This document shows, in pieces, positions 1 to 64,000 of a stretch of DNA of 64,000 nt. The position numbers and the translations under genes are program-made. Origin of the DNA: Candidatus Latescibacterota bacterium (GTDB lineage: Bacteria > Latescibacterota > UBA2968 > UBA8231); the NCBI GenBank assembly GCA_965248355.1, contig OZ252098.1:1536001-1600000 (forward strand), in the 5' to 3' direction. A model generated the notes under the pieces. That model was not told the DNA's origin. It saw nothing but the letters and a program-made list of their open reading frames with translations, and made no database searches. Position 1 is the first letter of the stretch. Every line of letters begins with the position of its first letter.

Positions 1-511
1 TGTCGGTGTGGCAGCCCACGCGTCCGGCGCCCGCGTAGATCTGCCGGCTCACGAAGAAGGGCAGGATCGCCGGCAGCAGGACCTGCGAGAACGGCACGTC
101 CCGGCGGACCAGGTAGTTCTCGTGGCAGCCGAAGGTGGCGCCCGTGTAGTGGTCGATGTTGTTCTTGAAGAACCCGGCCTCTTCCGCCAGTCCCAGCTGG
201 TCGAGGGCGCGCTGCATGATCACCTCGCCGGCGCGGTCCGAGGCGACCAGGTCGAAGAGGCCGCGGCACTCGGGCGTGGCGTACTCCACGTGCCCCATGT
301 CGATGTAGACGCGCCCGCCGTTGAACAGGAAGCCGCCGTTGCCCGGCGGCTCGTCGCGCCCCCGGTAGTGGATGTCGACGATGCCCAGCCGCTCCCGGTA
401 GAACACGCAGTCCTTGGTCTTCAGGGAGATGTAGTCGGGGCTGAGGAAGGGATCGGAGTCCGGCGGCATGCAGCCGTACTCGATCTCGAGGCCGTAGAGG
501 CGGTTGCGCAT
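1..511 (-). CDS. pafA: Pup/UBact-protein ligase PafA, N-terminal part (runs off window start)
   Basis: Not in ORF track. Manual translation from ATG at 511: MRNRLYGLEIEYG...FLFNGGRVYIDMGHVEYATPEC...FFKNNIDHYTGATFGCHENY, carrying the GhExE, NG.R.Y.D.GH.EYAT and GCHENY motifs. Directly downstream of prcA. Confidence 0.92.
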   Translation of the reverse strand, partial: MRNRLYGLEIEYGCMPPDSDPFLSPDYISLKTKDCVFYRERLGIVDIHYRGRDEPPGNGGFLFNGGRVYIDMGHVEYATPECRGLFDLVASDRAGEVIMQRALDQLGLAEEAGFFKNNIDHYTGATFGCHENYLVRRDVPFSQVLLPAILPFFVSRQIYAGAGRVGCHTD

Positions 512-512
512 G

Positions 513-1280
513 CTACTCGAAAGCGGCCAGGGAGGGCGCCAGCTCCCTCTGGCTCAACAGGCGGAACTTGGTCTTCGTCGGCCGGCTGCGCTGGAGCACG
601 GCCGCCTCGATGCGGCCGCTGCCGAGGGCGCCGCCGATGGCTTGGCGCACCTCCGGCTCGCCCACCTCCCCCTCCCCCGGCCCTTCGGGGCCGGCCTCGG
701 CCAGGGCCCGGCCCGCCCCCCAGGCGCCCAGGGCCCGCGCCAGGGCGCCCTCCAGGGAGTCGCTGCCGGCGCCGCCGCCCAGCCGCGCCAGGATGGCCTC
801 GGCGCCCTTCCCGCTGCCGGCGATCACGGCCGCCTCCGCGGTGCTGCTGAAGGAGCCGTCGGGATCGATGGTGTAGAACGTCTCGGCCGGGTCCGCCGGG
901 TCGAGCTCGGCCACGAGCACGCGGGCGATGTAGGGCGAGCGGAAGATCTCGTCGAAGGCGGACTTCATCTGGGGGCCCACGCCGAGGTTGACCAGCCGCT
1001 GCAGGGGGATGTCGCTGGCCGACAGGTTGAAGACCTCCACGTGGGCGATGTCGATGACCGCCTTGCGCAGCTTCTCGATGTCGGCGGGATGGCCGATGCC
1101 GGCGAAGGCCACCTGGTTGTAGACCTCGAAGAGCTTGCGCGGCCCCGGCGTCGAGGTGAGCAGCAGCAGGCCGTCGTCGTAGGCCAGGCCGACGACGGGG
1201 CTGGCGCCCTGGAGCTGGTCCTCGGTGTACTCGCGCCGGTTGCGGATCGCCTCGACCCAGCGATAGGGCTCGTCCAGCAT
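513..1280 (-). CDS. prcA: 20S proteasome alpha subunit
   Basis: MLDEPYRWVEAIRNRREY...SPVVGLAYDDG...RKLFEVYNQVAFAGIG resembles bacterial PrcA; TGATG overlap with prcB. Confidence 0.92.
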   Translation of the reverse strand: MLDEPYRWVEAIRNRREYTEDQLQGASPVVGLAYDDGLLLLTSTPGPRKLFEVYNQVAFAGIGHPADIEKLRKAVIDIAHVEVFNLSASDIPLQRLVNLGVGPQMKSAFDEIFRSPYIARVLVAELDPADPAETFYTIDPDGSFSSTAEAAVIAGSGKGAEAILARLGGGAGSDSLEGALARALGAWGAGRALAEAGPEGPGEGEVGEPEVRQAIGGALGSGRIEAAVLQRSRPTKTKFRLLSQRELAPSLAAFE

Positions 1281-2053
1281 CAGGCGCCCAGGCCCGCGTA
1301 GACCTGGGACAGCTCCGCCTCGGTGACCGTGGAGATGCCCTCGCCGGTGACCCGCATCACCTGGGGATAGACGGCGGAAGCCGCCTTGAAGCCGCCCGTG
1401 GCCGTGTCGTACTCGGCCGCCGTCTCCAGCATCTTCACCACCAGCTGCAGGGCCTCGGCCCCGCTGCGGTCGGCGAAGGGCCGTTCCCAGCGGTTCAGGT
1501 AGTAGAGGGAGCCCCGGATGATGGGCGAGCCGGAGCCGGTGGTGCAGAAGTCGACCGACTCGAAGGTGGCCCCGAGCACGTCGTAGAAGAAGATCTTCCC
1601 CGGCGGACCGGAGCCCGCGTCCTCGCAGGTGGCGTAGATGGGGACCACGGCGCCGATCCCCTGCAGGGCCAGGGGCAGGTTCTCGCGCAGCAGCCGCGAC
1701 AGGGTGCGCAGCCGGCCATCGAGGCTCAGCTCCTGCAGCTGGGTGCGCCGGTAGTGCTGGAAGGAGATCTCCAGCATGCGGGCGATCTCGTAGGCGCTGG
1801 CCGGAGATCCGGACAGGGCCAGCACCGAGCGGTCGTCCACGGCGAGCACCTTGTCGGCGCGGTCGTGGATGACGGTGTGGCCCGCCGTGGCCCGGCGGTC
1901 GCCGGCGACGAGCACCCCCTCGGCGTAGCGCACGGCGAGGATGGTCGTGCCCTCGGCGGCCTCGCCGGCGGAGGCCACGGGACCCGGGACCCCGGGCGCG
2001 GGCGGCAGCTGCCCGCGCTCCTTGAGGATGTTGAGGAAGTCGGCGCTCTCCAT
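1280..2053 (-). CDS. prcB: 20S proteasome beta subunit precursor
   Basis: Likely start MESADFLNILK (ATG 2053). Propeptide, then G|TTILAVRYAEGVLVAGDRRATAG with catalytic Thr1, DKV Lys33 equivalent and GSGS motif. Confidence 0.95.
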   Translation of the reverse strand: MESADFLNILKERGQLPPAPGVPGPVASAGEAAEGTTILAVRYAEGVLVAGDRRATAGHTVIHDRADKVLAVDDRSVLALSGSPASAYEIARMLEISFQHYRRTQLQELSLDGRLRTLSRLLRENLPLALQGIGAVVPIYATCEDAGSGPPGKIFFYDVLGATFESVDFCTTGSGSPIIRGSLYYLNRWERPFADRSGAEALQLVVKMLETAAEYDTATGGFKAASAVYPQVMRVTGEGISTVTEAELSQVYAGLGA

Positions 2054-2075
2054 GAGCCGCGGAGGCCCCGGTGAG

Positions 2076-2270
2076 CTACTGGCCTGTACGCTGGCGGTAT
2101 CGGCGCGCCTGGTTCGGATCGACCCGGCGCATGCGGCGCAGCAGGTCGTCGGTCTCGGGCCGCTCCACCTTGGGACGCCTCGGTCCCTGGTCGTCTCCGC
2201 CGTCGTCGCCCCCGTCCATCGGCCGCGGCGGCCGGGTGGCGCGCTCACCCATTTCGAATGCTCGCCTCAT
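2076..2270 (-). CDS. ubact: UBact, prokaryotic ubiquitin-like modifier (64 aa, C-terminal RTGQ)
   Basis: AGGGAG RBS then MRRAFEMGER...LLRRMRRVDPNQARRYRQRTGQ. The C-terminal R[ST]G[EQ] is the UBact signature; it occupies the pup position between dop and prcB. Confidence 0.93.
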   Translation of the reverse strand: MRRAFEMGERATRPPRPMDGGDDGGDDQGPRRPKVERPETDDLLRRMRRVDPNQARRYRQRTGQ

Positions 2271-2286
2271 GGAAAGCTCCCTCGTC

Positions 2287-3819
2287 TCACCGCTTGGGCG
2301 CCGCTTCGGACAGGGCCGCCAGCAACTCGGCCACAGACCCCGCCCGCTCGAGCTTCTCGTTGAAGATAGCCGCCGACTCGGCGTCGACACAACTCTTCAA
2401 ATCGACCGTGGCCAGCCCTCCGTCGACCTGGAATTCGATGCTGTCCCAGTTCAGCGAGCGCACGGCGGCCCCGAACTTCTCCACCGCCCTCCCCCGGAAC
2501 CGGGCCCGCGTGCGCTCCGGCGGTTCCACGAGGGCGCGCTCCACGCCGGCATCGTCGCTCAGGCGGAACACGCCTCCCCCTTCGGAGCGCTCCAGCAGCA
2601 GGAACAGCCCCTCCTCGGGATCGACGTTGTGGTACTCCAGGTCCTGGCTCTGCAGCCAGGCGCGGTGGCCGGGGTCGTTCCAGTCGAGTCCCTCGGCCTC
2701 GGCGAAGGTGTCGAGGAGCCACTTCTTCGTCACCCAGTCGCAGCGGCCGATCAGCGGCGCCGGGTCGCCGCCGAGGGCGTCGAGGGCGAAGCCCCACTCG
2801 CGAAGAGCCCAGTCGGTCTCGGCGTCCCGGCCGGAGGCCAGCTCCCGGGCCCGGTCGAGGAAGGCCCGCTGGATCTCGATCGCCGTCGTGGTCCGGCGGT
2901 CCTCCAGCTCCACCTCCCAGCGGCGGCTCGGATCTCGGCTGATCGACTTCACCGCCCCCACCGGGTCGGCGAGCACCAGCCCCGGGGCGTGTCCGGCCTC
3001 CAGCAGCTCCAGGACGAGGCGCAGGGCCCCCACCTTCAGCGCCGTGGCCCACTCGCACAGGTTGGCGTCGCCGACGATGATGTGCAGGCGCCGGTAGCGG
3101 GCGGCGTCGGCGTGGGGCTCGTCTCGGGTGTTGACCAGGGGCCGGCGGGTCATGGTGTCGACGCTGGCGATGACCTCGAAGAAGTCGGACCGCTGGGCCA
3201 GCTGGTAGAGACCCGGGTCGGCCCGGGAATCGGTCTCCACCCCGACCTTGCCGGCGCCGGCGTAGATCTGGCGGGTCACCAGGAAGGGCAGCAGGGCGGC
3301 GATCACGTCGTCGAAGGGGATCGACCGGGGCAGCAGGAAGTTCTCGTGGCAGCCGTAGCTGTGGCCCTCGAAGTCGGTGTTGTTCTTGTAGAGGCGCACC
3401 ACCCCCCGGCCGCGGCGGGCGCTGCGCCGGCGGGCGCAGTGCAGGAGGATGCGCTCGCCGGCCCGGTCCTGGGCCACCAGGTCGGCCAGGGTCAGGCACT
3501 CGGCGGTGCTGTACTCGGGATGGGTGTGGTCGTTGTAGAGGCGCGCGCCGTTGCCGAGGATCAGGTCGGACTTGAGGTCCTTCAGGGGGATCTTCCGGGC
3601 CCGGTCCTGCTGCAGGTGCTCGGTCTCGTCGAGGTCGTTCAGCAGCTGGTCGACCTCGAAGCCGCGCATGTCCCGGCGCGGGTTCTCCAGGCCGTAGTCC
3701 CAGCGCGCGACGAAGTCCTCCCGCAGGTAGCCGCGGATCAGCTCCATCGACTCGACGACGACGTCGAGGTCGTCCACGCCGTCGACCTGGATGCCGTACT
3801 CGGTCTCCAGGCCGAACAT
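2287..3819 (-). CDS. dop: Pup/UBact deamidase-depupylase Dop
   Basis: Start MFGLETEYG (ATG 3819). NGARLYNDHTHPEYS is the Dop-type motif; also YKNNTD, GCHENF, NTRDEPHAD and RRLHIIVGDAN. Confidence 0.92.
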   Translation of the reverse strand: MFGLETEYGIQVDGVDDLDVVVESMELIRGYLREDFVARWDYGLENPRRDMRGFEVDQLLNDLDETEHLQQDRARKIPLKDLKSDLILGNGARLYNDHTHPEYSTAECLTLADLVAQDRAGERILLHCARRRSARRGRGVVRLYKNNTDFEGHSYGCHENFLLPRSIPFDDVIAALLPFLVTRQIYAGAGKVGVETDSRADPGLYQLAQRSDFFEVIASVDTMTRRPLVNTRDEPHADAARYRRLHIIVGDANLCEWATALKVGALRLVLELLEAGHAPGLVLADPVGAVKSISRDPSRRWEVELEDRRTTTAIEIQRAFLDRARELASGRDAETDWALREWGFALDALGGDPAPLIGRCDWVTKKWLLDTFAEAEGLDWNDPGHRAWLQSQDLEYHNVDPEEGLFLLLERSEGGGVFRLSDDAGVERALVEPPERTRARFRGRAVEKFGAAVRSLNWDSIEFQVDGGLATVDLKSCVDAESAAIFNEKLERAGSVAELLAALSEAAPKR

Positions 3820-3833
3820 GCGGACAGGGCCCG

Positions 3834-5582
3834 TCAGATGACGCTTCCGGAGGGGCCGGGCGGCCGGGGGCGGTCGGGGACGGCGGACCGGGGGTTCACG
3901 CGCACCACGTTCTCGGGGTCGTAGTCGAGGAGCTTGAGCCAGTCCTCGACGCTGTCGCTTGGCGGGAAGACCTCGCTCTCGCGGTACTCGGCGCGCACGG
4001 CGTCGAGCAGGTCCTGCTCGCTCACACCGGCGCCGTCCGGACCTCCCGCGGCGATGGCCCGCTTGATGGCCGTCTCCTTGGCCCGCTGCACGATGTTGTC
4101 GATCAGGGCCCCGGAGGCCAGGTCTCCGAAGTGGAGGCTCTCGGTGCGGCCGCTGCGCAGCGCCACCTCGAGGACCCGGGTCTCCCCGGTGCGCGCGAAG
4201 AGGGCCTTGACCGCCGACGCGATCAGGAACTGCCGCGCCGCCTCGGTCCCGTCGTGATCCCGCACGGCCCCGGGGTCGAGGGGCAGTTGGGGACCGAGGT
4301 AGAGGCCGAAGATCTCCTCGGCGGCCTCCCGGTCGGGCCGGTCGACCTTGATCTTGCGGTCGATCCGCCCCGGGCGCAGGATCGCCGGGTCGATCAGATC
4401 GTGGCGGTTGGAGGCCAGGATGATGACCACGTCCTGCAGCGACTCGATGCCGTCCATCTCGGTACAGAACATGGGGACCACGGTGTTGGCGATGTGGTGG
4501 CTGCGCATCGACCGCCGGGTGCCCAGAATCGACTCGGCCTCGTCGATGAAGATGAAGGGCAGGAAGCCCTCCCCGCGCTTCTGCCGGGCCTGGGCGAAGA
4601 TCTCGCGGACCATGCGCTCGGTCTCGCCGAGCCACATGTTGAGGATCTCCGGCCCCTTGATGTGCATGAAGTACTCCTCCACCTGCAGGCCCTCCTCCTC
4701 GCGCAGATGCTGCACCAGGCTGTAGGCGGTGGCCTTGCCGATCAGGGTCTTGCCGCAGCCGGGGGGGCCGTAGAGCAGGAATCCCCTGGGCGTGGAGTAC
4801 TCGAACCTCTCGAACAGCTCCGGGTGCAGGGCGGGCAGCTCGATCGTGTCCCGGATCGCCCGGATCGCCTCTTCCTGGCCGCCGATGCGGCTCCAGGGCA
4901 CGGGCGGGATGTCCTCGAGGAAGTACTCCCGGCTCTGCTTCGAGGACAGGCGCTCCAGGGCGACCTTCATCGACGGGTCGGTGCGCACCTCGTCGCCCAC
5001 CTTCAGATTCACGTCGGCCAGGGCCTCGGCGCGCTCGAGGACGAGATCGGTGGTGCCGTGCTCGTTGCCGAGGCGCAGCCGGCCGTCGTCGAGCAGGTCG
5101 GAGACGCGGCCCACCGGCCCGGCCGGCGCGGCCCCCATGAGCCCGACGATGGCGTAGGCCTCGTTGATCAGCACCCGCCCGCCCACGGTGAGGTCGGCGG
5201 GGTTCACGCGGGGGTCGATGTTGGCGTAGTACTCGGAACCACCGACGAAGACGGTGGCCACCCCCTCCTTCGGAGAGCCCAGGAAGATGCCCACGCGGTT
5301 GGCCGGGGCCGTGACCTTCTCCAGCGCCGTCTCGAGCTCGACGAGGGCCCGCCGCGCCTCCTGGAAGGTGATCTCGCGCTCCAGCAACTGCCGGCGCAGC
5401 TGGTACACGAGAGGCCGCGCCGGGTCGCGCTCGGGCAGGCTCAGAAGGACCTGGTCGACGAGCCGCAGGGGCTCGTCGACGTGCTCCTCCTCCGGGTCGC
5501 CCCCTCGCAAGCGCTCGTCTTCGAAAGGATCGAACTCGTCGCCGCGGGAGCGGCGGCCGGGGCGTTCTCCATCCTCGGCGAT
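3834..5582 (-). CDS. arc: Proteasome-associated AAA+ ATPase ARC/Mpa
   Basis: N-terminal coiled coil, OB region, Walker A GPPGCGKT, Walker B FIFIDE, RPGRIDRKIKV. The ORF-track start is TTG 5510, but the frame is open to an ATC at 5582 preceded by AGGAG, so the start is uncertain. Confidence 0.92.
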   Translation of the reverse strand: MAEDGERPGRRSRGDEFDPFEDERLRGGDPEEEHVDEPLRLVDQVLLSLPERDPARPLVYQLRRQLLEREITFQEARRALVELETALEKVTAPANRVGIFLGSPKEGVATVFVGGSEYYANIDPRVNPADLTVGGRVLINEAYAIVGLMGAAPAGPVGRVSDLLDDGRLRLGNEHGTTDLVLERAEALADVNLKVGDEVRTDPSMKVALERLSSKQSREYFLEDIPPVPWSRIGGQEEAIRAIRDTIELPALHPELFERFEYSTPRGFLLYGPPGCGKTLIGKATAYSLVQHLREEEGLQVEEYFMHIKGPEILNMWLGETERMVREIFAQARQKRGEGFLPFIFIDEAESILGTRRSMRSHHIANTVVPMFCTEMDGIESLQDVVIILASNRHDLIDPAILRPGRIDRKIKVDRPDREAAEEIFGLYLGPQLPLDPGAVRDHDGTEAARQFLIASAVKALFARTGETRVLEVALRSGRTESLHFGDLASGALIDNIVQRAKETAIKRAIAAGGPDGAGVSEQDLLDAVRAEYRESEVFPPSDSVEDWLKLLDYDPENVVRVNPRSAVPDRPRPPGPSGSVI

Positions 5583-5595
5583 CGGGGACCGGCTC

Positions 5596-6318
5596 CTAGT
5601 GAAGGACCGTGCCCAGTCTGGAGTAGCGGGACCGGAAGGGCAGGGTGGGAAGGTTCAGCAGGAAGTTGCCCGCGTCGAGCACCATCCTCGGCAGTCCGTG
5701 GATCAGGGGACCGTGCACCAGGGTCGAGGACCAGTAGATGATCATCGCCTTGCCCTTGACCCGCCCCCTGGGCACCGGACCGAAGATGCGGCTGTCCTTG
5801 CTGTTGTCGCGGTTGTCTCCCATCATGAAGAAGTGGCCCTCGGGGATGCGCAACGGTCCCAGGTTGTCCCGCGAGCTCATCGACCCCGGCAGGATCGCGC
5901 CCTCCGTGAACTTGCCGAGCGGCGGCAGGTGGTAAGGCTTGCCGTCCACGAGCAGTCCCTTCCCGCGGATCTCCACGATCTGGCCCCCCACGGCGACGCA
6001 GCGCTTGATGAGATCGCGCCCCGGCTCGGTGAGAGAGCGGAAGATTACGATGTCCCCCGCCCGCGGATCGCGCAGGGCGGGCAGCCGGAAGAGGGGGCCG
6101 TCCATTCCGGGCAGCTCGAGGGGAGCGCCGTAGATGAACTTGTTGGCGAGGAGGTAGTCGCCCTTGAGGAGGGTGTCCTCCATCGACGCGGAGGGGATGT
6201 AGAAGGCCTGCACCACGGAACTGCGGATGAGCAGGGCGAGGCCGACGGCGACGACGATGGACGACCCGTACTGGCGGGCGCCGCCGCCTCTGGGGGACGG
6301 GGAAGGCTGGCTCGGCAT
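5596..6318 (-). CDS. lepB: Signal peptidase I
   Basis: TM segment, then IPSASMEDTL (catalytic Ser), LIKRCVA (catalytic Lys), GDNRDNSKDSR. Confidence 0.95.
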   Translation of the reverse strand: MPSQPSPSPRGGGARQYGSSIVVAVGLALLIRSSVVQAFYIPSASMEDTLLKGDYLLANKFIYGAPLELPGMDGPLFRLPALRDPRAGDIVIFRSLTEPGRDLIKRCVAVGGQIVEIRGKGLLVDGKPYHLPPLGKFTEGAILPGSMSSRDNLGPLRIPEGHFFMMGDNRDNSKDSRIFGPVPRGRVKGKAMIIYWSSTLVHGPLIHGLPRMVLDAGNFLLNLPTLPFRSRYSRLGTVLH

Positions 6319-6325
6319 GATTCCG

Positions 6326-6354
6326 AGTATAGCAAAGCGCCCTCTCCATGTAAA
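6326..6354 (-). promoter_or_regulatory. Sigma70-type promoter for the lepB-proteasome operon, probably giving a leaderless mRNA
   Basis: Minus strand TTTACA-17 nt-TATACT with TG extension; the -10 box ends 7 nt before the lepB ATG and no Shine-Dalgarno is present. Confidence 0.7.
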
Positions 6355-6398
6355 CGCGGTTCGGCCGCCGGGCTTCCCTGTCGCCTGCTGCGGTCGGG

Positions 6399-7154
6399 TC
6401 AGCCCGGGAATCCCTCCGGCGGATGGCGAAATAGCCGGGGTCCCCGAAGGCCGGGAACATGCCGAACCCCCGCTCCAAGTCCCGCCGCTCCCACACGAGG
6501 CCGGTCTCGCAGTAGCTCAGCGACCCGTGTCCCGGGGGTGAGAACCGGGGCTGCGCCAGCAGGTCGGCGCGGGGCCAGAGGCTGCGGTGCCGGAAGCACA
6601 GACCCCTCTCGAGGTTCTGCTCGACGAACTCGATCATGTGCGGGAAGGTGCGCTGAAAGGCGGTGCCGGCTCCGTACTCGATGCGGGCCCCGACCGAGGC
6701 GCCCGCCGACTGGATCTCGGTCATCGACATGGGGGTCCCGCCCTGGACGAAGAGGGCGTCCAGGTTGGGATCGACGACGATCCACTTCTCCCACTCCGGG
6801 GCCCAGACCTCGGCCACGAAGTGGCCGTTGAAACCGTTCACCGCCTCGGTGAGCGCGGCGCAGCGGGCGGGGAGGCCCACGGACTGGCAGGCGCTGACGA
6901 AGCTGGCGGCGTAGTGCACGCACATCAGGATCGGCCGCTGGCCGTTGTGCCCCTGCCGCTCCGCCCCCCAGGAGAGAGCGGTCTCCGCGTCCCAGGGTCC
7001 GTAGAGGTGGGTACGGGCGCGCCAGCAGGAAGACCTCGGCCGGCGCCGCCGTGGCCGGCAGGTCGAGGATCTTGCGGGCCCGGCGGAACCGGGTCAGCTC
7101 CTCGCACAGGGAGGGGATGACGCGGCCCTCCTCCGTGTGGTAGAGGCGGCTCAC
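6399..7154 (-). pseudogene. Disrupted transglutaminase-like (Cys-His-Asp) protein
   Basis: GTG start overlaps the upstream stop. After ...LARPYP (~7010) the reading continues in another frame as HLYGPWDAET...MCVHYAA...GHFVAEVW...WIVVDP. A second apparent frameshift lies near 6425, just before PPEGFPG*. Confidence 0.65.
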
Positions 7155-8274
7155 TGCGGGCCGGGATCGCGGTAGCGGGCGACCTGGTCCTCGTCCAGCT
7201 CGACGCCGAGGCCCGGTCCCTCCGGAGCCACGGCGTTCACGGGGCCCAGGACGAGGGGCTCGGTGATCATGTCGGCGTCGTGGTACAGGGGGCCGAGCAG
7301 GTCGGCCGGGTAGCGCTCGCTGTCGATGGCCGGACAGGCCACGGCCAGGTGCAGCATGGCCGCCGTGGCCACGCCGAGCTCGAGGTTGCTGCCCATGCAG
7401 CAGACGAGCCCCGCGGCGGCGGCGATCTCGGCCACGGCCAGCGACCCGAGGAGCCCCCCGTTCTTGCCGGGGTAGACGGCGAGGATGTCGGCGGCATCGG
7501 CCTGCACCAGCTGCAGCGCCTCCCGGGGGGTGAAGACGCTCTCGTCGGCCATCACCGGGATCGGCGTCGAGCGGCGCACCGCGGCCAGGGCCCGCGGGTC
7601 GTCGGTGCCCACGGGCTGCTCGGCGAAGGTGAGGTCGAAGGCCTCCAGGGCCGCCAGGGTCCGGCGCGCCGTCCCCAGGTCCCAGCCGCAGTTGGCGTCG
7701 ACGCCGTGGAGACGCCGGGACCGGCCAGCTCGCGCACGAGGCGCACGCGCTCGATGTCCTGCGCCGGGTCGAGGCCGACCTTCACCTTGAGGTGGCGCAC
7801 CCCCCGGTCGAGGAAGCGCTGCGCCAGGGCCGCCGCCCTCGGCGGCTCGAAGGCCCCCACCACCATCTTCATGGCAGCCGCGTCGCGCACCTTGCCGCCG
7901 AGCAGGCGGTACAGGGGCAGTCCGGCCGCCTTGCCGGCGATGTCCCAGCAGGCCATCTCCACCGCCGCCCGCGTGAAGGGGTTGAGGCGCAGGGCCTGCT
8001 CCATGCGCCGGGCGACGCGGCGCACGCCCCGGGGGTCGGCGCCCTTGACGGCCGGCTCCAGGACCTGGCGGATGGCGGCCACGCACCCCGGGCTGGTCTC
8101 GCCGCTCCAGCGCGGCGACAGGGTCGCCTCCCCCAGCCCGACGAGGCCCTCGTCGGTGTGGACCTTCACCAGGACGTACGGCGAGTCGATGTGCTCGCCG
8201 TGGGCGGTCTTCGTCGTCATTCCCTTGCTCAGGGGCACGAGAACCGGGATCGGCTCCAGGGAGGTGATCTTCAC
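7151..8274 (-). pseudogene. Mandelate racemase/muconate cycloisomerase (enolase superfamily), frameshifted
   Basis: GTG AAG ATC ACC start; N-half has LGEAT, WDIAGK and KVKVG; C-half has GVDAN, EQP, MADES and GPGLGVE in another frame. A 1-nt deficit at ~7706 (tcc ac ggc gtc gac) separates them. Confidence 0.85.
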
Positions 8275-9905
8275 GGCGTCACCGCCGAGGGCGTGATCCG
8301 CGCCCGTTCCACCGTTCCGTCGAAGCGGGCCGTTCCTCCGCTCAGCTCCCCCACCGTCACCTCGGCGTCGCACTCGACCAGCCGGCCCTCGGCCTCGCGC
8401 CGGGCGGCCAGCTCGCCGTCGACGTAGAGCCGCAGGCTACGCCCGTCGTACACCCCGGCGAGGTGGTGGGCTCCCGGCGCCAGCCTCCGGTAGGCGGCGA
8501 CGCTGCGCACGCCTGTCTCGGTGTTGATCAGGAAGCTCGGACCCGGGGCCGCGGCGCACAGGCCGCCGTTGTGGCCGTAGTCCCCGTAGCGCAGGCTGAA
8601 GGCACCGCCGCGGCCCAGGGTATCGCAGCGCAGCACCCGGCCGTGGTAGGCCTCTCCCCGGCCGTCGTAGAGAGGGGCGGCGTAGAAGTAGCGGCCGTCG
8701 AAGGCGCCGGCGTTGTAGCCGACGGTGTGCAGACCGTCGGTGTGGGAGGCGTCGTAGGCCGACCAGCTGCCGGCCTCGGCGAAGGGGCGGGTCGTGTCAT
8801 AGCGCAGGAAGTTGCAGTGCTGGGGGATCCCGCCCGCGGCGACGGGCCGCGTCCAGGGGCAGTAGTAGACGTAGCGGCCGTCGAAGAAGCCGCCGTCGAA
8901 GCCGCCCGTCTCCAGACCATCGGTGCCGCCGGCCTCCCAGCTCTCCCAGGCGTCCCCGGCGGCGAAGGGCCGGGTGGTGTCGTAGCGGACCATGCGGCTG
9001 TGGTGGTAGGCGCAGAAGTAGAGATACCGGCCGTCGAAGACGGCGCCCACGTTCATCCCCAGGCCGTGGGGGCGCGCGTCGTGGACCTCCCAGGCACGCG
9101 GGTCGTCGAAGGGCCCCCGGGTGTCGTGGCGGGCGACGACGCCGTGGAGGAGGGGGACCAGGTAGATGTAACGGCCGTCGAAGGCCCCGCCGTCGAAGCA
9201 GACGGCGTGCGGCGAAAGGCGGGCGGTGTCGAAGACCTGGTAGCTCTCCGGATCGCGGAACCCGCCGCGCGTGTCCAGGCGCAGCACCCGGCCGCTGTGC
9301 CCACCTTCGTCGAAGGGCCGCCCCGGGACGCTCTCGTACCCCGGCGGGAAGTAGATGTGGCGGCCGTCGGTGGCCGCCCCCTGGCCCGACACGGCCAGCC
9401 CGGCGTCGTGGGCGCTCCACGAGGCGGGGTCGCCGAAGGGGCGGCTCACGTCGAAACGCAGGACGCGGCTGTGGTAGCTCTCCCGGTCCTCGCGGGGGGT
9501 GAAGACCACCTGCCCCCCGTCGAAGGCGGCCCCGTAGTAGCTGACCGTGTTCAGGCCGTCGGTGCTTCCGGCGTCGAAGGCCTCCCAGGCCGAGGAATCG
9601 TGGAAGTCGGCGTGGGTGTCGCAGCGCAGGACGTGGCCGTGGACGCTGTCCCGCCGGCGGAAGGGACGGATCGGACAGTAGTAGACGTGGCGGCCGTCGA
9701 AGACGGCCCCGTAGTGGCCGGCGCACAGCAGGCCGTCCGTGTGGGTCGCCTCCCAGGCCGAGAACACGGGCCTGTCCGCGGGCCTCCACTGCGACACGAG
9801 AGGCTGCATCGCCTCGGCCCGGTCGGCCGAGGTGCGCACCCACGCCTCCACCGTGATCTGTCCCTCCGGCCCCGGCCGGGGGTCGGTCTGCGCCATGTCC
9901 GTCAT
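8271..9905 (-). CDS. Seven-repeat FDGRY beta-propeller protein with split LamG/ConA-like domain
   Basis: Seven G[AG]xxDG[RG]xxx repeats; ITVEAWVR at the N-terminus and HHLAGVYDG..LRLYVDG..FDGTVERARI at the C-terminus are LamG-like. Start is ATG 9905 or 9896. Confidence 0.75.
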   Translation of the reverse strand: MTDMAQTDPRPGPEGQITVEAWVRTSADRAEAMQPLVSQWRPADRPVFSAWEATHTDGLLCAGHYGAVFDGRHVYYCPIRPFRRRDSVHGHVLRCDTHADFHDSSAWEAFDAGSTDGLNTVSYYGAAFDGGQVVFTPREDRESYHSRVLRFDVSRPFGDPASWSAHDAGLAVSGQGAATDGRHIYFPPGYESVPGRPFDEGGHSGRVLRLDTRGGFRDPESYQVFDTARLSPHAVCFDGGAFDGRYIYLVPLLHGVVARHDTRGPFDDPRAWEVHDARPHGLGMNVGAVFDGRYLYFCAYHHSRMVRYDTTRPFAAGDAWESWEAGGTDGLETGGFDGGFFDGRYVYYCPWTRPVAAGGIPQHCNFLRYDTTRPFAEAGSWSAYDASHTDGLHTVGYNAGAFDGRYFYAAPLYDGRGEAYHGRVLRCDTLGRGGAFSLRYGDYGHNGGLCAAAPGPSFLINTETGVRSVAAYRRLAPGAHHLAGVYDGRSLRLYVDGELAARREAEGRLVECDAEVTVGELSGGTARFDGTVERARITPSAVTP

Positions 9906-10030
9906 GCCGAGCGAGTCTAGCCGGGATCGACCGGCCGTCAACTCGCCGGCGGCTCCGCGTGCCGCATGTCGTCCGATTCCATATCGTAGGCACTCCCCAA
10001 AATCCAACCTTTTGCCGAGGACCGCCCAAG

Positions 10031-10798
10031 ATGAAGCTTGGCGAGATGACCTGGCCCGAGATCCGGGAGCTGGACCGCGAGCGCTTCGTGGCCGTCTACC
10101 CGATCGCATCCTTCGAGCAGCACGGCGACCACCTGCCCATGCTCACCGACACCCTGGAGTGCGAAGGCATCGCCGCCGCCATGGACGAGCGCGTGGGCGA
10201 CCGCATCGTCGTCCTGCCCACGCAGTGGCTGGGCTACTCCTTCCACCACATGCGCTTCGGCGGCAGCCTGACGGCCACCTCGCAGACCCACGTGGGGCTG
10301 CTCGTGGAGACGATCGGCGGCCTGGTGCGGGCCGGGTTCGACAAGGTCCTGATCGTCAACGGCCACGGCGGCAACCAGGCGGACATGCGCGTCGCCCTGC
10401 AGGACCTGCGCGAGCGCCACATGGAGGCCCGGGTATACGGCGCCTCCTGGTGGGAGGTGGCGCAGCCGGGGCTCGACGAGGTGCGCACCGCCGGACCCGA
10501 CGGCTCCGGCCACGCCGGGGAGACGGAGACCTCCTTGATGCTGCACCTGTATCCGCACCTGGTGCGCGGCGACCGCCGGGCCCGCGGCGGCGTGAGGGCT
10601 CCCTCCGCCCACCAGGGGCAGGTCCAGCGCTTCCACATGCTCGACGAGGTCAGCCCCCGGGGCCACTTCGGCGACCCCGGCGCGGCCAGCGCCGAGAAGG
10701 GCGAGCGCATGCTCGGAGCGATCGTCGACAGCCTCTGCGAGATCGTCGACGACATCCTCGCCGGACGCCTGGAGCCTCAGCCGACGAGGGAACCATGA
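10031..10798 (+). CDS. Creatininase/creatinine amidohydrolase family protein
   Basis: MKLGEMTWPEI, EQHGDHLPMLTD, NGHGGN and HAGETETS motifs. Confidence 0.92.
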   Translation: MKLGEMTWPEIRELDRERFVAVYPIASFEQHGDHLPMLTDTLECEGIAAAMDERVGDRIVVLPTQWLGYSFHHMRFGGSLTATSQTHVGLLVETIGGLVRAGFDKVLIVNGHGGNQADMRVALQDLRERHMEARVYGASWWEVAQPGLDEVRTAGPDGSGHAGETETSLMLHLYPHLVRGDRRARGGVRAPSAHQGQVQRFHMLDEVSPRGHFGDPGAASAEKGERMLGAIVDSLCEIVDDILAGRLEPQPTREP

Positions 10799-11646
10799 CC
10801 CCGCAGACCCCGGACCAGATCGGCCTCTGCAGCTGGTCCATGCTGCCTCGCGACGCCGGCCACATGGCCGCCATCATGGAGCAACTGGGCGTGAAGAAGC
10901 TGCAGCTCGGCCTGGTTCCCCATCGCGACGACGCCGGCATCGTCGACGGCGTCCCCGAGGCCCTGGAGCGCGTCGGGGCCCGCGTCGTCTCGGGCATGTT
11001 CGGCACCGTCGGCGAGGACTACACGACGATGGGGACGATCCGGCGCACCGGCGGCATCGTCCCCGACGAGCACTGGGAGGCCAACCAGCAGGTGGCCCGC
11101 AATGCCGCGGCCAAGGCCCGGGCGTTCGGACTGCCCATGGTGATGTTCCACGCCGGCTTCCTGCCCCACGACATGGAGAGCGCCGAGTTCCGCAAGCTCG
11201 CCGAGCGCATCGAGATCGTGGCCGGGATCTTCGGCGGCCAGGGCATCGACCTGATCTTCGAGACCGGCCAGGAGACGGGCGACGACCTGTGGGCCTTCTT
11301 CGACCACCTCGAGGGCCGCGGGGTAACCAACGTGGGGGTGAACTTCGACCCGGCCAACATGATCCTCTACGACAAGGGCGACCCCATCGAGGCGTTGCGC
11401 AAGCTCCTGCCGCGGGTCCGGTCGATCCACATCAAGGACGCCATCCGCACCGGGACACCCGGCGAGTGGGGCGCCGAGGCCGTGGTCGGCGAGGGCCAGG
11501 TCGACTGGCCCGCCTTCGTCCGGATCCTGGCCGAAGGCGACTACAGCGGCGACCTGCACGTCGAGCGCGAGTGGGGGGACGACCGCGTGGGCGACGCGCG
11601 CATGGCCATCGACGAGATCACCCGGGTCATGAACGAGGCGGGATGA
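10795..11646 (+). CDS. Sugar phosphate isomerase/epimerase (xylose isomerase-like TIM barrel)
   Basis: ATGA overlap at 10795; FETGQE, NFDPANMILY, HIKDA, GEGQVDW and VERE metal-ligand motifs. Confidence 0.9.
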   Translation: MTPQTPDQIGLCSWSMLPRDAGHMAAIMEQLGVKKLQLGLVPHRDDAGIVDGVPEALERVGARVVSGMFGTVGEDYTTMGTIRRTGGIVPDEHWEANQQVARNAAAKARAFGLPMVMFHAGFLPHDMESAEFRKLAERIEIVAGIFGGQGIDLIFETGQETGDDLWAFFDHLEGRGVTNVGVNFDPANMILYDKGDPIEALRKLLPRVRSIHIKDAIRTGTPGEWGAEAVVGEGQVDWPAFVRILAEGDYSGDLHVEREWGDDRVGDARMAIDEITRVMNEAG

Positions 11647-13380
11647 CCAACGAGGAGAACTACTGCTTCGACGTGGGCGGCTACCTCGTCGTGAGGGCCG
11701 CCCTGCAGCCGGCGGAGGTGCTGGCCGTCAACGCCGCCCTCGACCGTGTGGGACGGCCGGAGGGGATGCTCGGCTGGACCGGAAAGGAGCGCGAACCCTT
11801 CCGCGACCTGCTCGTGCACCCGGTCCTGGTTCACTACCTCAACCAGATCTGCGGCAGCGGCTTCCGCCTGGAGAAGCTGCCGGGGCTGATCGCCGACGAT
11901 CCGGCCGGCGGCGGCTTCGACGGCACCCTCGCCGGTGGCGACGAGCCCCGCCACCCGGCCCTGGCCTATTACCACCAGAACAACCGCCGCCAGTGCCAGC
12001 TCGTGCGCGCCGTCTGGGCCCTGTCCGACGTCGACGAGGAAGCCGGCGGGCTGGTCTTCGTGCAGGCCAGCCACAAGACGAACGTGCCCCCGCCCCCCGG
12101 CTTGCTGGAGGGCGAGCGCGACCTGGGGCTGGTGCGCGGGATCCGGCTGCGTGCCGGCGACCTGCTGTTGCTCGCCGGCACCCTCATCCACGGCCTGCGC
12201 CCGTGGAAGGGCCGCGGCCCCCTGCGCCTGCTCGACTACGGATTCGCCGCCCGCGGCGTCTGCCTCGAGGCCGGCACCGGTCCGCAGGCCGGGGAGCCGG
12301 GCCCGCCCGAGTGGCACGCCGAGTTGACCCCCGAACAGCGCGCCGTGCTCTACCAGCCCGGCCGCCGCGCCGAGACCCCGGCGCCGGTGCTGGCCGCCGA
12401 CGGCGGCCACTGCCGGGTCTCGGAGTCCCCGGAACCCCGGCACCCGTCCTTTCTCGCCCCCGACCCGGCCAGCGGCATCGACCACGAGGAGCTGTTCTAC
12501 TGGGACCTGTGCGGCCACCTCGTCCTGCGCCAGGTGATGGACCCGGACGACTTGGCCCTGGCCAACGAGGCGATCGACCGCTTCGAGGAGCGCATCGTCG
12601 TCGGGGAGGAGCTGGCGCGCGGATCGACTTCCCTGGCCGGCACCGGCCGGCCCACCCTGGGCGGCCTCCTGCAGCTGCCGCCGCCCTGGTGCGACCCCTT
12701 CCGCCGCATGGTCGCCCATCCCGCCATCGTCCACCGCCTCACCTGGATGGGCGGCAGCGGCTTCCGCTGCAGCCCGCCGGCCGCCTTCTGCGCCGTGAAG
12801 GGCACTTCGGGCCACGCCCTGCACGACGCCAACGAGCCGCTGAACCCCAGCCGCTCGTACGCGTTACAAGAACGGGCGCAGCTACTGCGAGGCGGTCACC
12901 GTGACCTGGCAATTGCGCGACCTGAACGAGGAAGACGGCGGCTTCGCCTGCGTGCCGGGCAGCCACAAGGCCCAGTACCCCATGCCCCCCGGCGTGCGCT
13001 CCTGCGACGACCACATGGGGCTGGTGGTCCACCCCACCTTCCGGGCCGGGGACGTGCTGCTGTTCATGGACGGGGCCCAGACCCACGGCGCCCTGACCTG
13101 GCGCGCGGAGATCCCGCGCCGGGGGATCCTCGTCAAGTACTCCTCCCGGAACTTCAACCGCGCCGGGGGAGAGCTGGTGCACCCGTCAGCGCGCTGGGGG
13201 GATCTGGTGGAGGGGATGACCGACGCGCAACTGACCGTCATGCGGGGCCCCGACCGGGACAACCACAACGGCAACGTGCCGCGCCTGGTCGTGGACGGCG
13301 GGCGCGTCCACATCGACTACGAGCGCCGGGGCGGCCTCTACAGCGCCGAGACGCCCAAGGGGCCGGTGGCCGCCGGCTGA
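11643..13380 (+). pseudogene. Tandem two-domain phytanoyl-CoA dioxygenase (PhyH)-like protein, +1 frameshift at ~12864
   Basis: Two PhyH-like repeats (FDVGGYLVVR / WDLCGHLVLR; VQASHK / VPGSHK; LIHG / QTHG). The sequence tac gcg t tac aag aac shifts into the frame ending at 13380. Confidence 0.8.
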
Positions 13381-13399
13381 GCCCTTCCCCGGGGCGCCC

Positions 13400-14401
13400 T
13401 CACCGTTGGGGCACCTTGACGACGCGGCCCTTCTGCCAGCTCTGGATGATGCTCTCGATGGCCAGCTGGACCTTGAGTGCGTCCTCGGCCTTGGCGTCGA
13501 CCTCGTCCGGGGGGGTGCCCTTGCGCAGATCGTCGATCCAGGCTCCGATCCGCGACGGGAAGGTGTCGGAGAACCCCATCATCCCGCCTAGGTGGTCGTA
13601 GCTCTCCACCTCGCTCGAGAACCGGGGGTAGAAGGTCAGCCGCTCGCAGGCCTCGTTGATGATCACGCGGCCCTCCGAGCCGACGAGTTCCAGGGTCTCC
13701 AGGCCATAGCTGCCACCGGCGTCGTACGAGCCCGTGAGATGGCCGATGACACCGTTGGCGAAGAGCAGGTTGGCCTGCACGTTGGACCAGGTCCTGCGGC
13801 CCTGGCCCTTCTTGAAGAAGGCCTGCACGCGCTCCAGGTCGCCGGCGAAGTAGCGCATCACGTCGAGGGAATGGGGATGCAGGGCGCGGATGTGGAACCA
13901 CGGGGAGGACTCGTTGGGGTTGTTGATCCACATCGTCATGTTGACCATGTGGAGCTCCCCCAGCCGGCCCTTCTGCAGCCAGTCCCTTGCCTTCACCGCC
14001 GCCGGCGTGAACCGGTGGTTCAGGTTGATGCCGTAGGGCAGGCCCATCTCCCTGGCGAGCTTCACCAGGCGCCGGGCCTTGGGAATCTCGTTGGAGATCG
14101 GCTTCTCCCCCAGCACCGGGATCCCCGCCTTCAGGAGCTGCATGGTCGGCGCGTAGTGGTCGCCGCCGTTCTCCACGCCCGCCGTGGCGACGCTGGCGGC
14201 GTCGATGCCGATGCCGCTGTTGAGCATGCGGCGCACGGTGTAGAAGGCCCGCGCCCCGTGGGCGGCGGCCCCTTGGTCGGCCCTCTCCGGGCTGATGTCA
14301 CAAACGGCCACCACCTCGGCGTGAGGGCTGGCCTGGTAGCAGCTGGCGTGGCGGTTGCCGATACCGCCCATGCCCACCACGGCGATACGAAGCTTGCCCA
14401 T
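13400..14401 (-). CDS. Gfo/Idh/MocA family oxidoreductase
   Basis: GMGGIG Rossmann motif, EKP, NHRF, HSLD. Confidence 0.92.
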   Translation of the reverse strand: MGKLRIAVVGMGGIGNRHASCYQASPHAEVVAVCDISPERADQGAAAHGARAFYTVRRMLNSGIGIDAASVATAGVENGGDHYAPTMQLLKAGIPVLGEKPISNEIPKARRLVKLAREMGLPYGINLNHRFTPAAVKARDWLQKGRLGELHMVNMTMWINNPNESSPWFHIRALHPHSLDVMRYFAGDLERVQAFFKKGQGRRTWSNVQANLLFANGVIGHLTGSYDAGGSYGLETLELVGSEGRVIINEACERLTFYPRFSSEVESYDHLGGMMGFSDTFPSRIGAWIDDLRKGTPPDEVDAKAEDALKVQLAIESIIQSWQKGRVVKVPQR

Positions 14402-14433
14402 TCTCTCTCCTCGTGCCGGGTCTCGCAGACCCG

Positions 14434-15504
14434 TCAGGCGCCGTCGACGGGCGCGGGGAGCGTCACCCCCAGTTCACCGGCCAGGGCCGCGATCTGTCCC
14501 CAGGCAGTGTCGTCCACCTCCATCCCCTCCCGCAGCCGCCGCTCATGGATGCGGTGCGAGTTCTCCCCCGGCAGCATGACCTCCTCGAAGCCCTCCATGG
14601 GCGGACAGGACTTGAGCCAGTCGATGAAGTCGTCCACCTCGCCGAGGAACTCGTCCAGGTCGCGGAAGGCGGAGATGTCGTACACCGTGAGGAACAGGGC
14701 GTTGCCCGTCTCCGGCGGATCGGCTTGGCTGCAGCCCGCGCCCGACAGACCGCCGGCCAGGATGTCGATGACGAGGGCCAGACCGAAGCCCTTGTGGCCC
14801 ACCACCGGGAACCCCAGGGGCAGCATCGCCCCCGGAGGGTTGCCGAAGTAGTCCTCCACGTCCGTCGTCAGCCGGCCGTGCCCGTCGATGAGGGAACCCT
14901 CGGGGGCGGGGGTCCCGCGGTTCCGGTAGTCGCGCAGGGCGCCCCCCGAGGTCATGCTCGTCGTCATGTCGAGGACGATGGGCCAGTCTCGACGGGTCGG
15001 GATGCCCACGGCCAGCGGATTCGTCGGCAGGCGCCGCTCGCGCCCGCCGTACGGAGCCACGGCCAGGTCGGAGCCGTGGCCGTTGGCGCACAGCACGCCG
15101 ATCAGGTGCCCCCGGCGGGCGATGAGGTCGACGAAGCGCCCGAGGCGCGCCACGTGGTTGCAGTCCTTGACCGTCACCGCCACGATGGGGTGGGAGGCCG
15201 CGCGCTCGATGGCCAGCTCGGCGGCGCGGGCGGCGGTCACGGGGCCGAAGTTCCAGCCGCCGCTGACCTGCACGACCCCGCCCCTGTCGTGCAGGATCTC
15301 GAGCTCGGCGCCGGGCTTGACCTGCCCCTTGCGGACCATGTCGGTGTACTGGGGAAAGCGCAGGACCGAGTGCGAGTCGTGGCCCAGCAGCCCGGACTCG
15401 ACCATGTGGCCGGAGACCAACTCGGCCTCCGAGGGGGGCACGCCGACGGTGGTGAACAGGTCCCGGCCGAGTCGCTTCAGGTCCTGGGCGCGGAATCGCG
15501 GCAC
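14434..15504 (-). CDS. Ldh_2 (malate/L-lactate/L-sulfolactate dehydrogenase-like) oxidoreductase
   Basis: GTG start after GGAGGG; GHDSH, NHVARLG, TNPLAVG, LDMTTS, GHKGFGL and LPGE motifs. Confidence 0.9.
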   Translation of the reverse strand: MPRFRAQDLKRLGRDLFTTVGVPPSEAELVSGHMVESGLLGHDSHSVLRFPQYTDMVRKGQVKPGAELEILHDRGGVVQVSGGWNFGPVTAARAAELAIERAASHPIVAVTVKDCNHVARLGRFVDLIARRGHLIGVLCANGHGSDLAVAPYGGRERRLPTNPLAVGIPTRRDWPIVLDMTTSMTSGGALRDYRNRGTPAPEGSLIDGHGRLTTDVEDYFGNPPGAMLPLGFPVVGHKGFGLALVIDILAGGLSGAGCSQADPPETGNALFLTVYDISAFRDLDEFLGEVDDFIDWLKSCPPMEGFEEVMLPGENSHRIHERRLREGMEVDDTAWGQIAALAGELGVTLPAPVDGA

Positions 15505-15568
15505 ATTCCCTCCCGGGGTCGCTCGGTGGAACGCCGTGGAACGGCGGATACTCTTTGGAGGGGGGCCG

Positions 15569-16774
15569 TCAGCCGGCGTCGGCCGGCGGCGGCGTGACCA
15601 CCAGCGCATTGGCCACCGGCCGCTCGCCGGTCTGATCGGACGGCCGGTTCACTACCTGCTCGCGCACGACCATGGTCGTCGACCCGCCTCCGTCGAGATT
15701 GATCGCCTGGTAGGCGTTGCGGCGGCTCTTCGTGAAGGGTGCCAGGTCGCTGGACATCAACTCGGCCAGCTCGGGCAGGCTCATGCCGACGCTGTGACCG
15801 GGCTGCCGGCCGTCGACGGTGACCAGGAACAGGTAGCGGCCCTCCCTCGAGAGTCCGATGGCCGTGCGCGGATGCCGGTCGTTGGCGAAGGACTCACCCA
15901 GGTGCTCGCGCTTGTGCTCGATGGAGATCCCGCCGTCCCGGATGATCCGCGGCCCCCCGCCGATGGCCAGGTCGAGGCTTCCGGTGGAGGGAGGCAGGGC
16001 GCAGTAGAGGTGCACCGTGTCGCCCGCGCTGATCACCGGATGGCGGGCGAAGTCCTCCCCGCCGGCCACCAGCCACTGCCCTTGCTGCAGGATCAGGGGC
16101 CAGGCTTGGCGGCGCATCTGCACGACTCGCACCGCGGCCGTGTCGTTGACCAGGGAGGTCGTGCCGTGAAGGCTCTGCAGGAAGAACCCGACCGGCGCCC
16201 GCACCGAGTCCTGTCGCCCCCGGGCGTGGCGGTTGTAGAGGGTGAGCTCGCCGTCGGTGCGGGGCTCCCGGTTGAGGCGGGAGAGACGCAGCACCTGACC
16301 CGACTTCGTGATCAGGCCGGCGTTCAGCTCGAAGACGCCCGTATGCGGGCGGCCGTCGGCGGCGAGAGCAAAGGCGGAGCGCGAACGGGGCTCCCCGATC
16401 AGCTCGCCATCGGTGATCTGCACGCCGAGGGGGCGTACGGACGTGCCGGCGTGGAAGAAGTCGCCGTTGATGGCGGCCAGGGCGTCGGCGGCCAGGGCGC
16501 TCGTCTTCACCAGGCCGAGTCCTTCGACCGGCGATCTCACCGTGCGCAGCCGGACCCCGGCCTGCCACGCCTCCTGCAGGTCGATCTCGACCACGTGGAT
16601 CGCCCACGGGCCGTCGATCAGGTCGATGGCGTGGTGCCAGACGCCGGGTGCCAGAGTCTCGGTGTCGGCCGGGCCCGTGGAGCCGCCGTAGGCGCCCGGG
16701 AGGCACAGCGTGGCGGCTACTGCGGCGAGACGCAGAATCCGAGGGGCGGAGATAGAATCGGGGAGTCGTGCCAC
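15569..16774 (-). CDS. Secreted phosphodiester glycosidase (NAGPA) family protein
   Basis: AAINGDFF, HPRTAIG, VDGRQ, NLDGGGST and NRPSD..ERPVAN motifs; signal-peptide-like N-terminus. Start uncertain. Confidence 0.88.
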   Translation of the reverse strand: MARLPDSISAPRILRLAAVAATLCLPGAYGGSTGPADTETLAPGVWHHAIDLIDGPWAIHVVEIDLQEAWQAGVRLRTVRSPVEGLGLVKTSALAADALAAINGDFFHAGTSVRPLGVQITDGELIGEPRSRSAFALAADGRPHTGVFELNAGLITKSGQVLRLSRLNREPRTDGELTLYNRHARGRQDSVRAPVGFFLQSLHGTTSLVNDTAAVRVVQMRRQAWPLILQQGQWLVAGGEDFARHPVISAGDTVHLYCALPPSTGSLDLAIGGGPRIIRDGGISIEHKREHLGESFANDRHPRTAIGLSREGRYLFLVTVDGRQPGHSVGMSLPELAELMSSDLAPFTKSRRNAYQAINLDGGGSTTMVVREQVVNRPSDQTGERPVANALVVTPPPADAG

Positions 16775-16900
16775 GTCAGCTTGCAGGGCGTGAATCAGGG
16801 GACGCCGCCGGGCGGGGGAGACCGCGCGGCGGATCGCGAAGGGCGCCAACGCCCAGAGGCGCCCGAGCCCGCAAAAACTACCTAGCCAGACCAAGCTCCG

Positions 16901-18154
16901 TCAAGGAAACTCTTTGCCGGTGGCGGTCACCTCCAGCGCACCGGCCCCGACGACGGCGCCGAACCCCATGCGCGAACGGATGTCGGTGATCGCCGCCCCG
17001 AGGCACCGCCGGCGGCGGCCGGACTCGCCGTCGAACAGGTCCTGCTGGCCGCTGGCCGGACTGGTGCGCGACGGCACGGCCGCGATCGTCCGGACCGCGA
17101 CGCGGCGCGCGTGGATCTGGCGGAACAGCGCCTCGGCCGCCGCGCACAGGACCGGGAAGTCGTCGGTGGCGGCGGCGAGCCGCGACGTTCGCTGCGCCCG
17201 GCGGTCGTCGGTGTAGGTGATGCGCAGGGTCAGGGACCGCGCCGCCAGGCCGCGCGACCGCAGCTCGTGGCAGGCGCGATCGACGGTGAGCGCCACGGCC
17301 GCGCGCAGCAGGCCGTCGTCGTTGGCGTCCTCGCGGAGCACGGTCTCGGCCTCGATGACCCCGGGCGCGCCTGGAAGCGCCTCGGCCTCCAGACCGTGGA
17401 CCGCCCCGTAGAGACGCTCCCCGGCCAGGCGGCCGAAGCGCCGCCGCAGGGCCCGTCGGTCGAGGGACAGCACCTGGTCCACCCTGTGGATGCCGTAACG
17501 GGCGGCCCGCTCACGGCAGGCCGAGCCGAGGCCGGGCAGATCGGCCAGCTCGGTGCGCGCCAGCACGCGGTCCTCGTCGCCCGGGGCGCACAGGGCGACG
17601 CCGCCGGGCAGGGCCTCGCGCCCCAGGGTGCGCGCCACCAGGCGGGCCGTGGAGACGCCGACGGCGATCTCGGCCAGGCCGCCGGCGTCGACGAGCTGCC
17701 GCCGGAGCTCGGCGCCCGCCGAGCGCCAGCCTTGAGCGCGGGCCGCGGGGGTCCCGCCGAGGTCGAGCAGCGCCGACAGCCTAGCCCACCCGTGGCGCAC
17801 CTGGAACACCGGGGTCCACCCCTCGAGGACGGCCGTCACGGACTCGGCGGCGGCGTTCTCGGCGGACTCGTCCCGGTCGACGACGGCGACCCGGCCCCGG
17901 TGCGCGCGGCGCATGGCGAACAGGGGCGTGCCCGGCTCGACCCCGAGATCGCGCGCCCGGGCGGAGACGGCCTGCACCGCCGCCCGGTGGCTGTCCCGGC
18001 TCTGCTGGAGGACGACGAAGGCCGAACCCCGCAGACCGGGGCAGGCGCGCTCGAGGGCCTGGGCGGCGAACCGGTCGACCTCGACGGCCAGCCACAGCGG
18101 TTGCGGCCGCGGCCGCGGCGGGCGGGCCACGGGACCCCTCGACAGGCGGGTCAC
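16901..18154 (-). CDS. imuB: Y-family polymerase homologue, probably catalytically inactive (ImuB-like)
   Basis: GTGA overlap with the dnaE2 stop. DinB-like fold (VSARARDLGV, LPGLG, LRITYTD little finger, QQDLF clamp motif), but DMDAFY and SIDE are replaced (AVEVDRF; no SxDE). Confidence 0.75.
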   Translation of the reverse strand: MTRLSRGPVARPPRPRPQPLWLAVEVDRFAAQALERACPGLRGSAFVVLQQSRDSHRAAVQAVSARARDLGVEPGTPLFAMRRAHRGRVAVVDRDESAENAAAESVTAVLEGWTPVFQVRHGWARLSALLDLGGTPAARAQGWRSAGAELRRQLVDAGGLAEIAVGVSTARLVARTLGREALPGGVALCAPGDEDRVLARTELADLPGLGSACRERAARYGIHRVDQVLSLDRRALRRRFGRLAGERLYGAVHGLEAEALPGAPGVIEAETVLREDANDDGLLRAAVALTVDRACHELRSRGLAARSLTLRITYTDDRRAQRTSRLAAATDDFPVLCAAAEALFRQIHARRVAVRTIAAVPSRTSPASGQQDLFDGESGRRRRCLGAAITDIRSRMGFGAVVGAGALEVTATGKEFP

Positions 18155-21100
18155 GCCGCCACGCCCACGTCGGCGTACCGGTACTCCCGGCCGAAGCTGG
18201 CGGCCAGCTTCTCGGAAGCCCGCTCCAGATCCACCAGGCCCGGCGACCACTCTACCGCCCGCACCTGCTCGGCCACCAGGGAGCACGCGCCCCAGTCCTC
18301 CTCGACCCGGCCGTGGACCTCGAAGGGTCCGCCGCCGAGAACGGCGTCGGTGTATCGCTGGAACACGTCCGGCCACAGGATCACGTCGGCCGTCCCGCTC
18401 CTGTCTTCGAGGGTGAGGAACATCATCGGCTCGCCCGTTCTCTGGACGCCGTGGATGCGCTCGGTGACCTGACGGCCGAAGAGCTTGACGCGCCGTCCCG
18501 TGCAGCGCGGCAGGTCCCCCATGGGCACGGCGCCCCGCGAGGCCGGATGCAGTTCGAGGATCTCGAGCAGATCGCCGGAGAGCATGTAGCCGAGAAGCTC
18601 GAGCTCGTTCAGGCACCGCTGGGCCAGGTTGTAGTCGCCCAGGACGCCCGTCGGGACCTGCCGCGCCGGCGGCTCCATGGCGCCCGTGGCCGCGAACAGG
18701 CCGGCGCTCTCCTCCGGCGCGCCCCGGACGGCATGGAAGGCGTCGTCGAGGAGCCACAGGCTCTCGGGTTGGGTGAGCCCGAAACGGTCGAAGGCGCCCA
18801 CGAGGATCAGCCTTTCGATCTCGGCCTTGTGCAGGCGGATGCGCGAGGCGGATCCGGCCATGCGCTCGACGAAGTCGGCCAGGTCGCGGAAGGCGCCGTG
18901 GCCGCCGCGCTCGGCCTCGATCGCTTCGAGGGCGCCGCCGCGGACGCCGCGCACGTGCATCAGCCCGGGGCGGATCCGGCCGTCGCGTCCGATGTATCTC
19001 AGGCGCGAGTCGCCGATGTCCATGGGCAGGATGCGGCAGCCCCAGCGCCGGGCCTCGTCGAGGTACACGTCGCGGCGGTAGAATCCGTGGCCGTTGCTGA
19101 TCACGGCGGCGAGGAACTGCGCCGGGTAGTGGGCCTTGAGATAGGTGCACTGGAAGGAGAGCTGGGCGTACGTGGCCGAGTGGCTCTTGCAGAAGCTGAA
19201 CCCGGTGAAGGAGCTGACGCGCTCCCAGAGCTCCCGCGCCTGGGGCGCGGTGAGTCCGCTGTGGCTCATGCAGCCAGCGAGGAAATCGCGCTCCGTGCGC
19301 CGCCACTGGGCCTCGGCCGGGGCGCCCTCGTGCAGGGAGTTCATCATCTTGCGGATGCGATCCGCCTGGGCGAAGCTCAGACCCGCCACCTGGTGGCAGA
19401 TCTTGGTCACGTCCTCCTGGAAGACGCACACGTCGTGGGTCCGGCCCAGGATCGCCTCCAGGGCGGGGTGCACGAAGTCCCAGTCCCTGATGCCGGCCTG
19501 GCGCTTGCGCTCCCGCTCGACGTAGGTGGCGGCGTACCGGGAGCCGGCGGGGCGCACGAGGCTGGAGGTGATGGTGATCTCCTCGAAGGTCCCGGCCCGG
19601 GCTTTCTTGTTCAGCCGCGTCTGGGCCGGGCTCTCTATGTAGAAGATCCCCCTCGTCCGGCCCTTGCGGATGACGTCCCGCACGGCGCCGTCGGCGCAGC
19701 ACTTGTCCACGTCGACCCCCGGGTCCTCCTCGCCCTGCTCGGCCAGCTGCGCCAGGGCGTCGCGCAGGACCGAGAGCGAGCCGTTGCCGAGGATGTCGAA
19801 CTTGATCAGCCCGAGCTCGTCGATGCCGTTGTGCATGTCGATCTGGGTGATGACGCGGTCTTTCTCGCCGCCGGAGCGCTCGCAGGCGACGTGGCGGCGC
19901 ATGGGCTGATCGGTGATCAGCACGCCGCCCGGGTGCTGGCCCAGGAACCGCGGCTTGCCCCGGATCGTGGCGGCGAGCTCCCACAGGCGGCGGATCCCGG
20001 CGTCGTCGATGCGCGCCTCCCGCGACTTGTGGCTGCGGAGGATGCGGGTGACCTCGTCGTCGGTGTAGCCGTGGACCTTGGCCGTCTCGCGGAAGGCGGC
20101 GCGCCCGCGGAAGTGGTGGGTGGTGCAGGTGACCGCCACGTGCTCCTCGCCCCAGCGCCGGGTGATGAACCTCTGCACCTCGTCGCGCTCGTCCCAGCCG
20201 AAGTCGAGATCGGCGTCGGGCGGCGAGGCGCGGTCCTCGTTGAGGAAGCGCTGGAAGTAGAGGTCGTGGCGGATCGGATCGAGGTCGGAGACGCCGATGT
20301 TGTAGAACGTGATGCTGTTGGCGGCGCTGCCGCGCAGGATCGTGCAGTCCGTGGGCCGGCGGTAGCCGGATGCGAAGCGGCCATTGGCCCAGTCGCGGAT
20401 CTCCTTGACGATCAGGAAGTACGACGGGTAGCCGAGCTTCTCGATCGTCTCCAGCTCCATGCGCTGGATGCGCCGGGCCCGGGCGCAGGTGCCGCGGCCC
20501 CCGTAGTTGCGCTCGAGCCCCGCCCAGGCCAGCCGCTTCAGGTGGCTGGCCGGCGTCTCGCCCGGGGGCACGTCGACGCGCGGCAGGATCCACTCGCCCA
20601 GGGGCAGCTCGATGGAGCCGCACTCCTCGGCGAGGCGCTCGGCGGTGGCCAGGGCCCGGCGGTGGGACGGAAAAGCGGCCGCCATCTGGTCGGCGCTGCG
20701 CAGACAGGCCTGGGGCGAGGCGCACTCCCCGGGCCGCAGGCGCGACAGCGTGGAGTTGAGGCCGATGGCCGTGAGGAGCTGGTGCGTGCGCCACTGCCCG
20801 GGGTCGAGGAAGTAGCAGTCGTTCTGGGCGACCAGGGGCAGGTCCAGGGCCCTGGCGACGGCCTCGAGCTCGCGGCTGCGGCGGCGGGTGGCGGCCGAGT
20901 GGCCGATCAGCTCGCCGTAGAGGCGGTCCCGGTTGGGGGTGCCGGCCAGGACGCCGAGCAGCCCGGGCGAGGCGGTGAGCAGAACGAAGTCGGGCCACTC
21001 GCGGGCGAAGACCTCCTCGAAGCGGAAGCGGTCGGCCTCGAGGTGGCGGCGGGTGACCACCTCGCACAGGTCGGCGTAGCCTTTTGCGTTGCGGGCCAGC

Positions 21101-21441
21101 ACGACGAGGCGCTCCCGCCCGTGCGAGCCGGCGCCGTCGGCCCGCGGCGACATCCCGGCGGCGGCCGGGCCCTCCTCTTTCGGGAGACCCCGCCGGGCGC
21201 GGGCGGCCAGGACCTCTCCGCGGCGCGGCTCGGTCAGCTCGACCCCGAGGACGGGCCGCAGGCCCTGCCGGCGGCACTCCTCGTAGTGGAGGACGAGCCC
21301 CGACATGCGGTCGGTGTCGGTCAGTCCCACGGCCGGCATCCCCAGCTCCCTCGCTCTCCCCACGATTTCGGGAATACCGGGGACGCCGGCGTGGAACGAA
21401 AACGACGAGTGGCAGTGCAGGTGGACGAAGCTCAACCCCAT
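18151..21441 (-). CDS. dnaE2: DNA polymerase III alpha, error-prone DnaE2-type
   Basis: PHP HLHCHSSFS, RGSAANS, catalytic PDADLD, QHPGG, KFDILG, FCKSH and C-terminal OB fold; coupled to a Y-family gene. Confidence 0.9.
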   Translation of the reverse strand: MGLSFVHLHCHSSFSFHAGVPGIPEIVGRARELGMPAVGLTDTDRMSGLVLHYEECRRQGLRPVLGVELTEPRRGEVLAARARRGLPKEEGPAAAGMSPRADGAGSHGRERLVVLARNAKGYADLCEVVTRRHLEADRFRFEEVFAREWPDFVLLTASPGLLGVLAGTPNRDRLYGELIGHSAATRRRSRELEAVARALDLPLVAQNDCYFLDPGQWRTHQLLTAIGLNSTLSRLRPGECASPQACLRSADQMAAAFPSHRRALATAERLAEECGSIELPLGEWILPRVDVPPGETPASHLKRLAWAGLERNYGGRGTCARARRIQRMELETIEKLGYPSYFLIVKEIRDWANGRFASGYRRPTDCTILRGSAANSITFYNIGVSDLDPIRHDLYFQRFLNEDRASPPDADLDFGWDERDEVQRFITRRWGEEHVAVTCTTHHFRGRAAFRETAKVHGYTDDEVTRILRSHKSREARIDDAGIRRLWELAATIRGKPRFLGQHPGGVLITDQPMRRHVACERSGGEKDRVITQIDMHNGIDELGLIKFDILGNGSLSVLRDALAQLAEQGEEDPGVDVDKCCADGAVRDVIRKGRTRGIFYIESPAQTRLNKKARAGTFEEITITSSLVRPAGSRYAATYVERERKRQAGIRDWDFVHPALEAILGRTHDVCVFQEDVTKICHQVAGLSFAQADRIRKMMNSLHEGAPAEAQWRRTERDFLAGCMSHSGLTAPQARELWERVSSFTGFSFCKSHSATYAQLSFQCTYLKAHYPAQFLAAVISNGHGFYRRDVYLDEARRWGCRILPMDIGDSRLRYIGRDGRIRPGLMHVRGVRGGALEAIEAERGGHGAFRDLADFVERMAGSASRIRLHKAEIERLILVGAFDRFGLTQPESLWLLDDAFHAVRGAPEESAGLFAATGAMEPPARQVPTGVLGDYNLAQRCLNELELLGYMLSGDLLEILELHPASRGAVPMGDLPRCTGRRVKLFGRQVTERIHGVQRTGEPMMFLTLEDRSGTADVILWPDVFQRYTDAVLGGGPFEVHGRVEEDWGACSLVAEQVRAVEWSPGLVDLERASEKLAASFGREYRYADVGVAA

Positions 21442-21453
21442 CTCCCGGATAAC

Positions 21454-21490
21454 TGCACATATGTATACCTGGCCTTTGCAACCGGGTCAA
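21454..21490 (-). promoter_or_regulatory. dnaE2 promoter with overlapping palindromic operator candidate
   Basis: Minus strand TTGACC-17 nt-TATACA. The imperfect palindrome TATACATATGTGCA (21454-21467) covers the -10 box and the start site. Confidence 0.65.
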
Positions 21491-21609
21491 GGGAAAAGCA
21501 GCGGCGGGCACGGATGCGCCCGGTCCGCGAGACGGGGGTCCGCGAGAACGGGCGACTACGGGCGACTAACGGTAGGTGGGAGGGTGTCCGGCGGGGCCGG
21601 GCCGCGGGC

Positions 21610-22632
21610 TCAGCCGCCGCCCAGATCGAGGGCCAGGACCCAGATGGGACCGTTGCCCACTTGAAGGACATCCAGAGGAGCCAGATGTCCGGTCTCGTCG
21701 TCGATGCGGTAGGTGGCCAGCTTGCCGGAGCCCTCGCCGAGAGCCAGCAGGTAGGCGCCGTCGGGATCGAGGGTGAAGGAGCGCGGCGTCGGCTCCGTGG
21801 GCGTGTGGCTGATCGGCTCCAGCGCCCCCGTCGATCCGTCGACGGAGAAGGCGGCGATCGAATCGTGGCCGCGGTTGGAGGCGTAGAGGAACTCCCCGGT
21901 GGGAGTGATGCGGATCTCCGCGCCGGTGTTGTCGCCCTCGAAGCCGATGGGCAGAGTCGACACGTTCTGGAACCGCGTCAGCGTCCCCTCGCGGGTATCG
22001 AGCTCATAGGCCGAGACCGAGGAGCTCTGCTCGTTGACGAAGTAGACCACATCCATGGCCGGGTGAAAGCAGAAGTGCCGCGGCCCCTCCCCCGGAGGCG
22101 GCTCGAGCCGCCGCTCCGCCGGGTTCGAGGACAGGCGCCCCGTCTTGTCGTCGAAGCGCAGCTGGTAGATCAGGTTCGGACCGGCCGTGTGGGGCACGAA
22201 GGCGAAGCGGTTGCTGGCGTCGACCTGAATCGAGTGGGCGCGCTCGGCGGTCTTGATGTTCATCACCGCCGGGGTGCCCACGGAACCGTCGCGGCGAATG
22301 GGATGCACCGCGGCCATCCCGGCGCGGTAATACGAGGTGAGCAGGAAGCGGCCGCTGGCGTCGGTGGAGAGGTAGCACGGGTCCGACTCCAGCGGCGCGG
22401 CGCCGAGAGGCGCGAGCCGCCCGCTGCCCTTGTCCAGGCGAAAGGCGGCGGCCTGGCGGGCGCCCCGCAGGCCAGCGTACAAAAACCGCTGCTGCGGGTC
22501 GACGCACAGGGGGCCGGGGCCGGGGCCGGCGGCAACGATGGCGTACGAGTCGAGGGCTCCCGTCTCGGGGTCCATGGCGTAGACGTTGATGCGGTCCTCG
22601 GCGCTGAGCGATACGTATACGTAGTACGGCAT
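21610..22632 (-). CDS. pgl: Lactonase family 7-bladed propeller (6-phosphogluconolactonase-like)
   Basis: AHSI, GPRHFCFHP, YASNRGHDSIA and PRSFTLDP motifs of the YbhE/Pgl family. Confidence 0.88.
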   Translation of the reverse strand: MPYYVYVSLSAEDRINVYAMDPETGALDSYAIVAAGPGPGPLCVDPQQRFLYAGLRGARQAAAFRLDKGSGRLAPLGAAPLESDPCYLSTDASGRFLLTSYYRAGMAAVHPIRRDGSVGTPAVMNIKTAERAHSIQVDASNRFAFVPHTAGPNLIYQLRFDDKTGRLSSNPAERRLEPPPGEGPRHFCFHPAMDVVYFVNEQSSSVSAYELDTREGTLTRFQNVSTLPIGFEGDNTGAEIRITPTGEFLYASNRGHDSIAAFSVDGSTGALEPISHTPTEPTPRSFTLDPDGAYLLALGEGSGKLATYRIDDETGHLAPLDVLQVGNGPIWVLALDLGGG

Positions 22633-22689
22633 TCCCTCTCCCTAGAGGTCGAAAAACGGCTTCGGGCGGAAGGCCCGGGTCGGGCCGGG

Positions 22690-22953
22690 CTACCGCCGTC
22701 TCCGACGGCGCTTGGGACGGAAGGGGCGCTTCCCCTGCTGAAACTCGCTGATGCCGAGCGAATGGCCCAGAAGCTCCTGGCCGTCGAGGTTCGTGATCGC
22801 CTCCTTGGCGGCCGACTTGCTCGGCATGTCCACGAGGCCCCGGCCCCGTTCCCTCTGGATCTCCACGGCCGCGACCTTCCCGAAGATCTCGAAGAGCGTG
22901 CGCAGGTCGTCCTCGGTGGCGGCGCTGGACAGGTTGTCGACGGCGAGTCTCAT
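22690..22953 (-). CDS. RRM RNA-binding protein with Arg-rich tail
   Basis: LAVDNL (RNP2), RGRGLVDM (RNP1), AITNLDG; C-terminal RPKRRRRRR. Confidence 0.85.
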   Translation of the reverse strand: MRLAVDNLSSAATEDDLRTLFEIFGKVAAVEIQRERGRGLVDMPSKSAAKEAITNLDGQELLGHSLGISEFQQGKRPFRPKRRRRRR

Positions 22954-23111
22954 TGAATTCCTTCTCCGGCGCCCGGCGTGCTGGCGGAATGGCGGGGGAA
23001 GCAGCAGGGGCGGCGGCGGATGACGGCCGCCTGGAAGCAGGCGGCCACAAGAACCTTACCAATATAAGGGCCGGGGCCGGGGCCTCCAAGGTCCGGGGCC
23101 GGCGGCGGGCC

Positions 23112-24437
23112 TCAACCCCCGCCGGCCCCGGCGATGCAGTAGAGGTGCGTGGCCGTGCGGATGAACAGCTGCGAGCCGGCCACCGCGGGCGAGGACAAGG
23201 TGAACGATCCGTCGAGGGCGTTGGTGGCCAGGTGCCCGTACTCGGCGGCGGCGGCCAGCACCGTGGTGACCCCGTCCTCGTTGAGCACGTAGAGCTTGCC
23301 GTCGGCCACCACCGGCGAGGCGCTGACCCGGCCCTGGGCGGTGCGCACCGGCCCCCACACCACCCGGCCGGTGCGCGCGTCGAGGGCGGTCACCAGGCCG
23401 CGGTCGTCGACCATGTAGAAGTGCGTTCCGTCGCAGGCGGCGGTGGGCACGTCGGGGGCGCCGGCCCCCTCCCAGCGCCAGGCCAGATCGCCCTGGGCGA
23501 TGCGCCCCCCCTCGCCGACGCGGAAGGCCAGCAGCGGCTTCCGGCGGCTCTGGGCGTAGACCATGCCGCCCACGGCGATCGGCGATCCGACGATGCGGAA
23601 GTTGCCCTCTTTCCCCGGGTTCAGACCGCCCACCCGCCACAGCTCGCGGCCCGAGCCCGGGTCGTGGCCGGTGAGGTAGTCGGCGCCGGCCACGACGATC
23701 TGCGCGCCGTCGCCGGTGCGCAGCACGGCCGGGGTCGTGTACGCGTCGGGCGACTCCCCTGGCGCGTCGGTGGGCCGCTCGACGCGCCAGGCCAGATCGC
23801 CGGAGGCACCGTCGAAGGCGGCGAGGTACGACGGCGCGTCGGTGCGCATCCCGTGCAGGACCTCGACGATGAGCCGTCCGTCGTGCAGGGCCGGCGAGGA
23901 GGCGTAGCCCCACATGAGACCGAAGGCCCCGAACTCGGCCTGCAGGTCCCGCCGCCAGACCGGCTTCCCCTCCACGGTGAAGGCGGCGACCACACCGGTG
24001 CCGGTGACGGCCCAGACGTGGCGCCCGTCGGTGACCGGCGAGGGCGAGGTGTTGTTGTGCTTGCGCCAAGTGCGGTTGCCCCCCGCGAGGACGGCGCGCC
24101 ACAGCTCCTTCCCGTCGGCCCGCGACAGGCACAGCAGCAGCAGGTCGTCGCCCCCGGGATGGCGCTTGCTGCGGCGGCCTTCCTCCGGGGGCGCCGCCCC
24201 GGCTTCCGGCTCGGAGGGAGAGGTGACGAAGACGCGGTCACCCCAGACGATGGGGGTGCCGCCGCTCCAGGAGGGCAGCGGGCTCTTCCACAGGATGCCC
24301 TCGGCGGCGCTCCACTGCGACGGCAGGCCGGTGGCCGCGCTGACCCCGTTCTGGAGAGGTCCGCGCCACTGGGGCCAGTTCTCGGAAGCGGCACCGACGG
24401 AGACGGCGGCCAGCAGGATGCAGGGGAGGGTTCGCAT
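23112..24437 (-). CDS. Secreted PQQ-like (BamB-like) beta-propeller protein
   Basis: ATG 24437, signal peptide, ENWPQWRGP, repeated SP/TP-xx-G and G..xW blade motifs. Confidence 0.88.
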   Translation of the reverse strand: MRTLPCILLAAVSVGAASENWPQWRGPLQNGVSAATGLPSQWSAAEGILWKSPLPSWSGGTPIVWGDRVFVTSPSEPEAGAAPPEEGRRSKRHPGGDDLLLLCLSRADGKELWRAVLAGGNRTWRKHNNTSPSPVTDGRHVWAVTGTGVVAAFTVEGKPVWRRDLQAEFGAFGLMWGYASSPALHDGRLIVEVLHGMRTDAPSYLAAFDGASGDLAWRVERPTDAPGESPDAYTTPAVLRTGDGAQIVVAGADYLTGHDPGSGRELWRVGGLNPGKEGNFRIVGSPIAVGGMVYAQSRRKPLLAFRVGEGGRIAQGDLAWRWEGAGAPDVPTAACDGTHFYMVDDRGLVTALDARTGRVVWGPVRTAQGRVSASPVVADGKLYVLNEDGVTTVLAAAAEYGHLATNALDGSFTLSSPAVAGSQLFIRTATHLYCIAGAGGG

Positions 24438-24650
24438 GGGAGGCCTTCTCTTCTGTTGGGGGCAGCTCTGCCCGAAAGGTAGGATACGGAGGTTCGCGAG
24501 ACCCGGCCGACCAACGAGGGCCCCTGCCCAGGGAGGAATCCCCGGCCTCGTTGCGGATCGTCCGAACGTATTCGGCAGGCGGGCTCGGCCGCGTCCCATC
24601 CGAATCGATCGCGTGGCAGGTTTCCTTCTCGGAGGGTATCTTCCAGCGCC

Positions 24651-26846
24651 ATGAAACTCACACCACCCGCGAAGCTTTTCGCCGTCCTTTGCCCGATCCT
24701 GCTGGCCGCCCCCGGCTGGGGCGCCTGGCCCGGGTGGCGCGGGCCCTTCCAGAACGGCACCGCCCGGGACACGGGCCTCGTCGATTCCTGGACGCCGGGC
24801 GGCCCCGGCCAGGCCTGGAGGGCCGACTTCACCGGCCGCTCCACCCCCGTCGTCGTCGATGGCCGGGTCTTCGTCATGGGCCGCGCCGGCCGAGGCGTCA
24901 CCGCCCAGGAGCGGGTCGCCGCCTTCGACGCGGCCACCGGGGAGCTGCTGTGGGAGGACCGCTTCAACGTCTTCCACACGACCATCCCCTTCAACCGCGT
25001 CGGCTGGGCCAGCCTGGCCGTCGATCCGCAGACCGGACGCCTCTACGCCCACGGCGTGCAGGGGCTGCTGCGCTGCTACAGCCGCGACGGCGAGCTGCTA
25101 TGGGAGCGCTCGCTCACCGAGGAGTTCGGCCGCATCTCCGGGTACGGCGGCCGGGTGCAGACGCCGGTCGTCGCCGACGGCTTGGTGATCGTCAACTTCC
25201 TCAGCAGCGGCTGGGGCGCCCACGGCGTCCCCCGCGACCGCTACTTCGCCTTCGACAAGGAGACGGGCCAGGTCGTCTGGGTCTCCGCCCCGGGCGGGCG
25301 CCCCCTCGACACGACCTACTCCACGCCCGTGGTCGCCGACATCGGGGGCCAGCGGCTCGTCGTCGCCGGCAACGCCGACGGCTCGGTCTACGCCATGCGC
25401 CTGGCCACGGGGGAGAAGGTCTGGGGCTTCCGGCTGAGCCGGCGCGGCCTCAACGCCGCCGTCGTGGTCGGCGGCGACCGTGTCTACGCCAGCCACGGCG
25501 AGGAGAACGTCGACGGCAACACCATGGGACGCGTGGTCTGCATCGACGGCCGCGGCCGCGGGGACGTGACCGCCACCCACGAGCTGTGGCGCTACGACGC
25601 CCTGTGCGGCTACGCCTCGCCGGCGCTGGCCGGCGGGGTCCTTTACCTGATCGACAACTCCGGGAACCTGCTCGCCCTCGACGCCGCCAGCGGACGCCGG
25701 CGCTGGCGGCACAATCTCGGCACCGTGGGCCGGGGGTCACCGGTGGTGGCCGACGGCAAGCTCTACGCCACCACGGTGAACGGACGGTTCCACATCGTGC
25801 GCCCCGGGGAGTCCGCCGGCGAGCTGCTCGACAGCGACCAGGTCCTGGCCGCCGACGGCGGCCCCTCGGAGATCTTCGGCTCCCCGGCCGTGGCCCACGG
25901 CCGCGTCTACTTCACCACCGACGAGGGCCTGTACTGCCTCGGCAACGGGGCCCGGCCCCTGGAGAGCGCGAGGCTGGATCCCCCGGCGGCGGAGGGTCCC
26001 CCGGGCGAGGCCGTGGGCCTGCGGCTGGTCCCGGCCGAAAGCACCGTCGAGCCGGGCGGCTCGGTGCGCTTCGAGGCCCGACTCGTGGACGCCATGGAGC
26101 GCTCGGCCGGAGCCGTCGAGGGGGGGACCTGGTCGACGGAGGGTCTGGCGGGCAGCCTCCGGGAGGGCGTGTTCACCGCCGACCCCGGCCCCGACCACGG
26201 CGGCGTGGTCACCCTTTCGGCGGGAGGCTTCACGGGCGGCGCCCGGGTGCGCGTCCTGACGCGGGAGTCGTGGAGGCTCGACTTCGAGGCGGCGGGCGCC
26301 CTCGACAGGGACCGTCCGGCGCCCGGGTACTGGATCGGCTCGGCGGGCGGCAAGTTCCTCATGCGGCGGGTGGAGGGCGGCAACCTGCTCCACAAGCCCC
26401 CGGCCCGCCGCGGCCTGCAGCGCTCCAACGTCTACCTCGGGCCCGCGGACCTGAGCGGCTACACCATCCAGGCTTCCATGATGGGCGCCCGGCACCGGCG
26501 CAACCTCCCCGACATGGGCCTCATCGCCCAGCGCTACACCCTCGATCTGATGGGCAACCACCAGCAGCTCCAGGTCCGTTCCTGGGCCTCCGACCTGCGC
26601 ATGGCCGCCAGCGTCCCCTTCGCCTGGGAGAGCGGCGTCTGGTACACCATGAAGATGCGCGTCGACCTCGGCCCCGAGGGGGCCGTGGTGAGGGGCAAGG
26701 TCTGGCCCCGGCGGGAGCCGGAGCCCGCCGCCTGGACGATCGAGGCCCCCGACCCGCTGCCGAACCGGCAGGGCGCGCCCGGCCTCTACGGGTATTCGGC
26801 CGCCGAGATCTACTACGACGACATCGAATTGGAGATCCATGAATAG
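24651..26846 (+). CDS. Secreted PQQ-like propeller with Ig-like and C-terminal lectin/jelly-roll-like domains
   Basis: Signal peptide, WPGWRGP, propeller repeats, then LVPAESTV Ig-like segment and WYTMKMRV...GKVWP...YYDDIEL beta-sandwich. Confidence 0.85.
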   Translation: MKLTPPAKLFAVLCPILLAAPGWGAWPGWRGPFQNGTARDTGLVDSWTPGGPGQAWRADFTGRSTPVVVDGRVFVMGRAGRGVTAQERVAAFDAATGELLWEDRFNVFHTTIPFNRVGWASLAVDPQTGRLYAHGVQGLLRCYSRDGELLWERSLTEEFGRISGYGGRVQTPVVADGLVIVNFLSSGWGAHGVPRDRYFAFDKETGQVVWVSAPGGRPLDTTYSTPVVADIGGQRLVVAGNADGSVYAMRLATGEKVWGFRLSRRGLNAAVVVGGDRVYASHGEENVDGNTMGRVVCIDGRGRGDVTATHELWRYDALCGYASPALAGGVLYLIDNSGNLLALDAASGRRRWRHNLGTVGRGSPVVADGKLYATTVNGRFHIVRPGESAGELLDSDQVLAADGGPSEIFGSPAVAHGRVYFTTDEGLYCLGNGARPLESARLDPPAAEGPPGEAVGLRLVPAESTVEPGGSVRFEARLVDAMERSAGAVEGGTWSTEGLAGSLREGVFTADPGPDHGGVVTLSAGGFTGGARVRVLTRESWRLDFEAAGALDRDRPAPGYWIGSAGGKFLMRRVEGGNLLHKPPARRGLQRSNVYLGPADLSGYTIQASMMGARHRRNLPDMGLIAQRYTLDLMGNHQQLQVRSWASDLRMAASVPFAWESGVWYTMKMRVDLGPEGAVVRGKVWPRREPEPAAWTIEAPDPLPNRQGAPGLYGYSAAEIYYDDIELEIHE

Positions 26847-28266
26847 ACGGAGCACCGTCCTGGCGGCGGCCGCCCTCGCCGCCGCCCTGCCCTCGGGCGC
26901 GCAGGAGGCCATGTGGGGGCACACGCCGGCCCGCAACATGGTCTCCGAGGCGTCCGGACTGCCGGTCGCGTGGGACGTGGCCACGGGCGAGGGCGTGCTC
27001 TGGTCGGCCCGCCTTGGGTCCCAGACCTACGGCGGCCCCCTGCTGGCCGGCGGCAAGGTCTTCCTGGGCACCAACAACCAGGGCCTGCGCAATCCCGATC
27101 TCACCGGCGACCGGGGCGTGATCATGGCCTTCGCCCGGTCCGGCGCCTTCCTGTGGCAGTCGACCCACACCAAGCTGCCCGCCGGCCGCGTCAACGACTG
27201 GCCGCAGCAGGGGATCTGCTCCACCCCCTACATCGACGGGGACCGCCTCTACTACGTCTCCAACCAGGCGCAGGTGGTCTGCGTCGACACCGAGGGCTTC
27301 GCCGACGCCGAGAACGACGGCCCCCTCACCGGCGAGGCCTCCACCGGCCCCGGCGACGCCGACCTCGTCTGGTCCTTCGACATGATGGAGGAGCTCGACA
27401 TCTTCCCCCACAACCTGGCCACCTGCTCCCCCGCCGGCCTCGGCGACCTGCTCTTCGTGGTCACCTCCAACGGCGTCGACGAGGGCCACGTGCACATCCC
27501 GTCGCCCTTCGCCCCCTCCTTCATCGCCCTGCGCAAGTCCACGGGCGAGCTGGTCTGGGAGGACGCCTCCCCCGGACTGGGGATCCTCCACGGCCAGTGG
27601 TCGAACCCGGCCATCGGGGTGCTCGGCGGACGACCCCAGGTCCTCTTCCCAGGCGGCGACGGCTGGCTCTACGCCTTCGAGCCGGAGACCGGCGAGCCGA
27701 TCTGGAAGTTCGACTGCAACCCCAAGGACTCGGTGTGGAAGCTCGGAGGCCGGGGCACGCGCAACAACCTGATCTCCACGCCGGTCATCGACGGCGACCG
27801 CGTCTACATCGGCGTGGGGCAAGACCCGGAGCACGGCGAGGGCAAGGGCAACCTGTGGTGCATCGACGGCACCGGCACGGGAGACGTGACCGGATCGCAC
27901 GCGGTCTGGCACCGGGGCGGCGAGGACTACAACCGCACCATGTCCACCGTGGCCGTCCGCGACGGCCTGTTGTACACCGCCGATCTGAGCGGCTTCGTCT
28001 ACTGCCTCGACGCCGCCACGGGCGAGAAGCGGTGGACCTACGACACCTTCGCCGCCATCTGGAGCTCTCCCCTCGTGGCCGACGGCAAGGTCTACATCGG
28101 CGACGAGGACGGCGACCTGACCATCTTCCAGGCGGGCTCCGAGCTGGAGGTGATCGCCGAGATCAACATGGGCAGCGCCGTGTACACCACCCCCGCGGCC
28201 TCCGATGGCGTCCTCTACGTGGCCTCGCGCAACACCCTCTTCGCGCTGGGCTCGCCTCGGCCGTGA
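26839..28266 (+). CDS. Secreted PQQ-like beta-propeller protein
   Basis: Signal peptide, MWGHTPARN, SSPLVADGKVYIGDEDG-type repeats; overlaps both neighbours. Confidence 0.88.
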   Translation: MNRRSTVLAAAALAAALPSGAQEAMWGHTPARNMVSEASGLPVAWDVATGEGVLWSARLGSQTYGGPLLAGGKVFLGTNNQGLRNPDLTGDRGVIMAFARSGAFLWQSTHTKLPAGRVNDWPQQGICSTPYIDGDRLYYVSNQAQVVCVDTEGFADAENDGPLTGEASTGPGDADLVWSFDMMEELDIFPHNLATCSPAGLGDLLFVVTSNGVDEGHVHIPSPFAPSFIALRKSTGELVWEDASPGLGILHGQWSNPAIGVLGGRPQVLFPGGDGWLYAFEPETGEPIWKFDCNPKDSVWKLGGRGTRNNLISTPVIDGDRVYIGVGQDPEHGEGKGNLWCIDGTGTGDVTGSHAVWHRGGEDYNRTMSTVAVRDGLLYTADLSGFVYCLDAATGEKRWTYDTFAAIWSSPLVADGKVYIGDEDGDLTIFQAGSELEVIAEINMGSAVYTTPAASDGVLYVASRNTLFALGSPRP

Positions 28267-29348
28267 CGGAGTCCGGCGTCCTGGCCGACCGGGTCCGCGC
28301 CGCCCGCCAGGCCCTCGACGCCCACGTGCGCGAGATCGTGGCCTGGCACTTCGACCCGGCCACGGGCTGCCCCTTCTGGCTCGAGCGCGCCGCCGCCCTC
28401 GGCTTCGACCCCCGCGACCGCATCGGCGGCTACGCCGACCTCGAGGTCCTCGGCCTCTTCCGGGACGAGTGGCTGCGCGGCGGCCCCGTGCGCCGCTGGG
28501 TGCCCCGGGCCTACGCCGGCGAGCCGGTCTTCGTCTTCGAGACCGGCGGCTCCACCGGGGTGCCCAAGAGCCGCGTCAACATCCGCGACTTCCAGATCGA
28601 CTACGCCGCGTTCTCGGAGAGCCTGCCCGAGGAGGGGTTCCCCCGGGGCGGCGACTGGCTGATGCTGGGGCCCTCGGGGCCGCGCCGCCTGCGCCTGGCC
28701 GTGGAGCACCTGGCCCAGCTGCGCGGCGGCCTCTGCTTCCTCGTCGACCTCGACCCGCGCTGGGTGAACGTCCTCATCCGCCGGCAGGCCCACCAGGAGC
28801 TGGCCGCGTACAAAGCCCACGTCGTCGACCAGGCCCTGAAGATCCTGCGCGCCCACGACACCATCCGCTGCCTGTTCACCACGCCGCGCCTGCTGGAGGC
28901 CCTGTGCGAGAGGATCGACCCGGTGCGCATGGGCATCCGCGGCGTGTTCTGCGGTGGCACCGAGATGGACGCCCAGTTCCACCGCTTCGCCCGCGAGGAG
29001 CTGGTGCCGGGGGCGGCCTTCGTGCCCACCTACGGCAACACCCTCATGGGTCTGGCCCTGTGCAAGCCCTTCGACCCGGCCGACGAGTACGCCATCACCT
29101 ACTACGCGCCGCAGCCGCGGGCCGTCATCGACCTCGTCGACCCCGCCGACCCGGGGCGCCCCGTCGACTACGGGGAGACCGGCCGCGTGCTGCTGACGAC
29201 CCTGACCCGCGAGTTCTTCATGCCCCGCCTCCTGGAGCGCGACGAGGGCGAGCGGGCCGGGCCGACCGAGGCCTGTCCCTGGGACGGGGTGCGCGACCTG
29301 CGCCTGCTGGCCTCCCTGCAGGAGAGCGTCACCGTGGGGGTCTACTGA
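28263..29348 (+). CDS. EhpF/LuxE-like acyl-adenylate-forming enzyme
   Basis: GTGA overlap; WHFDPATGCPFW, P-loop FETGGSTGVPK, FTTP, GGT and YGNT match the EhpF/EsmD2-type short ANL ligases. Confidence 0.75.
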   Translation: MTESGVLADRVRAARQALDAHVREIVAWHFDPATGCPFWLERAAALGFDPRDRIGGYADLEVLGLFRDEWLRGGPVRRWVPRAYAGEPVFVFETGGSTGVPKSRVNIRDFQIDYAAFSESLPEEGFPRGGDWLMLGPSGPRRLRLAVEHLAQLRGGLCFLVDLDPRWVNVLIRRQAHQELAAYKAHVVDQALKILRAHDTIRCLFTTPRLLEALCERIDPVRMGIRGVFCGGTEMDAQFHRFAREELVPGAAFVPTYGNTLMGLALCKPFDPADEYAITYYAPQPRAVIDLVDPADPGRPVDYGETGRVLLTTLTREFFMPRLLERDEGERAGPTEACPWDGVRDLRLLASLQESVTVGVY

Positions 29349-29353
29349 GCCCG

Positions 29354-30793
29354 GTGGCGGGCCTGCCGCACGTCCCCGTCCTGCGCGCCGGCCGGGAGTA
29401 TGCCAGCCGCCGGCGGCGGCGCCTGACCGACGTGCGCACCGGCGATCCCGTGGCCGAGGTGAGCCAGGCCAACGGGGGCCTCATCGCCCGCGACCTGGCC
29501 GGGGCGGCTGCCAACCGCGCGGCACTCGAACGGATGCCGGCCGGAGAGCTGGCGGCCCTGTGCGCCGAAGCCTCCCGCCGCTTCCGCCGCGAGCGGCTGC
29601 CCCTGGACGAGGAGACAGGCCAGTCCTTCGAGGACTACCTGTCGCAACTGGCGGCCACGGCGGGCCTGCCCCCGAGCCTGGGGCGGCGCAACGCCGACAA
29701 GATCTGCGGGGTCCTGGAGTCCATGAACCAGGTGCTCGACGGCCTGACCCGGGGCCTGGACCTGGCCGTGGTCGACGCCGGCTGGGGAGAGGAGAAGGGC
29801 CGCACGATCAGCTACCGGCGCCAGACCGACGTCCTGGGCGCCGTGCTGCCCAACAACTCTCCGGGGGTGCACACCCTGTGGCTGCCCGCGGTTCCCCTGA
29901 AGATCCCCCTGGCCCTGCGCCCCGGCTCCCGGGAGCCGTGGACGCCGCTGCGCCTGGCCCGCGCCTTCATGGCCTCCGGCTGCCCGCCCGAGGCCTTCGG
30001 CTTCTACCCCTGCGGCCACGACGGCGCCGCCGAGATCCTGATGCGCTGCGGCCGCTCCCTGCTCTTCGGCGGCGACGACACCGTCGGCCCCTGGCGCGGC
30101 GATCCCCGCGTCGAGATCCACGGCGCCGGGCGCAGCAAGGTCCTGGTGGGCCCGGACGTGACCGACTGGCGCCCCCACCTCGACTTGGTGACAGCCTCCG
30201 TGGCCGACAACGGGGGCCGCTCCTGCCTCAACGCCTCCGGCGTGTGGACCACGGGCGAGGGCCTCGACCTCGCCCAGGCCCTCGCCGAGCGCCTGGCGCG
30301 CATCGAGCCGAGACCGCTTGACGACCCCGAGGCCGCCCTGGCCGCCTTCCCCGAGCCCGGGACGGCGCGAGCCGTCTCCGCCCACATCGATCGGCTCCTG
30401 GCCGGCGGCGGGGCCCGCGACCTGACGGCCGAGATCTCCTGCGGCGAGCGCCTGGTCGAGGTCGACGGCTGCACCTTCCTGCGGCCCACGGTCGTGCTCT
30501 GCGAGGACCCGTCCCACCCCCTGGCCAACACGGAATACCTCTTCCCCTTCGCCGCCGTCGTGGAGACCTCCGCGGAGACCATGCTCGAGGCCATCGGCCC
30601 CACCCTCGTGGCCACCGCCCTGACCGAGGACACCGGCCTGCAGGGCCGGCTCATGGACCACCCCGGCATCGACCGGCTGAACCTCGGGCCGGTGCCGACG
30701 ACGGCGATCTCCTGGGACCAGCCCCACGAGGGCAACCTCTTCGAGCACCTCTACCGACGCCGGTCCCTGGGGCGCGCCCGGCGCCGCGCCTGA
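29354..30793 (+). CDS. Aldehyde dehydrogenase superfamily (LuxC/EhpG-like acyl reductase)
   Basis: GTG 29354; LPNNSPG, FGG, HGAGRSK, catalytic GRSCLNAS, EYLFPF. Confidence 0.85.
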   Translation: MAGLPHVPVLRAGREYASRRRRRLTDVRTGDPVAEVSQANGGLIARDLAGAAANRAALERMPAGELAALCAEASRRFRRERLPLDEETGQSFEDYLSQLAATAGLPPSLGRRNADKICGVLESMNQVLDGLTRGLDLAVVDAGWGEEKGRTISYRRQTDVLGAVLPNNSPGVHTLWLPAVPLKIPLALRPGSREPWTPLRLARAFMASGCPPEAFGFYPCGHDGAAEILMRCGRSLLFGGDDTVGPWRGDPRVEIHGAGRSKVLVGPDVTDWRPHLDLVTASVADNGGRSCLNASGVWTTGEGLDLAQALAERLARIEPRPLDDPEAALAAFPEPGTARAVSAHIDRLLAGGGARDLTAEISCGERLVEVDGCTFLRPTVVLCEDPSHPLANTEYLFPFAAVVETSAETMLEAIGPTLVATALTEDTGLQGRLMDHPGIDRLNLGPVPTTAISWDQPHEGNLFEHLYRRRSLGRARRRA

Positions 30794-30798
30794 CGGCC

Positions 30799-31953
30799 GT
30801 GCGGCCCTTCGACCACGAGGGCGGACCTCGGGTCCTCTTCGGTGCCGGCCGCCTCGGCGAGCTGGGAGCCGAGGCCGCGCGGCTCACGGGGGGTCCGGTG
30901 CTGCTGGCCTCCGACCCCGGCGTGAGGGCCGCGGGGCACACCGGGCGGGCGGCCGACTCCCTGGCCGCGGCCGGACTCGAGGTGGTGGGCTTCGACGGGG
31001 TCTGCGAGAACCCCGCCACGGGGCAGGTGGAGGCCGGGGTCGAGACCGCCCGGCGCCACGGCCCCGTGGCCGCCATCGTCGGCCTCGGCGGGGGCAGCGC
31101 CATGGACTGCGCCAAGGGGATCAACTTCCTGCTCAGCAACGGCGGCCGCATGGAGGACTACGAGGGCGATGGCCGCGCCGGCGGACCCATGCTGCCCTCC
31201 ATCGGCGTGCCGACCACGGCGGGCACCGGCAGCGAGGCCCAGCGCTTCGCCCTGATCTCGCGCGAGTCCGATCACCGGAAGATGGCCTGCGGCGACCCCG
31301 GGGCCCGCTTCCGCACCGTGATCCTCGACCCGGAGCTGCCGCTCTCGGCGCCCCCCCGGGCCGTCGCGGCGGCCGCCATCGACGCCGTGGCCCACGCCGT
31401 GGAGAGCTTCACGGTCGCCAACGCCAACGCCGCCTCGCGCCTGTACGCGCGAGAGGCCGCCCGCCTCCTCTTCGGCGCCTTTGAGGACTGGGTCGCCGAC
31501 CCGGCTGCCGGGGACGGGGCTGGCGAGATGCTCCTCGGCGCCCACTGGGCCGGGGTCTCCATCGAGCACTCCATGCTCGGAGCCGCCCACGCCTGCGCCA
31601 ACCCGCTGACCAGGGGCTACGGCATCGCCCACGGCGTCGCCGTGGGCCTCATGCTCCCCCACGTGATCCGCTTCAACGCCGCCGCCCCAGGGGAACGGTA
31701 CGCCGAGTTGCTGGAGGCCGCGGGGGCGGGACGGGACGGGAGGACGGGCGCCGGTCCGGCCGAGGCCCTGGCCGCCCGCGTGGAGGAGCTTCTGGACGCG
31801 GCCGGACTGCCGAGGCGGTTGCGGGCGCTGGGGGTGCCGGAGGACCATCTGGAGGCGCTGGCCGTCGAAGCCGCGGAGCAGCACACGGCACGGTTCAACC
31901 CGCGGCCGGTGGGGGCGGCGGAGTGCGCGGGGCTCTACGGGGCCGCCTGCTGA
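30799..31953 (+). CDS. Iron-containing alcohol dehydrogenase
   Basis: GGGSAMDCAK, PTTAGTGSE, DAVAHAVE, HACANP and HGVA metal ligands. Confidence 0.95.
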   Translation: MRPFDHEGGPRVLFGAGRLGELGAEAARLTGGPVLLASDPGVRAAGHTGRAADSLAAAGLEVVGFDGVCENPATGQVEAGVETARRHGPVAAIVGLGGGSAMDCAKGINFLLSNGGRMEDYEGDGRAGGPMLPSIGVPTTAGTGSEAQRFALISRESDHRKMACGDPGARFRTVILDPELPLSAPPRAVAAAAIDAVAHAVESFTVANANAASRLYAREAARLLFGAFEDWVADPAAGDGAGEMLLGAHWAGVSIEHSMLGAAHACANPLTRGYGIAHGVAVGLMLPHVIRFNAAAPGERYAELLEAAGAGRDGRTGAGPAEALAARVEELLDAAGLPRRLRALGVPEDHLEALAVEAAEQHTARFNPRPVGAAECAGLYGAAC

Positions 31954-32020
31954 CGATTCGCCTGCTGTTCGAAGTGACATTTTGCATCTTGTGGAAGCAC
32001 CGGTATCTTGCGCTGCACGT

Positions 32021-33448
32021 ATGATGGATCCACAGCGATACAGGCAACTCTTCCTGGACGACGACGCTGTCGAGTCCATGTCAGGACTTCGGCGCGTAAT
32101 GCATCGACCCGCCTACGCGGGCCCCGTCGTGTGGCCCGACCGCGCCAGGGGCGAGCGCGCCGTGCAGAGCAGCAGCGTGCCGCAGTGGAATCGGGAACGA
32201 GGCCTCTGGGAGTGGTGGTACAAGGGATTCACAACGCATACGGACGAGTACCTGACCCTCTACGCCACGTCCGTGGACGGCGTTCATTGGGATACGCCGG
32301 ACGTGGAATTGCACGAGTGCTTCGCTGCGGACACGGCCAACCTCTGCCACGTCATCCGCGACGATCTCGATGCGGACCCTCGGCGCCGCTACAAGGGGCT
32401 CTTCAGCGACGGCGGGCACATGGACCGCTATCCGGGCGTGTCGGCGGACGGTTTCCAGTGGGAGATTTCGCAAGGGCCGCCCATTCCCAGCCAGGACACT
32501 TCGACCCTCGTGTACGACGACATCGGCAGCCGCTACCTCGCCATCGTCAAGCACCGCACCGAGTGGGGAAGATCCGCCTTCCTGTCGACCAGTCCGGACT
32601 TCGTCGACTGGACGGATCCGGAACTGGTACTCCACACCGACGAAATCGACCAGGAGAACCGCGAACGTCGAATTCAGGCCGTCGTCGACGACCCCGCCTA
32701 CCTGTCACCACCCGTGGTCGATGGCCGACCCTACCTGGCCCAGCTCTACATGATGCCGGTCCTGCCTTACGAAGGGATCTACGTCGGCTTTCCCCTGCTC
32801 TTCAATCCCTCGGGCGCCGATGGAGCGCAGTGCAATCACACCGGCCTGAACCAGGTGGAGCTCGCCGTCTCGCGCGACGCCCGCCAATGGGAGCGGGTCG
32901 CGGACCGGGCGATCTTCCTCGGTGTCGAACCCTGGGAAGGCGGCTCCAGATTCGGCAACGCCCAGGTCGCTCTGTGCGGAGCCCCGATCGTCCGGGACGA
33001 GGAGCTCTGGATCTACTACCTGGCCTGTCGCTATCGAGGACACCGTGACCTGTTCGCGGATCTCGATCCGGCGATCTACAACGACGATTTCTTCGATCCG
33101 TCCACCGTCATCTGCCTGGCCAGGCTGCGGCGGGACGGTTTCGTATCCCTCACGCCGTCGGCCGAGGCAGGCGAAGTGGTCACCAGGCCATTCAGATGGA
33201 CACAAGGGAAGCTGTTCGTAAACGCCGCCGTGGAGTCCGGTGGTGAGATCGGGGTCGAGGTAGTCGATGCCGTCAGCCTCCGACCACTGCCGGGCCGGTC
33301 GGCCGGCGAGTGCGTGGCACCGCGCGGCGATCAGCCCGCCGGTGAGATCGGATGGAATGAGGGGAGCCATGCCCCATTGGGTGCAAGATCCATCCGCCTG
33401 CGATTCCGCCTGCGTCGTGCCCGCCTGTACTCCTTCTGGCTGTCATGA
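32021..33448 (+). CDS. Five-bladed propeller glycosidase-like hypothetical protein (GH32/GH130-like)
   Basis: RQLFLDD start; Asp-box-like SVDGVHW, SADGFQW, SPDFVDW and SRDARQW; LRRDGFVSL and LYSF C-terminus. A candidate TTGCAT-16-TATCTT promoter lies at 31982-32009. Confidence 0.7.
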   Translation: MMDPQRYRQLFLDDDAVESMSGLRRVMHRPAYAGPVVWPDRARGERAVQSSSVPQWNRERGLWEWWYKGFTTHTDEYLTLYATSVDGVHWDTPDVELHECFAADTANLCHVIRDDLDADPRRRYKGLFSDGGHMDRYPGVSADGFQWEISQGPPIPSQDTSTLVYDDIGSRYLAIVKHRTEWGRSAFLSTSPDFVDWTDPELVLHTDEIDQENRERRIQAVVDDPAYLSPPVVDGRPYLAQLYMMPVLPYEGIYVGFPLLFNPSGADGAQCNHTGLNQVELAVSRDARQWERVADRAIFLGVEPWEGGSRFGNAQVALCGAPIVRDEELWIYYLACRYRGHRDLFADLDPAIYNDDFFDPSTVICLARLRRDGFVSLTPSAEAGEVVTRPFRWTQGKLFVNAAVESGGEIGVEVVDAVSLRPLPGRSAGECVAPRGDQPAGEIGWNEGSHAPLGARSIRLRFRLRRARLYSFWLS

Positions 33449-33543
33449 TCGCGACGGCCGAATTCGCTCCGCCCGACACCAGGGCGGGTAATGTCGCCGG
33501 CTCCCACAGCCGCGGTTCCCCCGCCTCCGCCCAGGAGCTTCGG

Positions 33544-34045
33544 TCAGCTGGATGCAGGCCGCTGCAGAAGGTGCGGACAGTGTCTCTCGGCCAGACTCAG
33601 GCGCTCGTGCAGCTCGGTGAGCCACAACGACTTGACGCTGCAAAGCTGCTCGACTGTCAGGTTCCTGGCGTTGTGCACGAGCGTACTGCCCAGATTGGCG
33701 CCGGACAGATCGGCGTTCTCGAGATCCGCGTCATGGAGGAGGGCGCTGCGCAGGTCGACGTCGCTGAGGTCGGCCCGCCGCAGGTCGCCACGGGCCAACT
33801 TGGCGCCCCTGAGGTCCGCCCCGTGGAGATCGGCCCCGCACAGAATGGCTTTCTCCAGGTTCGCACTGCTCAGATCGGCGCCGCAGGTCGGCTTGGGTCA
33901 GACCGGACAGGTCCATGCCGCGAAGGGTGGCGCCACGGAGATGAGCCACGCGCAGGTCGGGCACGATGCCAGGATTGTCCCGGCGCCACTGGTTCCACGA
34001 GTGGGAGCCTTGTTTGATCAGGGCCACATGTTCCGGATCAGCCAT
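33544..34045 (-). pseudogene. Pentapeptide repeat protein, frameshifted at ~33878
   Basis: MADPEHVALIKQG..WNQWRR N-cap, then A[DN]Lxx repeats continuing in a second frame (ADLSSANLEKAIL...). Confidence 0.8.
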
Positions 34046-34074
34046 GCAATTCTCTCAAACTCTGGAGGCTCCCA

Positions 34075-35016
34075 CTGTTCAGCTTACCCGGCCACTACAT
34101 CGGCGACGCTTGGTACTTCGTCGACGCAGACCGGCAGGCCCACTGTTACTTCCTGACGGCCCCCGACAGCCTGCCTCTCGACGAGCGCTGGTGGAACTGG
34201 GACATCGGCCACGCCACCAGCCGGGATCTCGTCCACTGGGAGTACGTCGGCCTGGCGCTGACGCGGGGTGCCGGCCACGCTTGGGACAGCAAGAAGCTGG
34301 CCACCGGCTCCGTCATCGAGCGCCACGGCCGGTTCTGGATGGCCTACACCGGCATCCGCCGGGACGATCCCCACCTGGTGCAACGAGTCGGCATGGCGGT
34401 CTCCGACGACCTCACTACCTGGACCAAGGTCGAGGGCAACCCGGTGACACAGGCCGACGGAGTCATGTACGAGAAGATCGGCACCGGCGAACGGGCCATG
34501 GGGCACTGGCGGGATCCCTTCCTGCTGGATTGCGGCGATCGGGTGCTCCAGTACGTCTGCGCCCGCACGCAGAGCGATGGCCAGGGTTGCGTGGCCGTGG
34601 CCTCGTCGACGGACATGGTCCGCTGGAAGCTGGAGCAGCCTCTCGTGGTCGACGTCATGACCGAGGAGATCGAGGTTCCCCAGGTGCATCGCATCGGCGC
34701 CCGCTACTACCTCCTCTTCGCGACCTTCCTTCGCGTCATCCTGCCTGAGTTTCGCCAAGAGCACCCCACCCACGAATTCAAGAACAGCGACTTCTCGATG
34801 GTGGGCCCGTCGCCTCAAGGTCCGTTCTCAATTCACGGAACGGGGGACGTTCATCCCCAAGCGCCGAATCCATATGCCTGCCAGCTAGTGGCCTTCCGCG
34901 GCGAGTGGTTTCTTCTGGGGACGGTGGTCCGTACCGCCAGTGGAGACGGAGACGACTACATAACCGATCCCATGCCGATCGTTGCCGGCGAAACCGGAAT
35001 CCACGCACTGACCTGA
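34075..35016 (+). CDS. GH32/GH68-like five-bladed propeller glycoside hydrolase
   Basis: The frame is open from CTG 34075 (GGAGG 6 nt upstream): LFSLPGHYIGDAWY...IGHATSRDLVHW...ATGSV...WRDP...EVP, with the clan GH-J acidic triad. Confidence 0.8.
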   Translation: MFSLPGHYIGDAWYFVDADRQAHCYFLTAPDSLPLDERWWNWDIGHATSRDLVHWEYVGLALTRGAGHAWDSKKLATGSVIERHGRFWMAYTGIRRDDPHLVQRVGMAVSDDLTTWTKVEGNPVTQADGVMYEKIGTGERAMGHWRDPFLLDCGDRVLQYVCARTQSDGQGCVAVASSTDMVRWKLEQPLVVDVMTEEIEVPQVHRIGARYYLLFATFLRVILPEFRQEHPTHEFKNSDFSMVGPSPQGPFSIHGTGDVHPQAPNPYACQLVAFRGEWFLLGTVVRTASGDGDDYITDPMPIVAGETGIHALT

Positions 35017-35047
35017 CCCCTGCCTTCGTTCCAAAGATCCCTCCTCG

Positions 35048-36973
35048 TTACAACCTGTAGACCACGTTGTCCGTCATCCCGGCAAAATAGTCTACCACAA
35101 CCCAGAACCCCATGGAGAAGAACTGGCCCACCACGAGGCCGATAAAGAACGGTTTGCCTTTCCGGTAGAGAATTGATCCTCCGTATTTCAGCATCAGACC
35201 CTTGACGGACCAGGATATGAACACGCTCATCATGATCGAGTCCGTCATCCACATGGAGCTGATAGGCAGACTCAAGGGATGGATGGGAAACCCCAGATAG
35301 CGCTGCTTCAGCCACATGAGGAGTCCCATCAGACCGCCGCCGTATGCCGTCCAGAGCCAACCTCCCCAATTGGGGCCGGCCGGGTTCAACAGATTGCGCG
35401 AGGTGAAATTGAAGGGGTAGTGCACGAGGCCTCTGAAGAAACCGCTCAAATTGACCGCCCCGTAGCTGTATCCCAGGGCGACCTGCATCCAGATCGAGGA
35501 CACGACGCTTACCAGGACCGCCACCAGAATGCCCCAAAGCAGCAGGCGCCGGCTGCCGCGGATGTGTTGCTCAGCGATCTTCAGGGCGTTGGCGCAGGCG
35601 GCCATCAAGAAGATCCGCAGTTCTCCCGCCCACACGAATGTGTACCCCAATGCGGTCACACCCGGCGCCCCCAGGGCCTCCACGCCAAAGCCGGAAACCA
35701 TGAAATTGCCGGGGTTCATGGGCGCTCTGGTGATGAAGAATCCGCCCTCGGTGACCATCCGCGTGAGGCCGATGAATATCACGAACGCCACCAACAGAGT
35801 CAGGCCGGCCGACCAGGGAGCAAGGCCCGTCTGGCACAGCCACCACCACATGAATCCACTCCCCATGAGCAGGGTGAAGGCGGCCGCGCGGTACGACATG
35901 ATCTCTTCACTGTCATCCACCTGCACGTCGCCTCGAAAGGCTTTGCGAAACACGGCGCGCAAGTGGCTTCGGCCCATCCACAGCCCCCAGAGCACGAAGA
36001 CGATCATGGCCCCCATGTTCTGGTGTGCCAACACGGGTACCGTAACCCATTCCATGCTCTCATTGGTGGTGATCCCCAAGTACTGGAGGGCCCCCTCCTG
36101 CAGCTTGGCTATGAGGTTGAGCAACCAGATTCCCAGGGAGATGTCCCGGCTCAGAAAGTAGGTGAATCCGATCGTCGCAAAGCTGAGCTGAGGGGTCAGG
36201 ACAGTAGTGCGGGAGAGAAAGGGGATGGATGTGTACAGCGAGACGTCGGGTACGCTTGGATCGTATTCGTGCAGGGCGATGAGAGACCCCACGGCACAGG
36301 GAATGCTCAGGCCGATCCAGAAGGAGAGGCAACGGAACAGCGGCGGCAGCAGCTTCCCTTGCTCCCGGTCGATCATGGCCAACGATGGCTGCATCAGGGG
36401 GTACTGCAAGCGCTCCTGATTCATCCACTGCCGCCGGAGAATGACCATGACGGCGATCATCACCAGGAACAGGGCCAGCAGGAACGGGGCCCACGCGATC
36501 AGCGGGGGCAGCCACGCATCCCAGGCAATCGCCCCATGAGGGTTCCCCTCGTAAAAATCCTGGATCGCCTTCGGATCCTGTGGCACCAACCAGGGGGGGA
36601 TCTCCCTCATGAACAGGTCTCCCCACCTGTTCTCCGGCGTGGCGTAGTACTGGGCGCCGCTCAGGTACGGAATGAAGAAGGAGGTGAGCCCCATGGACGG
36701 GATGGTGGCTGCCGCCAGGGCCATGATGTAGACGAGGGTGATCTCAGAGGTGGAAAGATGCCAGGGGCGCCGCAACCACCCCATGAGCGGATTCAACACC
36801 GCCACGAGGACAAAGAGGATGAACAGGGCTATGGGAGAGGCGAAATCCTGGGCCATGCGGCTCCCGCGAATGACGTTGTCCCCGTATATCACACCCACGC
36901 CGACAAAGACACTCACCGCGGTTCCGATGAGAAATGCGCGTTTCGTGACTCTATCGGATGGCCCGATGGACAT
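35048..36973 (-). CDS. Polytopic membrane protein, DUF6785/DUF6784-like putative transporter
   Basis: 641 aa with many hydrophobic segments; RRQW...ERLQYPL, HQNMGA, R...EGG and PIHPL motifs. Confidence 0.7.
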   Translation of the reverse strand: MSIGPSDRVTKRAFLIGTAVSVFVGVGVIYGDNVIRGSRMAQDFASPIALFILFVLVAVLNPLMGWLRRPWHLSTSEITLVYIMALAAATIPSMGLTSFFIPYLSGAQYYATPENRWGDLFMREIPPWLVPQDPKAIQDFYEGNPHGAIAWDAWLPPLIAWAPFLLALFLVMIAVMVILRRQWMNQERLQYPLMQPSLAMIDREQGKLLPPLFRCLSFWIGLSIPCAVGSLIALHEYDPSVPDVSLYTSIPFLSRTTVLTPQLSFATIGFTYFLSRDISLGIWLLNLIAKLQEGALQYLGITTNESMEWVTVPVLAHQNMGAMIVFVLWGLWMGRSHLRAVFRKAFRGDVQVDDSEEIMSYRAAAFTLLMGSGFMWWWLCQTGLAPWSAGLTLLVAFVIFIGLTRMVTEGGFFITRAPMNPGNFMVSGFGVEALGAPGVTALGYTFVWAGELRIFLMAACANALKIAEQHIRGSRRLLLWGILVAVLVSVVSSIWMQVALGYSYGAVNLSGFFRGLVHYPFNFTSRNLLNPAGPNWGGWLWTAYGGGLMGLLMWLKQRYLGFPIHPLSLPISSMWMTDSIMMSVFISWSVKGLMLKYGGSILYRKGKPFFIGLVVGQFFSMGFWVVVDYFAGMTDNVVYRL

Positions 36974-37012
36974 TCTGCGACTTTGTCGAGGCAGAGGCGC
37001 GCCAGGAGAGGA

Positions 37013-38263
37013 TCAATACACGTCCTGAGCGCAGCGCGCAGCGCCGGTATCCGGAAACAGAAGGGAGAGGGCGGCCCCATGGTCCGGGTGCGCGGCGAGT
37101 CCGCCCTCCTCGAGGAGACATGGCAGGCGTCGCCCGTTGTAGATCAGGGAGCAGAGATCGCTGCCGCCGATCTCCAACCGCAGGAGTTCGCCCCTTCCGA
37201 ACTCCTGCGCATGACCATCTTCGCGAAAGCGTACTTCCACCCTGAAACCAGCCGCCTCGGCGCGCCTGTCGAGAAGAGTTCGGATGCGCTGCACGTACAG
37301 GTCGCGGTCCTGAAGGCGCACCCATATCTCCCCGTGTCCTGTCCGATGTTCGGGAGACAGAGTCTCGATCCGGGGACGCAGGGGGTGGCAGGATGGGATC
37401 GCCAGGTGAGCGGCCGGCACACCCCGGTCGCGCCAATCTCGAAGGGTGGAGCGCAGCAACCCGGCGGCGACATCCTCAGCTCCGGGCCGGCAAGCCCACT
37501 CGCTGACCGTTCCTCCGTCCAGTGTCTCGAGCACGACGACATAGGCCAGAGGCCGGTCGTGACCGGCCACGAGAACCGTCATGGGGACTGAGGTAAAGAG
37601 CTTTGGTTGCCGCTGAAGCCTGCGCTCCCAGAATGGAACCGTCCTCGACCATGAGCCGCTGACCCGGCTGTAGAGAACCTCGTAGATCTCGTTGAGGGTC
37701 TCGGCGTCCCCGGGCGTGCCCGGACGTGACTCCACGGGCGCGGGCCATTCATTGCAATAGGTGTCCGGATCGTAGGTGTCCGGATCCAGACCATCGAGAT
37801 GGAGGGTCAGGCAGGGGTTCTCGATGATTGCCTTCTTGTAGCCCAGCCGACTGTAGAAGCCGGAGCGCTCTGCCGACGTGTGCAGGTAGGAGATCGCCAA
37901 GCCATGCTGCTTCATTCGGGCGAAGGAGGCGCGCATCAAATGCGCTCCGATGCCCTGACCCCGGAACCGGACAGCCGTGCAAACCGTACCGACGAGCCCG
38001 GCCGGAACTCCTACGCCCGAGCACGACAACAGGCCGGTGCGCACTCCCATATGGCTCACCACGCGGCCATCGACCTCGGCTACCAGCAGGTGGGCCGGAT
38101 CGTACCACGGTTCCTGCTCCAGGACCTCGAGGCTCCCCGGACTTGCCCCGACCGCCTGGGGAAAGGCCGCGGCGATGATCTCCTTTGCGTCCGGATAGTC
38201 CGTTGGCACCAAACCGCGGCAGTTCACCTCACCTGCATTCACCGTGGCCCAGCGACGCATCAT
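37013..38263 (-). CDS. Eis-like tandem GNAT acetyltransferase
   Basis: VGTVCT..FRGQGIG acetyl-CoA motif, FYSRLGY and a second GNAT-like region. Start uncertain. Confidence 0.85.
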   Translation of the reverse strand: MMRRWATVNAGEVNCRGLVPTDYPDAKEIIAAAFPQAVGASPGSLEVLEQEPWYDPAHLLVAEVDGRVVSHMGVRTGLLSCSGVGVPAGLVGTVCTAVRFRGQGIGAHLMRASFARMKQHGLAISYLHTSAERSGFYSRLGYKKAIIENPCLTLHLDGLDPDTYDPDTYCNEWPAPVESRPGTPGDAETLNEIYEVLYSRVSGSWSRTVPFWERRLQRQPKLFTSVPMTVLVAGHDRPLAYVVVLETLDGGTVSEWACRPGAEDVAAGLLRSTLRDWRDRGVPAAHLAIPSCHPLRPRIETLSPEHRTGHGEIWVRLQDRDLYVQRIRTLLDRRAEAAGFRVEVRFREDGHAQEFGRGELLRLEIGGSDLCSLIYNGRRLPCLLEEGGLAAHPDHGAALSLLFPDTGAARCAQDVY

Positions 38264-38534
38264 GAGGCCCTGATCCTGGCCCGATGCCGCCACCGGTGGG
38301 CCCGAGGGCCGGATGGGCCCGTCAACCGGACTTCCGGGGTCGAATACCGAGTCGAGGGCCGGACGCCTTCCCGGCCGCCTCCCCGGACATCGGCCTTGAA
38401 ATGGGTCCGACAGCCCCGGGCGCTTTCGAGCGGAAATCAGCCGTGACTAGACGGACGTATATACAGGAGCCGCCAGGGGTGCTGTCAAGGTCATCGTCAC
38501 CGGATGCGATCGATGGAGAGGAGATCATTTCTTC

Positions 38535-38564
38535 TTGACTTCTCATTGCTTGCTGCGCTACATT
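38535..38564 (+). promoter_or_regulatory. Candidate sigma70 promoter of the envelope operon
   Basis: TTGACT-18 nt-TACATT in an AT-rich intergenic region, upstream of a strong AAGGAG RBS at 38645. Confidence 0.5.
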
Positions 38565-38656
38565 GACGGTCTTTCAGGTGGTACTTCTGACTTTGAAGAT
38601 GTGCCCGGGAAAAAGAGACATAAGTCCAATATCACCAGACACTAAGGAGAGAACCC

Positions 38657-40681
38657 ATGGCTCTGGTGGACCTTGCACGAAGAATGGCAATAACAGCGGC
38701 ATCGCTGCTGATCCTCTTCGGGGTTTCAGATGCCCAGGAGGAGCGTTTCTCGCGCTACGTAGGCTCCGAGGATCTGGGCCTCAACGACATGGACAGCGGC
38801 GGCAAGCCTTCGACGGCCGCCATCAGTGGCTTGACGGACATCACGGACTATGCCTTCGACGGCTCGGACCTGACCATTCCGTTTACACTTGAGGGGACGC
38901 AAACCGGTTCAGCGACGGTGTGGCTGGTCATCTACACCTCCGGCCAGAAGCCGCCCTTGACGATTGAAGGAGAAGGGCCTCCTCCCCACATCAAGGGCAA
39001 CTACGCCGATCCGGGATGGCATGTCTTCCAAGGGGTGGACTGGCTGGTCTACAGGTCTGACGGCGAGCGCTTTGATGCAGGCGACAACGAAATCGTCTGG
39101 AATGGCCGCGACATGGGCGGCAACGTGGTGGAAAAGGGCTCGTACGATCTCTTCCTGGCGGCCTTCGACGCCGACGCGAGGGCACACATCGTCGGCTACG
39201 CTCCGGGCCGGGGCGGCACGGGAGAAATGCTCATCGTCGATCCCGACGCCGAAACGCTGACGCGTCCCTACGAGTGGGTCGTCGACATGAACAACGACTT
39301 CATCAACAACCCCTCGGCGGCCACGTTCATCGACCGCACCGAAATCCACAATTCGGCTCCAGATGCGGGCGAAATTCCGGTCGGCCGTCACGTGTTCTGG
39401 TGGACGGACAGCGACCGGGAGCTGCCCTTCCACGTCTTCGACATGACCCCGCTCGGTTCGAGCGGCAACATCACCGACGACATGATGACCTATGTCGCCA
39501 ACGGTCAGAACCAGGGCGGTGGGCTGCTCTTCACGGGCACCTACGACCCTGTGGCACAAACGGCCGACGTCAACGAGGACTGGGGCGCGGACCATGGTGC
39601 CGTCAACGGATTCATCGATTACAAGGAGCTGCAGCCCACCCGCAAGTACGCGGTCCAGACCAACCCGGAGAAAACCAAGATTTACACCACCACCGGGATC
39701 GACGGCCTGATCGGCACGGTCGCCGTCTGGGATCTGGCAAGCGGCGAGAATCTCGCCTTGTGGGATCTATCCGAGATCTTCCTGTACGACAACAACGGCA
39801 GCGACCGGTGCGGCGGACCTGGTTGGTCAGGGCGGGACTACGCGGGTCAGCCCCCTGCCGAGGGTTTGACCCTCTCCGGACACCACACCTCGATCGTCAT
39901 GCGCCAGGACTACGATACCGGTGAGATCATGTGGATCAACCGGAACGGCGACGGCTTTGGCGACATGTACGTGCCGAAGACTTTTGGGGAGGAGCCGATT
40001 TACGGCCACACCTCGGGGGACGGCGCCAAGTACGGCATGAATGCGACGAAATGGGGCTGGACCTCCATTTCCCATACCGCCGTGAACTTCACCGATTACG
40101 GGTCCATGTTGGGTGAGGATGGCTCAGGGCTGTTCCTGTTTCAGCCGACGAACATTCCCAGTTCCGTTGCCAATTGGACAATGGTCGTCGACCACGACGA
40201 CAGCGCCTGGGACGGCTTCTACATCAGTGTAGGCGAGAATGACCCCGAGTTCAGATCGAATGACTGGGCGCCGCCCAAGCCCGAGGACGCCATCATCGAT
40301 TACTATTCCTACAAGTATTTCGTCCACCTGCCCTACGATCAGAAGCGGGTGAGCCTGGGCGAGATGCCGACGGCCGTTGCCGAGTTGGGCGGTGCCCTGC
40401 CTGCCAGCGCGGAACTGGGCGATGCCTATCCCAACCCGTTCAATCCCGAGACCACCATTCACTTCTCCCTGCCCTGGGAAGCACCGGTCAAGGTCGAGGT
40501 CTTCAATGACCAGGGCCAGCTGGTGACGACGCTGGTCAACGATCACATGGGTCCGGGGAACTTCTCCGTCACTTGGGACGGCAGAGATGCGAACGGCTCC
40601 GAGGTTGCGAGCGGGGTATACCTCTACAAGATCGAGAGTGTCAACCTGAGGTTGAGCAAGAAGGTCACCTTCCTCAAGTAG
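38657..40681 (+). CDS. Secreted protein with N-terminal FlgD-Ig and C-terminal FlgD/T9SS type-A-like sorting domain
   Basis: Signal peptide; VWNGRD..G..Y; C-terminal YPNPFNPETTIHF...WDGRD.NG..VASGVYLY...KKVTFLK. Confidence 0.82.
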   Translation: MALVDLARRMAITAASLLILFGVSDAQEERFSRYVGSEDLGLNDMDSGGKPSTAAISGLTDITDYAFDGSDLTIPFTLEGTQTGSATVWLVIYTSGQKPPLTIEGEGPPPHIKGNYADPGWHVFQGVDWLVYRSDGERFDAGDNEIVWNGRDMGGNVVEKGSYDLFLAAFDADARAHIVGYAPGRGGTGEMLIVDPDAETLTRPYEWVVDMNNDFINNPSAATFIDRTEIHNSAPDAGEIPVGRHVFWWTDSDRELPFHVFDMTPLGSSGNITDDMMTYVANGQNQGGGLLFTGTYDPVAQTADVNEDWGADHGAVNGFIDYKELQPTRKYAVQTNPEKTKIYTTTGIDGLIGTVAVWDLASGENLALWDLSEIFLYDNNGSDRCGGPGWSGRDYAGQPPAEGLTLSGHHTSIVMRQDYDTGEIMWINRNGDGFGDMYVPKTFGEEPIYGHTSGDGAKYGMNATKWGWTSISHTAVNFTDYGSMLGEDGSGLFLFQPTNIPSSVANWTMVVDHDDSAWDGFYISVGENDPEFRSNDWAPPKPEDAIIDYYSYKYFVHLPYDQKRVSLGEMPTAVAELGGALPASAELGDAYPNPFNPETTIHFSLPWEAPVKVEVFNDQGQLVTTLVNDHMGPGNFSVTWDGRDANGSEVASGVYLYKIESVNLRLSKKVTFLK

Positions 40682-40701
40682 GAGGCTCTCAGATGTTTCT
40701 C

Positions 40702-40737
40702 AAGTGCCACCGGTCTGTTGCCGGTGGCACTTTTTTT
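40702..40737 (+). terminator. Rho-independent terminator
   Basis: 12-bp stem AAGTGCCACCGG/CCGGTGGCACTT, 7-nt loop, T-run, ~20 nt after the stop. Confidence 0.88.
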
Positions 40738-40783
40738 GCCAAGAGACACCATAGAGACGAATCCCATAGGGAGGTGTGCCAGA

Positions 40784-42919
40784 GTGGACATTGGAAGATC
40801 TCTCCGCGCGGTGGCGCTCCCTGCCGCAGGGCTGTTGCTGGCACTCCACTGGCCGGTGGCTGCGCAGCTTCTCGAACGCGCTCCCATCGATACCTGGGCC
40901 ACCACGACCTACTATCTGGGCTACGCCGAATTTCCGGAGGCGACCAATGGCCGCATCCGCATAGCCGCCGCAGACCGCTATGACCTCTTCCTCAATGGGG
41001 ATCTGGTAGGGCGGGACGACGACCCCGGATCGGCCGAGGTCTACGATGTTCTGTTCAAGAAACGCACCAACATGGTGGCCGTCGTCGTCGGACATGACGG
41101 GACCACCGCCAGCGGCTACGGGCTGTTCTGCGTGCTGGAGGCCGATGGGGTGCTCATGCCGAGTTCCCCCACGGACCGCAGGACACCGTGGTTCTGGACC
41201 GATTTTGCTCTTCCAAACGAAGAGAAGGCCGAGTGGACGGAGCTGAGGCTCAACGAGCTTTCCGATCATGAGCAGGACGGCCAGAGCGTGACCTGGCGAA
41301 CGGTACAGGCCGGTACCCTCGACCCGCACGGATTCCCGGAGTTTGCCCACCTGGATCTCACCAGGGCCCGCAGCATAGCGGGCTTTCCCGGCGGCCTCGA
41401 CGGCAGCCGGGGTGGCCTGCGGCTGCGATCCTTCAAGGGGCAGAACCTCGCCTTCAACACCTTCTCCCGCGAACCCAAGCTCATCGACGGAGATATCGGC
41501 TCCCCGAAGAGCTACGGCAAAGGGGGGCGCGCACTGTTCGAGGAGGTTGAAGTCGACCTGGGGCGCCTGTTTCCAATCAACCGCGTAAGGGTTATCACGC
41601 AGCCCCCGGGGAGTTCCGGAAGCTACGAGGACAACTCGCTGCGTGGATACAGCGTTCTTGTCAGCAAGGACGGGGTCAACTACCTCGGTGTGGGGTCTCA
41701 GAACCAGATCACTGACTTCAACGAGACGGCGGTCGACTTCCCCACCATCATCGCCCGCTACATACGCATGGTGGTCACCGAGTTCGCCAACCGCAACGCC
41801 CTCCCCAAGGTCGGCGAGCTCGAAGTCTTTGGAGAGGGTCTCGATCGGCAGGGAACCTACCTCTCCCCTCCCCTCGATTTCGGTTCCACTGAGCGCAAGA
41901 ATTTCGACCGCGCCTTGCGGTTCGGCGACCCTTCAGCCACCGGGGAGATGGCCCTCCAGTTCCGCAGCGGAGACGATGGCGAGACCTGGAGCGGCTGGTC
42001 GACCTGGAGTCGGGATTCCGAGATTCAGCTCGCCGTGCCTGAACCCCGCCGCTTTCTCCAGTTCCAGGCGCTCATGCGGACATCCGACTCTTTCCAGGGT
42101 CCACAACTGGACAGCCTTGTCGTGCTCTACAGCGGTGCTCCCTTGCCGGCAACCGAAGCGGTAGCCTCAATCGTGCCGCTCCAGGCGCCCATCGGAGAGG
42201 ATGCGACATTCACCTATTCCCTCGAGCTCGAGATCGGCAACCAGGATTCCGGGATCGATCGCCTCGTAATCCTCACCTCGTGGCCGGCCCAGCTGGACAT
42301 CTCAAGCGTCGCCGGGGCCGTCAGCATCGACCTGGACCGAACCTACGCGACCGGGGATTCGCTCGTGATCGCCTTCGATCCCCCTATCGGCTCAGACGTG
42401 GAGATCGAGATTCCCTTCACATCCCGGCTGCTATCCGCGAGCCACACATTCCAGGGGCTGCTGTATGCACCGGGTACCGATCTCGCTCTTTCCGTCCAAC
42501 CGCGGGAAGGAGAGGATCCGCTCACGGGGCTGGCCTATTCGGTGGTCTCGGAGGCGGCGAGCTTCGATCTCCCTATTCTGCAGAATGTGCGCCCTTTTCC
42601 CCCCGTATTCACACCCAACGACGACGGGATCAACGATGGAGTCGGCTTCGGATTCACTCTGGGAAGAGTGTCCGCCGCACCCGTGCGCGTCGAGATCTAC
42701 GCCCTCGACGGCAACCTGGTCCGGACCCTGCCCGAGCAGCGCCTGAGTGCCGGCTATTCCGGGCCCTCCGACAGCGGGCGGGCGACGTTTCACTTCTCCT
42801 GGGATGGACGCGCACAGAGCGGGGACATCCTCTCCCCCGGACTGTACTTGTACCGCCTCGTGGTCGACACGGAGCCCGATCCTGAGATCGCCACCGGGGT
42901 CGTAGCAATCGCGTATTGA
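40784..42919 (+). CDS. Secreted protein with jelly-roll and discoidin (F5/8C) domains and a FlgD/type-B-like C-terminal domain
   Basis: GGAGGT RBS and GTG 40784; signal peptide; VDLGR..INRV..VSKDG..ARYIRM..ELEVFG (discoidin); FTPNDDGIND...WDGR...PGLYLY C-terminus. Confidence 0.8.
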   Translation: MDIGRSLRAVALPAAGLLLALHWPVAAQLLERAPIDTWATTTYYLGYAEFPEATNGRIRIAAADRYDLFLNGDLVGRDDDPGSAEVYDVLFKKRTNMVAVVVGHDGTTASGYGLFCVLEADGVLMPSSPTDRRTPWFWTDFALPNEEKAEWTELRLNELSDHEQDGQSVTWRTVQAGTLDPHGFPEFAHLDLTRARSIAGFPGGLDGSRGGLRLRSFKGQNLAFNTFSREPKLIDGDIGSPKSYGKGGRALFEEVEVDLGRLFPINRVRVITQPPGSSGSYEDNSLRGYSVLVSKDGVNYLGVGSQNQITDFNETAVDFPTIIARYIRMVVTEFANRNALPKVGELEVFGEGLDRQGTYLSPPLDFGSTERKNFDRALRFGDPSATGEMALQFRSGDDGETWSGWSTWSRDSEIQLAVPEPRRFLQFQALMRTSDSFQGPQLDSLVVLYSGAPLPATEAVASIVPLQAPIGEDATFTYSLELEIGNQDSGIDRLVILTSWPAQLDISSVAGAVSIDLDRTYATGDSLVIAFDPPIGSDVEIEIPFTSRLLSASHTFQGLLYAPGTDLALSVQPREGEDPLTGLAYSVVSEAASFDLPILQNVRPFPPVFTPNDDGINDGVGFGFTLGRVSAAPVRVEIYALDGNLVRTLPEQRLSAGYSGPSDSGRATFHFSWDGRAQSGDILSPGLYLYRLVVDTEPDPEIATGVVAIAY

Positions 42920-45609
42920 GGCCTATGCGCCATCCCCTCACCCTGATCCTCTGCTTCCTCCTGTGGGCCGTTCCGTCCGGCGGCCAGTTCCTCTCCAGGG
43001 ATACCCGCAAGCTGTGGGCCAACGAGGTGTTCGAGAACTACGGGGCCAACGGGTACCGGGACTACGATTTCGAGGAGGAGAATCGCCGTTTCGACATCTT
43101 CGGAGACCTCCTGATCGACGGCATCGATATCGTCGAATACAGCGAGGTACGCCGCAATGCGCCCGGACAGATAGGCAGCTACGAATCGCGCAGCGACGGC
43201 TACGACAACTTTTTTCAGAAACTCGTCATCGCCGACGAGGGGTTTGGCCGCTGGTCAACGCGGCTGATCATCGGCGAGCACCTGCGCACCGTCTTCACGC
43301 CCATGACCCTGAATCTCCCGAATTTCAACGGGGTCCGGTGGGATGGCTCATCGCGCAAGAGCCGATTCACTTTCATCGCCACGCACCTGAGAGATCCGCT
43401 CATTTTCCACAATCAGCTCGAGGAACGCCGGGTCTTCGGCACGGGTCTGGTAGGCGGACATTGGGAAAGCCAGGTGGGCGACATCCTCAAGATAGGCACG
43501 ACCTACGTCAACGCGCACCGCTTCGACGCCGAGGCCAGTGCCACCCTCAACGGCCTGAAGGGTGATGTTCCGGGCGTGGTCCAGGAGGGCGGGCTGCGCC
43601 GGGTCTTCGTTTTCTTCACCGACGACGCGCCCCACGATGCCGCGCCAGGGGCAACGGTCCACGGATTGACGATGTACGCAGACGGGATGGCCGTGGAACA
43701 GGTGCGAGTGGGGAAGATCGAGCGCATACTCGACCGCATCCCCGTTACCTCCGACCGAAGCAACACCGTCCCGCTGAATCCAAACGATGTGCACTACCTC
43801 CGCCGCAACGGCTCCTGGCTCCCGGCGGTGGTCGAGGCCAGCAACGTCAACTTCATTCCCATCCTGCTGGACCGCATCACGCTGCCGGCGGCGCCGGCTG
43901 GGAGTGGAGCGCCCCTGGTGGCCAATGGCACGGACGTGGTCTTCTACGAGTACGAGGTCCCCCACGGCGCCCGCGACGTCCGCTTCGAGGCGATTCTGGC
44001 CAACGACTACAGCGTCGACGTGGTCGGAGGCATGCAGGTACCCCTCTTCGATTCGGGGACCGACTACGGTGATCTTTTTTACGACTGGAACAATACGTTG
44101 CGAGCCAAGGGCAACCCGGGCAGCAGTTCCAACCTGCGCCGGGTGCACTTCCGCTACGGGCTTCCCACCGGTCTGGAAATACTGGGCTTCGACTTCGAGG
44201 CCGAGATCCTGGGCAGCAGCATCCAGGGCGAATACGCGCGCAGCACGAGATTCCTGAAGACTCCTGCCTCCGGCGGGGCTCGTCACGACCGCAAGAGTTC
44301 GACCTTCCATGTGAACCTCTTGAGATCTCTTGGCTCGAATGCGGAAGTGGGTCTGGAATGGTTCGATGTTCCATCCGACTACACCACCGATTTCCCCCTC
44401 TTTCGGGACTCGTCCCAGGGGTTTCCGGTGGGCGGCAAAGTCTATGATCGCTTTGCCCTGGTCGAGGACAACGACGATCTGGATACCTGGCCGGACCGGG
44501 CGGAACACGGGGACCCCCTTGCCTTCTACTCTCGCTCAACGGCAGAGGGCTACGGGGTCTTCCCGGGGTTGGACCTGAACCGGGACGGGCGGCTGGACCT
44601 CAACGTGGGCGGCAATGCCTATACACCTTTCCTGGGCTACTACATCGATCCCCCCGAGCTCGTCTACGGTGATGATTTCAACAACAACGGAATCGCCGAC
44701 CTGCGAGAGAACGACAACCTGCCGGACTACCTCTACCCCTTGGACCATCGCGGCTTGCACGCCTTCGTCTCCGTGAAGCCCACAGCGCGTTCCCTCGTGC
44801 GTTTCGGGGGATACCGCATGGGTCAGCCGATTCTGGGATTGTCCAGCCACGTGGCCTACGTGGAAGGCCAATACGAGCGCAAATGGAAGGAGTCCGGGCA
44901 CCTCCGTTTGAACCACCGGCTCAAATGGGCGGAGGATGATATTCCCAACACCATCTACCAGTTCGTCGATGAAGAGAGGCTGCCGACCGGTCTGCTCCGT
45001 AGGAGCCGCTACGAGCTGCAACCGGACCTGCTGCAGGATCGGGACAGCATCGACAACCTGACCCATCTCGAGGCCAGGGTGAAGGTCCTGCCCGGTCTGA
45101 ATATTCACAATGTCCTCTCATTCACGCACATCGACCTGGGGGGGGCGCCCCTCGATGATCCGCTCACGGCGGCGCCGGGTACGATCACCCACTTTTCAAT
45201 GGTCAACAAGGCGGACTACACCTGGCATTGGAACCCCTTCAAGATCATTACGCAGTTCAAGCACATCTTCCAGCGCAGCAAGTTCCCCGAGCGCGTCATT
45301 GCGGACAGACAGACGCGTTGGCTCATTCCCATTGTCCGCATGGACTACCAGGTGGGCCCCAACACAAGCCTCAAGACCGGCGTTCAAGGCCTTCCCCTGC
45401 TGCCGGAGAGATCCCTCGATCCCACCGCCAGTCCGGAGAGGAATTTCCACCGCCGTACCTGGACCGCCTTTCTGCAGAACAGAAGCAACCACCGCGGCTA
45501 TGACTTGACTTTGTTGTTCGGAACGTACCGCACCCATACCCGCTATACGGGCTCCCCGCGGCCGTCCCTGGGCTACGTGGAATACTTCTTCAAGGTCTTC
45601 ATAGGGTGA
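42916..45609 (+). CDS. Large secreted, putative outer-membrane beta-rich protein, paralog 1 (Ca-binding Asp motifs)
   Basis: Signal peptide; VEDNDDLDTWPD, GVFPGLDLNRDG, DDFNNNG; alternating amphipathic strands ending YFFKVFIG. Start is TTG 42916 or ATG 42925. Confidence 0.7.
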   Translation: MRPMRHPLTLILCFLLWAVPSGGQFLSRDTRKLWANEVFENYGANGYRDYDFEEENRRFDIFGDLLIDGIDIVEYSEVRRNAPGQIGSYESRSDGYDNFFQKLVIADEGFGRWSTRLIIGEHLRTVFTPMTLNLPNFNGVRWDGSSRKSRFTFIATHLRDPLIFHNQLEERRVFGTGLVGGHWESQVGDILKIGTTYVNAHRFDAEASATLNGLKGDVPGVVQEGGLRRVFVFFTDDAPHDAAPGATVHGLTMYADGMAVEQVRVGKIERILDRIPVTSDRSNTVPLNPNDVHYLRRNGSWLPAVVEASNVNFIPILLDRITLPAAPAGSGAPLVANGTDVVFYEYEVPHGARDVRFEAILANDYSVDVVGGMQVPLFDSGTDYGDLFYDWNNTLRAKGNPGSSSNLRRVHFRYGLPTGLEILGFDFEAEILGSSIQGEYARSTRFLKTPASGGARHDRKSSTFHVNLLRSLGSNAEVGLEWFDVPSDYTTDFPLFRDSSQGFPVGGKVYDRFALVEDNDDLDTWPDRAEHGDPLAFYSRSTAEGYGVFPGLDLNRDGRLDLNVGGNAYTPFLGYYIDPPELVYGDDFNNNGIADLRENDNLPDYLYPLDHRGLHAFVSVKPTARSLVRFGGYRMGQPILGLSSHVAYVEGQYERKWKESGHLRLNHRLKWAEDDIPNTIYQFVDEERLPTGLLRRSRYELQPDLLQDRDSIDNLTHLEARVKVLPGLNIHNVLSFTHIDLGGAPLDDPLTAAPGTITHFSMVNKADYTWHWNPFKIITQFKHIFQRSKFPERVIADRQTRWLIPIVRMDYQVGPNTSLKTGVQGLPLLPERSLDPTASPERNFHRRTWTAFLQNRSNHRGYDLTLLFGTYRTHTRYTGSPRPSLGYVEYFFKVFIG

Positions 45610-48395
45610 ACATGCCTGGACCGCACCGGAGAATCCCCGTCTGTATCGTGCTCCTGCTGGGAGCGCTGGGGAACCCGCTGTCGGCTCAACTCCTCTTCCG
45701 GTCCGCTGAGCCCTATGCCAACTATGCCTACGAAGGCTACTGGCCCTACGAGTCGGTGGTGTACGGCAGGGATCGCACGCCGCAGTTCGACAACCTGGGG
45801 CAATTCGTCATGAGCGGCTCGAGTGTCTTCGAGCTCCAGCAGCTTCACTCTCCTGGACGGGAAGATGGGAGCAGAATCAGCAAACCCAGGCTCTACAACA
45901 GCTATCTGAACCGACTGGTCGTCGCCAACGACAGCTACAAGGGCGTGGACACGCGCTTCATGATGGGCGACCGGATCCGCACCAAGTTCACACCCCTGAC
46001 CCTGGACCAGGCCGCCATGAACGGGATCCGCATGGATACCCGTTCCGATAGACTGTCACTCATCCTCGTCGGCTCGCGGGTGGACCGGCCCATATTCGAA
46101 TCCCCGGGAGACAGGGATCAATTCCTTCACGGCTCTCAGTTCGCCTCCTTCCGTCCCCGCTTGGCCACCTACCTGGTGGGCGCCGACCTGCGCACCCGGT
46201 GGACCGGTCTGGACGTGGGTATCAGCTGGGTCAACCAGTTCCGCACAGATACCTTCAAGGACATCGGAAAGAACAGCATCAGGGGAACCCTGCCCGCTAC
46301 CGACAGCCCGCCCGAATGGCTGGTGGTGCGGGTAGCCGATCAGAATCCCCATGACGATGCAGGGGTGCGGGTGCGGCGGGCGGTGGTGGTGCTCAACGGG
46401 CGCCAGGTCGAGCACACGCCGGGACCCTACGACAGGCTTTCTCCAGCGGACCTCACCCTCACGGTCACCGAGCACCCGAACCGGACGATCATCCCGCCCA
46501 TCTGGACGGCCCAGGGCCAGCTGGTGATAAACTATCCACACCTGGAGCCCACCCCACAGGGCTTCTACGAAACCCGCGGCGAGGGCAGCTTGCTGTTCTG
46601 GTTCAGGGTGCCCTCCCATTTCATCGGGACGGACACCCTTGCCGTTAGTCGGGCCCAGGTGGATCTGGATATGGCCGGGGACTACGTGGTCGAGCTGGCC
46701 GAGGTATACAAGCAGACCCCCATAACCAACAACCCCGCCACCTATTTCCATACCGCCGCGCAGGCGAAAGGCCGGCCCTCCGACCTGAACGACTATCGCC
46801 GGGTACGGGTTCGCTACGGCCGCCAGACCGCGCGCACGCTGGCCAGCGTGCACATGAATCTGGATATCAAGGGCTATCTGTTGCACGCCGAGTATGCAAG
46901 GAGCTTTTCCCATCGCGCCTACCCGGCCCTCACCGGCTCCCGGGGCGGCCTCTTTCAAAGCGATAGTCCCGCCTGGTATGTCCTGGGCCGCCGCGACTGG
47001 GACCGTTTCAGCCTGGGCGGCGAGCTCTTCGCCATGGATGCGGATTACTCCACTACCCTGTCGGTCCAGGACAGGGCCTTCCAAAGCTACACCGACGCCT
47101 TCAGCGGAAACTTCCAGCGATTCGAACCGCGGCTGCCCGACAGGATCGGCCCGAACCGGGCCGACGCGACGTACACCCTTGAATTCTCCACGGTAGACGA
47201 CAACGACGACAAGGACCCGTACCCAGACGTCTACTTCCTGCGCCGCCCTGCTCCCCGAGGACGTTTCCTCATGGACCCGGACGGCATCTTCCCGGGTCTG
47301 GACTCAGATCTGAACGGGCGTCCGGATATCAATGAGAACGCCAACCGGGTTCCGGACTACCACGAGCCCTTCCTGCTCTACAACGTCAATCCCGACGCCT
47401 ACGAATACGGCGACGACATGAACAACAACGCCGTCATCGACGTGCGTGAGGACGACCAGAAGCCTGATTTCCCCTACGATCCGGACCGGCGGGGCGTCCA
47501 TCTCTTCGTCCTGTTCCGCCCGCGCAAGGACATGTCCGTAACACTCGGCCGCCATGAGACGGAAGCCCCCAGTGCCGGCTCCCGGGCAGAGATGATCTAC
47601 GGCCGCTACGAGTACGATCGCCGGCTGCCTTACCTGGTGGACCTCTACGCCGTGGAGCGGCTCAAGCGAGTCCGGGACGACATCAGGGACGACGTCTTCG
47701 GCGTGGCACGGAACCCGATCTACTTCGAGCCGGATGTGATTCCGCTCAACATATTGACCCAGGAAGAACTCCTCAATCCCCTGGGCGAGGCGGTGCTGTT
47801 GCGGGACCCATTGCTCATGCGACGCAGCTGGGTGAACACCGCCTACGTTCGTGCCCGCTTCATCCGGATGCCGCCACTGAACGTGGAGCTGAGCCTGAAG
47901 TACGAGCTGAATTTCCAGCAGGAGACAACTCTGCAGCCGGACAATACGGTCAGCGGTCTGGCCCTTGTGGCCAAGGCAGACTACGAGTGGCGCCCGTGGA
48001 AGCAACTGCGGGTGATCCCCCAGCTCAAGTGGCTTCGGCAACGGCTCGAGGACGACGAGCGACGGGTTCTGGAAATCCACGAACGCTACTTCTATCCCAT
48101 TCTGCGCCTGGAATACCCGCTCTCATCACGGATGACGGCCAAGTTGGGAGCCCAGGGATTCCCGTTTCTGAAAAGCACCTACCGCAGCGAGGTTATCCCG
48201 GGGCTGGATTTCGACTCGGAGGTGTACGTCGTCATGGTGAGCAACACCTCATCCTATGTCGGCTATCAGCTCAACCTCAATGCCGGGTTCGAAAGGCGCA
48301 AGAGATCGTTCCTCGACGACTCCCTCGCCGCCCAGGACATCAACTACTCGCGGATCTTCCTCCGCGTCATCGCCGGCCTGAAGCCACTCTTCTAG
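45606..48395 (+). CDS. Large secreted, putative outer-membrane beta-rich protein, paralog 2
   Basis: Collinear motifs with paralog 1 (FTPLTL..NGIRMD, VDDNDDKDPYPD, GIFPGLD, DDMNNN); ends IFLRVIAGLKPLF. Confidence 0.7.
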   Translation: MNMPGPHRRIPVCIVLLLGALGNPLSAQLLFRSAEPYANYAYEGYWPYESVVYGRDRTPQFDNLGQFVMSGSSVFELQQLHSPGREDGSRISKPRLYNSYLNRLVVANDSYKGVDTRFMMGDRIRTKFTPLTLDQAAMNGIRMDTRSDRLSLILVGSRVDRPIFESPGDRDQFLHGSQFASFRPRLATYLVGADLRTRWTGLDVGISWVNQFRTDTFKDIGKNSIRGTLPATDSPPEWLVVRVADQNPHDDAGVRVRRAVVVLNGRQVEHTPGPYDRLSPADLTLTVTEHPNRTIIPPIWTAQGQLVINYPHLEPTPQGFYETRGEGSLLFWFRVPSHFIGTDTLAVSRAQVDLDMAGDYVVELAEVYKQTPITNNPATYFHTAAQAKGRPSDLNDYRRVRVRYGRQTARTLASVHMNLDIKGYLLHAEYARSFSHRAYPALTGSRGGLFQSDSPAWYVLGRRDWDRFSLGGELFAMDADYSTTLSVQDRAFQSYTDAFSGNFQRFEPRLPDRIGPNRADATYTLEFSTVDDNDDKDPYPDVYFLRRPAPRGRFLMDPDGIFPGLDSDLNGRPDINENANRVPDYHEPFLLYNVNPDAYEYGDDMNNNAVIDVREDDQKPDFPYDPDRRGVHLFVLFRPRKDMSVTLGRHETEAPSAGSRAEMIYGRYEYDRRLPYLVDLYAVERLKRVRDDIRDDVFGVARNPIYFEPDVIPLNILTQEELLNPLGEAVLLRDPLLMRRSWVNTAYVRARFIRMPPLNVELSLKYELNFQQETTLQPDNTVSGLALVAKADYEWRPWKQLRVIPQLKWLRQRLEDDERRVLEIHERYFYPILRLEYPLSSRMTAKLGAQGFPFLKSTYRSEVIPGLDFDSEVYVVMVSNTSSYVGYQLNLNAGFERRKRSFLDDSLAAQDINYSRIFLRVIAGLKPLF

Positions 48396-48401
48396 GGAAG
48401 C

Positions 48402-51400
48402 ATGACGAGCCACTTGCGATTCAGCTTGTTCACCGCGTCGGTCCTCCTCCTTCTCGCGGGCGCCCTGCGAGGGCAAGAGGAGACGCAGCAGGGGCCGGAA
48501 CTGGTTGACCAGCTGCCGTCGCGCATTCTGCCGGACCAACCTTTCCTAGGCCGCTTCGGCGAGGCCCCCTACAGAAACTACGGGTTGGAGAACTACTCCC
48601 GCCGGCCTGAATTCACCAGCAATCTGGCATATCACTACAACACCATGGGTGATCCTCTCATATACGGCACCCGGGCGGTGAACTGGGTCGAGCGCCGCGG
48701 ACTTGGCGTGCAACGGGGGTATTCCGCCATAGGCGAGACCGGAGGTCACGGCGAGACGGGAAACGCCTACCAGCGTCTCTTCGATCACGTACTGATCGGC
48801 ACCGATGGCACGGACTCGTGGCAGGCCAAGTTCATCTACGGGGATGAAGTTCGCTCGTCGCTCACACCCCTGACGATGAAGCTGTCCAACATGAACGGTC
48901 TTCGCGTCGACGTGGGCACCGACAACGACAGTTTCTCGGCTTTGTTCTCAACCCTTCCCTGGTCCCGCAACTCGGCTCAGGGCGTCACCCCGGACGGCGG
49001 ACCCAGCGCCAGGGTCCCCACCATGATGCTCTCCGCCCACTACGAACGCAAGGTCGGCTTCCTCAACTTCGGAGGCACCTTCCTCAACGTGCACCAGTAC
49101 GAGCCGCTCATGTCAAGCGAGTTCGAAACCCTGCAGGGCGTGGCCGGAGCCGTTCAGACCGCGCCGGCCATGGTCGCACTCCGCATCCTGGACGACTCCC
49201 CACAGGATGGCAGGGGGGGACCGGTCTTGCACGATGTCAAGGTGTACGTAAACGGCGAGCCGCGCCCCGAGCTGGAGCCCTTTGTCGTCCACCTCCACAA
49301 ACGCGGTGACGAGCGGCAGATCTACGTGGCGCCCCTCCTGAACTCGGGGGAGCGCTTTGGCCTGCCACCGCGGCCCGAGGCCAACAATTACCAGACCGTC
49401 AATGCAGGCGGCCTGTTCAGCACCTATGAAGCCTACATAAACACGGCCCGCATCGATCCCCAGGTGTTCTACCGGGGCTACGAGTTTCCCTTCTTCATCG
49501 ACCACCTCCTCTATCGCGACTTCAAGCTCCACGGGCCCGACTACGTCGTGGATGCCGAGAACGACAGGACGGTGCACACCGAGTTCGCCCATGAGCTGGC
49601 CGAGCCCTCCGGGGACTTCCTCGGCTTGTACACCATGACAGATCTGCCCCAGGCCTTCGACGGTGAGACCTATGGTGTTCTCTACGTGGACCTCGAGTCC
49701 CTTCGCCAGTTCATCACCTCGGTGGAAATCGAGCTGACCCTGGCCAACGACTACCGCGTGGAGATGTCCCAGATCCCCATGGCCCGGTCGACCGAGCGTC
49801 CGCCGGTTGACAACCATTCCCAGCGCTACCGCTACGCTTCCTTTTTCCGCACCGTGGCCCGCGCCGGCGGCAATCCCCAGGACGGGGTCCCCAGGAAGGT
49901 CAGGATCAAGGTGGGAGCGCCCACGGGAATGCGGCTCACAAGCCTCAACGCCAACGGCGTATTCAAGGGTTTCCAGATCAATGCCGAACTCGCGGGGAGC
50001 AGCCAATACCATCAGTACATCAGCGGCCCTCCGGGACCGCGTCTGCCTCAGGATGCCCTTCCCATCAACGCCCTCGAGCGGGCCAAGAGGCCCGGAGCCC
50101 GGCACACCATAAGCGACCGGTCCTACTACGTTACCGTGCAGCGGGATTTCAAGCGCTGGGGATTGGGCGGCGAGTGGTTCTCCATGGGACCCCTCTACAC
50201 GACCGAATTCCGCAGCTTCATCGCCGCCGACGAGTTCAATCTCCAGGGCTTCCCGATCCCCTTCAACAACACCCTCATCCACCGGATGGTCGAAGACAAC
50301 GACGACAACGACCGCTACCCGGACAGCTGGTACGTCTTCTTCGACAAGAAGCAGGCCCAGACGGACATCGATGGGGTCTTCCCGGGACTGGATGCGGACA
50401 GCGACGGGATTCCGGACACCAACCGCAACCTGAACCAGGAGCCGGACTACCTGGAACCCTTCCTCATGTACGGCGCGGACCCCCAGGTCTTCGACTACGG
50501 CCTCGATCTCAACCACAACGACTACATCGACTCCCGGGAAAACGACTGGGAGGCGGATCTGCCGTACGATCCGGATCTGAAGGGTCTGCACCTGTACGGA
50601 AGCTACAAGCCGCTGCCGGGCCTGAAGCTGACGCTGGGTTCCATGGATGCCCAACAGAACGCGGGCGCCCTGCCCAGCGAGGTCCTCTACACCCGCCTGG
50701 GCTACGCTCGGAGCGTACCGACCATCGGGCGCTTCTTCAGCGAGCTCTCCGTGGAGCGGGTACGCGATGGCGTGGCGGATCCCTTGAGTGTGTACAGTGA
50801 CCGGGTGCTCACCGAGGCCGAACAGAACGAGATCTTCTCCATCAACCAGCGCAACCAGCAGATAGCCCCCTTCCGCGAGGAGATCCGCGAGGATCCGCTG
50901 AACTACAAGAACAGCACGTTCACGCGGCTCTTCACCGAGGCTCATTGGCATTTGGTGCCGCATCTCAACATGCACAACAAGGTCAAGGTAGAGGTCAACC
51001 ATCAGCACGGGGGAGAACTCTTCGACAAGTCCGAGCAGGAAGGGGACCGCCGGTCGCGGTGGACCATGGCCCACAAGATCGACTACGATTGGAAGATCCG
51101 GCCCCGCGTCAGCTTGTTCTGCGGGTTCAAGTTCCGCTACCACAAGGAGTGGCAGCGCAGCCAGGGGCTGCCCGCGGTGCACGAGCGGCACCTGATTCCC
51201 CTCATGAAGCTCGAGTATCGACTTACCGGGCGGACCCGCTTCCAATTCGGGGTTCAGGGGATCACTTCCAGGCTTCCTTACTCGGTAACCGACTTCGTCC
51301 GTCCCGAAGAGGACTTCCAGCAGCGCGACACCGTGTTCATGATGACGAATCTGTCCAGGTATTTCGGTTACATCATCTCCTCCAATGCCGGATTGCGGTT

Positions 51401-51500
51401 TCGACTGAAGGAGTTCAGCGATCCGGCTGTTGATCAGACCCGAAGTGAGCGCTTCACGGCCGTTTTCATCAACGCCATTCTGGGCTTCGAGGACGACTGA
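48402..51500 (+). CDS. Large secreted, putative outer-membrane beta-rich protein, paralog 3
   Basis: Same collinear motifs (LTPLTM..NGLRVD, VEDNDDNDRYPD, GVFPGLDADSDG, DLNHND); ends VFINAILGFEDD. Confidence 0.7.
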   Translation: MTSHLRFSLFTASVLLLLAGALRGQEETQQGPELVDQLPSRILPDQPFLGRFGEAPYRNYGLENYSRRPEFTSNLAYHYNTMGDPLIYGTRAVNWVERRGLGVQRGYSAIGETGGHGETGNAYQRLFDHVLIGTDGTDSWQAKFIYGDEVRSSLTPLTMKLSNMNGLRVDVGTDNDSFSALFSTLPWSRNSAQGVTPDGGPSARVPTMMLSAHYERKVGFLNFGGTFLNVHQYEPLMSSEFETLQGVAGAVQTAPAMVALRILDDSPQDGRGGPVLHDVKVYVNGEPRPELEPFVVHLHKRGDERQIYVAPLLNSGERFGLPPRPEANNYQTVNAGGLFSTYEAYINTARIDPQVFYRGYEFPFFIDHLLYRDFKLHGPDYVVDAENDRTVHTEFAHELAEPSGDFLGLYTMTDLPQAFDGETYGVLYVDLESLRQFITSVEIELTLANDYRVEMSQIPMARSTERPPVDNHSQRYRYASFFRTVARAGGNPQDGVPRKVRIKVGAPTGMRLTSLNANGVFKGFQINAELAGSSQYHQYISGPPGPRLPQDALPINALERAKRPGARHTISDRSYYVTVQRDFKRWGLGGEWFSMGPLYTTEFRSFIAADEFNLQGFPIPFNNTLIHRMVEDNDDNDRYPDSWYVFFDKKQAQTDIDGVFPGLDADSDGIPDTNRNLNQEPDYLEPFLMYGADPQVFDYGLDLNHNDYIDSRENDWEADLPYDPDLKGLHLYGSYKPLPGLKLTLGSMDAQQNAGALPSEVLYTRLGYARSVPTIGRFFSELSVERVRDGVADPLSVYSDRVLTEAEQNEIFSINQRNQQIAPFREEIREDPLNYKNSTFTRLFTEAHWHLVPHLNMHNKVKVEVNHQHGGELFDKSEQEGDRRSRWTMAHKIDYDWKIRPRVSLFCGFKFRYHKEWQRSQGLPAVHERHLIPLMKLEYRLTGRTRFQFGVQGITSRLPYSVTDFVRPEEDFQQRDTVFMMTNLSRYFGYIISSNAGLRFRLKEFSDPAVDQTRSERFTAVFINAILGFEDD

Positions 51501-51505
51501 GACCC

Positions 51506-54500
51506 ATGACCCTGTTCCTTGTAGTTACCGCGCTCACCCTGGGGGGGACCTTCTTTGCCTCTCGAGTGCCCAATGAAGGTGACATGGTCAACACCTTCCG
51601 GGAGGCCCAGCGATTCTATGCCGAGGGCGCCTACGATCAGGCCATCGCCCAGTATGAGGCCGTCTCGAAGATACGCAGCCGGGCCCTGCGTTCCGAGAGG
51701 ATCCAGGTAGCCGTGGGTCAGGGGGAGTTTCCCCTGCAGGAGGCTGCCGACTATCAGATCGGCAACTCCTACGCCAAGGTCTACGAAGACCACGCCAGGG
51801 GCGCGGAAGACGAGCGCCGCGGGAGCCGGCGCGCAGAACTCGAGACGAAAGCCGACAGCGCCTTTGCGGCTGCAGCGAGTGCCTTTCAGCGGGTTATCGC
51901 CGGCTCCACCAGCGAGGTGTTGAAGGTGCAGGCCTACGGAAGGCTCATCGACCTCAATTTCAAGGCCAGGAGGTACCCCGAGGTGATCGAGGCGGCCCGG
52001 GCCCTGAGCGCGACCTATCCCGAGGATCCGCGGGTCGTCGTGGGCTACTACAACACCGGGTGGGCCCTGTACAAGATGAAGGACTACGACGGGGCCATCG
52101 ACGCCTTCGAAGCACTCCTCGCCCGGTTCCCCACCGGTTATCGGGCGGACCGCAGCCTCTTCCAGATCGGCGAGTGCTACCTGGAAACGGGCCGGTACGA
52201 GCAGGCCATGGACGCCTACCGTCAGTTGATAGACCGCCAGCAGGTCCAGGATCTGACCGAGGTGGAACTGCGGCGGATACAGCGAGAGAAGATCGCCGGT
52301 CTCGTGGATGAGACCGCCCTGGAGCTGGCGGCCAAGGCACAGATTCGCATCGGCACCTGCTATGCGCGGCTGGGCCGCTATGAGGAGGGGTTGAGCGCCT
52401 ATCGGCAGGTGATCACTCTCTTCGGCTCGGAGCGGAACCTGGTTGAGGAGGCTTACCTGCGCATGGCAGACCTTCACCAGGAGACGGGCGACTTCGATGC
52501 CAGCATCCGCACCTATCGGGAGGCTATCGATCAGTCCGCCCACCGCACGCTGAGGGCCCGAATTCAGTACGCGCTGGCAGAGAGCTATTTCTCGCGGGCG
52601 AGGTATGACGCTGCGGTCCGGGAGTATCGAGTCTACCTCGATGGGTATGGCGATATCGCACTGGCGGCCGGTTTCACCCAGGGACGCGTTCGCTATCGCA
52701 TCGGGAGCGCCTACCAGCAACTGGCCGACAGCGCGGAGGGCCAGGACAGGCCGGCGGTGGACGACTGGTTGAAGCGGGCCATCGCCCAGTACGACACGCT
52801 GTGCTCGGACGAGACCTCGCCCTACTTCCTGGACGCGCGCTTCAACCGGGCCCTGGCCTTCCAGTCTCTTGGCACGGACAGCTCCCTGGCCTTGGCAGAG
52901 GAGAAGTTCGGAGCGATCGTCCAGGAAGCGGTAGACCAGGGCTACGTCCAGCGCGCCCTGGTGCAACTGAGTGAGCTCCACTATGAGCGAGGCCAATACG
53001 ACCAGGCGGCGCGGACCTCGCAGAAGCTCCTGGATGCCTGGCCCGACAGCGACTACAAGGACAAGGCGTACATGCGCCTCGCCCTCTCGCACCAGGCCGC
53101 GGGCGATCCCGAGCGCGCCCTCCCCGCCTTTCTGGAGGTGCCCGAGAGCTCTCCCCTCTTCGCCCGCGCGCGCCTCGGTGGAGGACACGGTCTGCTGAAC
53201 GCGGGCCGATTCTCCGAGGCCGCCCGGGTCCTGGCGGAGGGTTTGTCGAGGGTAGATGACGACGTGCAGCGAAGCAGTTTCAACTACCTCCTCGGTCAGG
53301 CTTACGGCGGGCTGGGAGAGAACTCCAGGGCTGTAACCCACTTCTCCGCGGCCCTCGAGTATCCGGTGGCGCCGGAACTGGCCCAGGCCCTGCGTTTCAG
53401 CCGCGGCAATGCCGCTTTCTCCATAGAAGCGTATGACCTTGCCGAGAAGGACTTCGCCTGGATCGTGGACCACGTGCACGACCAGGAGAAAATCCGGTCC
53501 GCCAAGGACGCTCTGGCCCTGATCTATGTGAGGCAGAACCGCGGGACCGAAGCCGTGCGGACCCTGGGCGACATGGCCGCCGAAGCCACGAGTCCCGAAG
53601 AGCGAGCCCATCTCCTGAGTCGCCTGATGGACTTGCACTACCAGGAGAACAACCACACGGAGACGATCGCCCTGAGCCGGCGGTTGATCGACCTCGACTT
53701 CGCAGATGAGTTGAGCCCGGGTCAGGCCTACCGGCGCAAAGAGAAGGCCTACTTCCTCATGGGCGATGCGCTGGCGCGGCTCGACCGCAGCGCCGAAGCC
53801 GCCGAGGTCTTCACCACGGCCCTGCAACGCTTCCCCGAGTCCTACTTCGCCACGGATATGCGGCTGGCGCTAGGTGTCCACTATTTCGAGCAGGGCGAGC
53901 TCGAGCGGGCCAAGGGGGTCTTCGTCGACCTCGTCAAAGCCGACTCCCGCCCCGACCACCGGCTCATGGCGGGCTTCTATCTGGCCAATACCCAATACAG
54001 CTTGAGGGAGTTCGACCGGGCCCGGACCTCCTTCGACCAATTGCTGCGGGACTACCCGGAGGCGCAGGCCCTGCCGGATCTCCTCTTCGGCCTCGCGGAG
54101 AGCCATTACCAGCTGGGAGACTTCGAGGCGGCCATCCACCACTACCAGCGCATTCTCGCGGAATTCCCTCGGGATGCCACGGCCGCTCGTTCGCTGTACA
54201 ACACGGCCTGGTGTCTCATCGAACTCAAGAGGCAGGACGAGGCGATGGAGGCCTTTCGCACCCTCCTCGAACGGTATCCGCGAAGTGAGTTCGCGTCCTC
54301 GGCCCAGTTCACGCTGGCCGACGATGCCTACAACCGCGGGTTCCATGAAGAGGCCATGAGGACCTACCGCCTCGTTCAGGAGCGATTCCCCGGAGATCCC
54401 CTGGCGGCCCAGGTGCCGCGCCTTCTCTCCGAGATCACCGAGGCCATCGCGTACAAGCACTACGAGCAGGCTCTCGCGTTGATGAATTCGGCCAGGACGG

Positions 54501-54763
54501 CCGAAGAGGAGACCCGGCGGAAGGAATACTTCGAGCAGGCCATAAGCTCGTTCCAGGAGATCAGCGCCCGCTATCCCGGCACGGAGAGCGAACTGGGTGC
54601 GCTGAGCAATATGGGAGTCTGCCTGGAAGAACTGCGGCAATGGCGCGAGGCCGTGGCGGTGTACGATCAGGTGATCGAGATGTACAATGAAAAGCGGGCG
54701 AGCAAGGAAGTCTTCCAGTTCGTCAAGGCCCACAAGGACTGGATCGTCACAACGAGGCTGTGA
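51506..54763 (+). CDS. Giant tetratricopeptide-repeat protein (BamD/CpoB-like repeats), N-terminal signal or anchor
   Basis: Many repeats of the type Y..A...F..L...[FY]P.....A.[YF]..G over 1085 aa. Confidence 0.9.
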   Translation: MTLFLVVTALTLGGTFFASRVPNEGDMVNTFREAQRFYAEGAYDQAIAQYEAVSKIRSRALRSERIQVAVGQGEFPLQEAADYQIGNSYAKVYEDHARGAEDERRGSRRAELETKADSAFAAAASAFQRVIAGSTSEVLKVQAYGRLIDLNFKARRYPEVIEAARALSATYPEDPRVVVGYYNTGWALYKMKDYDGAIDAFEALLARFPTGYRADRSLFQIGECYLETGRYEQAMDAYRQLIDRQQVQDLTEVELRRIQREKIAGLVDETALELAAKAQIRIGTCYARLGRYEEGLSAYRQVITLFGSERNLVEEAYLRMADLHQETGDFDASIRTYREAIDQSAHRTLRARIQYALAESYFSRARYDAAVREYRVYLDGYGDIALAAGFTQGRVRYRIGSAYQQLADSAEGQDRPAVDDWLKRAIAQYDTLCSDETSPYFLDARFNRALAFQSLGTDSSLALAEEKFGAIVQEAVDQGYVQRALVQLSELHYERGQYDQAARTSQKLLDAWPDSDYKDKAYMRLALSHQAAGDPERALPAFLEVPESSPLFARARLGGGHGLLNAGRFSEAARVLAEGLSRVDDDVQRSSFNYLLGQAYGGLGENSRAVTHFSAALEYPVAPELAQALRFSRGNAAFSIEAYDLAEKDFAWIVDHVHDQEKIRSAKDALALIYVRQNRGTEAVRTLGDMAAEATSPEERAHLLSRLMDLHYQENNHTETIALSRRLIDLDFADELSPGQAYRRKEKAYFLMGDALARLDRSAEAAEVFTTALQRFPESYFATDMRLALGVHYFEQGELERAKGVFVDLVKADSRPDHRLMAGFYLANTQYSLREFDRARTSFDQLLRDYPEAQALPDLLFGLAESHYQLGDFEAAIHHYQRILAEFPRDATAARSLYNTAWCLIELKRQDEAMEAFRTLLERYPRSEFASSAQFTLADDAYNRGFHEEAMRTYRLVQERFPGDPLAAQVPRLLSEITEAIAYKHYEQALALMNSARTAEEETRRKEYFEQAISSFQEISARYPGTESELGALSNMGVCLEELRQWREAVAVYDQVIEMYNEKRASKEVFQFVKAHKDWIVTTRL

Positions 54764-54770
54764 GTAGAGA

Positions 54771-56009
54771 ATGAACTCCAGGCCCGATCGTTTCAGCTCT
54801 GCCAGCGACGGCATCGACCGGCGCAGATTGCTGGCCGAGACCCGGGGGCTAGTGGCCGTCGGTCTGTTGATCAGCATGGGGCTTCTGGGGGGGGCTTTCC
54901 TCTACTTCATAGCAGTGCCCAAGGAGAGGAAGGCCCCGCCGCCGCCGATCGCCGAGCTCGTCATCCGCAAACCCAGGGCCTCGAAGCCGTTCCAACTCAA
55001 GCGCCAGCGCCTGGCGCCGCGAGCCCTGATCAGAAGAGTGAGCGCCCTGAAGCCCCGCCTGGCCATGGCCGCGCCACGCCTCAGCGGTGCGTCCATGTTC
55101 GGACGGATTGAGACCTTCGACTACGCCGTCGAGACCGATGTTCAGATCAACCTCCAGACCGGCCCCGTCGAGTTCTCCGCGGCCCGGGTCACCGGTACGA
55201 AGGAGCCGGAGAAGCGCATCGCCATGCACGAGGAACTGCTCGACCTGGATGCGCTCGATACCGGGAAATACAAGGGGCTCATCATTCAGGATCCGACGGA
55301 CCGTCGCAAGGTCAAGGGGTTCGTCTACCTCGGTACGGCGTGGGCCACCGATCTGGAGCCGATCTTCGACAGCGCCGCCAAGGCGATTCCCAATCTCGTC
55401 GATGCGGTCAATGCCCTGACCGGCATCACCGCAAAGGTGGATGAGCACCTGTTCGTCGATTCCCAGGAGCTCTTTCGGACACCCTTCGTCTACATCACCG
55501 CGCAGGAAGCCTTCGAACTGACGGATCGGGAGAAGACCAACCTCGAGAAATACATGCGCCAGGGAGGGTTCGTCTTTGCCGACAACGCCAACGCCGTCGT
55601 CGAATTCAGTCAGGCCGAGGCATCCCTGCGTCAGATTTTCCGAGACGCCCTGGGCTCACAAGGTCAATTCCGGCCCATACCCAACACCCATCCCCTGTAC
55701 CACACATTCTACGATTTTGACGGCCCTCCGGTCGGATCGGAGCTGGATGTCCCCTCCGACCAGGAGCAGTGGTCCATCTCCTACCGCATCGTCGCTCAGC
55801 ACTCCTATCACCTTGAAGGCGTGTTCCTGGGTGACCGTCTCGTTGCTCTCTACTCGGACAAGGGATACGTCCACAAGTGGGCGGAGAACTACGGCAACGA
55901 GCCGCAGTTGCGCTTCGGCATCAACGTGGTCGTCTTCGCTCTGACCCAGGAAGGCTCGATCGCGCAGCAGCAGATCGACTATTTCAGTGAAGGCGGTGGA
56001 GAACAGTGA
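54771..56009 (+). CDS. Membrane-anchored DUF4159 domain protein with Pro/Lys/Arg-rich linker
   Basis: N-terminal TM, KAPPPP..RKPRASKPF linker; C-terminal PFVYIT..NLEKYMRQGGFVFADN..HPLYHTFYDF..G.NVVVFALT fits DUF4159. Confidence 0.78.
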   Translation: MNSRPDRFSSASDGIDRRRLLAETRGLVAVGLLISMGLLGGAFLYFIAVPKERKAPPPPIAELVIRKPRASKPFQLKRQRLAPRALIRRVSALKPRLAMAAPRLSGASMFGRIETFDYAVETDVQINLQTGPVEFSAARVTGTKEPEKRIAMHEELLDLDALDTGKYKGLIIQDPTDRRKVKGFVYLGTAWATDLEPIFDSAAKAIPNLVDAVNALTGITAKVDEHLFVDSQELFRTPFVYITAQEAFELTDREKTNLEKYMRQGGFVFADNANAVVEFSQAEASLRQIFRDALGSQGQFRPIPNTHPLYHTFYDFDGPPVGSELDVPSDQEQWSISYRIVAQHSYHLEGVFLGDRLVALYSDKGYVHKWAENYGNEPQLRFGINVVVFALTQEGSIAQQQIDYFSEGGGEQ

Positions 56010-56088
56010 ACCTGTCACGCCGTCTCCGCGGATCGCCGCATCATCGAGGCCCCGATAGAACATCCTCTGCCGAAAAGGAGTAGCCGGA

Positions 56089-56826
56089 ATGTGGGAGATC
56101 ATAAAGAGCGGCGGCCCTCTCATGGTGCCCCTGGTCGGATGCGCCGTGTTGTCCCTCGCCTTCATCATCGAGCGCTTGTGGGTGTTCAGCCGCCTGCCCG
56201 GCCGCACCCAGGCCCAGGAGGACCTGCAACGGTTCGAGTCCGCACTCGTCCGTGGAGGTGAGGACGCCGTGGTGGAGGAGTGCAACCAGGGGAAGGGGGT
56301 GCTCAACTACGTCTTTGCCTCCCTGTTGACGCGTCACAATACCCTCATGCTGGAGCAACGGGAATTCCAGGAGACGCACGAGGAGATCATCCAGCTTTCC
56401 GAGGCCGGCGGCGGCGGGCCGATGGGGCGTTTCATCGAGATGCGGCAGGAATTGGCCGACTTGAAGGAAGAGCTCGTGATCGAGACCGAAAAGGCCTCGC
56501 GGCTGTACCTGGGAAAGCACCTGCCTGTCTTGAGGATGATAGGGAACATCAGTCCCCTGTTGGGGTTGCTGGGGACGATCCTCGGAATGATCGTTGCGTT
56601 CGAGTCCATCGCCGCGGCCGGTACCGGAGACCCGAAGGTGGTGGCCGACGGGATCTCCCAAGCCCTGGTCACGACGGCGAGCGGGTTGATCGTCGCGATC
56701 CCCACGATCGTGGCCTACGGGTACCTGGCGCGCAGGGCCGAGTTGTTCCTTGACCAGGTCGAGGTCTTCGGTCACGCCTTTTCGAGCACCCTGATCAGTG
56801 CCGGGCAGCGAAAGAAGAAGGACTAG
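56089..56826 (+). CDS. MotA/TolQ/ExbB proton channel protein
   Basis: GGPLM..ER, SPLLGLLGTILGMI, GISQALVTTASGL.VAIP. Confidence 0.95.
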   Translation: MWEIIKSGGPLMVPLVGCAVLSLAFIIERLWVFSRLPGRTQAQEDLQRFESALVRGGEDAVVEECNQGKGVLNYVFASLLTRHNTLMLEQREFQETHEEIIQLSEAGGGGPMGRFIEMRQELADLKEELVIETEKASRLYLGKHLPVLRMIGNISPLLGLLGTILGMIVAFESIAAAGTGDPKVVADGISQALVTTASGLIVAIPTIVAYGYLARRAELFLDQVEVFGHAFSSTLISAGQRKKKD

Positions 56827-56898
56827 TCCTTCATCCTGGGAGTGCAGGAGAGTCACCACGGATCCGGGAGTGGAGCGCCTCTCCCTCCACCACGCGCG

Positions 56899-58068
56899 AT
56901 GCGAAGCATGGCGGCCTGCATCCTCCGGCAAGCCCTCCTTCCGGCCCTGCTGCCGGCGCTCGCCGCCGCGGCGGCGGCCGGCGCCGGCAGCGCCGACTGG
57001 CCCTCCTTCCGGGGCGGCCCCGGACTGACGGGACAGGCCGGGGCGCCGCTGCGCGAGCCCCTGCGCCTGGCCTGGTCCCTCGACACGTCGGCCTCGGCCG
57101 ACTCCGGCCGCTACGGCGGCATCGAGTCCACGGCGGCCGTCATCGGCGAGACCGCCTACGTGGGCACCCTCGACGGGCGGCTGCTGGCGGTGAGTCTGAC
57201 GGAGGGCGGCATCCTGTGGAGCTACGACGCCGTGGCCGAGATCAAGTCCTCGCCCGCGGTGGCCGGCGGGGTGGTCTACGTGGGTGACGAGGACGGCTTC
57301 CTGCACGCCGTGGACGCCGCCTCGGGCGCCCGCCGCTGGCGCTTCACCGCCGGGGGGGCGATGACGGCCCCGCCCACGGTGGCCGGGGGCCGCGTGCTGG
57401 CGGGCAGCTACGACAACTCCCTCTACTGCCTGTCGGCGTCCGACGGCCGCCTCCTGTGGCGCGCGGCCACGGGCGGGTTCGTGCACGGCGCCGCGGCCGT
57501 GGCCGGGACCACGGCGGTCAGCGCCGGCTGTGACGGGATCCTGCGGCGCCTGGACCTCCAGAGCGGCCAGGAGCTGGCCTCCGTCGATCTGGCCACCTAT
57601 GCGGCCGCCAGCTGCGCCGTGGCCGGAGGGCGCGCCTACCTGGGCACCTTCGGCGACGAGGTTCTCGCCGTCGACCTGGAGAGCGCCCGGGTGGTGTGGC
57701 GCTACCGGCCCGCCGGGGGCCGCTTTCCCTTCTACGCCTCGGCGGCCGTGGCCGGGGACCGCGTCATCGCCGGGGGCCGCGACAGCCGGGTGCACGCCCT
57801 CGACGCCGATACCGGGGAGGCCCTGTGGATCTTCGCCGCCGGCGCCCGCGTCGACGCCTCCCCCGTGGTCGCCGGCGAGCGGGTCTACGCCGCGTCCATG
57901 CGGGGCGTCCTGCACGGGCTGGACCTTGCCACGGGCGCCGAGATGTGGACCTTCGAGGGGGCCTCCGCCTTCGCCGCCTCCCCCGCCGTGGCCTCCGGCC
58001 GGCTGGTGATCGGCGACACCGACGGCGTGCTCCACTGCTTCGCCGCCGCGCCCATGGAGACGGAATGA
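56899..58068 (+). CDS. Secreted PQQ-like (BamB-like) beta-propeller protein
   Basis: ATG 56899 or 56908, signal peptide, DWPSFRGG, eight SSPAV..G.VY.G..DG-type repeats. Confidence 0.88.
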   Translation: MRSMAACILRQALLPALLPALAAAAAAGAGSADWPSFRGGPGLTGQAGAPLREPLRLAWSLDTSASADSGRYGGIESTAAVIGETAYVGTLDGRLLAVSLTEGGILWSYDAVAEIKSSPAVAGGVVYVGDEDGFLHAVDAASGARRWRFTAGGAMTAPPTVAGGRVLAGSYDNSLYCLSASDGRLLWRAATGGFVHGAAAVAGTTAVSAGCDGILRRLDLQSGQELASVDLATYAAASCAVAGGRAYLGTFGDEVLAVDLESARVVWRYRPAGGRFPFYASAAVAGDRVIAGGRDSRVHALDADTGEALWIFAAGARVDASPVVAGERVYAASMRGVLHGLDLATGAEMWTFEGASAFAASPAVASGRLVIGDTDGVLHCFAAAPMETE

Positions 58069-59432
58069 CCGCGACCTCCCCCACCGCCGGAACCCGGCCC
58101 GAGCCGGCCACCACGCGCCTGGACCGGATGCTCACCGACACCGGCGTGGGCAGCGTCTTCGTCTCCAACTACCCGCCCTACTCCTTCTGGCGCGCCGACC
58201 AGGTCCCCGCCGCCGAGGCGGTGCTGCAGTCCCCCGCCGGCAGCAGCCCCCCGGACCTCGGGCTCTACCTGCACATCCCCTTCTGCCGGAAGCGCTGCAA
58301 GTTCTGCTACTTCCGCGTCTACGTGGACCGCAACGCCGGCGAGATCCGGCGCTACCTCGACGCCCTCGGCCGCGAGATCGAGACCTATTCCCGGCGCCCC
58401 CGGATCGCCGGCCGGGCCCTGAGGTTCGTCTATTTCGGCGGCGGCACCCCCTCCTACATCAGCGCCCGGGACCTGCGCTCCCTGGCCGCCCGCGCCCAGG
58501 CGGCCATGTCCTGGGGCGAGGCCGACGAGATCGCCTTCGAGTGCGAGCCGGGCACCCTGACCGAGGCCAAGGTGGCCGCCATCGCCGACATCGGCGTCAC
58601 CCGCCTGAGCCTGGGCGTGGAGCACCTGAACGACGACGTCCTGCGGGAGAACGGCCGCGCCCACATCAGCCGCGAGGTCTACCGGTCGATGCCCTGGATC
58701 CGGGCCGCCGGCTTCCGCCAGGTCAACGTCGACCTCATGGCCGGCCTGGTCTCCGACAACTGGGAGAGCTGGCGCGACACGGTAACCCGCGCCATCGACC
58801 TCGACGCCGACAGCGTCACCATCTACCAGATGGAGCTGCCATACAACACCCTCTACTCGAAGGCGATCTCCGACGGGCGGCGGCGGGAGCTGATCCTGGC
58901 CGACTGGCGCACGAAGCGGGACTGGCACGCCCATGCCATCGAGGCCCTGACCGCGGCCGGGTACGAGCAGACCAGCGCCTACACCCTGGTGCGCAGGGGC
59001 CGGCCCGCCGCCTTCGTCTACCGCGACGCCCTGTGGCGGGGCAGCGACATGATCGGCGCCGGCGTCTCCTCCATCTCCCACGTGGGCGGCGTGCACTTCC
59101 AGAACGCGGACTCGTGGGAGGAATACCTGACCGCCCTCGACCAGGACCGGCTGCCCATCGGCCGCGCCCTGCCCACCACCCCGGATCAGCGGCTGGTGCG
59201 GGAGATGATCCTGCAGCTCAAGCTCGGCCGTATCCGCCCGTCCGGCTTTCGGGACAAGTTCGGAGTCGACGTGCTCTCCGAGTTCGGCTCGGCCTGGGAG
59301 AACCTGCAGGCGGAGGGCATGCTCACCGCCGGCCCCGGGGAGGTGCGGCTCACTCCCGACGGGCTGTTGCGCGTCGACCAGCTTCTGCCCCTGTTCTACG
59401 CCCCCGAGTTCCAGAACGCCCGCTACACCTGA
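58065..59432 (+). CDS. HemN-like (class C) radical SAM enzyme
   Basis: ATGA overlap; NYPP, YLHIPFCRKRCKFC (CxxxCxxC), YFGGGTPS, RLSLGV, NVDLM. Confidence 0.9.
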   Translation: MTATSPTAGTRPEPATTRLDRMLTDTGVGSVFVSNYPPYSFWRADQVPAAEAVLQSPAGSSPPDLGLYLHIPFCRKRCKFCYFRVYVDRNAGEIRRYLDALGREIETYSRRPRIAGRALRFVYFGGGTPSYISARDLRSLAARAQAAMSWGEADEIAFECEPGTLTEAKVAAIADIGVTRLSLGVEHLNDDVLRENGRAHISREVYRSMPWIRAAGFRQVNVDLMAGLVSDNWESWRDTVTRAIDLDADSVTIYQMELPYNTLYSKAISDGRRRELILADWRTKRDWHAHAIEALTAAGYEQTSAYTLVRRGRPAAFVYRDALWRGSDMIGAGVSSISHVGGVHFQNADSWEEYLTALDQDRLPIGRALPTTPDQRLVREMILQLKLGRIRPSGFRDKFGVDVLSEFGSAWENLQAEGMLTAGPGEVRLTPDGLLRVDQLLPLFYAPEFQNARYT

Positions 59433-59446
59433 AGGAGTCACCCACC

Positions 59447-60706
59447 GTGAACCGACCTGCCGCTTTCCGGCCCCGACAGCTCCTCTGGACCGTGGCCATG
59501 ACGGGGCTCGCCGCGGCGGCCCCCGCCCCCGCCGAGAATCCGGCCCCGGCCGCCGACTGGCCCCAGTTCCTCGGTCCCCACCGCAGCGGCGCCGTCGAGG
59601 ACAGCGTCGCCGTGTGGCCGGCGGAGGGCCCCGCCGTCCTCTGGCGGCGGCCGGCCGGCGACGGGTTCTCCGGCATCGCCGTGGCCGGAGGCCGCGCCTA
59701 CACCCTGTGGGCGGAGGACCGGCGGGAGTACCTGTTCTGCCTGGACGCCGCCGACGGCCGCGAGTTGTGGCGCCTCGACACGGGGGGCAAGTATTTCGAG
59801 CCCCAGGGCGGCAACGGTCCCCGCAGCACCCCCGCCGTGGCCGGCGACCACGTCTACGCCCTCGGGGCCACGGGGCGGCTGGTGGCGGTGCGCGCCTCCA
59901 CGGGGGAGTTGCTCTGGAGCGCCGACCTGCCCACCCGCTTCGGCAGCGCCATGCCGCGCTGGGGGTTCTCCGGCTCCCCCCTGGTGGAGGGGGACCTGCT
60001 GCTGGTGGAGACCGCGGGCGGCTCCGACCGCGCCCTGAGCGCCTTGAACCGCTTCACCGGCGAGGTCGTCTGGAGCGCGCACAGCGACCCGGGTGGCTAC
60101 AGCTCCCCGGTGGCCGTCGACCTGGCGGGCCTGCGCCAGGCCGTGTTCTTCACACGCTCGGGGCTGGTGGCGGTGGCCCCGGCCGACGGCCGCCTGCTGT
60201 GGCGCCGGGAGTGGGAGACGCCCCACGGCGTCAACGCCGCGACCCCCCTGGTGATCCCCCCCGACGGCCTGTTCATCTCCAGCGGCTACGACAAGGGCGC
60301 CGCCCTTTTCCGCGTCAGCCGCGACGGCGAGGCCCTGAAGGCCGAGACCGCCTGGACCTCGCGCTTCATGAGCAATCAGATCAGCACCAGCGTCTACACC
60401 GGCGGCCATCTCTACGGCTTCGACGACACCATCCTCAAGTGCATCTCCGCGGAGACCGGCGCCGAGGCCTGGAAGGTCCGGGGCTACGGCATGGGCACCC
60501 TCATGCGGGCCGGGGAGATGCTGGTGGTGCTCTCCGACAGCGGCCTGCTGGCCCTGGTGCGGGCCGACCCGGAGGCCCACCAGGAGCTGGCCCGGGCCCA
60601 GGTGCTCGAGGGCAGCCGCTGCTGGACCGCGCCGGCCCTGGCCGGGGGACGGCTGTTCCTGCGCGACGACCGCGAGATCGTCTGCGTCGACCTGACCCCG
60701 GGCTGA
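59447..60706 (+). CDS. Secreted PQQ-like beta-propeller protein
   Basis: AAGGAG RBS and GTG 59447; signal peptide, DWPQFLGP, GPRSTP, YSSP, WTAPALAGGRLFLRD. Confidence 0.88.
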   Translation: MNRPAAFRPRQLLWTVAMTGLAAAAPAPAENPAPAADWPQFLGPHRSGAVEDSVAVWPAEGPAVLWRRPAGDGFSGIAVAGGRAYTLWAEDRREYLFCLDAADGRELWRLDTGGKYFEPQGGNGPRSTPAVAGDHVYALGATGRLVAVRASTGELLWSADLPTRFGSAMPRWGFSGSPLVEGDLLLVETAGGSDRALSALNRFTGEVVWSAHSDPGGYSSPVAVDLAGLRQAVFFTRSGLVAVAPADGRLLWRREWETPHGVNAATPLVIPPDGLFISSGYDKGAALFRVSRDGEALKAETAWTSRFMSNQISTSVYTGGHLYGFDDTILKCISAETGAEAWKVRGYGMGTLMRAGEMLVVLSDSGLLALVRADPEAHQELARAQVLEGSRCWTAPALAGGRLFLRDDREIVCVDLTPG

Positions 60707-60710
60707 GGTC

Positions 60711-61967
60711 TTGACCGACCCCCTGCCGCGGCTCCAGCACCTGCTCGCCGAGGTGCTGGAAGGCAATCCCTTCTACGGCCCGCGGCTGCGCGCCGCGGGG
60801 GTGCGCTCCCCCGGCGACGTGTCGAGCCTGGCCGACTACGGGCGCCTGCCCTTCACCACCAAGCAGGAGCTGTCCGTCGACCAGGCCGCCCACCCGCCGT
60901 ACGGCACCAACCTCACCTACCCCCTCGACCGTTACGTGCGCCTGCACCAGACCTCCGGCACCACCGGCCAACGGCTGCGCTGGCTCGACACGCAGGCCGG
61001 CTGGGACTGGTTCACGGGGTGCTGGATGGAGGTCTACCGCGGGGCCGGCGTGCGGGCCTCGGACCGCCTGTTCTTCGCCTTCTCCTTCGCCCCCTTCATC
61101 GGCTTCTGGAGCGCCTTCGACGCCGCCGCCCGCATGGGTTTCATGGTCATTCCCGGCGGCGGCATGTCCTCGGTGCAGCGCCTGGAGGCCCTGCGCGCCA
61201 ACGACGCCACCGTGCTCGTGTGCACGCCCACCTACGCCCTGCACCTGGCCCAAGTGGCCCGAGACCAGGGCCTGGACCTTGCCGCCACGGCGGTGCGCAC
61301 CACCATCCACGCCGGCGAGCCGGGGGCCTCGCTGCCGGCCACCCGGGCGCGCATCGAGCAGGCCTGGGGGGCGCGCTGCTTCGATCACGCCGGCGCCACC
61401 GAGGTCGGCGCCTGGGGCTTCGAATGCGGCCAGCAGGACGGGCTGCACCTGAACGAGGAGGAATTCCTCTGCGAGATCCTCGAGCCGGGCACGGACCGCC
61501 CCGCCCACGAGGGCGAGCTGGTGATCACCAACCTCGGCCGCACCGGCTCCCCCGTGATCCGCTACCGGACCGGCGACCGGGTGCGCTGGCACGAGTCCGG
61601 ATCCTGCCCATGCGGGCGGACCTGGAGGCGCCTCGCCGGCGGCGTCATCGGCCGCCTCGACGACGCCCTGGTGGTGCGCGGCGTCAACCTCTACCCGAGC
61701 GCCATCGAGAACGTGGTGAGGGGCTTCCCCGAGGTGGAGGAATTCGCCGTCCACGTGCGCCGCCCCGGGGACCTGGACGAGCTGGAGATCGAGGTCGAGG
61801 TCGGCGCCGGACGGCGGGGACCGGCCGAGGTGGTGGAGGCCCTGACGGCGGCGGCGCACCGCGAGCTGGCGGTCCGCCCGAGGTTAAGCGCCGTGGCCCC
61901 GGGAAGCCTGCCCCGCTTCGAGCTGAAGGCGCGGCGCGTCACCGACCACCGGGAGCCGGCCTCGTGA
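60711..61967 (+). CDS. Phenylacetate-CoA ligase (PaaK)-family adenylating enzyme
   Basis: LPFTTKQEL, TSGTTG, TPTYA, AGEPG, GATE, RYRTGD, GRLDD..VRGVN.YP. Confidence 0.9.
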   Translation: MTDPLPRLQHLLAEVLEGNPFYGPRLRAAGVRSPGDVSSLADYGRLPFTTKQELSVDQAAHPPYGTNLTYPLDRYVRLHQTSGTTGQRLRWLDTQAGWDWFTGCWMEVYRGAGVRASDRLFFAFSFAPFIGFWSAFDAAARMGFMVIPGGGMSSVQRLEALRANDATVLVCTPTYALHLAQVARDQGLDLAATAVRTTIHAGEPGASLPATRARIEQAWGARCFDHAGATEVGAWGFECGQQDGLHLNEEEFLCEILEPGTDRPAHEGELVITNLGRTGSPVIRYRTGDRVRWHESGSCPCGRTWRRLAGGVIGRLDDALVVRGVNLYPSAIENVVRGFPEVEEFAVHVRRPGDLDELEIEVEVGAGRRGPAEVVEALTAAAHRELAVRPRLSAVAPGSLPRFELKARRVTDHREPAS

Positions 61968-63208
61968 AGGACCGCTACGATGTCGTCGTCGCCGGCGGCG
62001 GTCCGGCGGGAGCCACGGTGGCCGCCCTGGTGGCCGAGGGCGGGTACCGGGTCCTGCTCCTGGAGCGGGAGCCCACGCCCCCCTTCAAGGTCGGCGAGTC
62101 CCTCATGCCGGCGACCTGGTGGACCTTCCGGCGCCTGGGCCTGCTGGAGCGGCTCCAGGCCAGCGCCTTCCCGAGAAAGCACAGCGTCCAGTTCTTCGGG
62201 GGCTCGGGCCGCGCTTCGGCGCCGTTCTACTTCTCCGAGTTCGACTCCGGCGAGAGCGCCGTGACCTGGCAGGTCCTGCGTAGCGACTTCGACGCCATGA
62301 TGCTGGACAACGCCGGCGCCAAAGGCGCCGAGATCGTTCAGGGCGCCACGGTTCTCGACGTCCGCTTCGAGGGCGACAAGGCCGCGGGCGTACGCGTCCG
62401 CGAGCCCGGCGGGGCCGTGCGAGAGATCGACGCCGCCGTCACCGTCGACGCCACCGGCCAGAGCGCCCTGCTGGCGCGCCGGCTCAAGCTGGCCGAGACC
62501 GAGCCCAATCTGCGGAAGGCCTCCCTCTACACCCACTACAGCGGAGGCTTGCGCGACGATGGCGTCGACGAGGGCGCCACCCTGATCCTGCACACGCGGG
62601 ATAAGGATTCCTGGTTCTGGTACATCCCCCTGCCCGACGACCGCGTCAGCGTCGGCGTCGTGGGCGACCGCGACTACCTGCTGCGCCGCGCCGGGAGGCC
62701 GTCGCCGCAGCGCGTCTTCGAGGAGGAGCTGGCCGCCTGCCCCGCCCTGGGGGAACGCCTCGCCCCGTCCCGGCAGGTGCTGCCCATGAAGGTCACCCGC
62801 GACTTCTCCTACCGCGCCCGGCGCATCGCCGGCGACGGCTGGGTGCTGGTGGGCGACGCCTTCGGCTTCCTCGACCCCATCTACTCCTCCGGAGTGCTGC
62901 TCGCCCTGAAGTCCGGCGAGATGGCCGCCGACGCCATCGTCTCGGCGTTGGCCGACGGCGAGCCCACGGCGGAGCGTCTGGGCGCCTTCGGACCCGACTT
63001 CACCCGCGGCATGGAGGCGGTACGCAAGCTGGTCTACGCCTTCTACACGAAGGAGTTCAGCTTCGCCGAGTTCCTCCAGGCCCATCCCCACTGCAAGCGG
63101 GGCCTGGTGGACATCCTCAGCGGCAACCTCTACGACGAGAGGGTCCACGAGATCTTCGAGCCCATGGCCGGCGTCTGCCCGCTGCCGGAGGAGATGTTGT
63201 TGGGGTGA
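61964..63208 (+). CDS. Flavin-dependent halogenase-like NAD(P)/FAD oxidoreductase
   Basis: GTGA overlap; GGGPAG, VGESL, FPRK (Lys at the halogenase position), DATG, WFWYIP (WxWxIP), GDAFGFLDPIYSSG. Confidence 0.82.
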   Translation: MKDRYDVVVAGGGPAGATVAALVAEGGYRVLLLEREPTPPFKVGESLMPATWWTFRRLGLLERLQASAFPRKHSVQFFGGSGRASAPFYFSEFDSGESAVTWQVLRSDFDAMMLDNAGAKGAEIVQGATVLDVRFEGDKAAGVRVREPGGAVREIDAAVTVDATGQSALLARRLKLAETEPNLRKASLYTHYSGGLRDDGVDEGATLILHTRDKDSWFWYIPLPDDRVSVGVVGDRDYLLRRAGRPSPQRVFEEELAACPALGERLAPSRQVLPMKVTRDFSYRARRIAGDGWVLVGDAFGFLDPIYSSGVLLALKSGEMAADAIVSALADGEPTAERLGAFGPDFTRGMEAVRKLVYAFYTKEFSFAEFLQAHPHCKRGLVDILSGNLYDERVHEIFEPMAGVCPLPEEMLLG

Positions 63209-63236
63209 GGGGCGGGAAGAGGAGGACCGGCTCTCG

Positions 63237-63264
63237 TTGACAAACTCAACACATCTGGTATTTT
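63237..63264 (+). promoter_or_regulatory. Sigma70-type promoter candidate upstream of the thsA-like gene
   Basis: TTGACA-16 nt-TATTTT with TG extension, at the start of an AT-rich segment. Confidence 0.55.
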
Positions 63265-63315
63265 ACTCACGCTCATCCCACTACGCGAACCCAATTTCAG
63301 AGAGAGAGCTATAGG

Positions 63316-64000
63316 TTGAGGGGTGCTACTCTTGGCATAGCGAAACATCCGGGGAGATCATTGGGCCACTTCATCTGTGCATTTGGCGTGCTCTGGACAC
63401 TCATTGAGGGACTAACCCATTTTCTGCCAACACTCGACATTCGAGGGGCGCTTTCCCTCCTCATTGTAATCGCCATTGGTGTGATCTACTCAGCGTATAG
63501 GATGCATCGTCCGTCCTCGGTCATTTTCGGCATTGCCCACACAAACACCAAGATCCAGATTTCCTTTGGGGATCTTTTCTGTGAGGAAGGAGTAAGGTGC
63601 ATTCCAGTCAATGAGTTCTTCGACAGTGAGCTCGGGCTTCCGGTCTCACAGGATAGTCTTCATGGGATTTTTCTGTCCCGGTGCTTCGGAGGGCATTCTC
63701 CCGCATTCGACGAGGTCATCTGTGATGAACTTGCGGATACCACATCCGAGCTGATAGAGAGAGATCAAGGGAAGAGGGTGAGATATCCCATTGGTGCGAC
63801 CGCTATCGTGCCAAGCAATTCAGATCGCTATCTGTGCTTCGCTCTTTCCCGCACCGATACTGCAACTCTCAAAGCGGAAGCAGATGTCCCGACGCTGTGG
63901 CGGGCACTCGAGGGGCTCTACTCCAAGGCTCGGACTTCCCTTGGGGGATCCCCTCTCGTTCTGCCTCTTGTCGGAAGCGGCCTATCAGCCGTAGACCTTC
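63316..64000 (+). CDS. thsA: Type II Thoeris ThsA-like effector (2 TM helices + Macro/DUF6430), runs off window end
   Basis: Not in ORF track. Manual translation from TTG 63316 gives two hydrophobic helices, then ISFGDLF..IPVNEFFDS..SLHGIF..YPIGAT..LPLVGSGLS. Confidence 0.75.
   Translation, partial: MRGATLGIAKHPGRSLGHFICAFGVLWTLIEGLTHFLPTLDIRGALSLLIVIAIGVIYSAYRMHRPSSVIFGIAHTNTKIQISFGDLFCEEGVRCIPVNEFFDSELGLPVSQDSLHGIFLSRCFGGHSPAFDEVICDELADTTSELIERDQGKRVRYPIGATAIVPSNSDRYLCFALSRTDTATLKAEADVPTLWRALEGLYSKARTSLGGSPLVLPLVGSGLSAVDL

Follow-up and report, generated by a model that had tools for sequence, protein, structure and literature searches.

An undescribed gene cassette, conserved and repeated in the uncultured phylum Latescibacterota and possibly a glycan capture-and-import machine

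The window analysed here, a stretch of 64,000 nucleotides from a Candidatus Latescibacterota bacterium, carries one copy of an undescribed gene cassette that is conserved in the uncultured phylum Latescibacterota and occurs repeatedly. We tentatively read this cassette as a machine that captures and imports glycans, similar to a polysaccharide utilization locus (PUL). This reading draws on a gene set that is co-conserved across 11 genera and in paralogous cassettes, on three seemingly non-redundant giant proteins (P1, P2 and P3) and their outer-membrane character, on a link to a motor through a TonB-like DUF4159 protein and a cassette ExbB, on a nutrient context of discoidin proteins, DUF6785, catabolic genes and a regulator, and on a PUL-like expansion into many diverged copies.

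The cassette consists of eight open reading frames, all on the + strand and at the coordinates at which a previous sequence-only reading had placed them. They encode the surface proteins CTD1 (38657-40681, 674 aa) and CTD2 (40718-42919, about 700-733 aa, the true start being uncertain), the giant proteins P1 (42916-45609, 897 aa), P2 (45606-48395, 929 aa) and P3 (48402-51500, 1,032 aa), a TPR protein (51506-54763, 1,085 aa), a DUF4159 protein (54771-56009, 412 aa) and an ExbB protein (56089-56826, 245 aa). As had been noticed, the middle six genes, from CTD2 to DUF4159, overlap or lie less than 10 nt apart, with junctions of -4, -4, +6, +5 and +7 nt; the outer spacings are 36 nt between CTD1 and CTD2 and 79 nt between DUF4159 and ExbB. 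All eight frames are free of stop codons, in agreement with the claimed lack of frameshifts, and GC3 of 0.76-0.87 versus GC2 of 0.40-0.48 indicates that all eight are coding. The eight genes are real. Export signals or membrane helices had been seen in all of them, and a hydropathy scan found an N-terminal hydrophobic segment in seven of the eight proteins; for the exception, CTD1, a signal peptide ending in ...SDA and followed by QEE falls below the scan threshold and was found by eye only.

A promoter-like site (TTGACT-18-TACATT, 38535..38564, + strand) lies 5' of CTD1 as a consensus match only and, given one such site found versus 2.9 expected in shuffles, is not significant by itself. The ribosome-binding-like sequence AAGGAGAG precedes the CTD1 ATG at 38657. 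Directly 3' of the CTD1 stop there is a strong terminator-like hairpin on the + strand (40702..40732; a 13-bp stem with 8 G-C pairs and a T-run), overlapping the earliest TTG at which CTD2 could start. RNA contigs span 38782-40708 over CTD1 and end at 40708 and 40680 (runs X19 and X20), near this hairpin, a weak hint given that both runs come from one study and consist of contigs only. Neither the hairpin nor the missing ExbD gene described below had figured in the sequence-only reading.

The order of two tail-bearing surface proteins, P1-P2-P3, TPR and DUF4159 recurs at every one of the 11 loci, drawn from 11 genera, if contig ends and one rearranged form are allowed for. At all 11 loci P2 comes next after P1, and the TPR and DUF4159 genes are present in 10, the remaining locus ending at a contig end. 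The genome that holds the present copy contains five full paralogous cassettes and two partial ones (5-7 copies) that have diverged to 26-40% identity, and first-look counts of giant-family candidates reach 115 per genome. The gene set is therefore co-conserved both across genera and within the genome, which supports the sequence-only reading.

P1, P2 and P3 are paralogous, as had been proposed, with a mutual identity of 26-29% (E 1e-41 to 3e-74; P1 versus P2, 26% over the full length, E 2e-66). In a tree of 44 rows they form separate clades with support of 100, 100 and 99%, and each full cassette holds one P1, one P2 and one P3. They are old paralogs and apparently non-redundant subunits. No family in Pfam or NCBIfam matched P1-P3 at E<=0.01, and the giant family as a whole gave no at-threshold match in Pfam, NCBIfam or the PDB, profile searches included, so that the earlier impression of proteins outside any characterised transporter family stands by sequence and by profile. 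Their signal peptides carry Gln at +1 (in P1, ...SGG followed by Q), and their composition is poor in Cys (0.15%), with abundant Gly, Tyr, Phe, Asp and Asn. Alternating hydrophobicity was found in 35 partly overlapping segments (P2 included) and in a C-terminal strand; the C-terminus of P2 reads ...GLKPLF. Antiparallel covariation ladders were detected in P2 at residues 151-196, 682-748, 741-769 and 758-793. From these features we infer that P1-P3 are very large beta-barrels of outer-membrane type, which would come together as a P1-P2-P3 hetero-oligomer; this and all other physical contacts are proposed on the same footing. Against the capture-and-uptake reading, the enrichment of antiparallel ladders is modest (20 versus 9.3+-4.3, with a parallel control of 18 versus 10.1+-4.5), the covariation analysis recovering only few hairpins and no barrel closure. 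Also against it, neither a plug domain nor a TonB box was recognised in the giant family, and profile comparison with the genome's own TonB-dependent receptors gave a probability of 0.4%.

SlpA_C (PF21620) was the sole Pfam family to recur among the giant proteins, in 5 of 30 and then in 12 of 53 members. SlpA of Deinococcus and Thermus is a very large, trimeric outer-membrane barrel. These matches, together with one weak match to the PelB barrel and the combination of TPR protein and barrels, would suit a machine for export or envelope biogenesis, either secreting polysaccharide or a surface layer in the manner of BcsC, PgaA or PelB, or tying the outer membrane to the cell wall through SlpA-type giant barrels. 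The RNA contigs of CTD1, longer than those of the downstream genes in two runs of one study, are a weak hint that might fit a structural surface protein. However, no SlpA_C match reaches the 35-bit cut-off, each spanning only about 100 of the 656 profile positions, the giant family is without SLH domain or coiled coil, and PDB profile searches did not retrieve SlpA. No glycosyltransferase, polymerase or synthase gene occurs in any cassette examined, and 5-7 diverged copies per genome beside catabolic genes fit uptake better. We consider export very unlikely.

CTD1 matched FlgD_ig (2.2e-14) and Por_Secre_tail (27.8 bits, cut-off 27) in Pfam and the type-A sorting tail TIGR04183 in NCBIfam (32.9 bits versus a cut-off of 23), so it appears to be an exported surface protein with a type-A tail for type IX secretion (T9SS). 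Its body has a possible, weak likeness to beta-propellers, with an Arylsulfotrans match of 0.0035, and full-length paralogs of CTD1 open four other cassettes of the same genome. CTD2 carries an F5/8 type C domain (F5_F8_type_C, 5e-11) and a tail that scores below the cut-off of 27 for both CHU_C (17.5 bits) and FlgD_ig (20.1 bits). This tail reads VFTPNDDGINDG ... VAIAY, its motif is kept in 21 relatives, and several CTD2 paralogs exceed the CHU_C cut-off. CTD2 is thus probably an exported surface protein combining a discoidin sugar-binding domain with a type-B-like T9SS tail. The genome encodes SprA and PorV elsewhere, and because it has a type IX secretion system of its own, the cassette does not stand in for such a system; CTD1 and CTD2 look like ordinary cargo of it. 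The earlier interpretation is thus supported in part: co-conservation, the lack of a match to characterised transporter families, the motor-linked role and the likeness to Sus systems speak for it, whereas the proposed T9SS-like analogue is not supported.

The type-B-like tails bear on the main rival to glycan import, a possible but doubtful one, in which the giant barrels would be outer-membrane partners or anchors of the tailed surface proteins and not an importer, and in which the TPR protein, the DUF4159 protein and ExbB/ExbD might set those proteins in motion, put them under tension or let them go, in the service of adhesion, gliding-like movement or regulated display, comparable to the Agl-Glt or GldLM/SprF systems. 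Of 17 above-threshold CHU_C matches in the genome, 15 are no more than 15 kb away from a giant-protein gene, a zone that makes up only 8.6% of the genome (none of 10000 random draws reached 15), and in most loci, including those with only one or two family members, a CTD2-like gene is found directly 5' of the first giant-protein gene. Given this tight pairing, an anchoring role fits equally well. Barrels of the PorP/SprF family are described as outer-membrane partners of type-B tail cargo, such as SprF for SprB in Bacteroidota (PMC9143113, PMC12635249); the first describes the anchoring of type-B tail proteins on PorP-like barrels, the second SprF being driven by a moving track. Like SprB-SprF of Flavobacterium as portrayed there, the cassette places a FTPNGDGxND-type tail protein directly 5' of an outer-membrane-type protein and has a proton-driven motor, but its partners, about 900-1,030 aa long and of three kinds, have no match to PF11751 or TIGR03519, and its motor is ExbB/ExbD-like with a TonB-shaped connector instead of GldLM with a GldK track. 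The genome has no PorP/SprF match (PF11751, TIGR03519), which would call for another partner, but the same searches were silent in every control genome too. Moreover, the CTD2 tail of the present cassette is below the CHU_C threshold, barrels of this size in three conserved kinds seem much bigger than an anchor requires, and the catabolic, permease and regulator context and the many diverged copies would be left unexplained.

The TPR protein shows TPR families along its whole length, with a YfiO/BamD-like match (8e-17), tol_pal_ybgF in 7 stretches (7.8e-70, NCBIfam) and an N-terminal hydrophobic segment; in our reading it would form a scaffold in the periplasm. Seven loci of the genome and 10 of 11 loci of relatives have TPR proteins of about 1,083-1,161 aa. 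From its cytoplasmic N-terminus, the DUF4159 protein runs through one membrane helix (about residues 27-48) and a linker rich in Pro, Lys and Arg to a C-terminal head (residues 200-391; DUF4159, 2.3e-30). This TonB-like layout is kept in 12 of 14 aligned relatives. No relative of it was found in the PDB, and within the searched literature DUF4159 is named only by the Pfam database paper. ExbB, a proton-channel subunit of the ExbB/TolQ type with three membrane helices, matched MotA_ExbB (1.7e-27) and, below their cut-offs, the tolQ and exbB models of NCBIfam. Its closest paralogs are the ExbB proteins of cassette B (362 bits) and cassette C (353 bits), versus 83 and 60 bits for the two ExbB genes that lie in no cassette, one of which adjoins TonB; the cassette ExbB genes are a cassette-specific group of their own. 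The domain calls of the earlier reading hold for all these proteins and for CTD1 (FlgD_ig and type-A tail), the CTD2 tail being sub-threshold.

DUF4159 adjoins ExbB in the present copy and ExbB with ExbD in cassettes B, C and F, while the single canonical TonB of the genome lies elsewhere, next to another ExbB. No ExbD open reading frame follows ExbB in the present copy, so that its motor is incomplete, and the full cassettes D and E, both with a TPR gene, have neither DUF4159 nor ExbB nearby. It may be, then, that the motor is shared, optional or unrelated, and this counts against the capture-and-uptake reading. The missing ExbD and the surroundings of cassettes D and E, together with an ExbB gene 5' of the cassette on the opposite strand in G011 and G017, and a short DUF4159 form that 150 of 151 genomes of the phylum possess, even those in which the giant family was not found, would suit an unlikely alternative, namely large passive or specific porins beside surface lectins, with TPR, DUF4159 and ExbB as a separate Ton/Tol-like neighbour module. 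However, at 10 of the 11 loci (11 genera) the next genes after the barrels are TPR and DUF4159, here at distances of 5-7 nt; the ExbB and DUF4159 genes of the cassettes are paralogs specific to them; and DUF4159 copy number tracks the barrel family (4-19 matches per genome where it is present versus 1-2 where it was not found). The most economical reading is a multi-subunit outer-membrane role, as had been proposed, with a Ton-like motor that would act through the TonB-shaped DUF4159 protein.

To our knowledge, there is no Glt counterpart of the giant barrel family or of the T9SS-tailed lectins. In other respects the cassette resembles, in its described parts, the Agl-Glt core complex of Myxococcus and relatives (AglR/Q/S, GltD, GltE, GltG and GltC), for which PMC3169522 describes a TolQ/R-type motor together with large exported TPR proteins and a bitopic, TonB-like protein whose linker is rich in proline, the genes being clustered in one region, sometimes in several copies per genome. 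This likeness lends some weight to the anchoring rival, although the head domain here is DUF4159. Another parallel is with non-canonical force transducers of the periplasm, the vWA-headed TonB/TolA-like proteins (Williams-Jones et al. 2025, PMC12204202), in which, according to that paper, a membrane helix and a disordered proline-rich linker carry a non-TonB globular head; their genes lie next to a TPR gene and tolQ/tolR-like genes, and in one subfamily TolQ is the sole motor partner and TolR/ExbD is missing, as in the present copy. The DUF4159 head differs in not matching vWA in Pfam, and neither a conserved His nor an in-membrane Asp was seen in the membrane helix among the aligned relatives.

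Outside the operon but linked to it, a gene diverging from the cassette (35048..36973, - strand) encodes a multi-pass DUF6785/DUF6784 membrane protein of 641 aa (4.1e-123 and 6.3e-23) with at least 8 hydrophobic helices by hydropathy, which we read as an inner-membrane permease partner. The DUF6785 family has 25 copies in the genome, and 8 of 13 giant-protein loci have a member no farther than 15 kb away, versus 2.0 expected (0 of 5000 shuffles reached 8); it occurs in 3 of 9 upstream regions of relatives, and this partial link speaks against the capture-and-uptake reading. Elsewhere in the genome, its neighbours are genes of sugar and sugar-acid catabolism and one CarboxypepD_reg-type receptor-like gene. 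A GH32/GH43-type glycoside hydrolase-like ORF of 332 aa (34018..35016, + strand; Glyco_hydro_32N 1.2e-18, Glyco_hydro_43 5.8e-15) is likewise linked context. Cassette flanks contain sulfatase, GlcNAc-2-epimerase-like enzymes, GH32/43, CBM9 and DUF4838, and the upstream regions of relatives contain UxuA, enolase-superfamily enzymes and a ThuA/GSDH/CBM6 protein, as well as a GntR-type regulator with a sugar-binding domain directly 5' of the cassette.

The Sus-like comparison made by the sequence-only reading gains strength from the lectin-type surface proteins, the many diverged copies and the nearby catabolic and permease genes. As in the SusC/SusD PULs of Bacteroidota, surface sugar-binding proteins are encoded beside a large outer-membrane protein, in many diverged copies per genome, and are linked to a Ton-type motor, an inner-membrane permease-like gene and catabolic enzymes, with a sugar-sensing regulator in one relative. 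Unlike those loci, the cassette is without a plug or TonB-dependent barrel signature, has three distinct giant paralogs instead of one SusC, T9SS tails instead of lipid anchors and DUF4159 instead of TonB_C as transducer head, and includes a 1,085-aa TPR protein as an obligatory part.

In the capture-and-uptake reading, CTD1, with its type-A tail, and CTD2, with its discoidin lectin and type-B-like tail, would be exported by the cell's T9SS and held at the surface, where a hetero-oligomer of the very large barrels P1, P2 and P3 would dock them and give passage. The TPR protein would be the scaffold on the periplasmic side, and the DUF4159 protein would carry force from the cassette-specific ExbB(/ExbD) proton motor to the barrels. 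The substrate might then cross the inner membrane through the adjoining DUF6785/6784 protein and be processed by the adjacent enzymes. Import is argued from context, and we infer both the direction of transport and the substrate. Perhaps, then, the cassette is a substrate-specific outer-membrane capture-and-uptake apparatus, a functional counterpart, in Latescibacterota, of the Bacteroidota polysaccharide utilization locus that would be built from other parts.

The eight plus-strand open reading frames that the sequence-only reading had placed here were recovered at exactly the same coordinates. They begin with two genes for tail-bearing surface proteins, CTD1 (38657-40681, +), which matches FlgD_ig (2.2e-14) and ends in a T9SS tail of type A (TIGR04183, 32.9 bits), and CTD2 (40718-42919, +), with an F5/8 type C domain (5e-11). 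Three paralogous giant outer-membrane-type proteins follow, P1 (42916-45609, +), P2 (45606-48395, +) and P3 (48402-51500, +), none with a Pfam or NCBIfam match at E<=0.01. The cassette is completed by a TPR protein (51506-54763, +), with TPR families along its whole length and YbgF-like triads in 7 stretches, a DUF4159 protein (54771-56009, +; DUF4159 2.3e-30, residues 200-391) and ExbB (56089-56826, +; MotA_ExbB 1.7e-27). The middle six genes are, as had also been claimed, overlapping or less than 10 nt apart (junctions of -4, -4, +6, +5 and +7 nt), and all eight frames are coding by codon-position GC (GC3 0.76-0.87, GC2 0.40-0.48).

The genome is a single contig of 5.50 Mb with 68.9% GC, of which the window takes in positions 1,536,001-1,600,000. 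Around the cassette, GC falls to about 62% over 25 kb (31.9-56.9 kb of the window), between flanks of 72-77%. The GC steps are sharp, at 31.9 kb and 56.85 kb of the window, and bracket the cassette together with its upstream genes. An assembly chimera at these steps was considered and dropped, because a DNA contig from sequencing run X1, maybe the source sample, spans the right-hand step (55895-57800) with 0 differences and because stretches of similar GC are numerous across the genome. DNA contigs from two runs have loose ends at about 56,984-56,996, with divergent sequence about 150 nt beyond the right-hand step, showing that the sequence after ExbB varies between strains. The flank region also contains several PQQ/BamB-like beta-propeller genes of very high GC (23112-28266 and 56842-60706), one of which begins 16 nt past ExbB; the ORFs 23112-25097 (-) and 24483-26846 (+) overlap, so that one is probably spurious. 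Two genes near each other at 1280-5654 (-) resemble a proteasome beta subunit (TIGR03690, 7.9e-47) and a proteasome ATPase of the AAA type (TIGR03689 pup_AAA, 3.4e-137); both matches are below the equivalog cut-offs and may represent a bacterial proteasome module in the phylum. A Thoeris ThsA Macro domain (4e-34) is encoded by an ORF that runs off the window end (63316-63999, +); GC drops to 51-59% there, and the ORF may mark the beginning of a defence island.

Following searches with Pfam, NCBIfam, PDB profiles and hhalign, we could not match P1-P3 to any characterised transporter family at the sequence or profile level, in agreement with the sequence-only reading, which had recognised no transporter motif in them. 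PDB profile searches with two alignments of the giant family (A1 and A2), and PDB searches with the single proteins P0045 (a family member), P0203 and P0205, returned chance-level rows only; the sole PDB match beyond chance level was that of the FlgD Ig tail of CTD1. Identity with TonB-dependent receptors or SusC was rejected at the profile level, since the family alignment, compared by hhalign with 19 such receptors of the genome, gave 0.4% probability. Neither Plug (PF07715) nor the TonB-dependent barrel (PF00593) was recognised in P1-P3 by Pfam/NCBIfam at E<=0.01, and none of the 21 Plug matches in the genome falls in the cassette. The TonB-receptor-like barrel DUF6029, the nearest named protein-atlas cluster (0.89-0.90), was set aside as well, with hhalign against the genome's own DUF6029 protein giving 0.2%. 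The only Pfam family recurring among the giant proteins is SlpA_C (PF21620), found in 5 of 30 and later in 12 of 53 members and always under the 35-bit gathering score. The best scores among the matches listed were 26.6 bits (E 2.6e-6, P0045) and 24.5 bits, and the match with the lowest E-value (2e-7) likewise fell short. These matches span about 100 residues, at profile positions of about 200-313 of 656, and are kept as a weak lead.

The features of P1-P3 themselves fit outer-membrane beta-barrels. All three have cleavable signal peptides with Gln at +1, their Cys content is 0.15%, and Gly, Tyr, Phe, Asp and Asn are high. P2 has 35 segments of alternating hydrophobicity, some overlapping; the C-terminal alternating strand stops 0-4 residues short of the end, and the terminal residue of P2 is Phe. 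We also analysed covariation in 239 sequences (effective number about 150-200; top 45 pairs per block, P2 numbering). Anti-diagonals were found from 151-196 to 161-187 (five pairs), from 758-793 to 763-786 (four) and from 682-748 to 688-740 (five pairs), and at 741-769 with 745-765. The shared anti-diagonals are predicted antiparallel hairpins of a meander, with a modest overall ladder enrichment. A reduced-alphabet full-length run was no better than the parallel control, contacts linking the N- and C-terminal parts were noise, and no barrel closure was seen in them. An Asp/Asn-rich segment at P2 residues of about 530-625 (VDDNDDxD ... GxFPGLDxD ... DxNNN ... RExD) is strongly conserved, and may form calcium-binding loops.

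P1, P2 and P3 are mutually paralogous (26-29% identity, E 1e-41 to 3e-74), and a P2-family profile found 24 called genes in the same genome plus four seen only in a six-frame search, at 13 loci in all. Five loci carry full cassettes in the same order, from CTD1 and CTD2 through P1, P2 and P3 to a TPR protein of about 1,083 aa, and two further loci carry partial ones. DUF4159 proteins are present at five loci and ExbB at four. In the window copy ExbB stands alone; of the paralogous cassettes, B adds two ExbD to it and C and F one each, C having a DUF4340 protein as well. In cassette C, the DUF4340 gene (7.6e-46; L023:3870-5213, genome positions 566770-568113) comes after ExbB and ExbD; DUF4340 accompanies GldG-like ABC-auxiliary proteins of gliding bacteria. 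Two DDE_3/HTH transposase genes of the genome, at 543665-544753 (L022:665-1753) and 1482622-1483710 (L049:5649-6737), have identical Pfam scores and are therefore likely copies of one insertion sequence. One copy immediately precedes cassette C and the other adjoins a DUF6785 locus, which offers a possible way for cassettes to be shuffled.

Orthologous loci, or the nearest ones, were then compared across 11 genomes, each from a different genus. P2 follows P1 in all 11 loci, TPR and DUF4159 genes are present in 10 (the remaining locus ends with its contig), and the whole order CTD1-CTD2-P1-P2-P3-TPR-DUF4159 is kept in 7 of the 11. In the genomes G011 and G017, from two other genera, P3 is placed behind DUF4159, CTD1 is replaced by a second CTD2-type gene, and the cassette-type ExbB is found upstream of the cassette on the opposite strand, not downstream (L147:1110-1847 and L148:972-1718). 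Conservation of the gene neighbourhood, which the sequence-only reading had named as a check, is thus seen both across the 11 genera and in the paralogous cassettes. In a FastTree analysis of 44 family members, P1, P2 and P3 formed three clades with 100, 100 and 99% support and matching internal branching, and a fourth clade held eight members from single or paired loci. The triplication is therefore older than the spread of the cassettes, and each cassette kept one of each kind. Such retention is the pattern that would be expected of non-interchangeable subunits.

Named relatives of P2 come almost all from 'Candidatus Latescibacterota' metagenome-assembled genomes, with a few records labelled Gemmatimonadota, Handelsmanbacteria, Myxococcales or Puniceicoccaceae. 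Of 151 genomes sampled from the phylum, the giant family was found in 94, and first-look candidates numbered up to about 115 in a genome. By families of the phylum, it was present in all sampled genomes of f1 (63/63), f10 (13/13), f5-f7 and f11-f14 and in 5/6 of f9, and was not found in the sampled genomes of f2 (0/30), f4 (0/19), f3 (0/2) and f8 (0/5). A search of 1.84 billion representative proteins gave 843 clusters (50% identity) at E<=1e-3, 282 of them at E<=1e-30.

On the surface side, the type-A sorting tail of CTD1 is above the cut-offs of both TIGR04183 (32.9 bits, cut-off 23) and PF18962 (27.8 bits, cut-off 27). The CTD2 tail is below threshold (CHU_C, PF13585, 17.5 bits; FlgD_ig 20.1 bits; cut-off 27); it carries a conserved VFTPN(G/D)DGxND ... 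VAY motif, which together with a discoidin domain makes up the CTD2-type protein, and several paralogs pass the CHU_C cut-off. The suggestion that the cassette is a T9SS-like analogue did not hold. The genome has its own T9SS genes elsewhere, with SprA_N once, at genome position 430016, and PorV at 4993347 and 4127751, and no SprA or PorV homology was found in the cassette proteins from the SprA_N and PorV profile matches across the genome or from Pfam searches on P1-P3. With a translocon and shuttle available elsewhere, CTD1 and CTD2 are most plausibly its ordinary cargo, and the cassette is no substitute for the T9SS. For PorP/SprF, PF11751 had no match genome-wide and TIGR03519 only a weak one on a PorV-like gene, and neither model detected anything in control genomes, so that their sensitivity is uncertain.

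The tails and the giant proteins are closely associated. Above-threshold CHU_C matches lie within 15 kb of a giant-family gene in 15 of 17 cases, with 8.6% of the genome that close, and 15 was reached in 0 of 10000 random draws; the gene directly upstream of the first barrel gene is usually CTD2-type. This pairing is best accounted for by the main rival to an import function, in which the giant barrels would anchor or carry the type-B-tailed surface proteins and the motor would move or tension them. The logic would be the same as that of SprB/SprF with GldLM or of Agl-Glt (PMC9143113, PMC12635249 and PMC3169522). This explanation leaves the catabolic context of the cassettes unexplained, and we regard it as a tentative alternative.

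The motor side is represented by the DUF4159 protein and ExbB. The DUF4159 domain (PF13709) scored 106.1 bits against a cut-off of 25.9 over residues 200-391. It forms the head of a protein with a short cytoplasmic N-terminus bearing a conserved RF.APSD motif, one membrane helix and a linker of the type ER.APPP..L.IRKPR..K.F.LKRQR. Judged from sequence, this is a TonB- or TolA-like layout, with N-terminal helix, Pro-rich linker and head, and it is common to 12 of 14 aligned relatives. Neither a conserved His nor an in-membrane Asp was seen in the helix among these 14, and TonB_C (PF03544) is absent from the protein in Pfam searches; the only TonB_C match of the genome, at 2229876 (2.23 Mb), adjoins one of two non-cassette ExbB genes. 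The cassette ExbB (PF01618, 96.1 bits against a cut-off of 22.9) has helices at about residues 9-27, 153-178 and 192-210. It does not reach the equivalog models for TolQ (91 bits versus 221) or ExbB (69 versus 206), and is nearest to the ExbB of cassette B (362 bits) and that of cassette C (353 bits), compared to 83 and 60 bits for the two non-cassette ExbB. An ExbD ORF was not found at 56700-57800, and the right-hand GC step coincides with the stop codon of ExbB, at the very position expected for ExbD; the window copy may therefore be truncated or borrow an ExbD.

A short DUF4159 form, mostly of about 220-250 aa (E about 1e-62 to 1e-75) and distinct from the TonB-shaped cassette form, is present in 150 of the 151 genomes of the phylum, the copy in this genome lying at C1:2129992-2130567. 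Genomes with the giant family have 4-19 DUF4159 matches each, and those in which the family was not found have 1-2. These counts have to be set beside the possibility that the giant proteins are passive porins accompanied by an unrelated motor module, which appears improbable to us. By name, DUF4159 was found in the searched literature only in the Pfam database paper. The closest published parallel to the motor side, described by Williams-Jones et al. 2025 (PMC12204202), is a set of vWA-headed TonB-like transducers encoded beside TPR and tolQ/tolR genes, one subfamily with TolQ alone.

Upstream of the cassette, and transcribed divergently, lie a GNAT-like gene, a GH32/43-like ORF and the gene for a DUF6785/DUF6784 protein (35048-36973) that has at least 8 membrane helices. 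These multi-pass DUF6785/DUF6784 proteins have 25 copies in the genome, and a copy lies within 15 kb of 8 of the 13 giant-family loci versus 2.0 expected (8 reached in 0 of 5000 shuffles). The neighbours of the remaining copies are mostly genes of sugar and sugar-acid catabolism, such as enolase-superfamily enzymes, lactonases and GFO/IDH/MocA oxidoreductases, and include BNR sialidase-like proteins, UxuA, CBM9, PcRGLX-like proteins and, once, a CarboxypepD_reg-type receptor-like gene. DUF6785/DUF6784 is almost always found amid sugar, sugar-acid or peptide catabolism genes, and from these surroundings it may well be an uncharacterised family of permeases; neither DUF6785 nor DUF6784 was found mentioned in the searched literature. 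The flanks of the other cassettes encode a sulfatase, GlcNAc-2-epimerase-like enzymes, DUF4838, CBM9 and a GDSL lipase-like protein. In nine upstream regions from relatives, DUF6785 occurs in three and enolase-superfamily genes in three, along with UxuA, a ThuA/GSDH/CBM6 protein with a T9SS tail and, immediately before the cassette, one GntR regulator with a sugar-binding domain. An exporter or a role in envelope biogenesis would have to accommodate such surroundings, and we consider it very unlikely.

Some hints on transcription were available. A terminator-like hairpin with a 13-bp stem follows CTD1 (40702-40732), and in two metatranscriptome runs of one study the contigs extend over CTD1 as far as 40680 and 40708, with only short, thin and sparse contigs over the genes downstream. 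Perhaps CTD1 is the abundant product and the remaining genes are transcribed by read-through, as weakly hinted by these contigs, which cannot rank expression. Two RNA runs labelled sponge metagenome contain parts of the window.

Taken together, the most economical account is that the cassette encodes a machine which captures and imports a specific substrate, much like a polysaccharide utilization locus, a reading that we favour with some reserve. T9SS-delivered surface proteins would feed a hetero-oligomer of the three giant barrels, the TPR protein would scaffold them, ExbB/ExbD would energise them via the DUF4159 transducer, and the DUF6785 protein would provide the inner-membrane step. More speculatively, Latescibacterota and their kin may have evolved their own SusCD counterpart, a 1:1:1 three-barrel hetero-oligomer from a family unrelated to TonB-dependent receptors, loaded by T9SS-delivered surface lectins and gated by a Ton-like motor via a DUF4159-head transducer and a 1,085-aa TPR scaffold. 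The cassette falls in the broad class of proton-motor-coupled outer-membrane machines; new within this class are the outer-membrane protein family, the transducer head and the unusual three-paralog design. The likeness to the Agl-Glt core complex (PMC3169522) is one of architecture. A literature search, supplements aside, found no published description of the system, nor was the cassette found described in work on the outer membrane or polysaccharide utilization of Latescibacteria or on Latescibacter sponge symbionts and glycoside hydrolases; PMC12993501 makes no mention of TonB, outer membrane, T9SS or sulfatase, and PMC4454575 works from the assumption of non-specific porins.

If this account is true, the import of complex substrates in a widespread uncultured phylum follows neither of the two known models, TonB-dependent receptors and SusCD. 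A SusCD-counterpart importer would join Ton, Tol, Agl-Glt and GldLM/T9SS as another class of proton-driven outer-membrane machine. A new giant outer-membrane protein family would be gained, TonB-like force transducers would acquire a new head domain, and three domains of unknown function, DUF4159, DUF6785 and DUF6784, would be given a function. Nutrient uptake would be tied to type IX secretion, and counts of polysaccharide utilization loci in metagenomes that use SusC/SusD markers would miss an equivalent capacity in these lineages.
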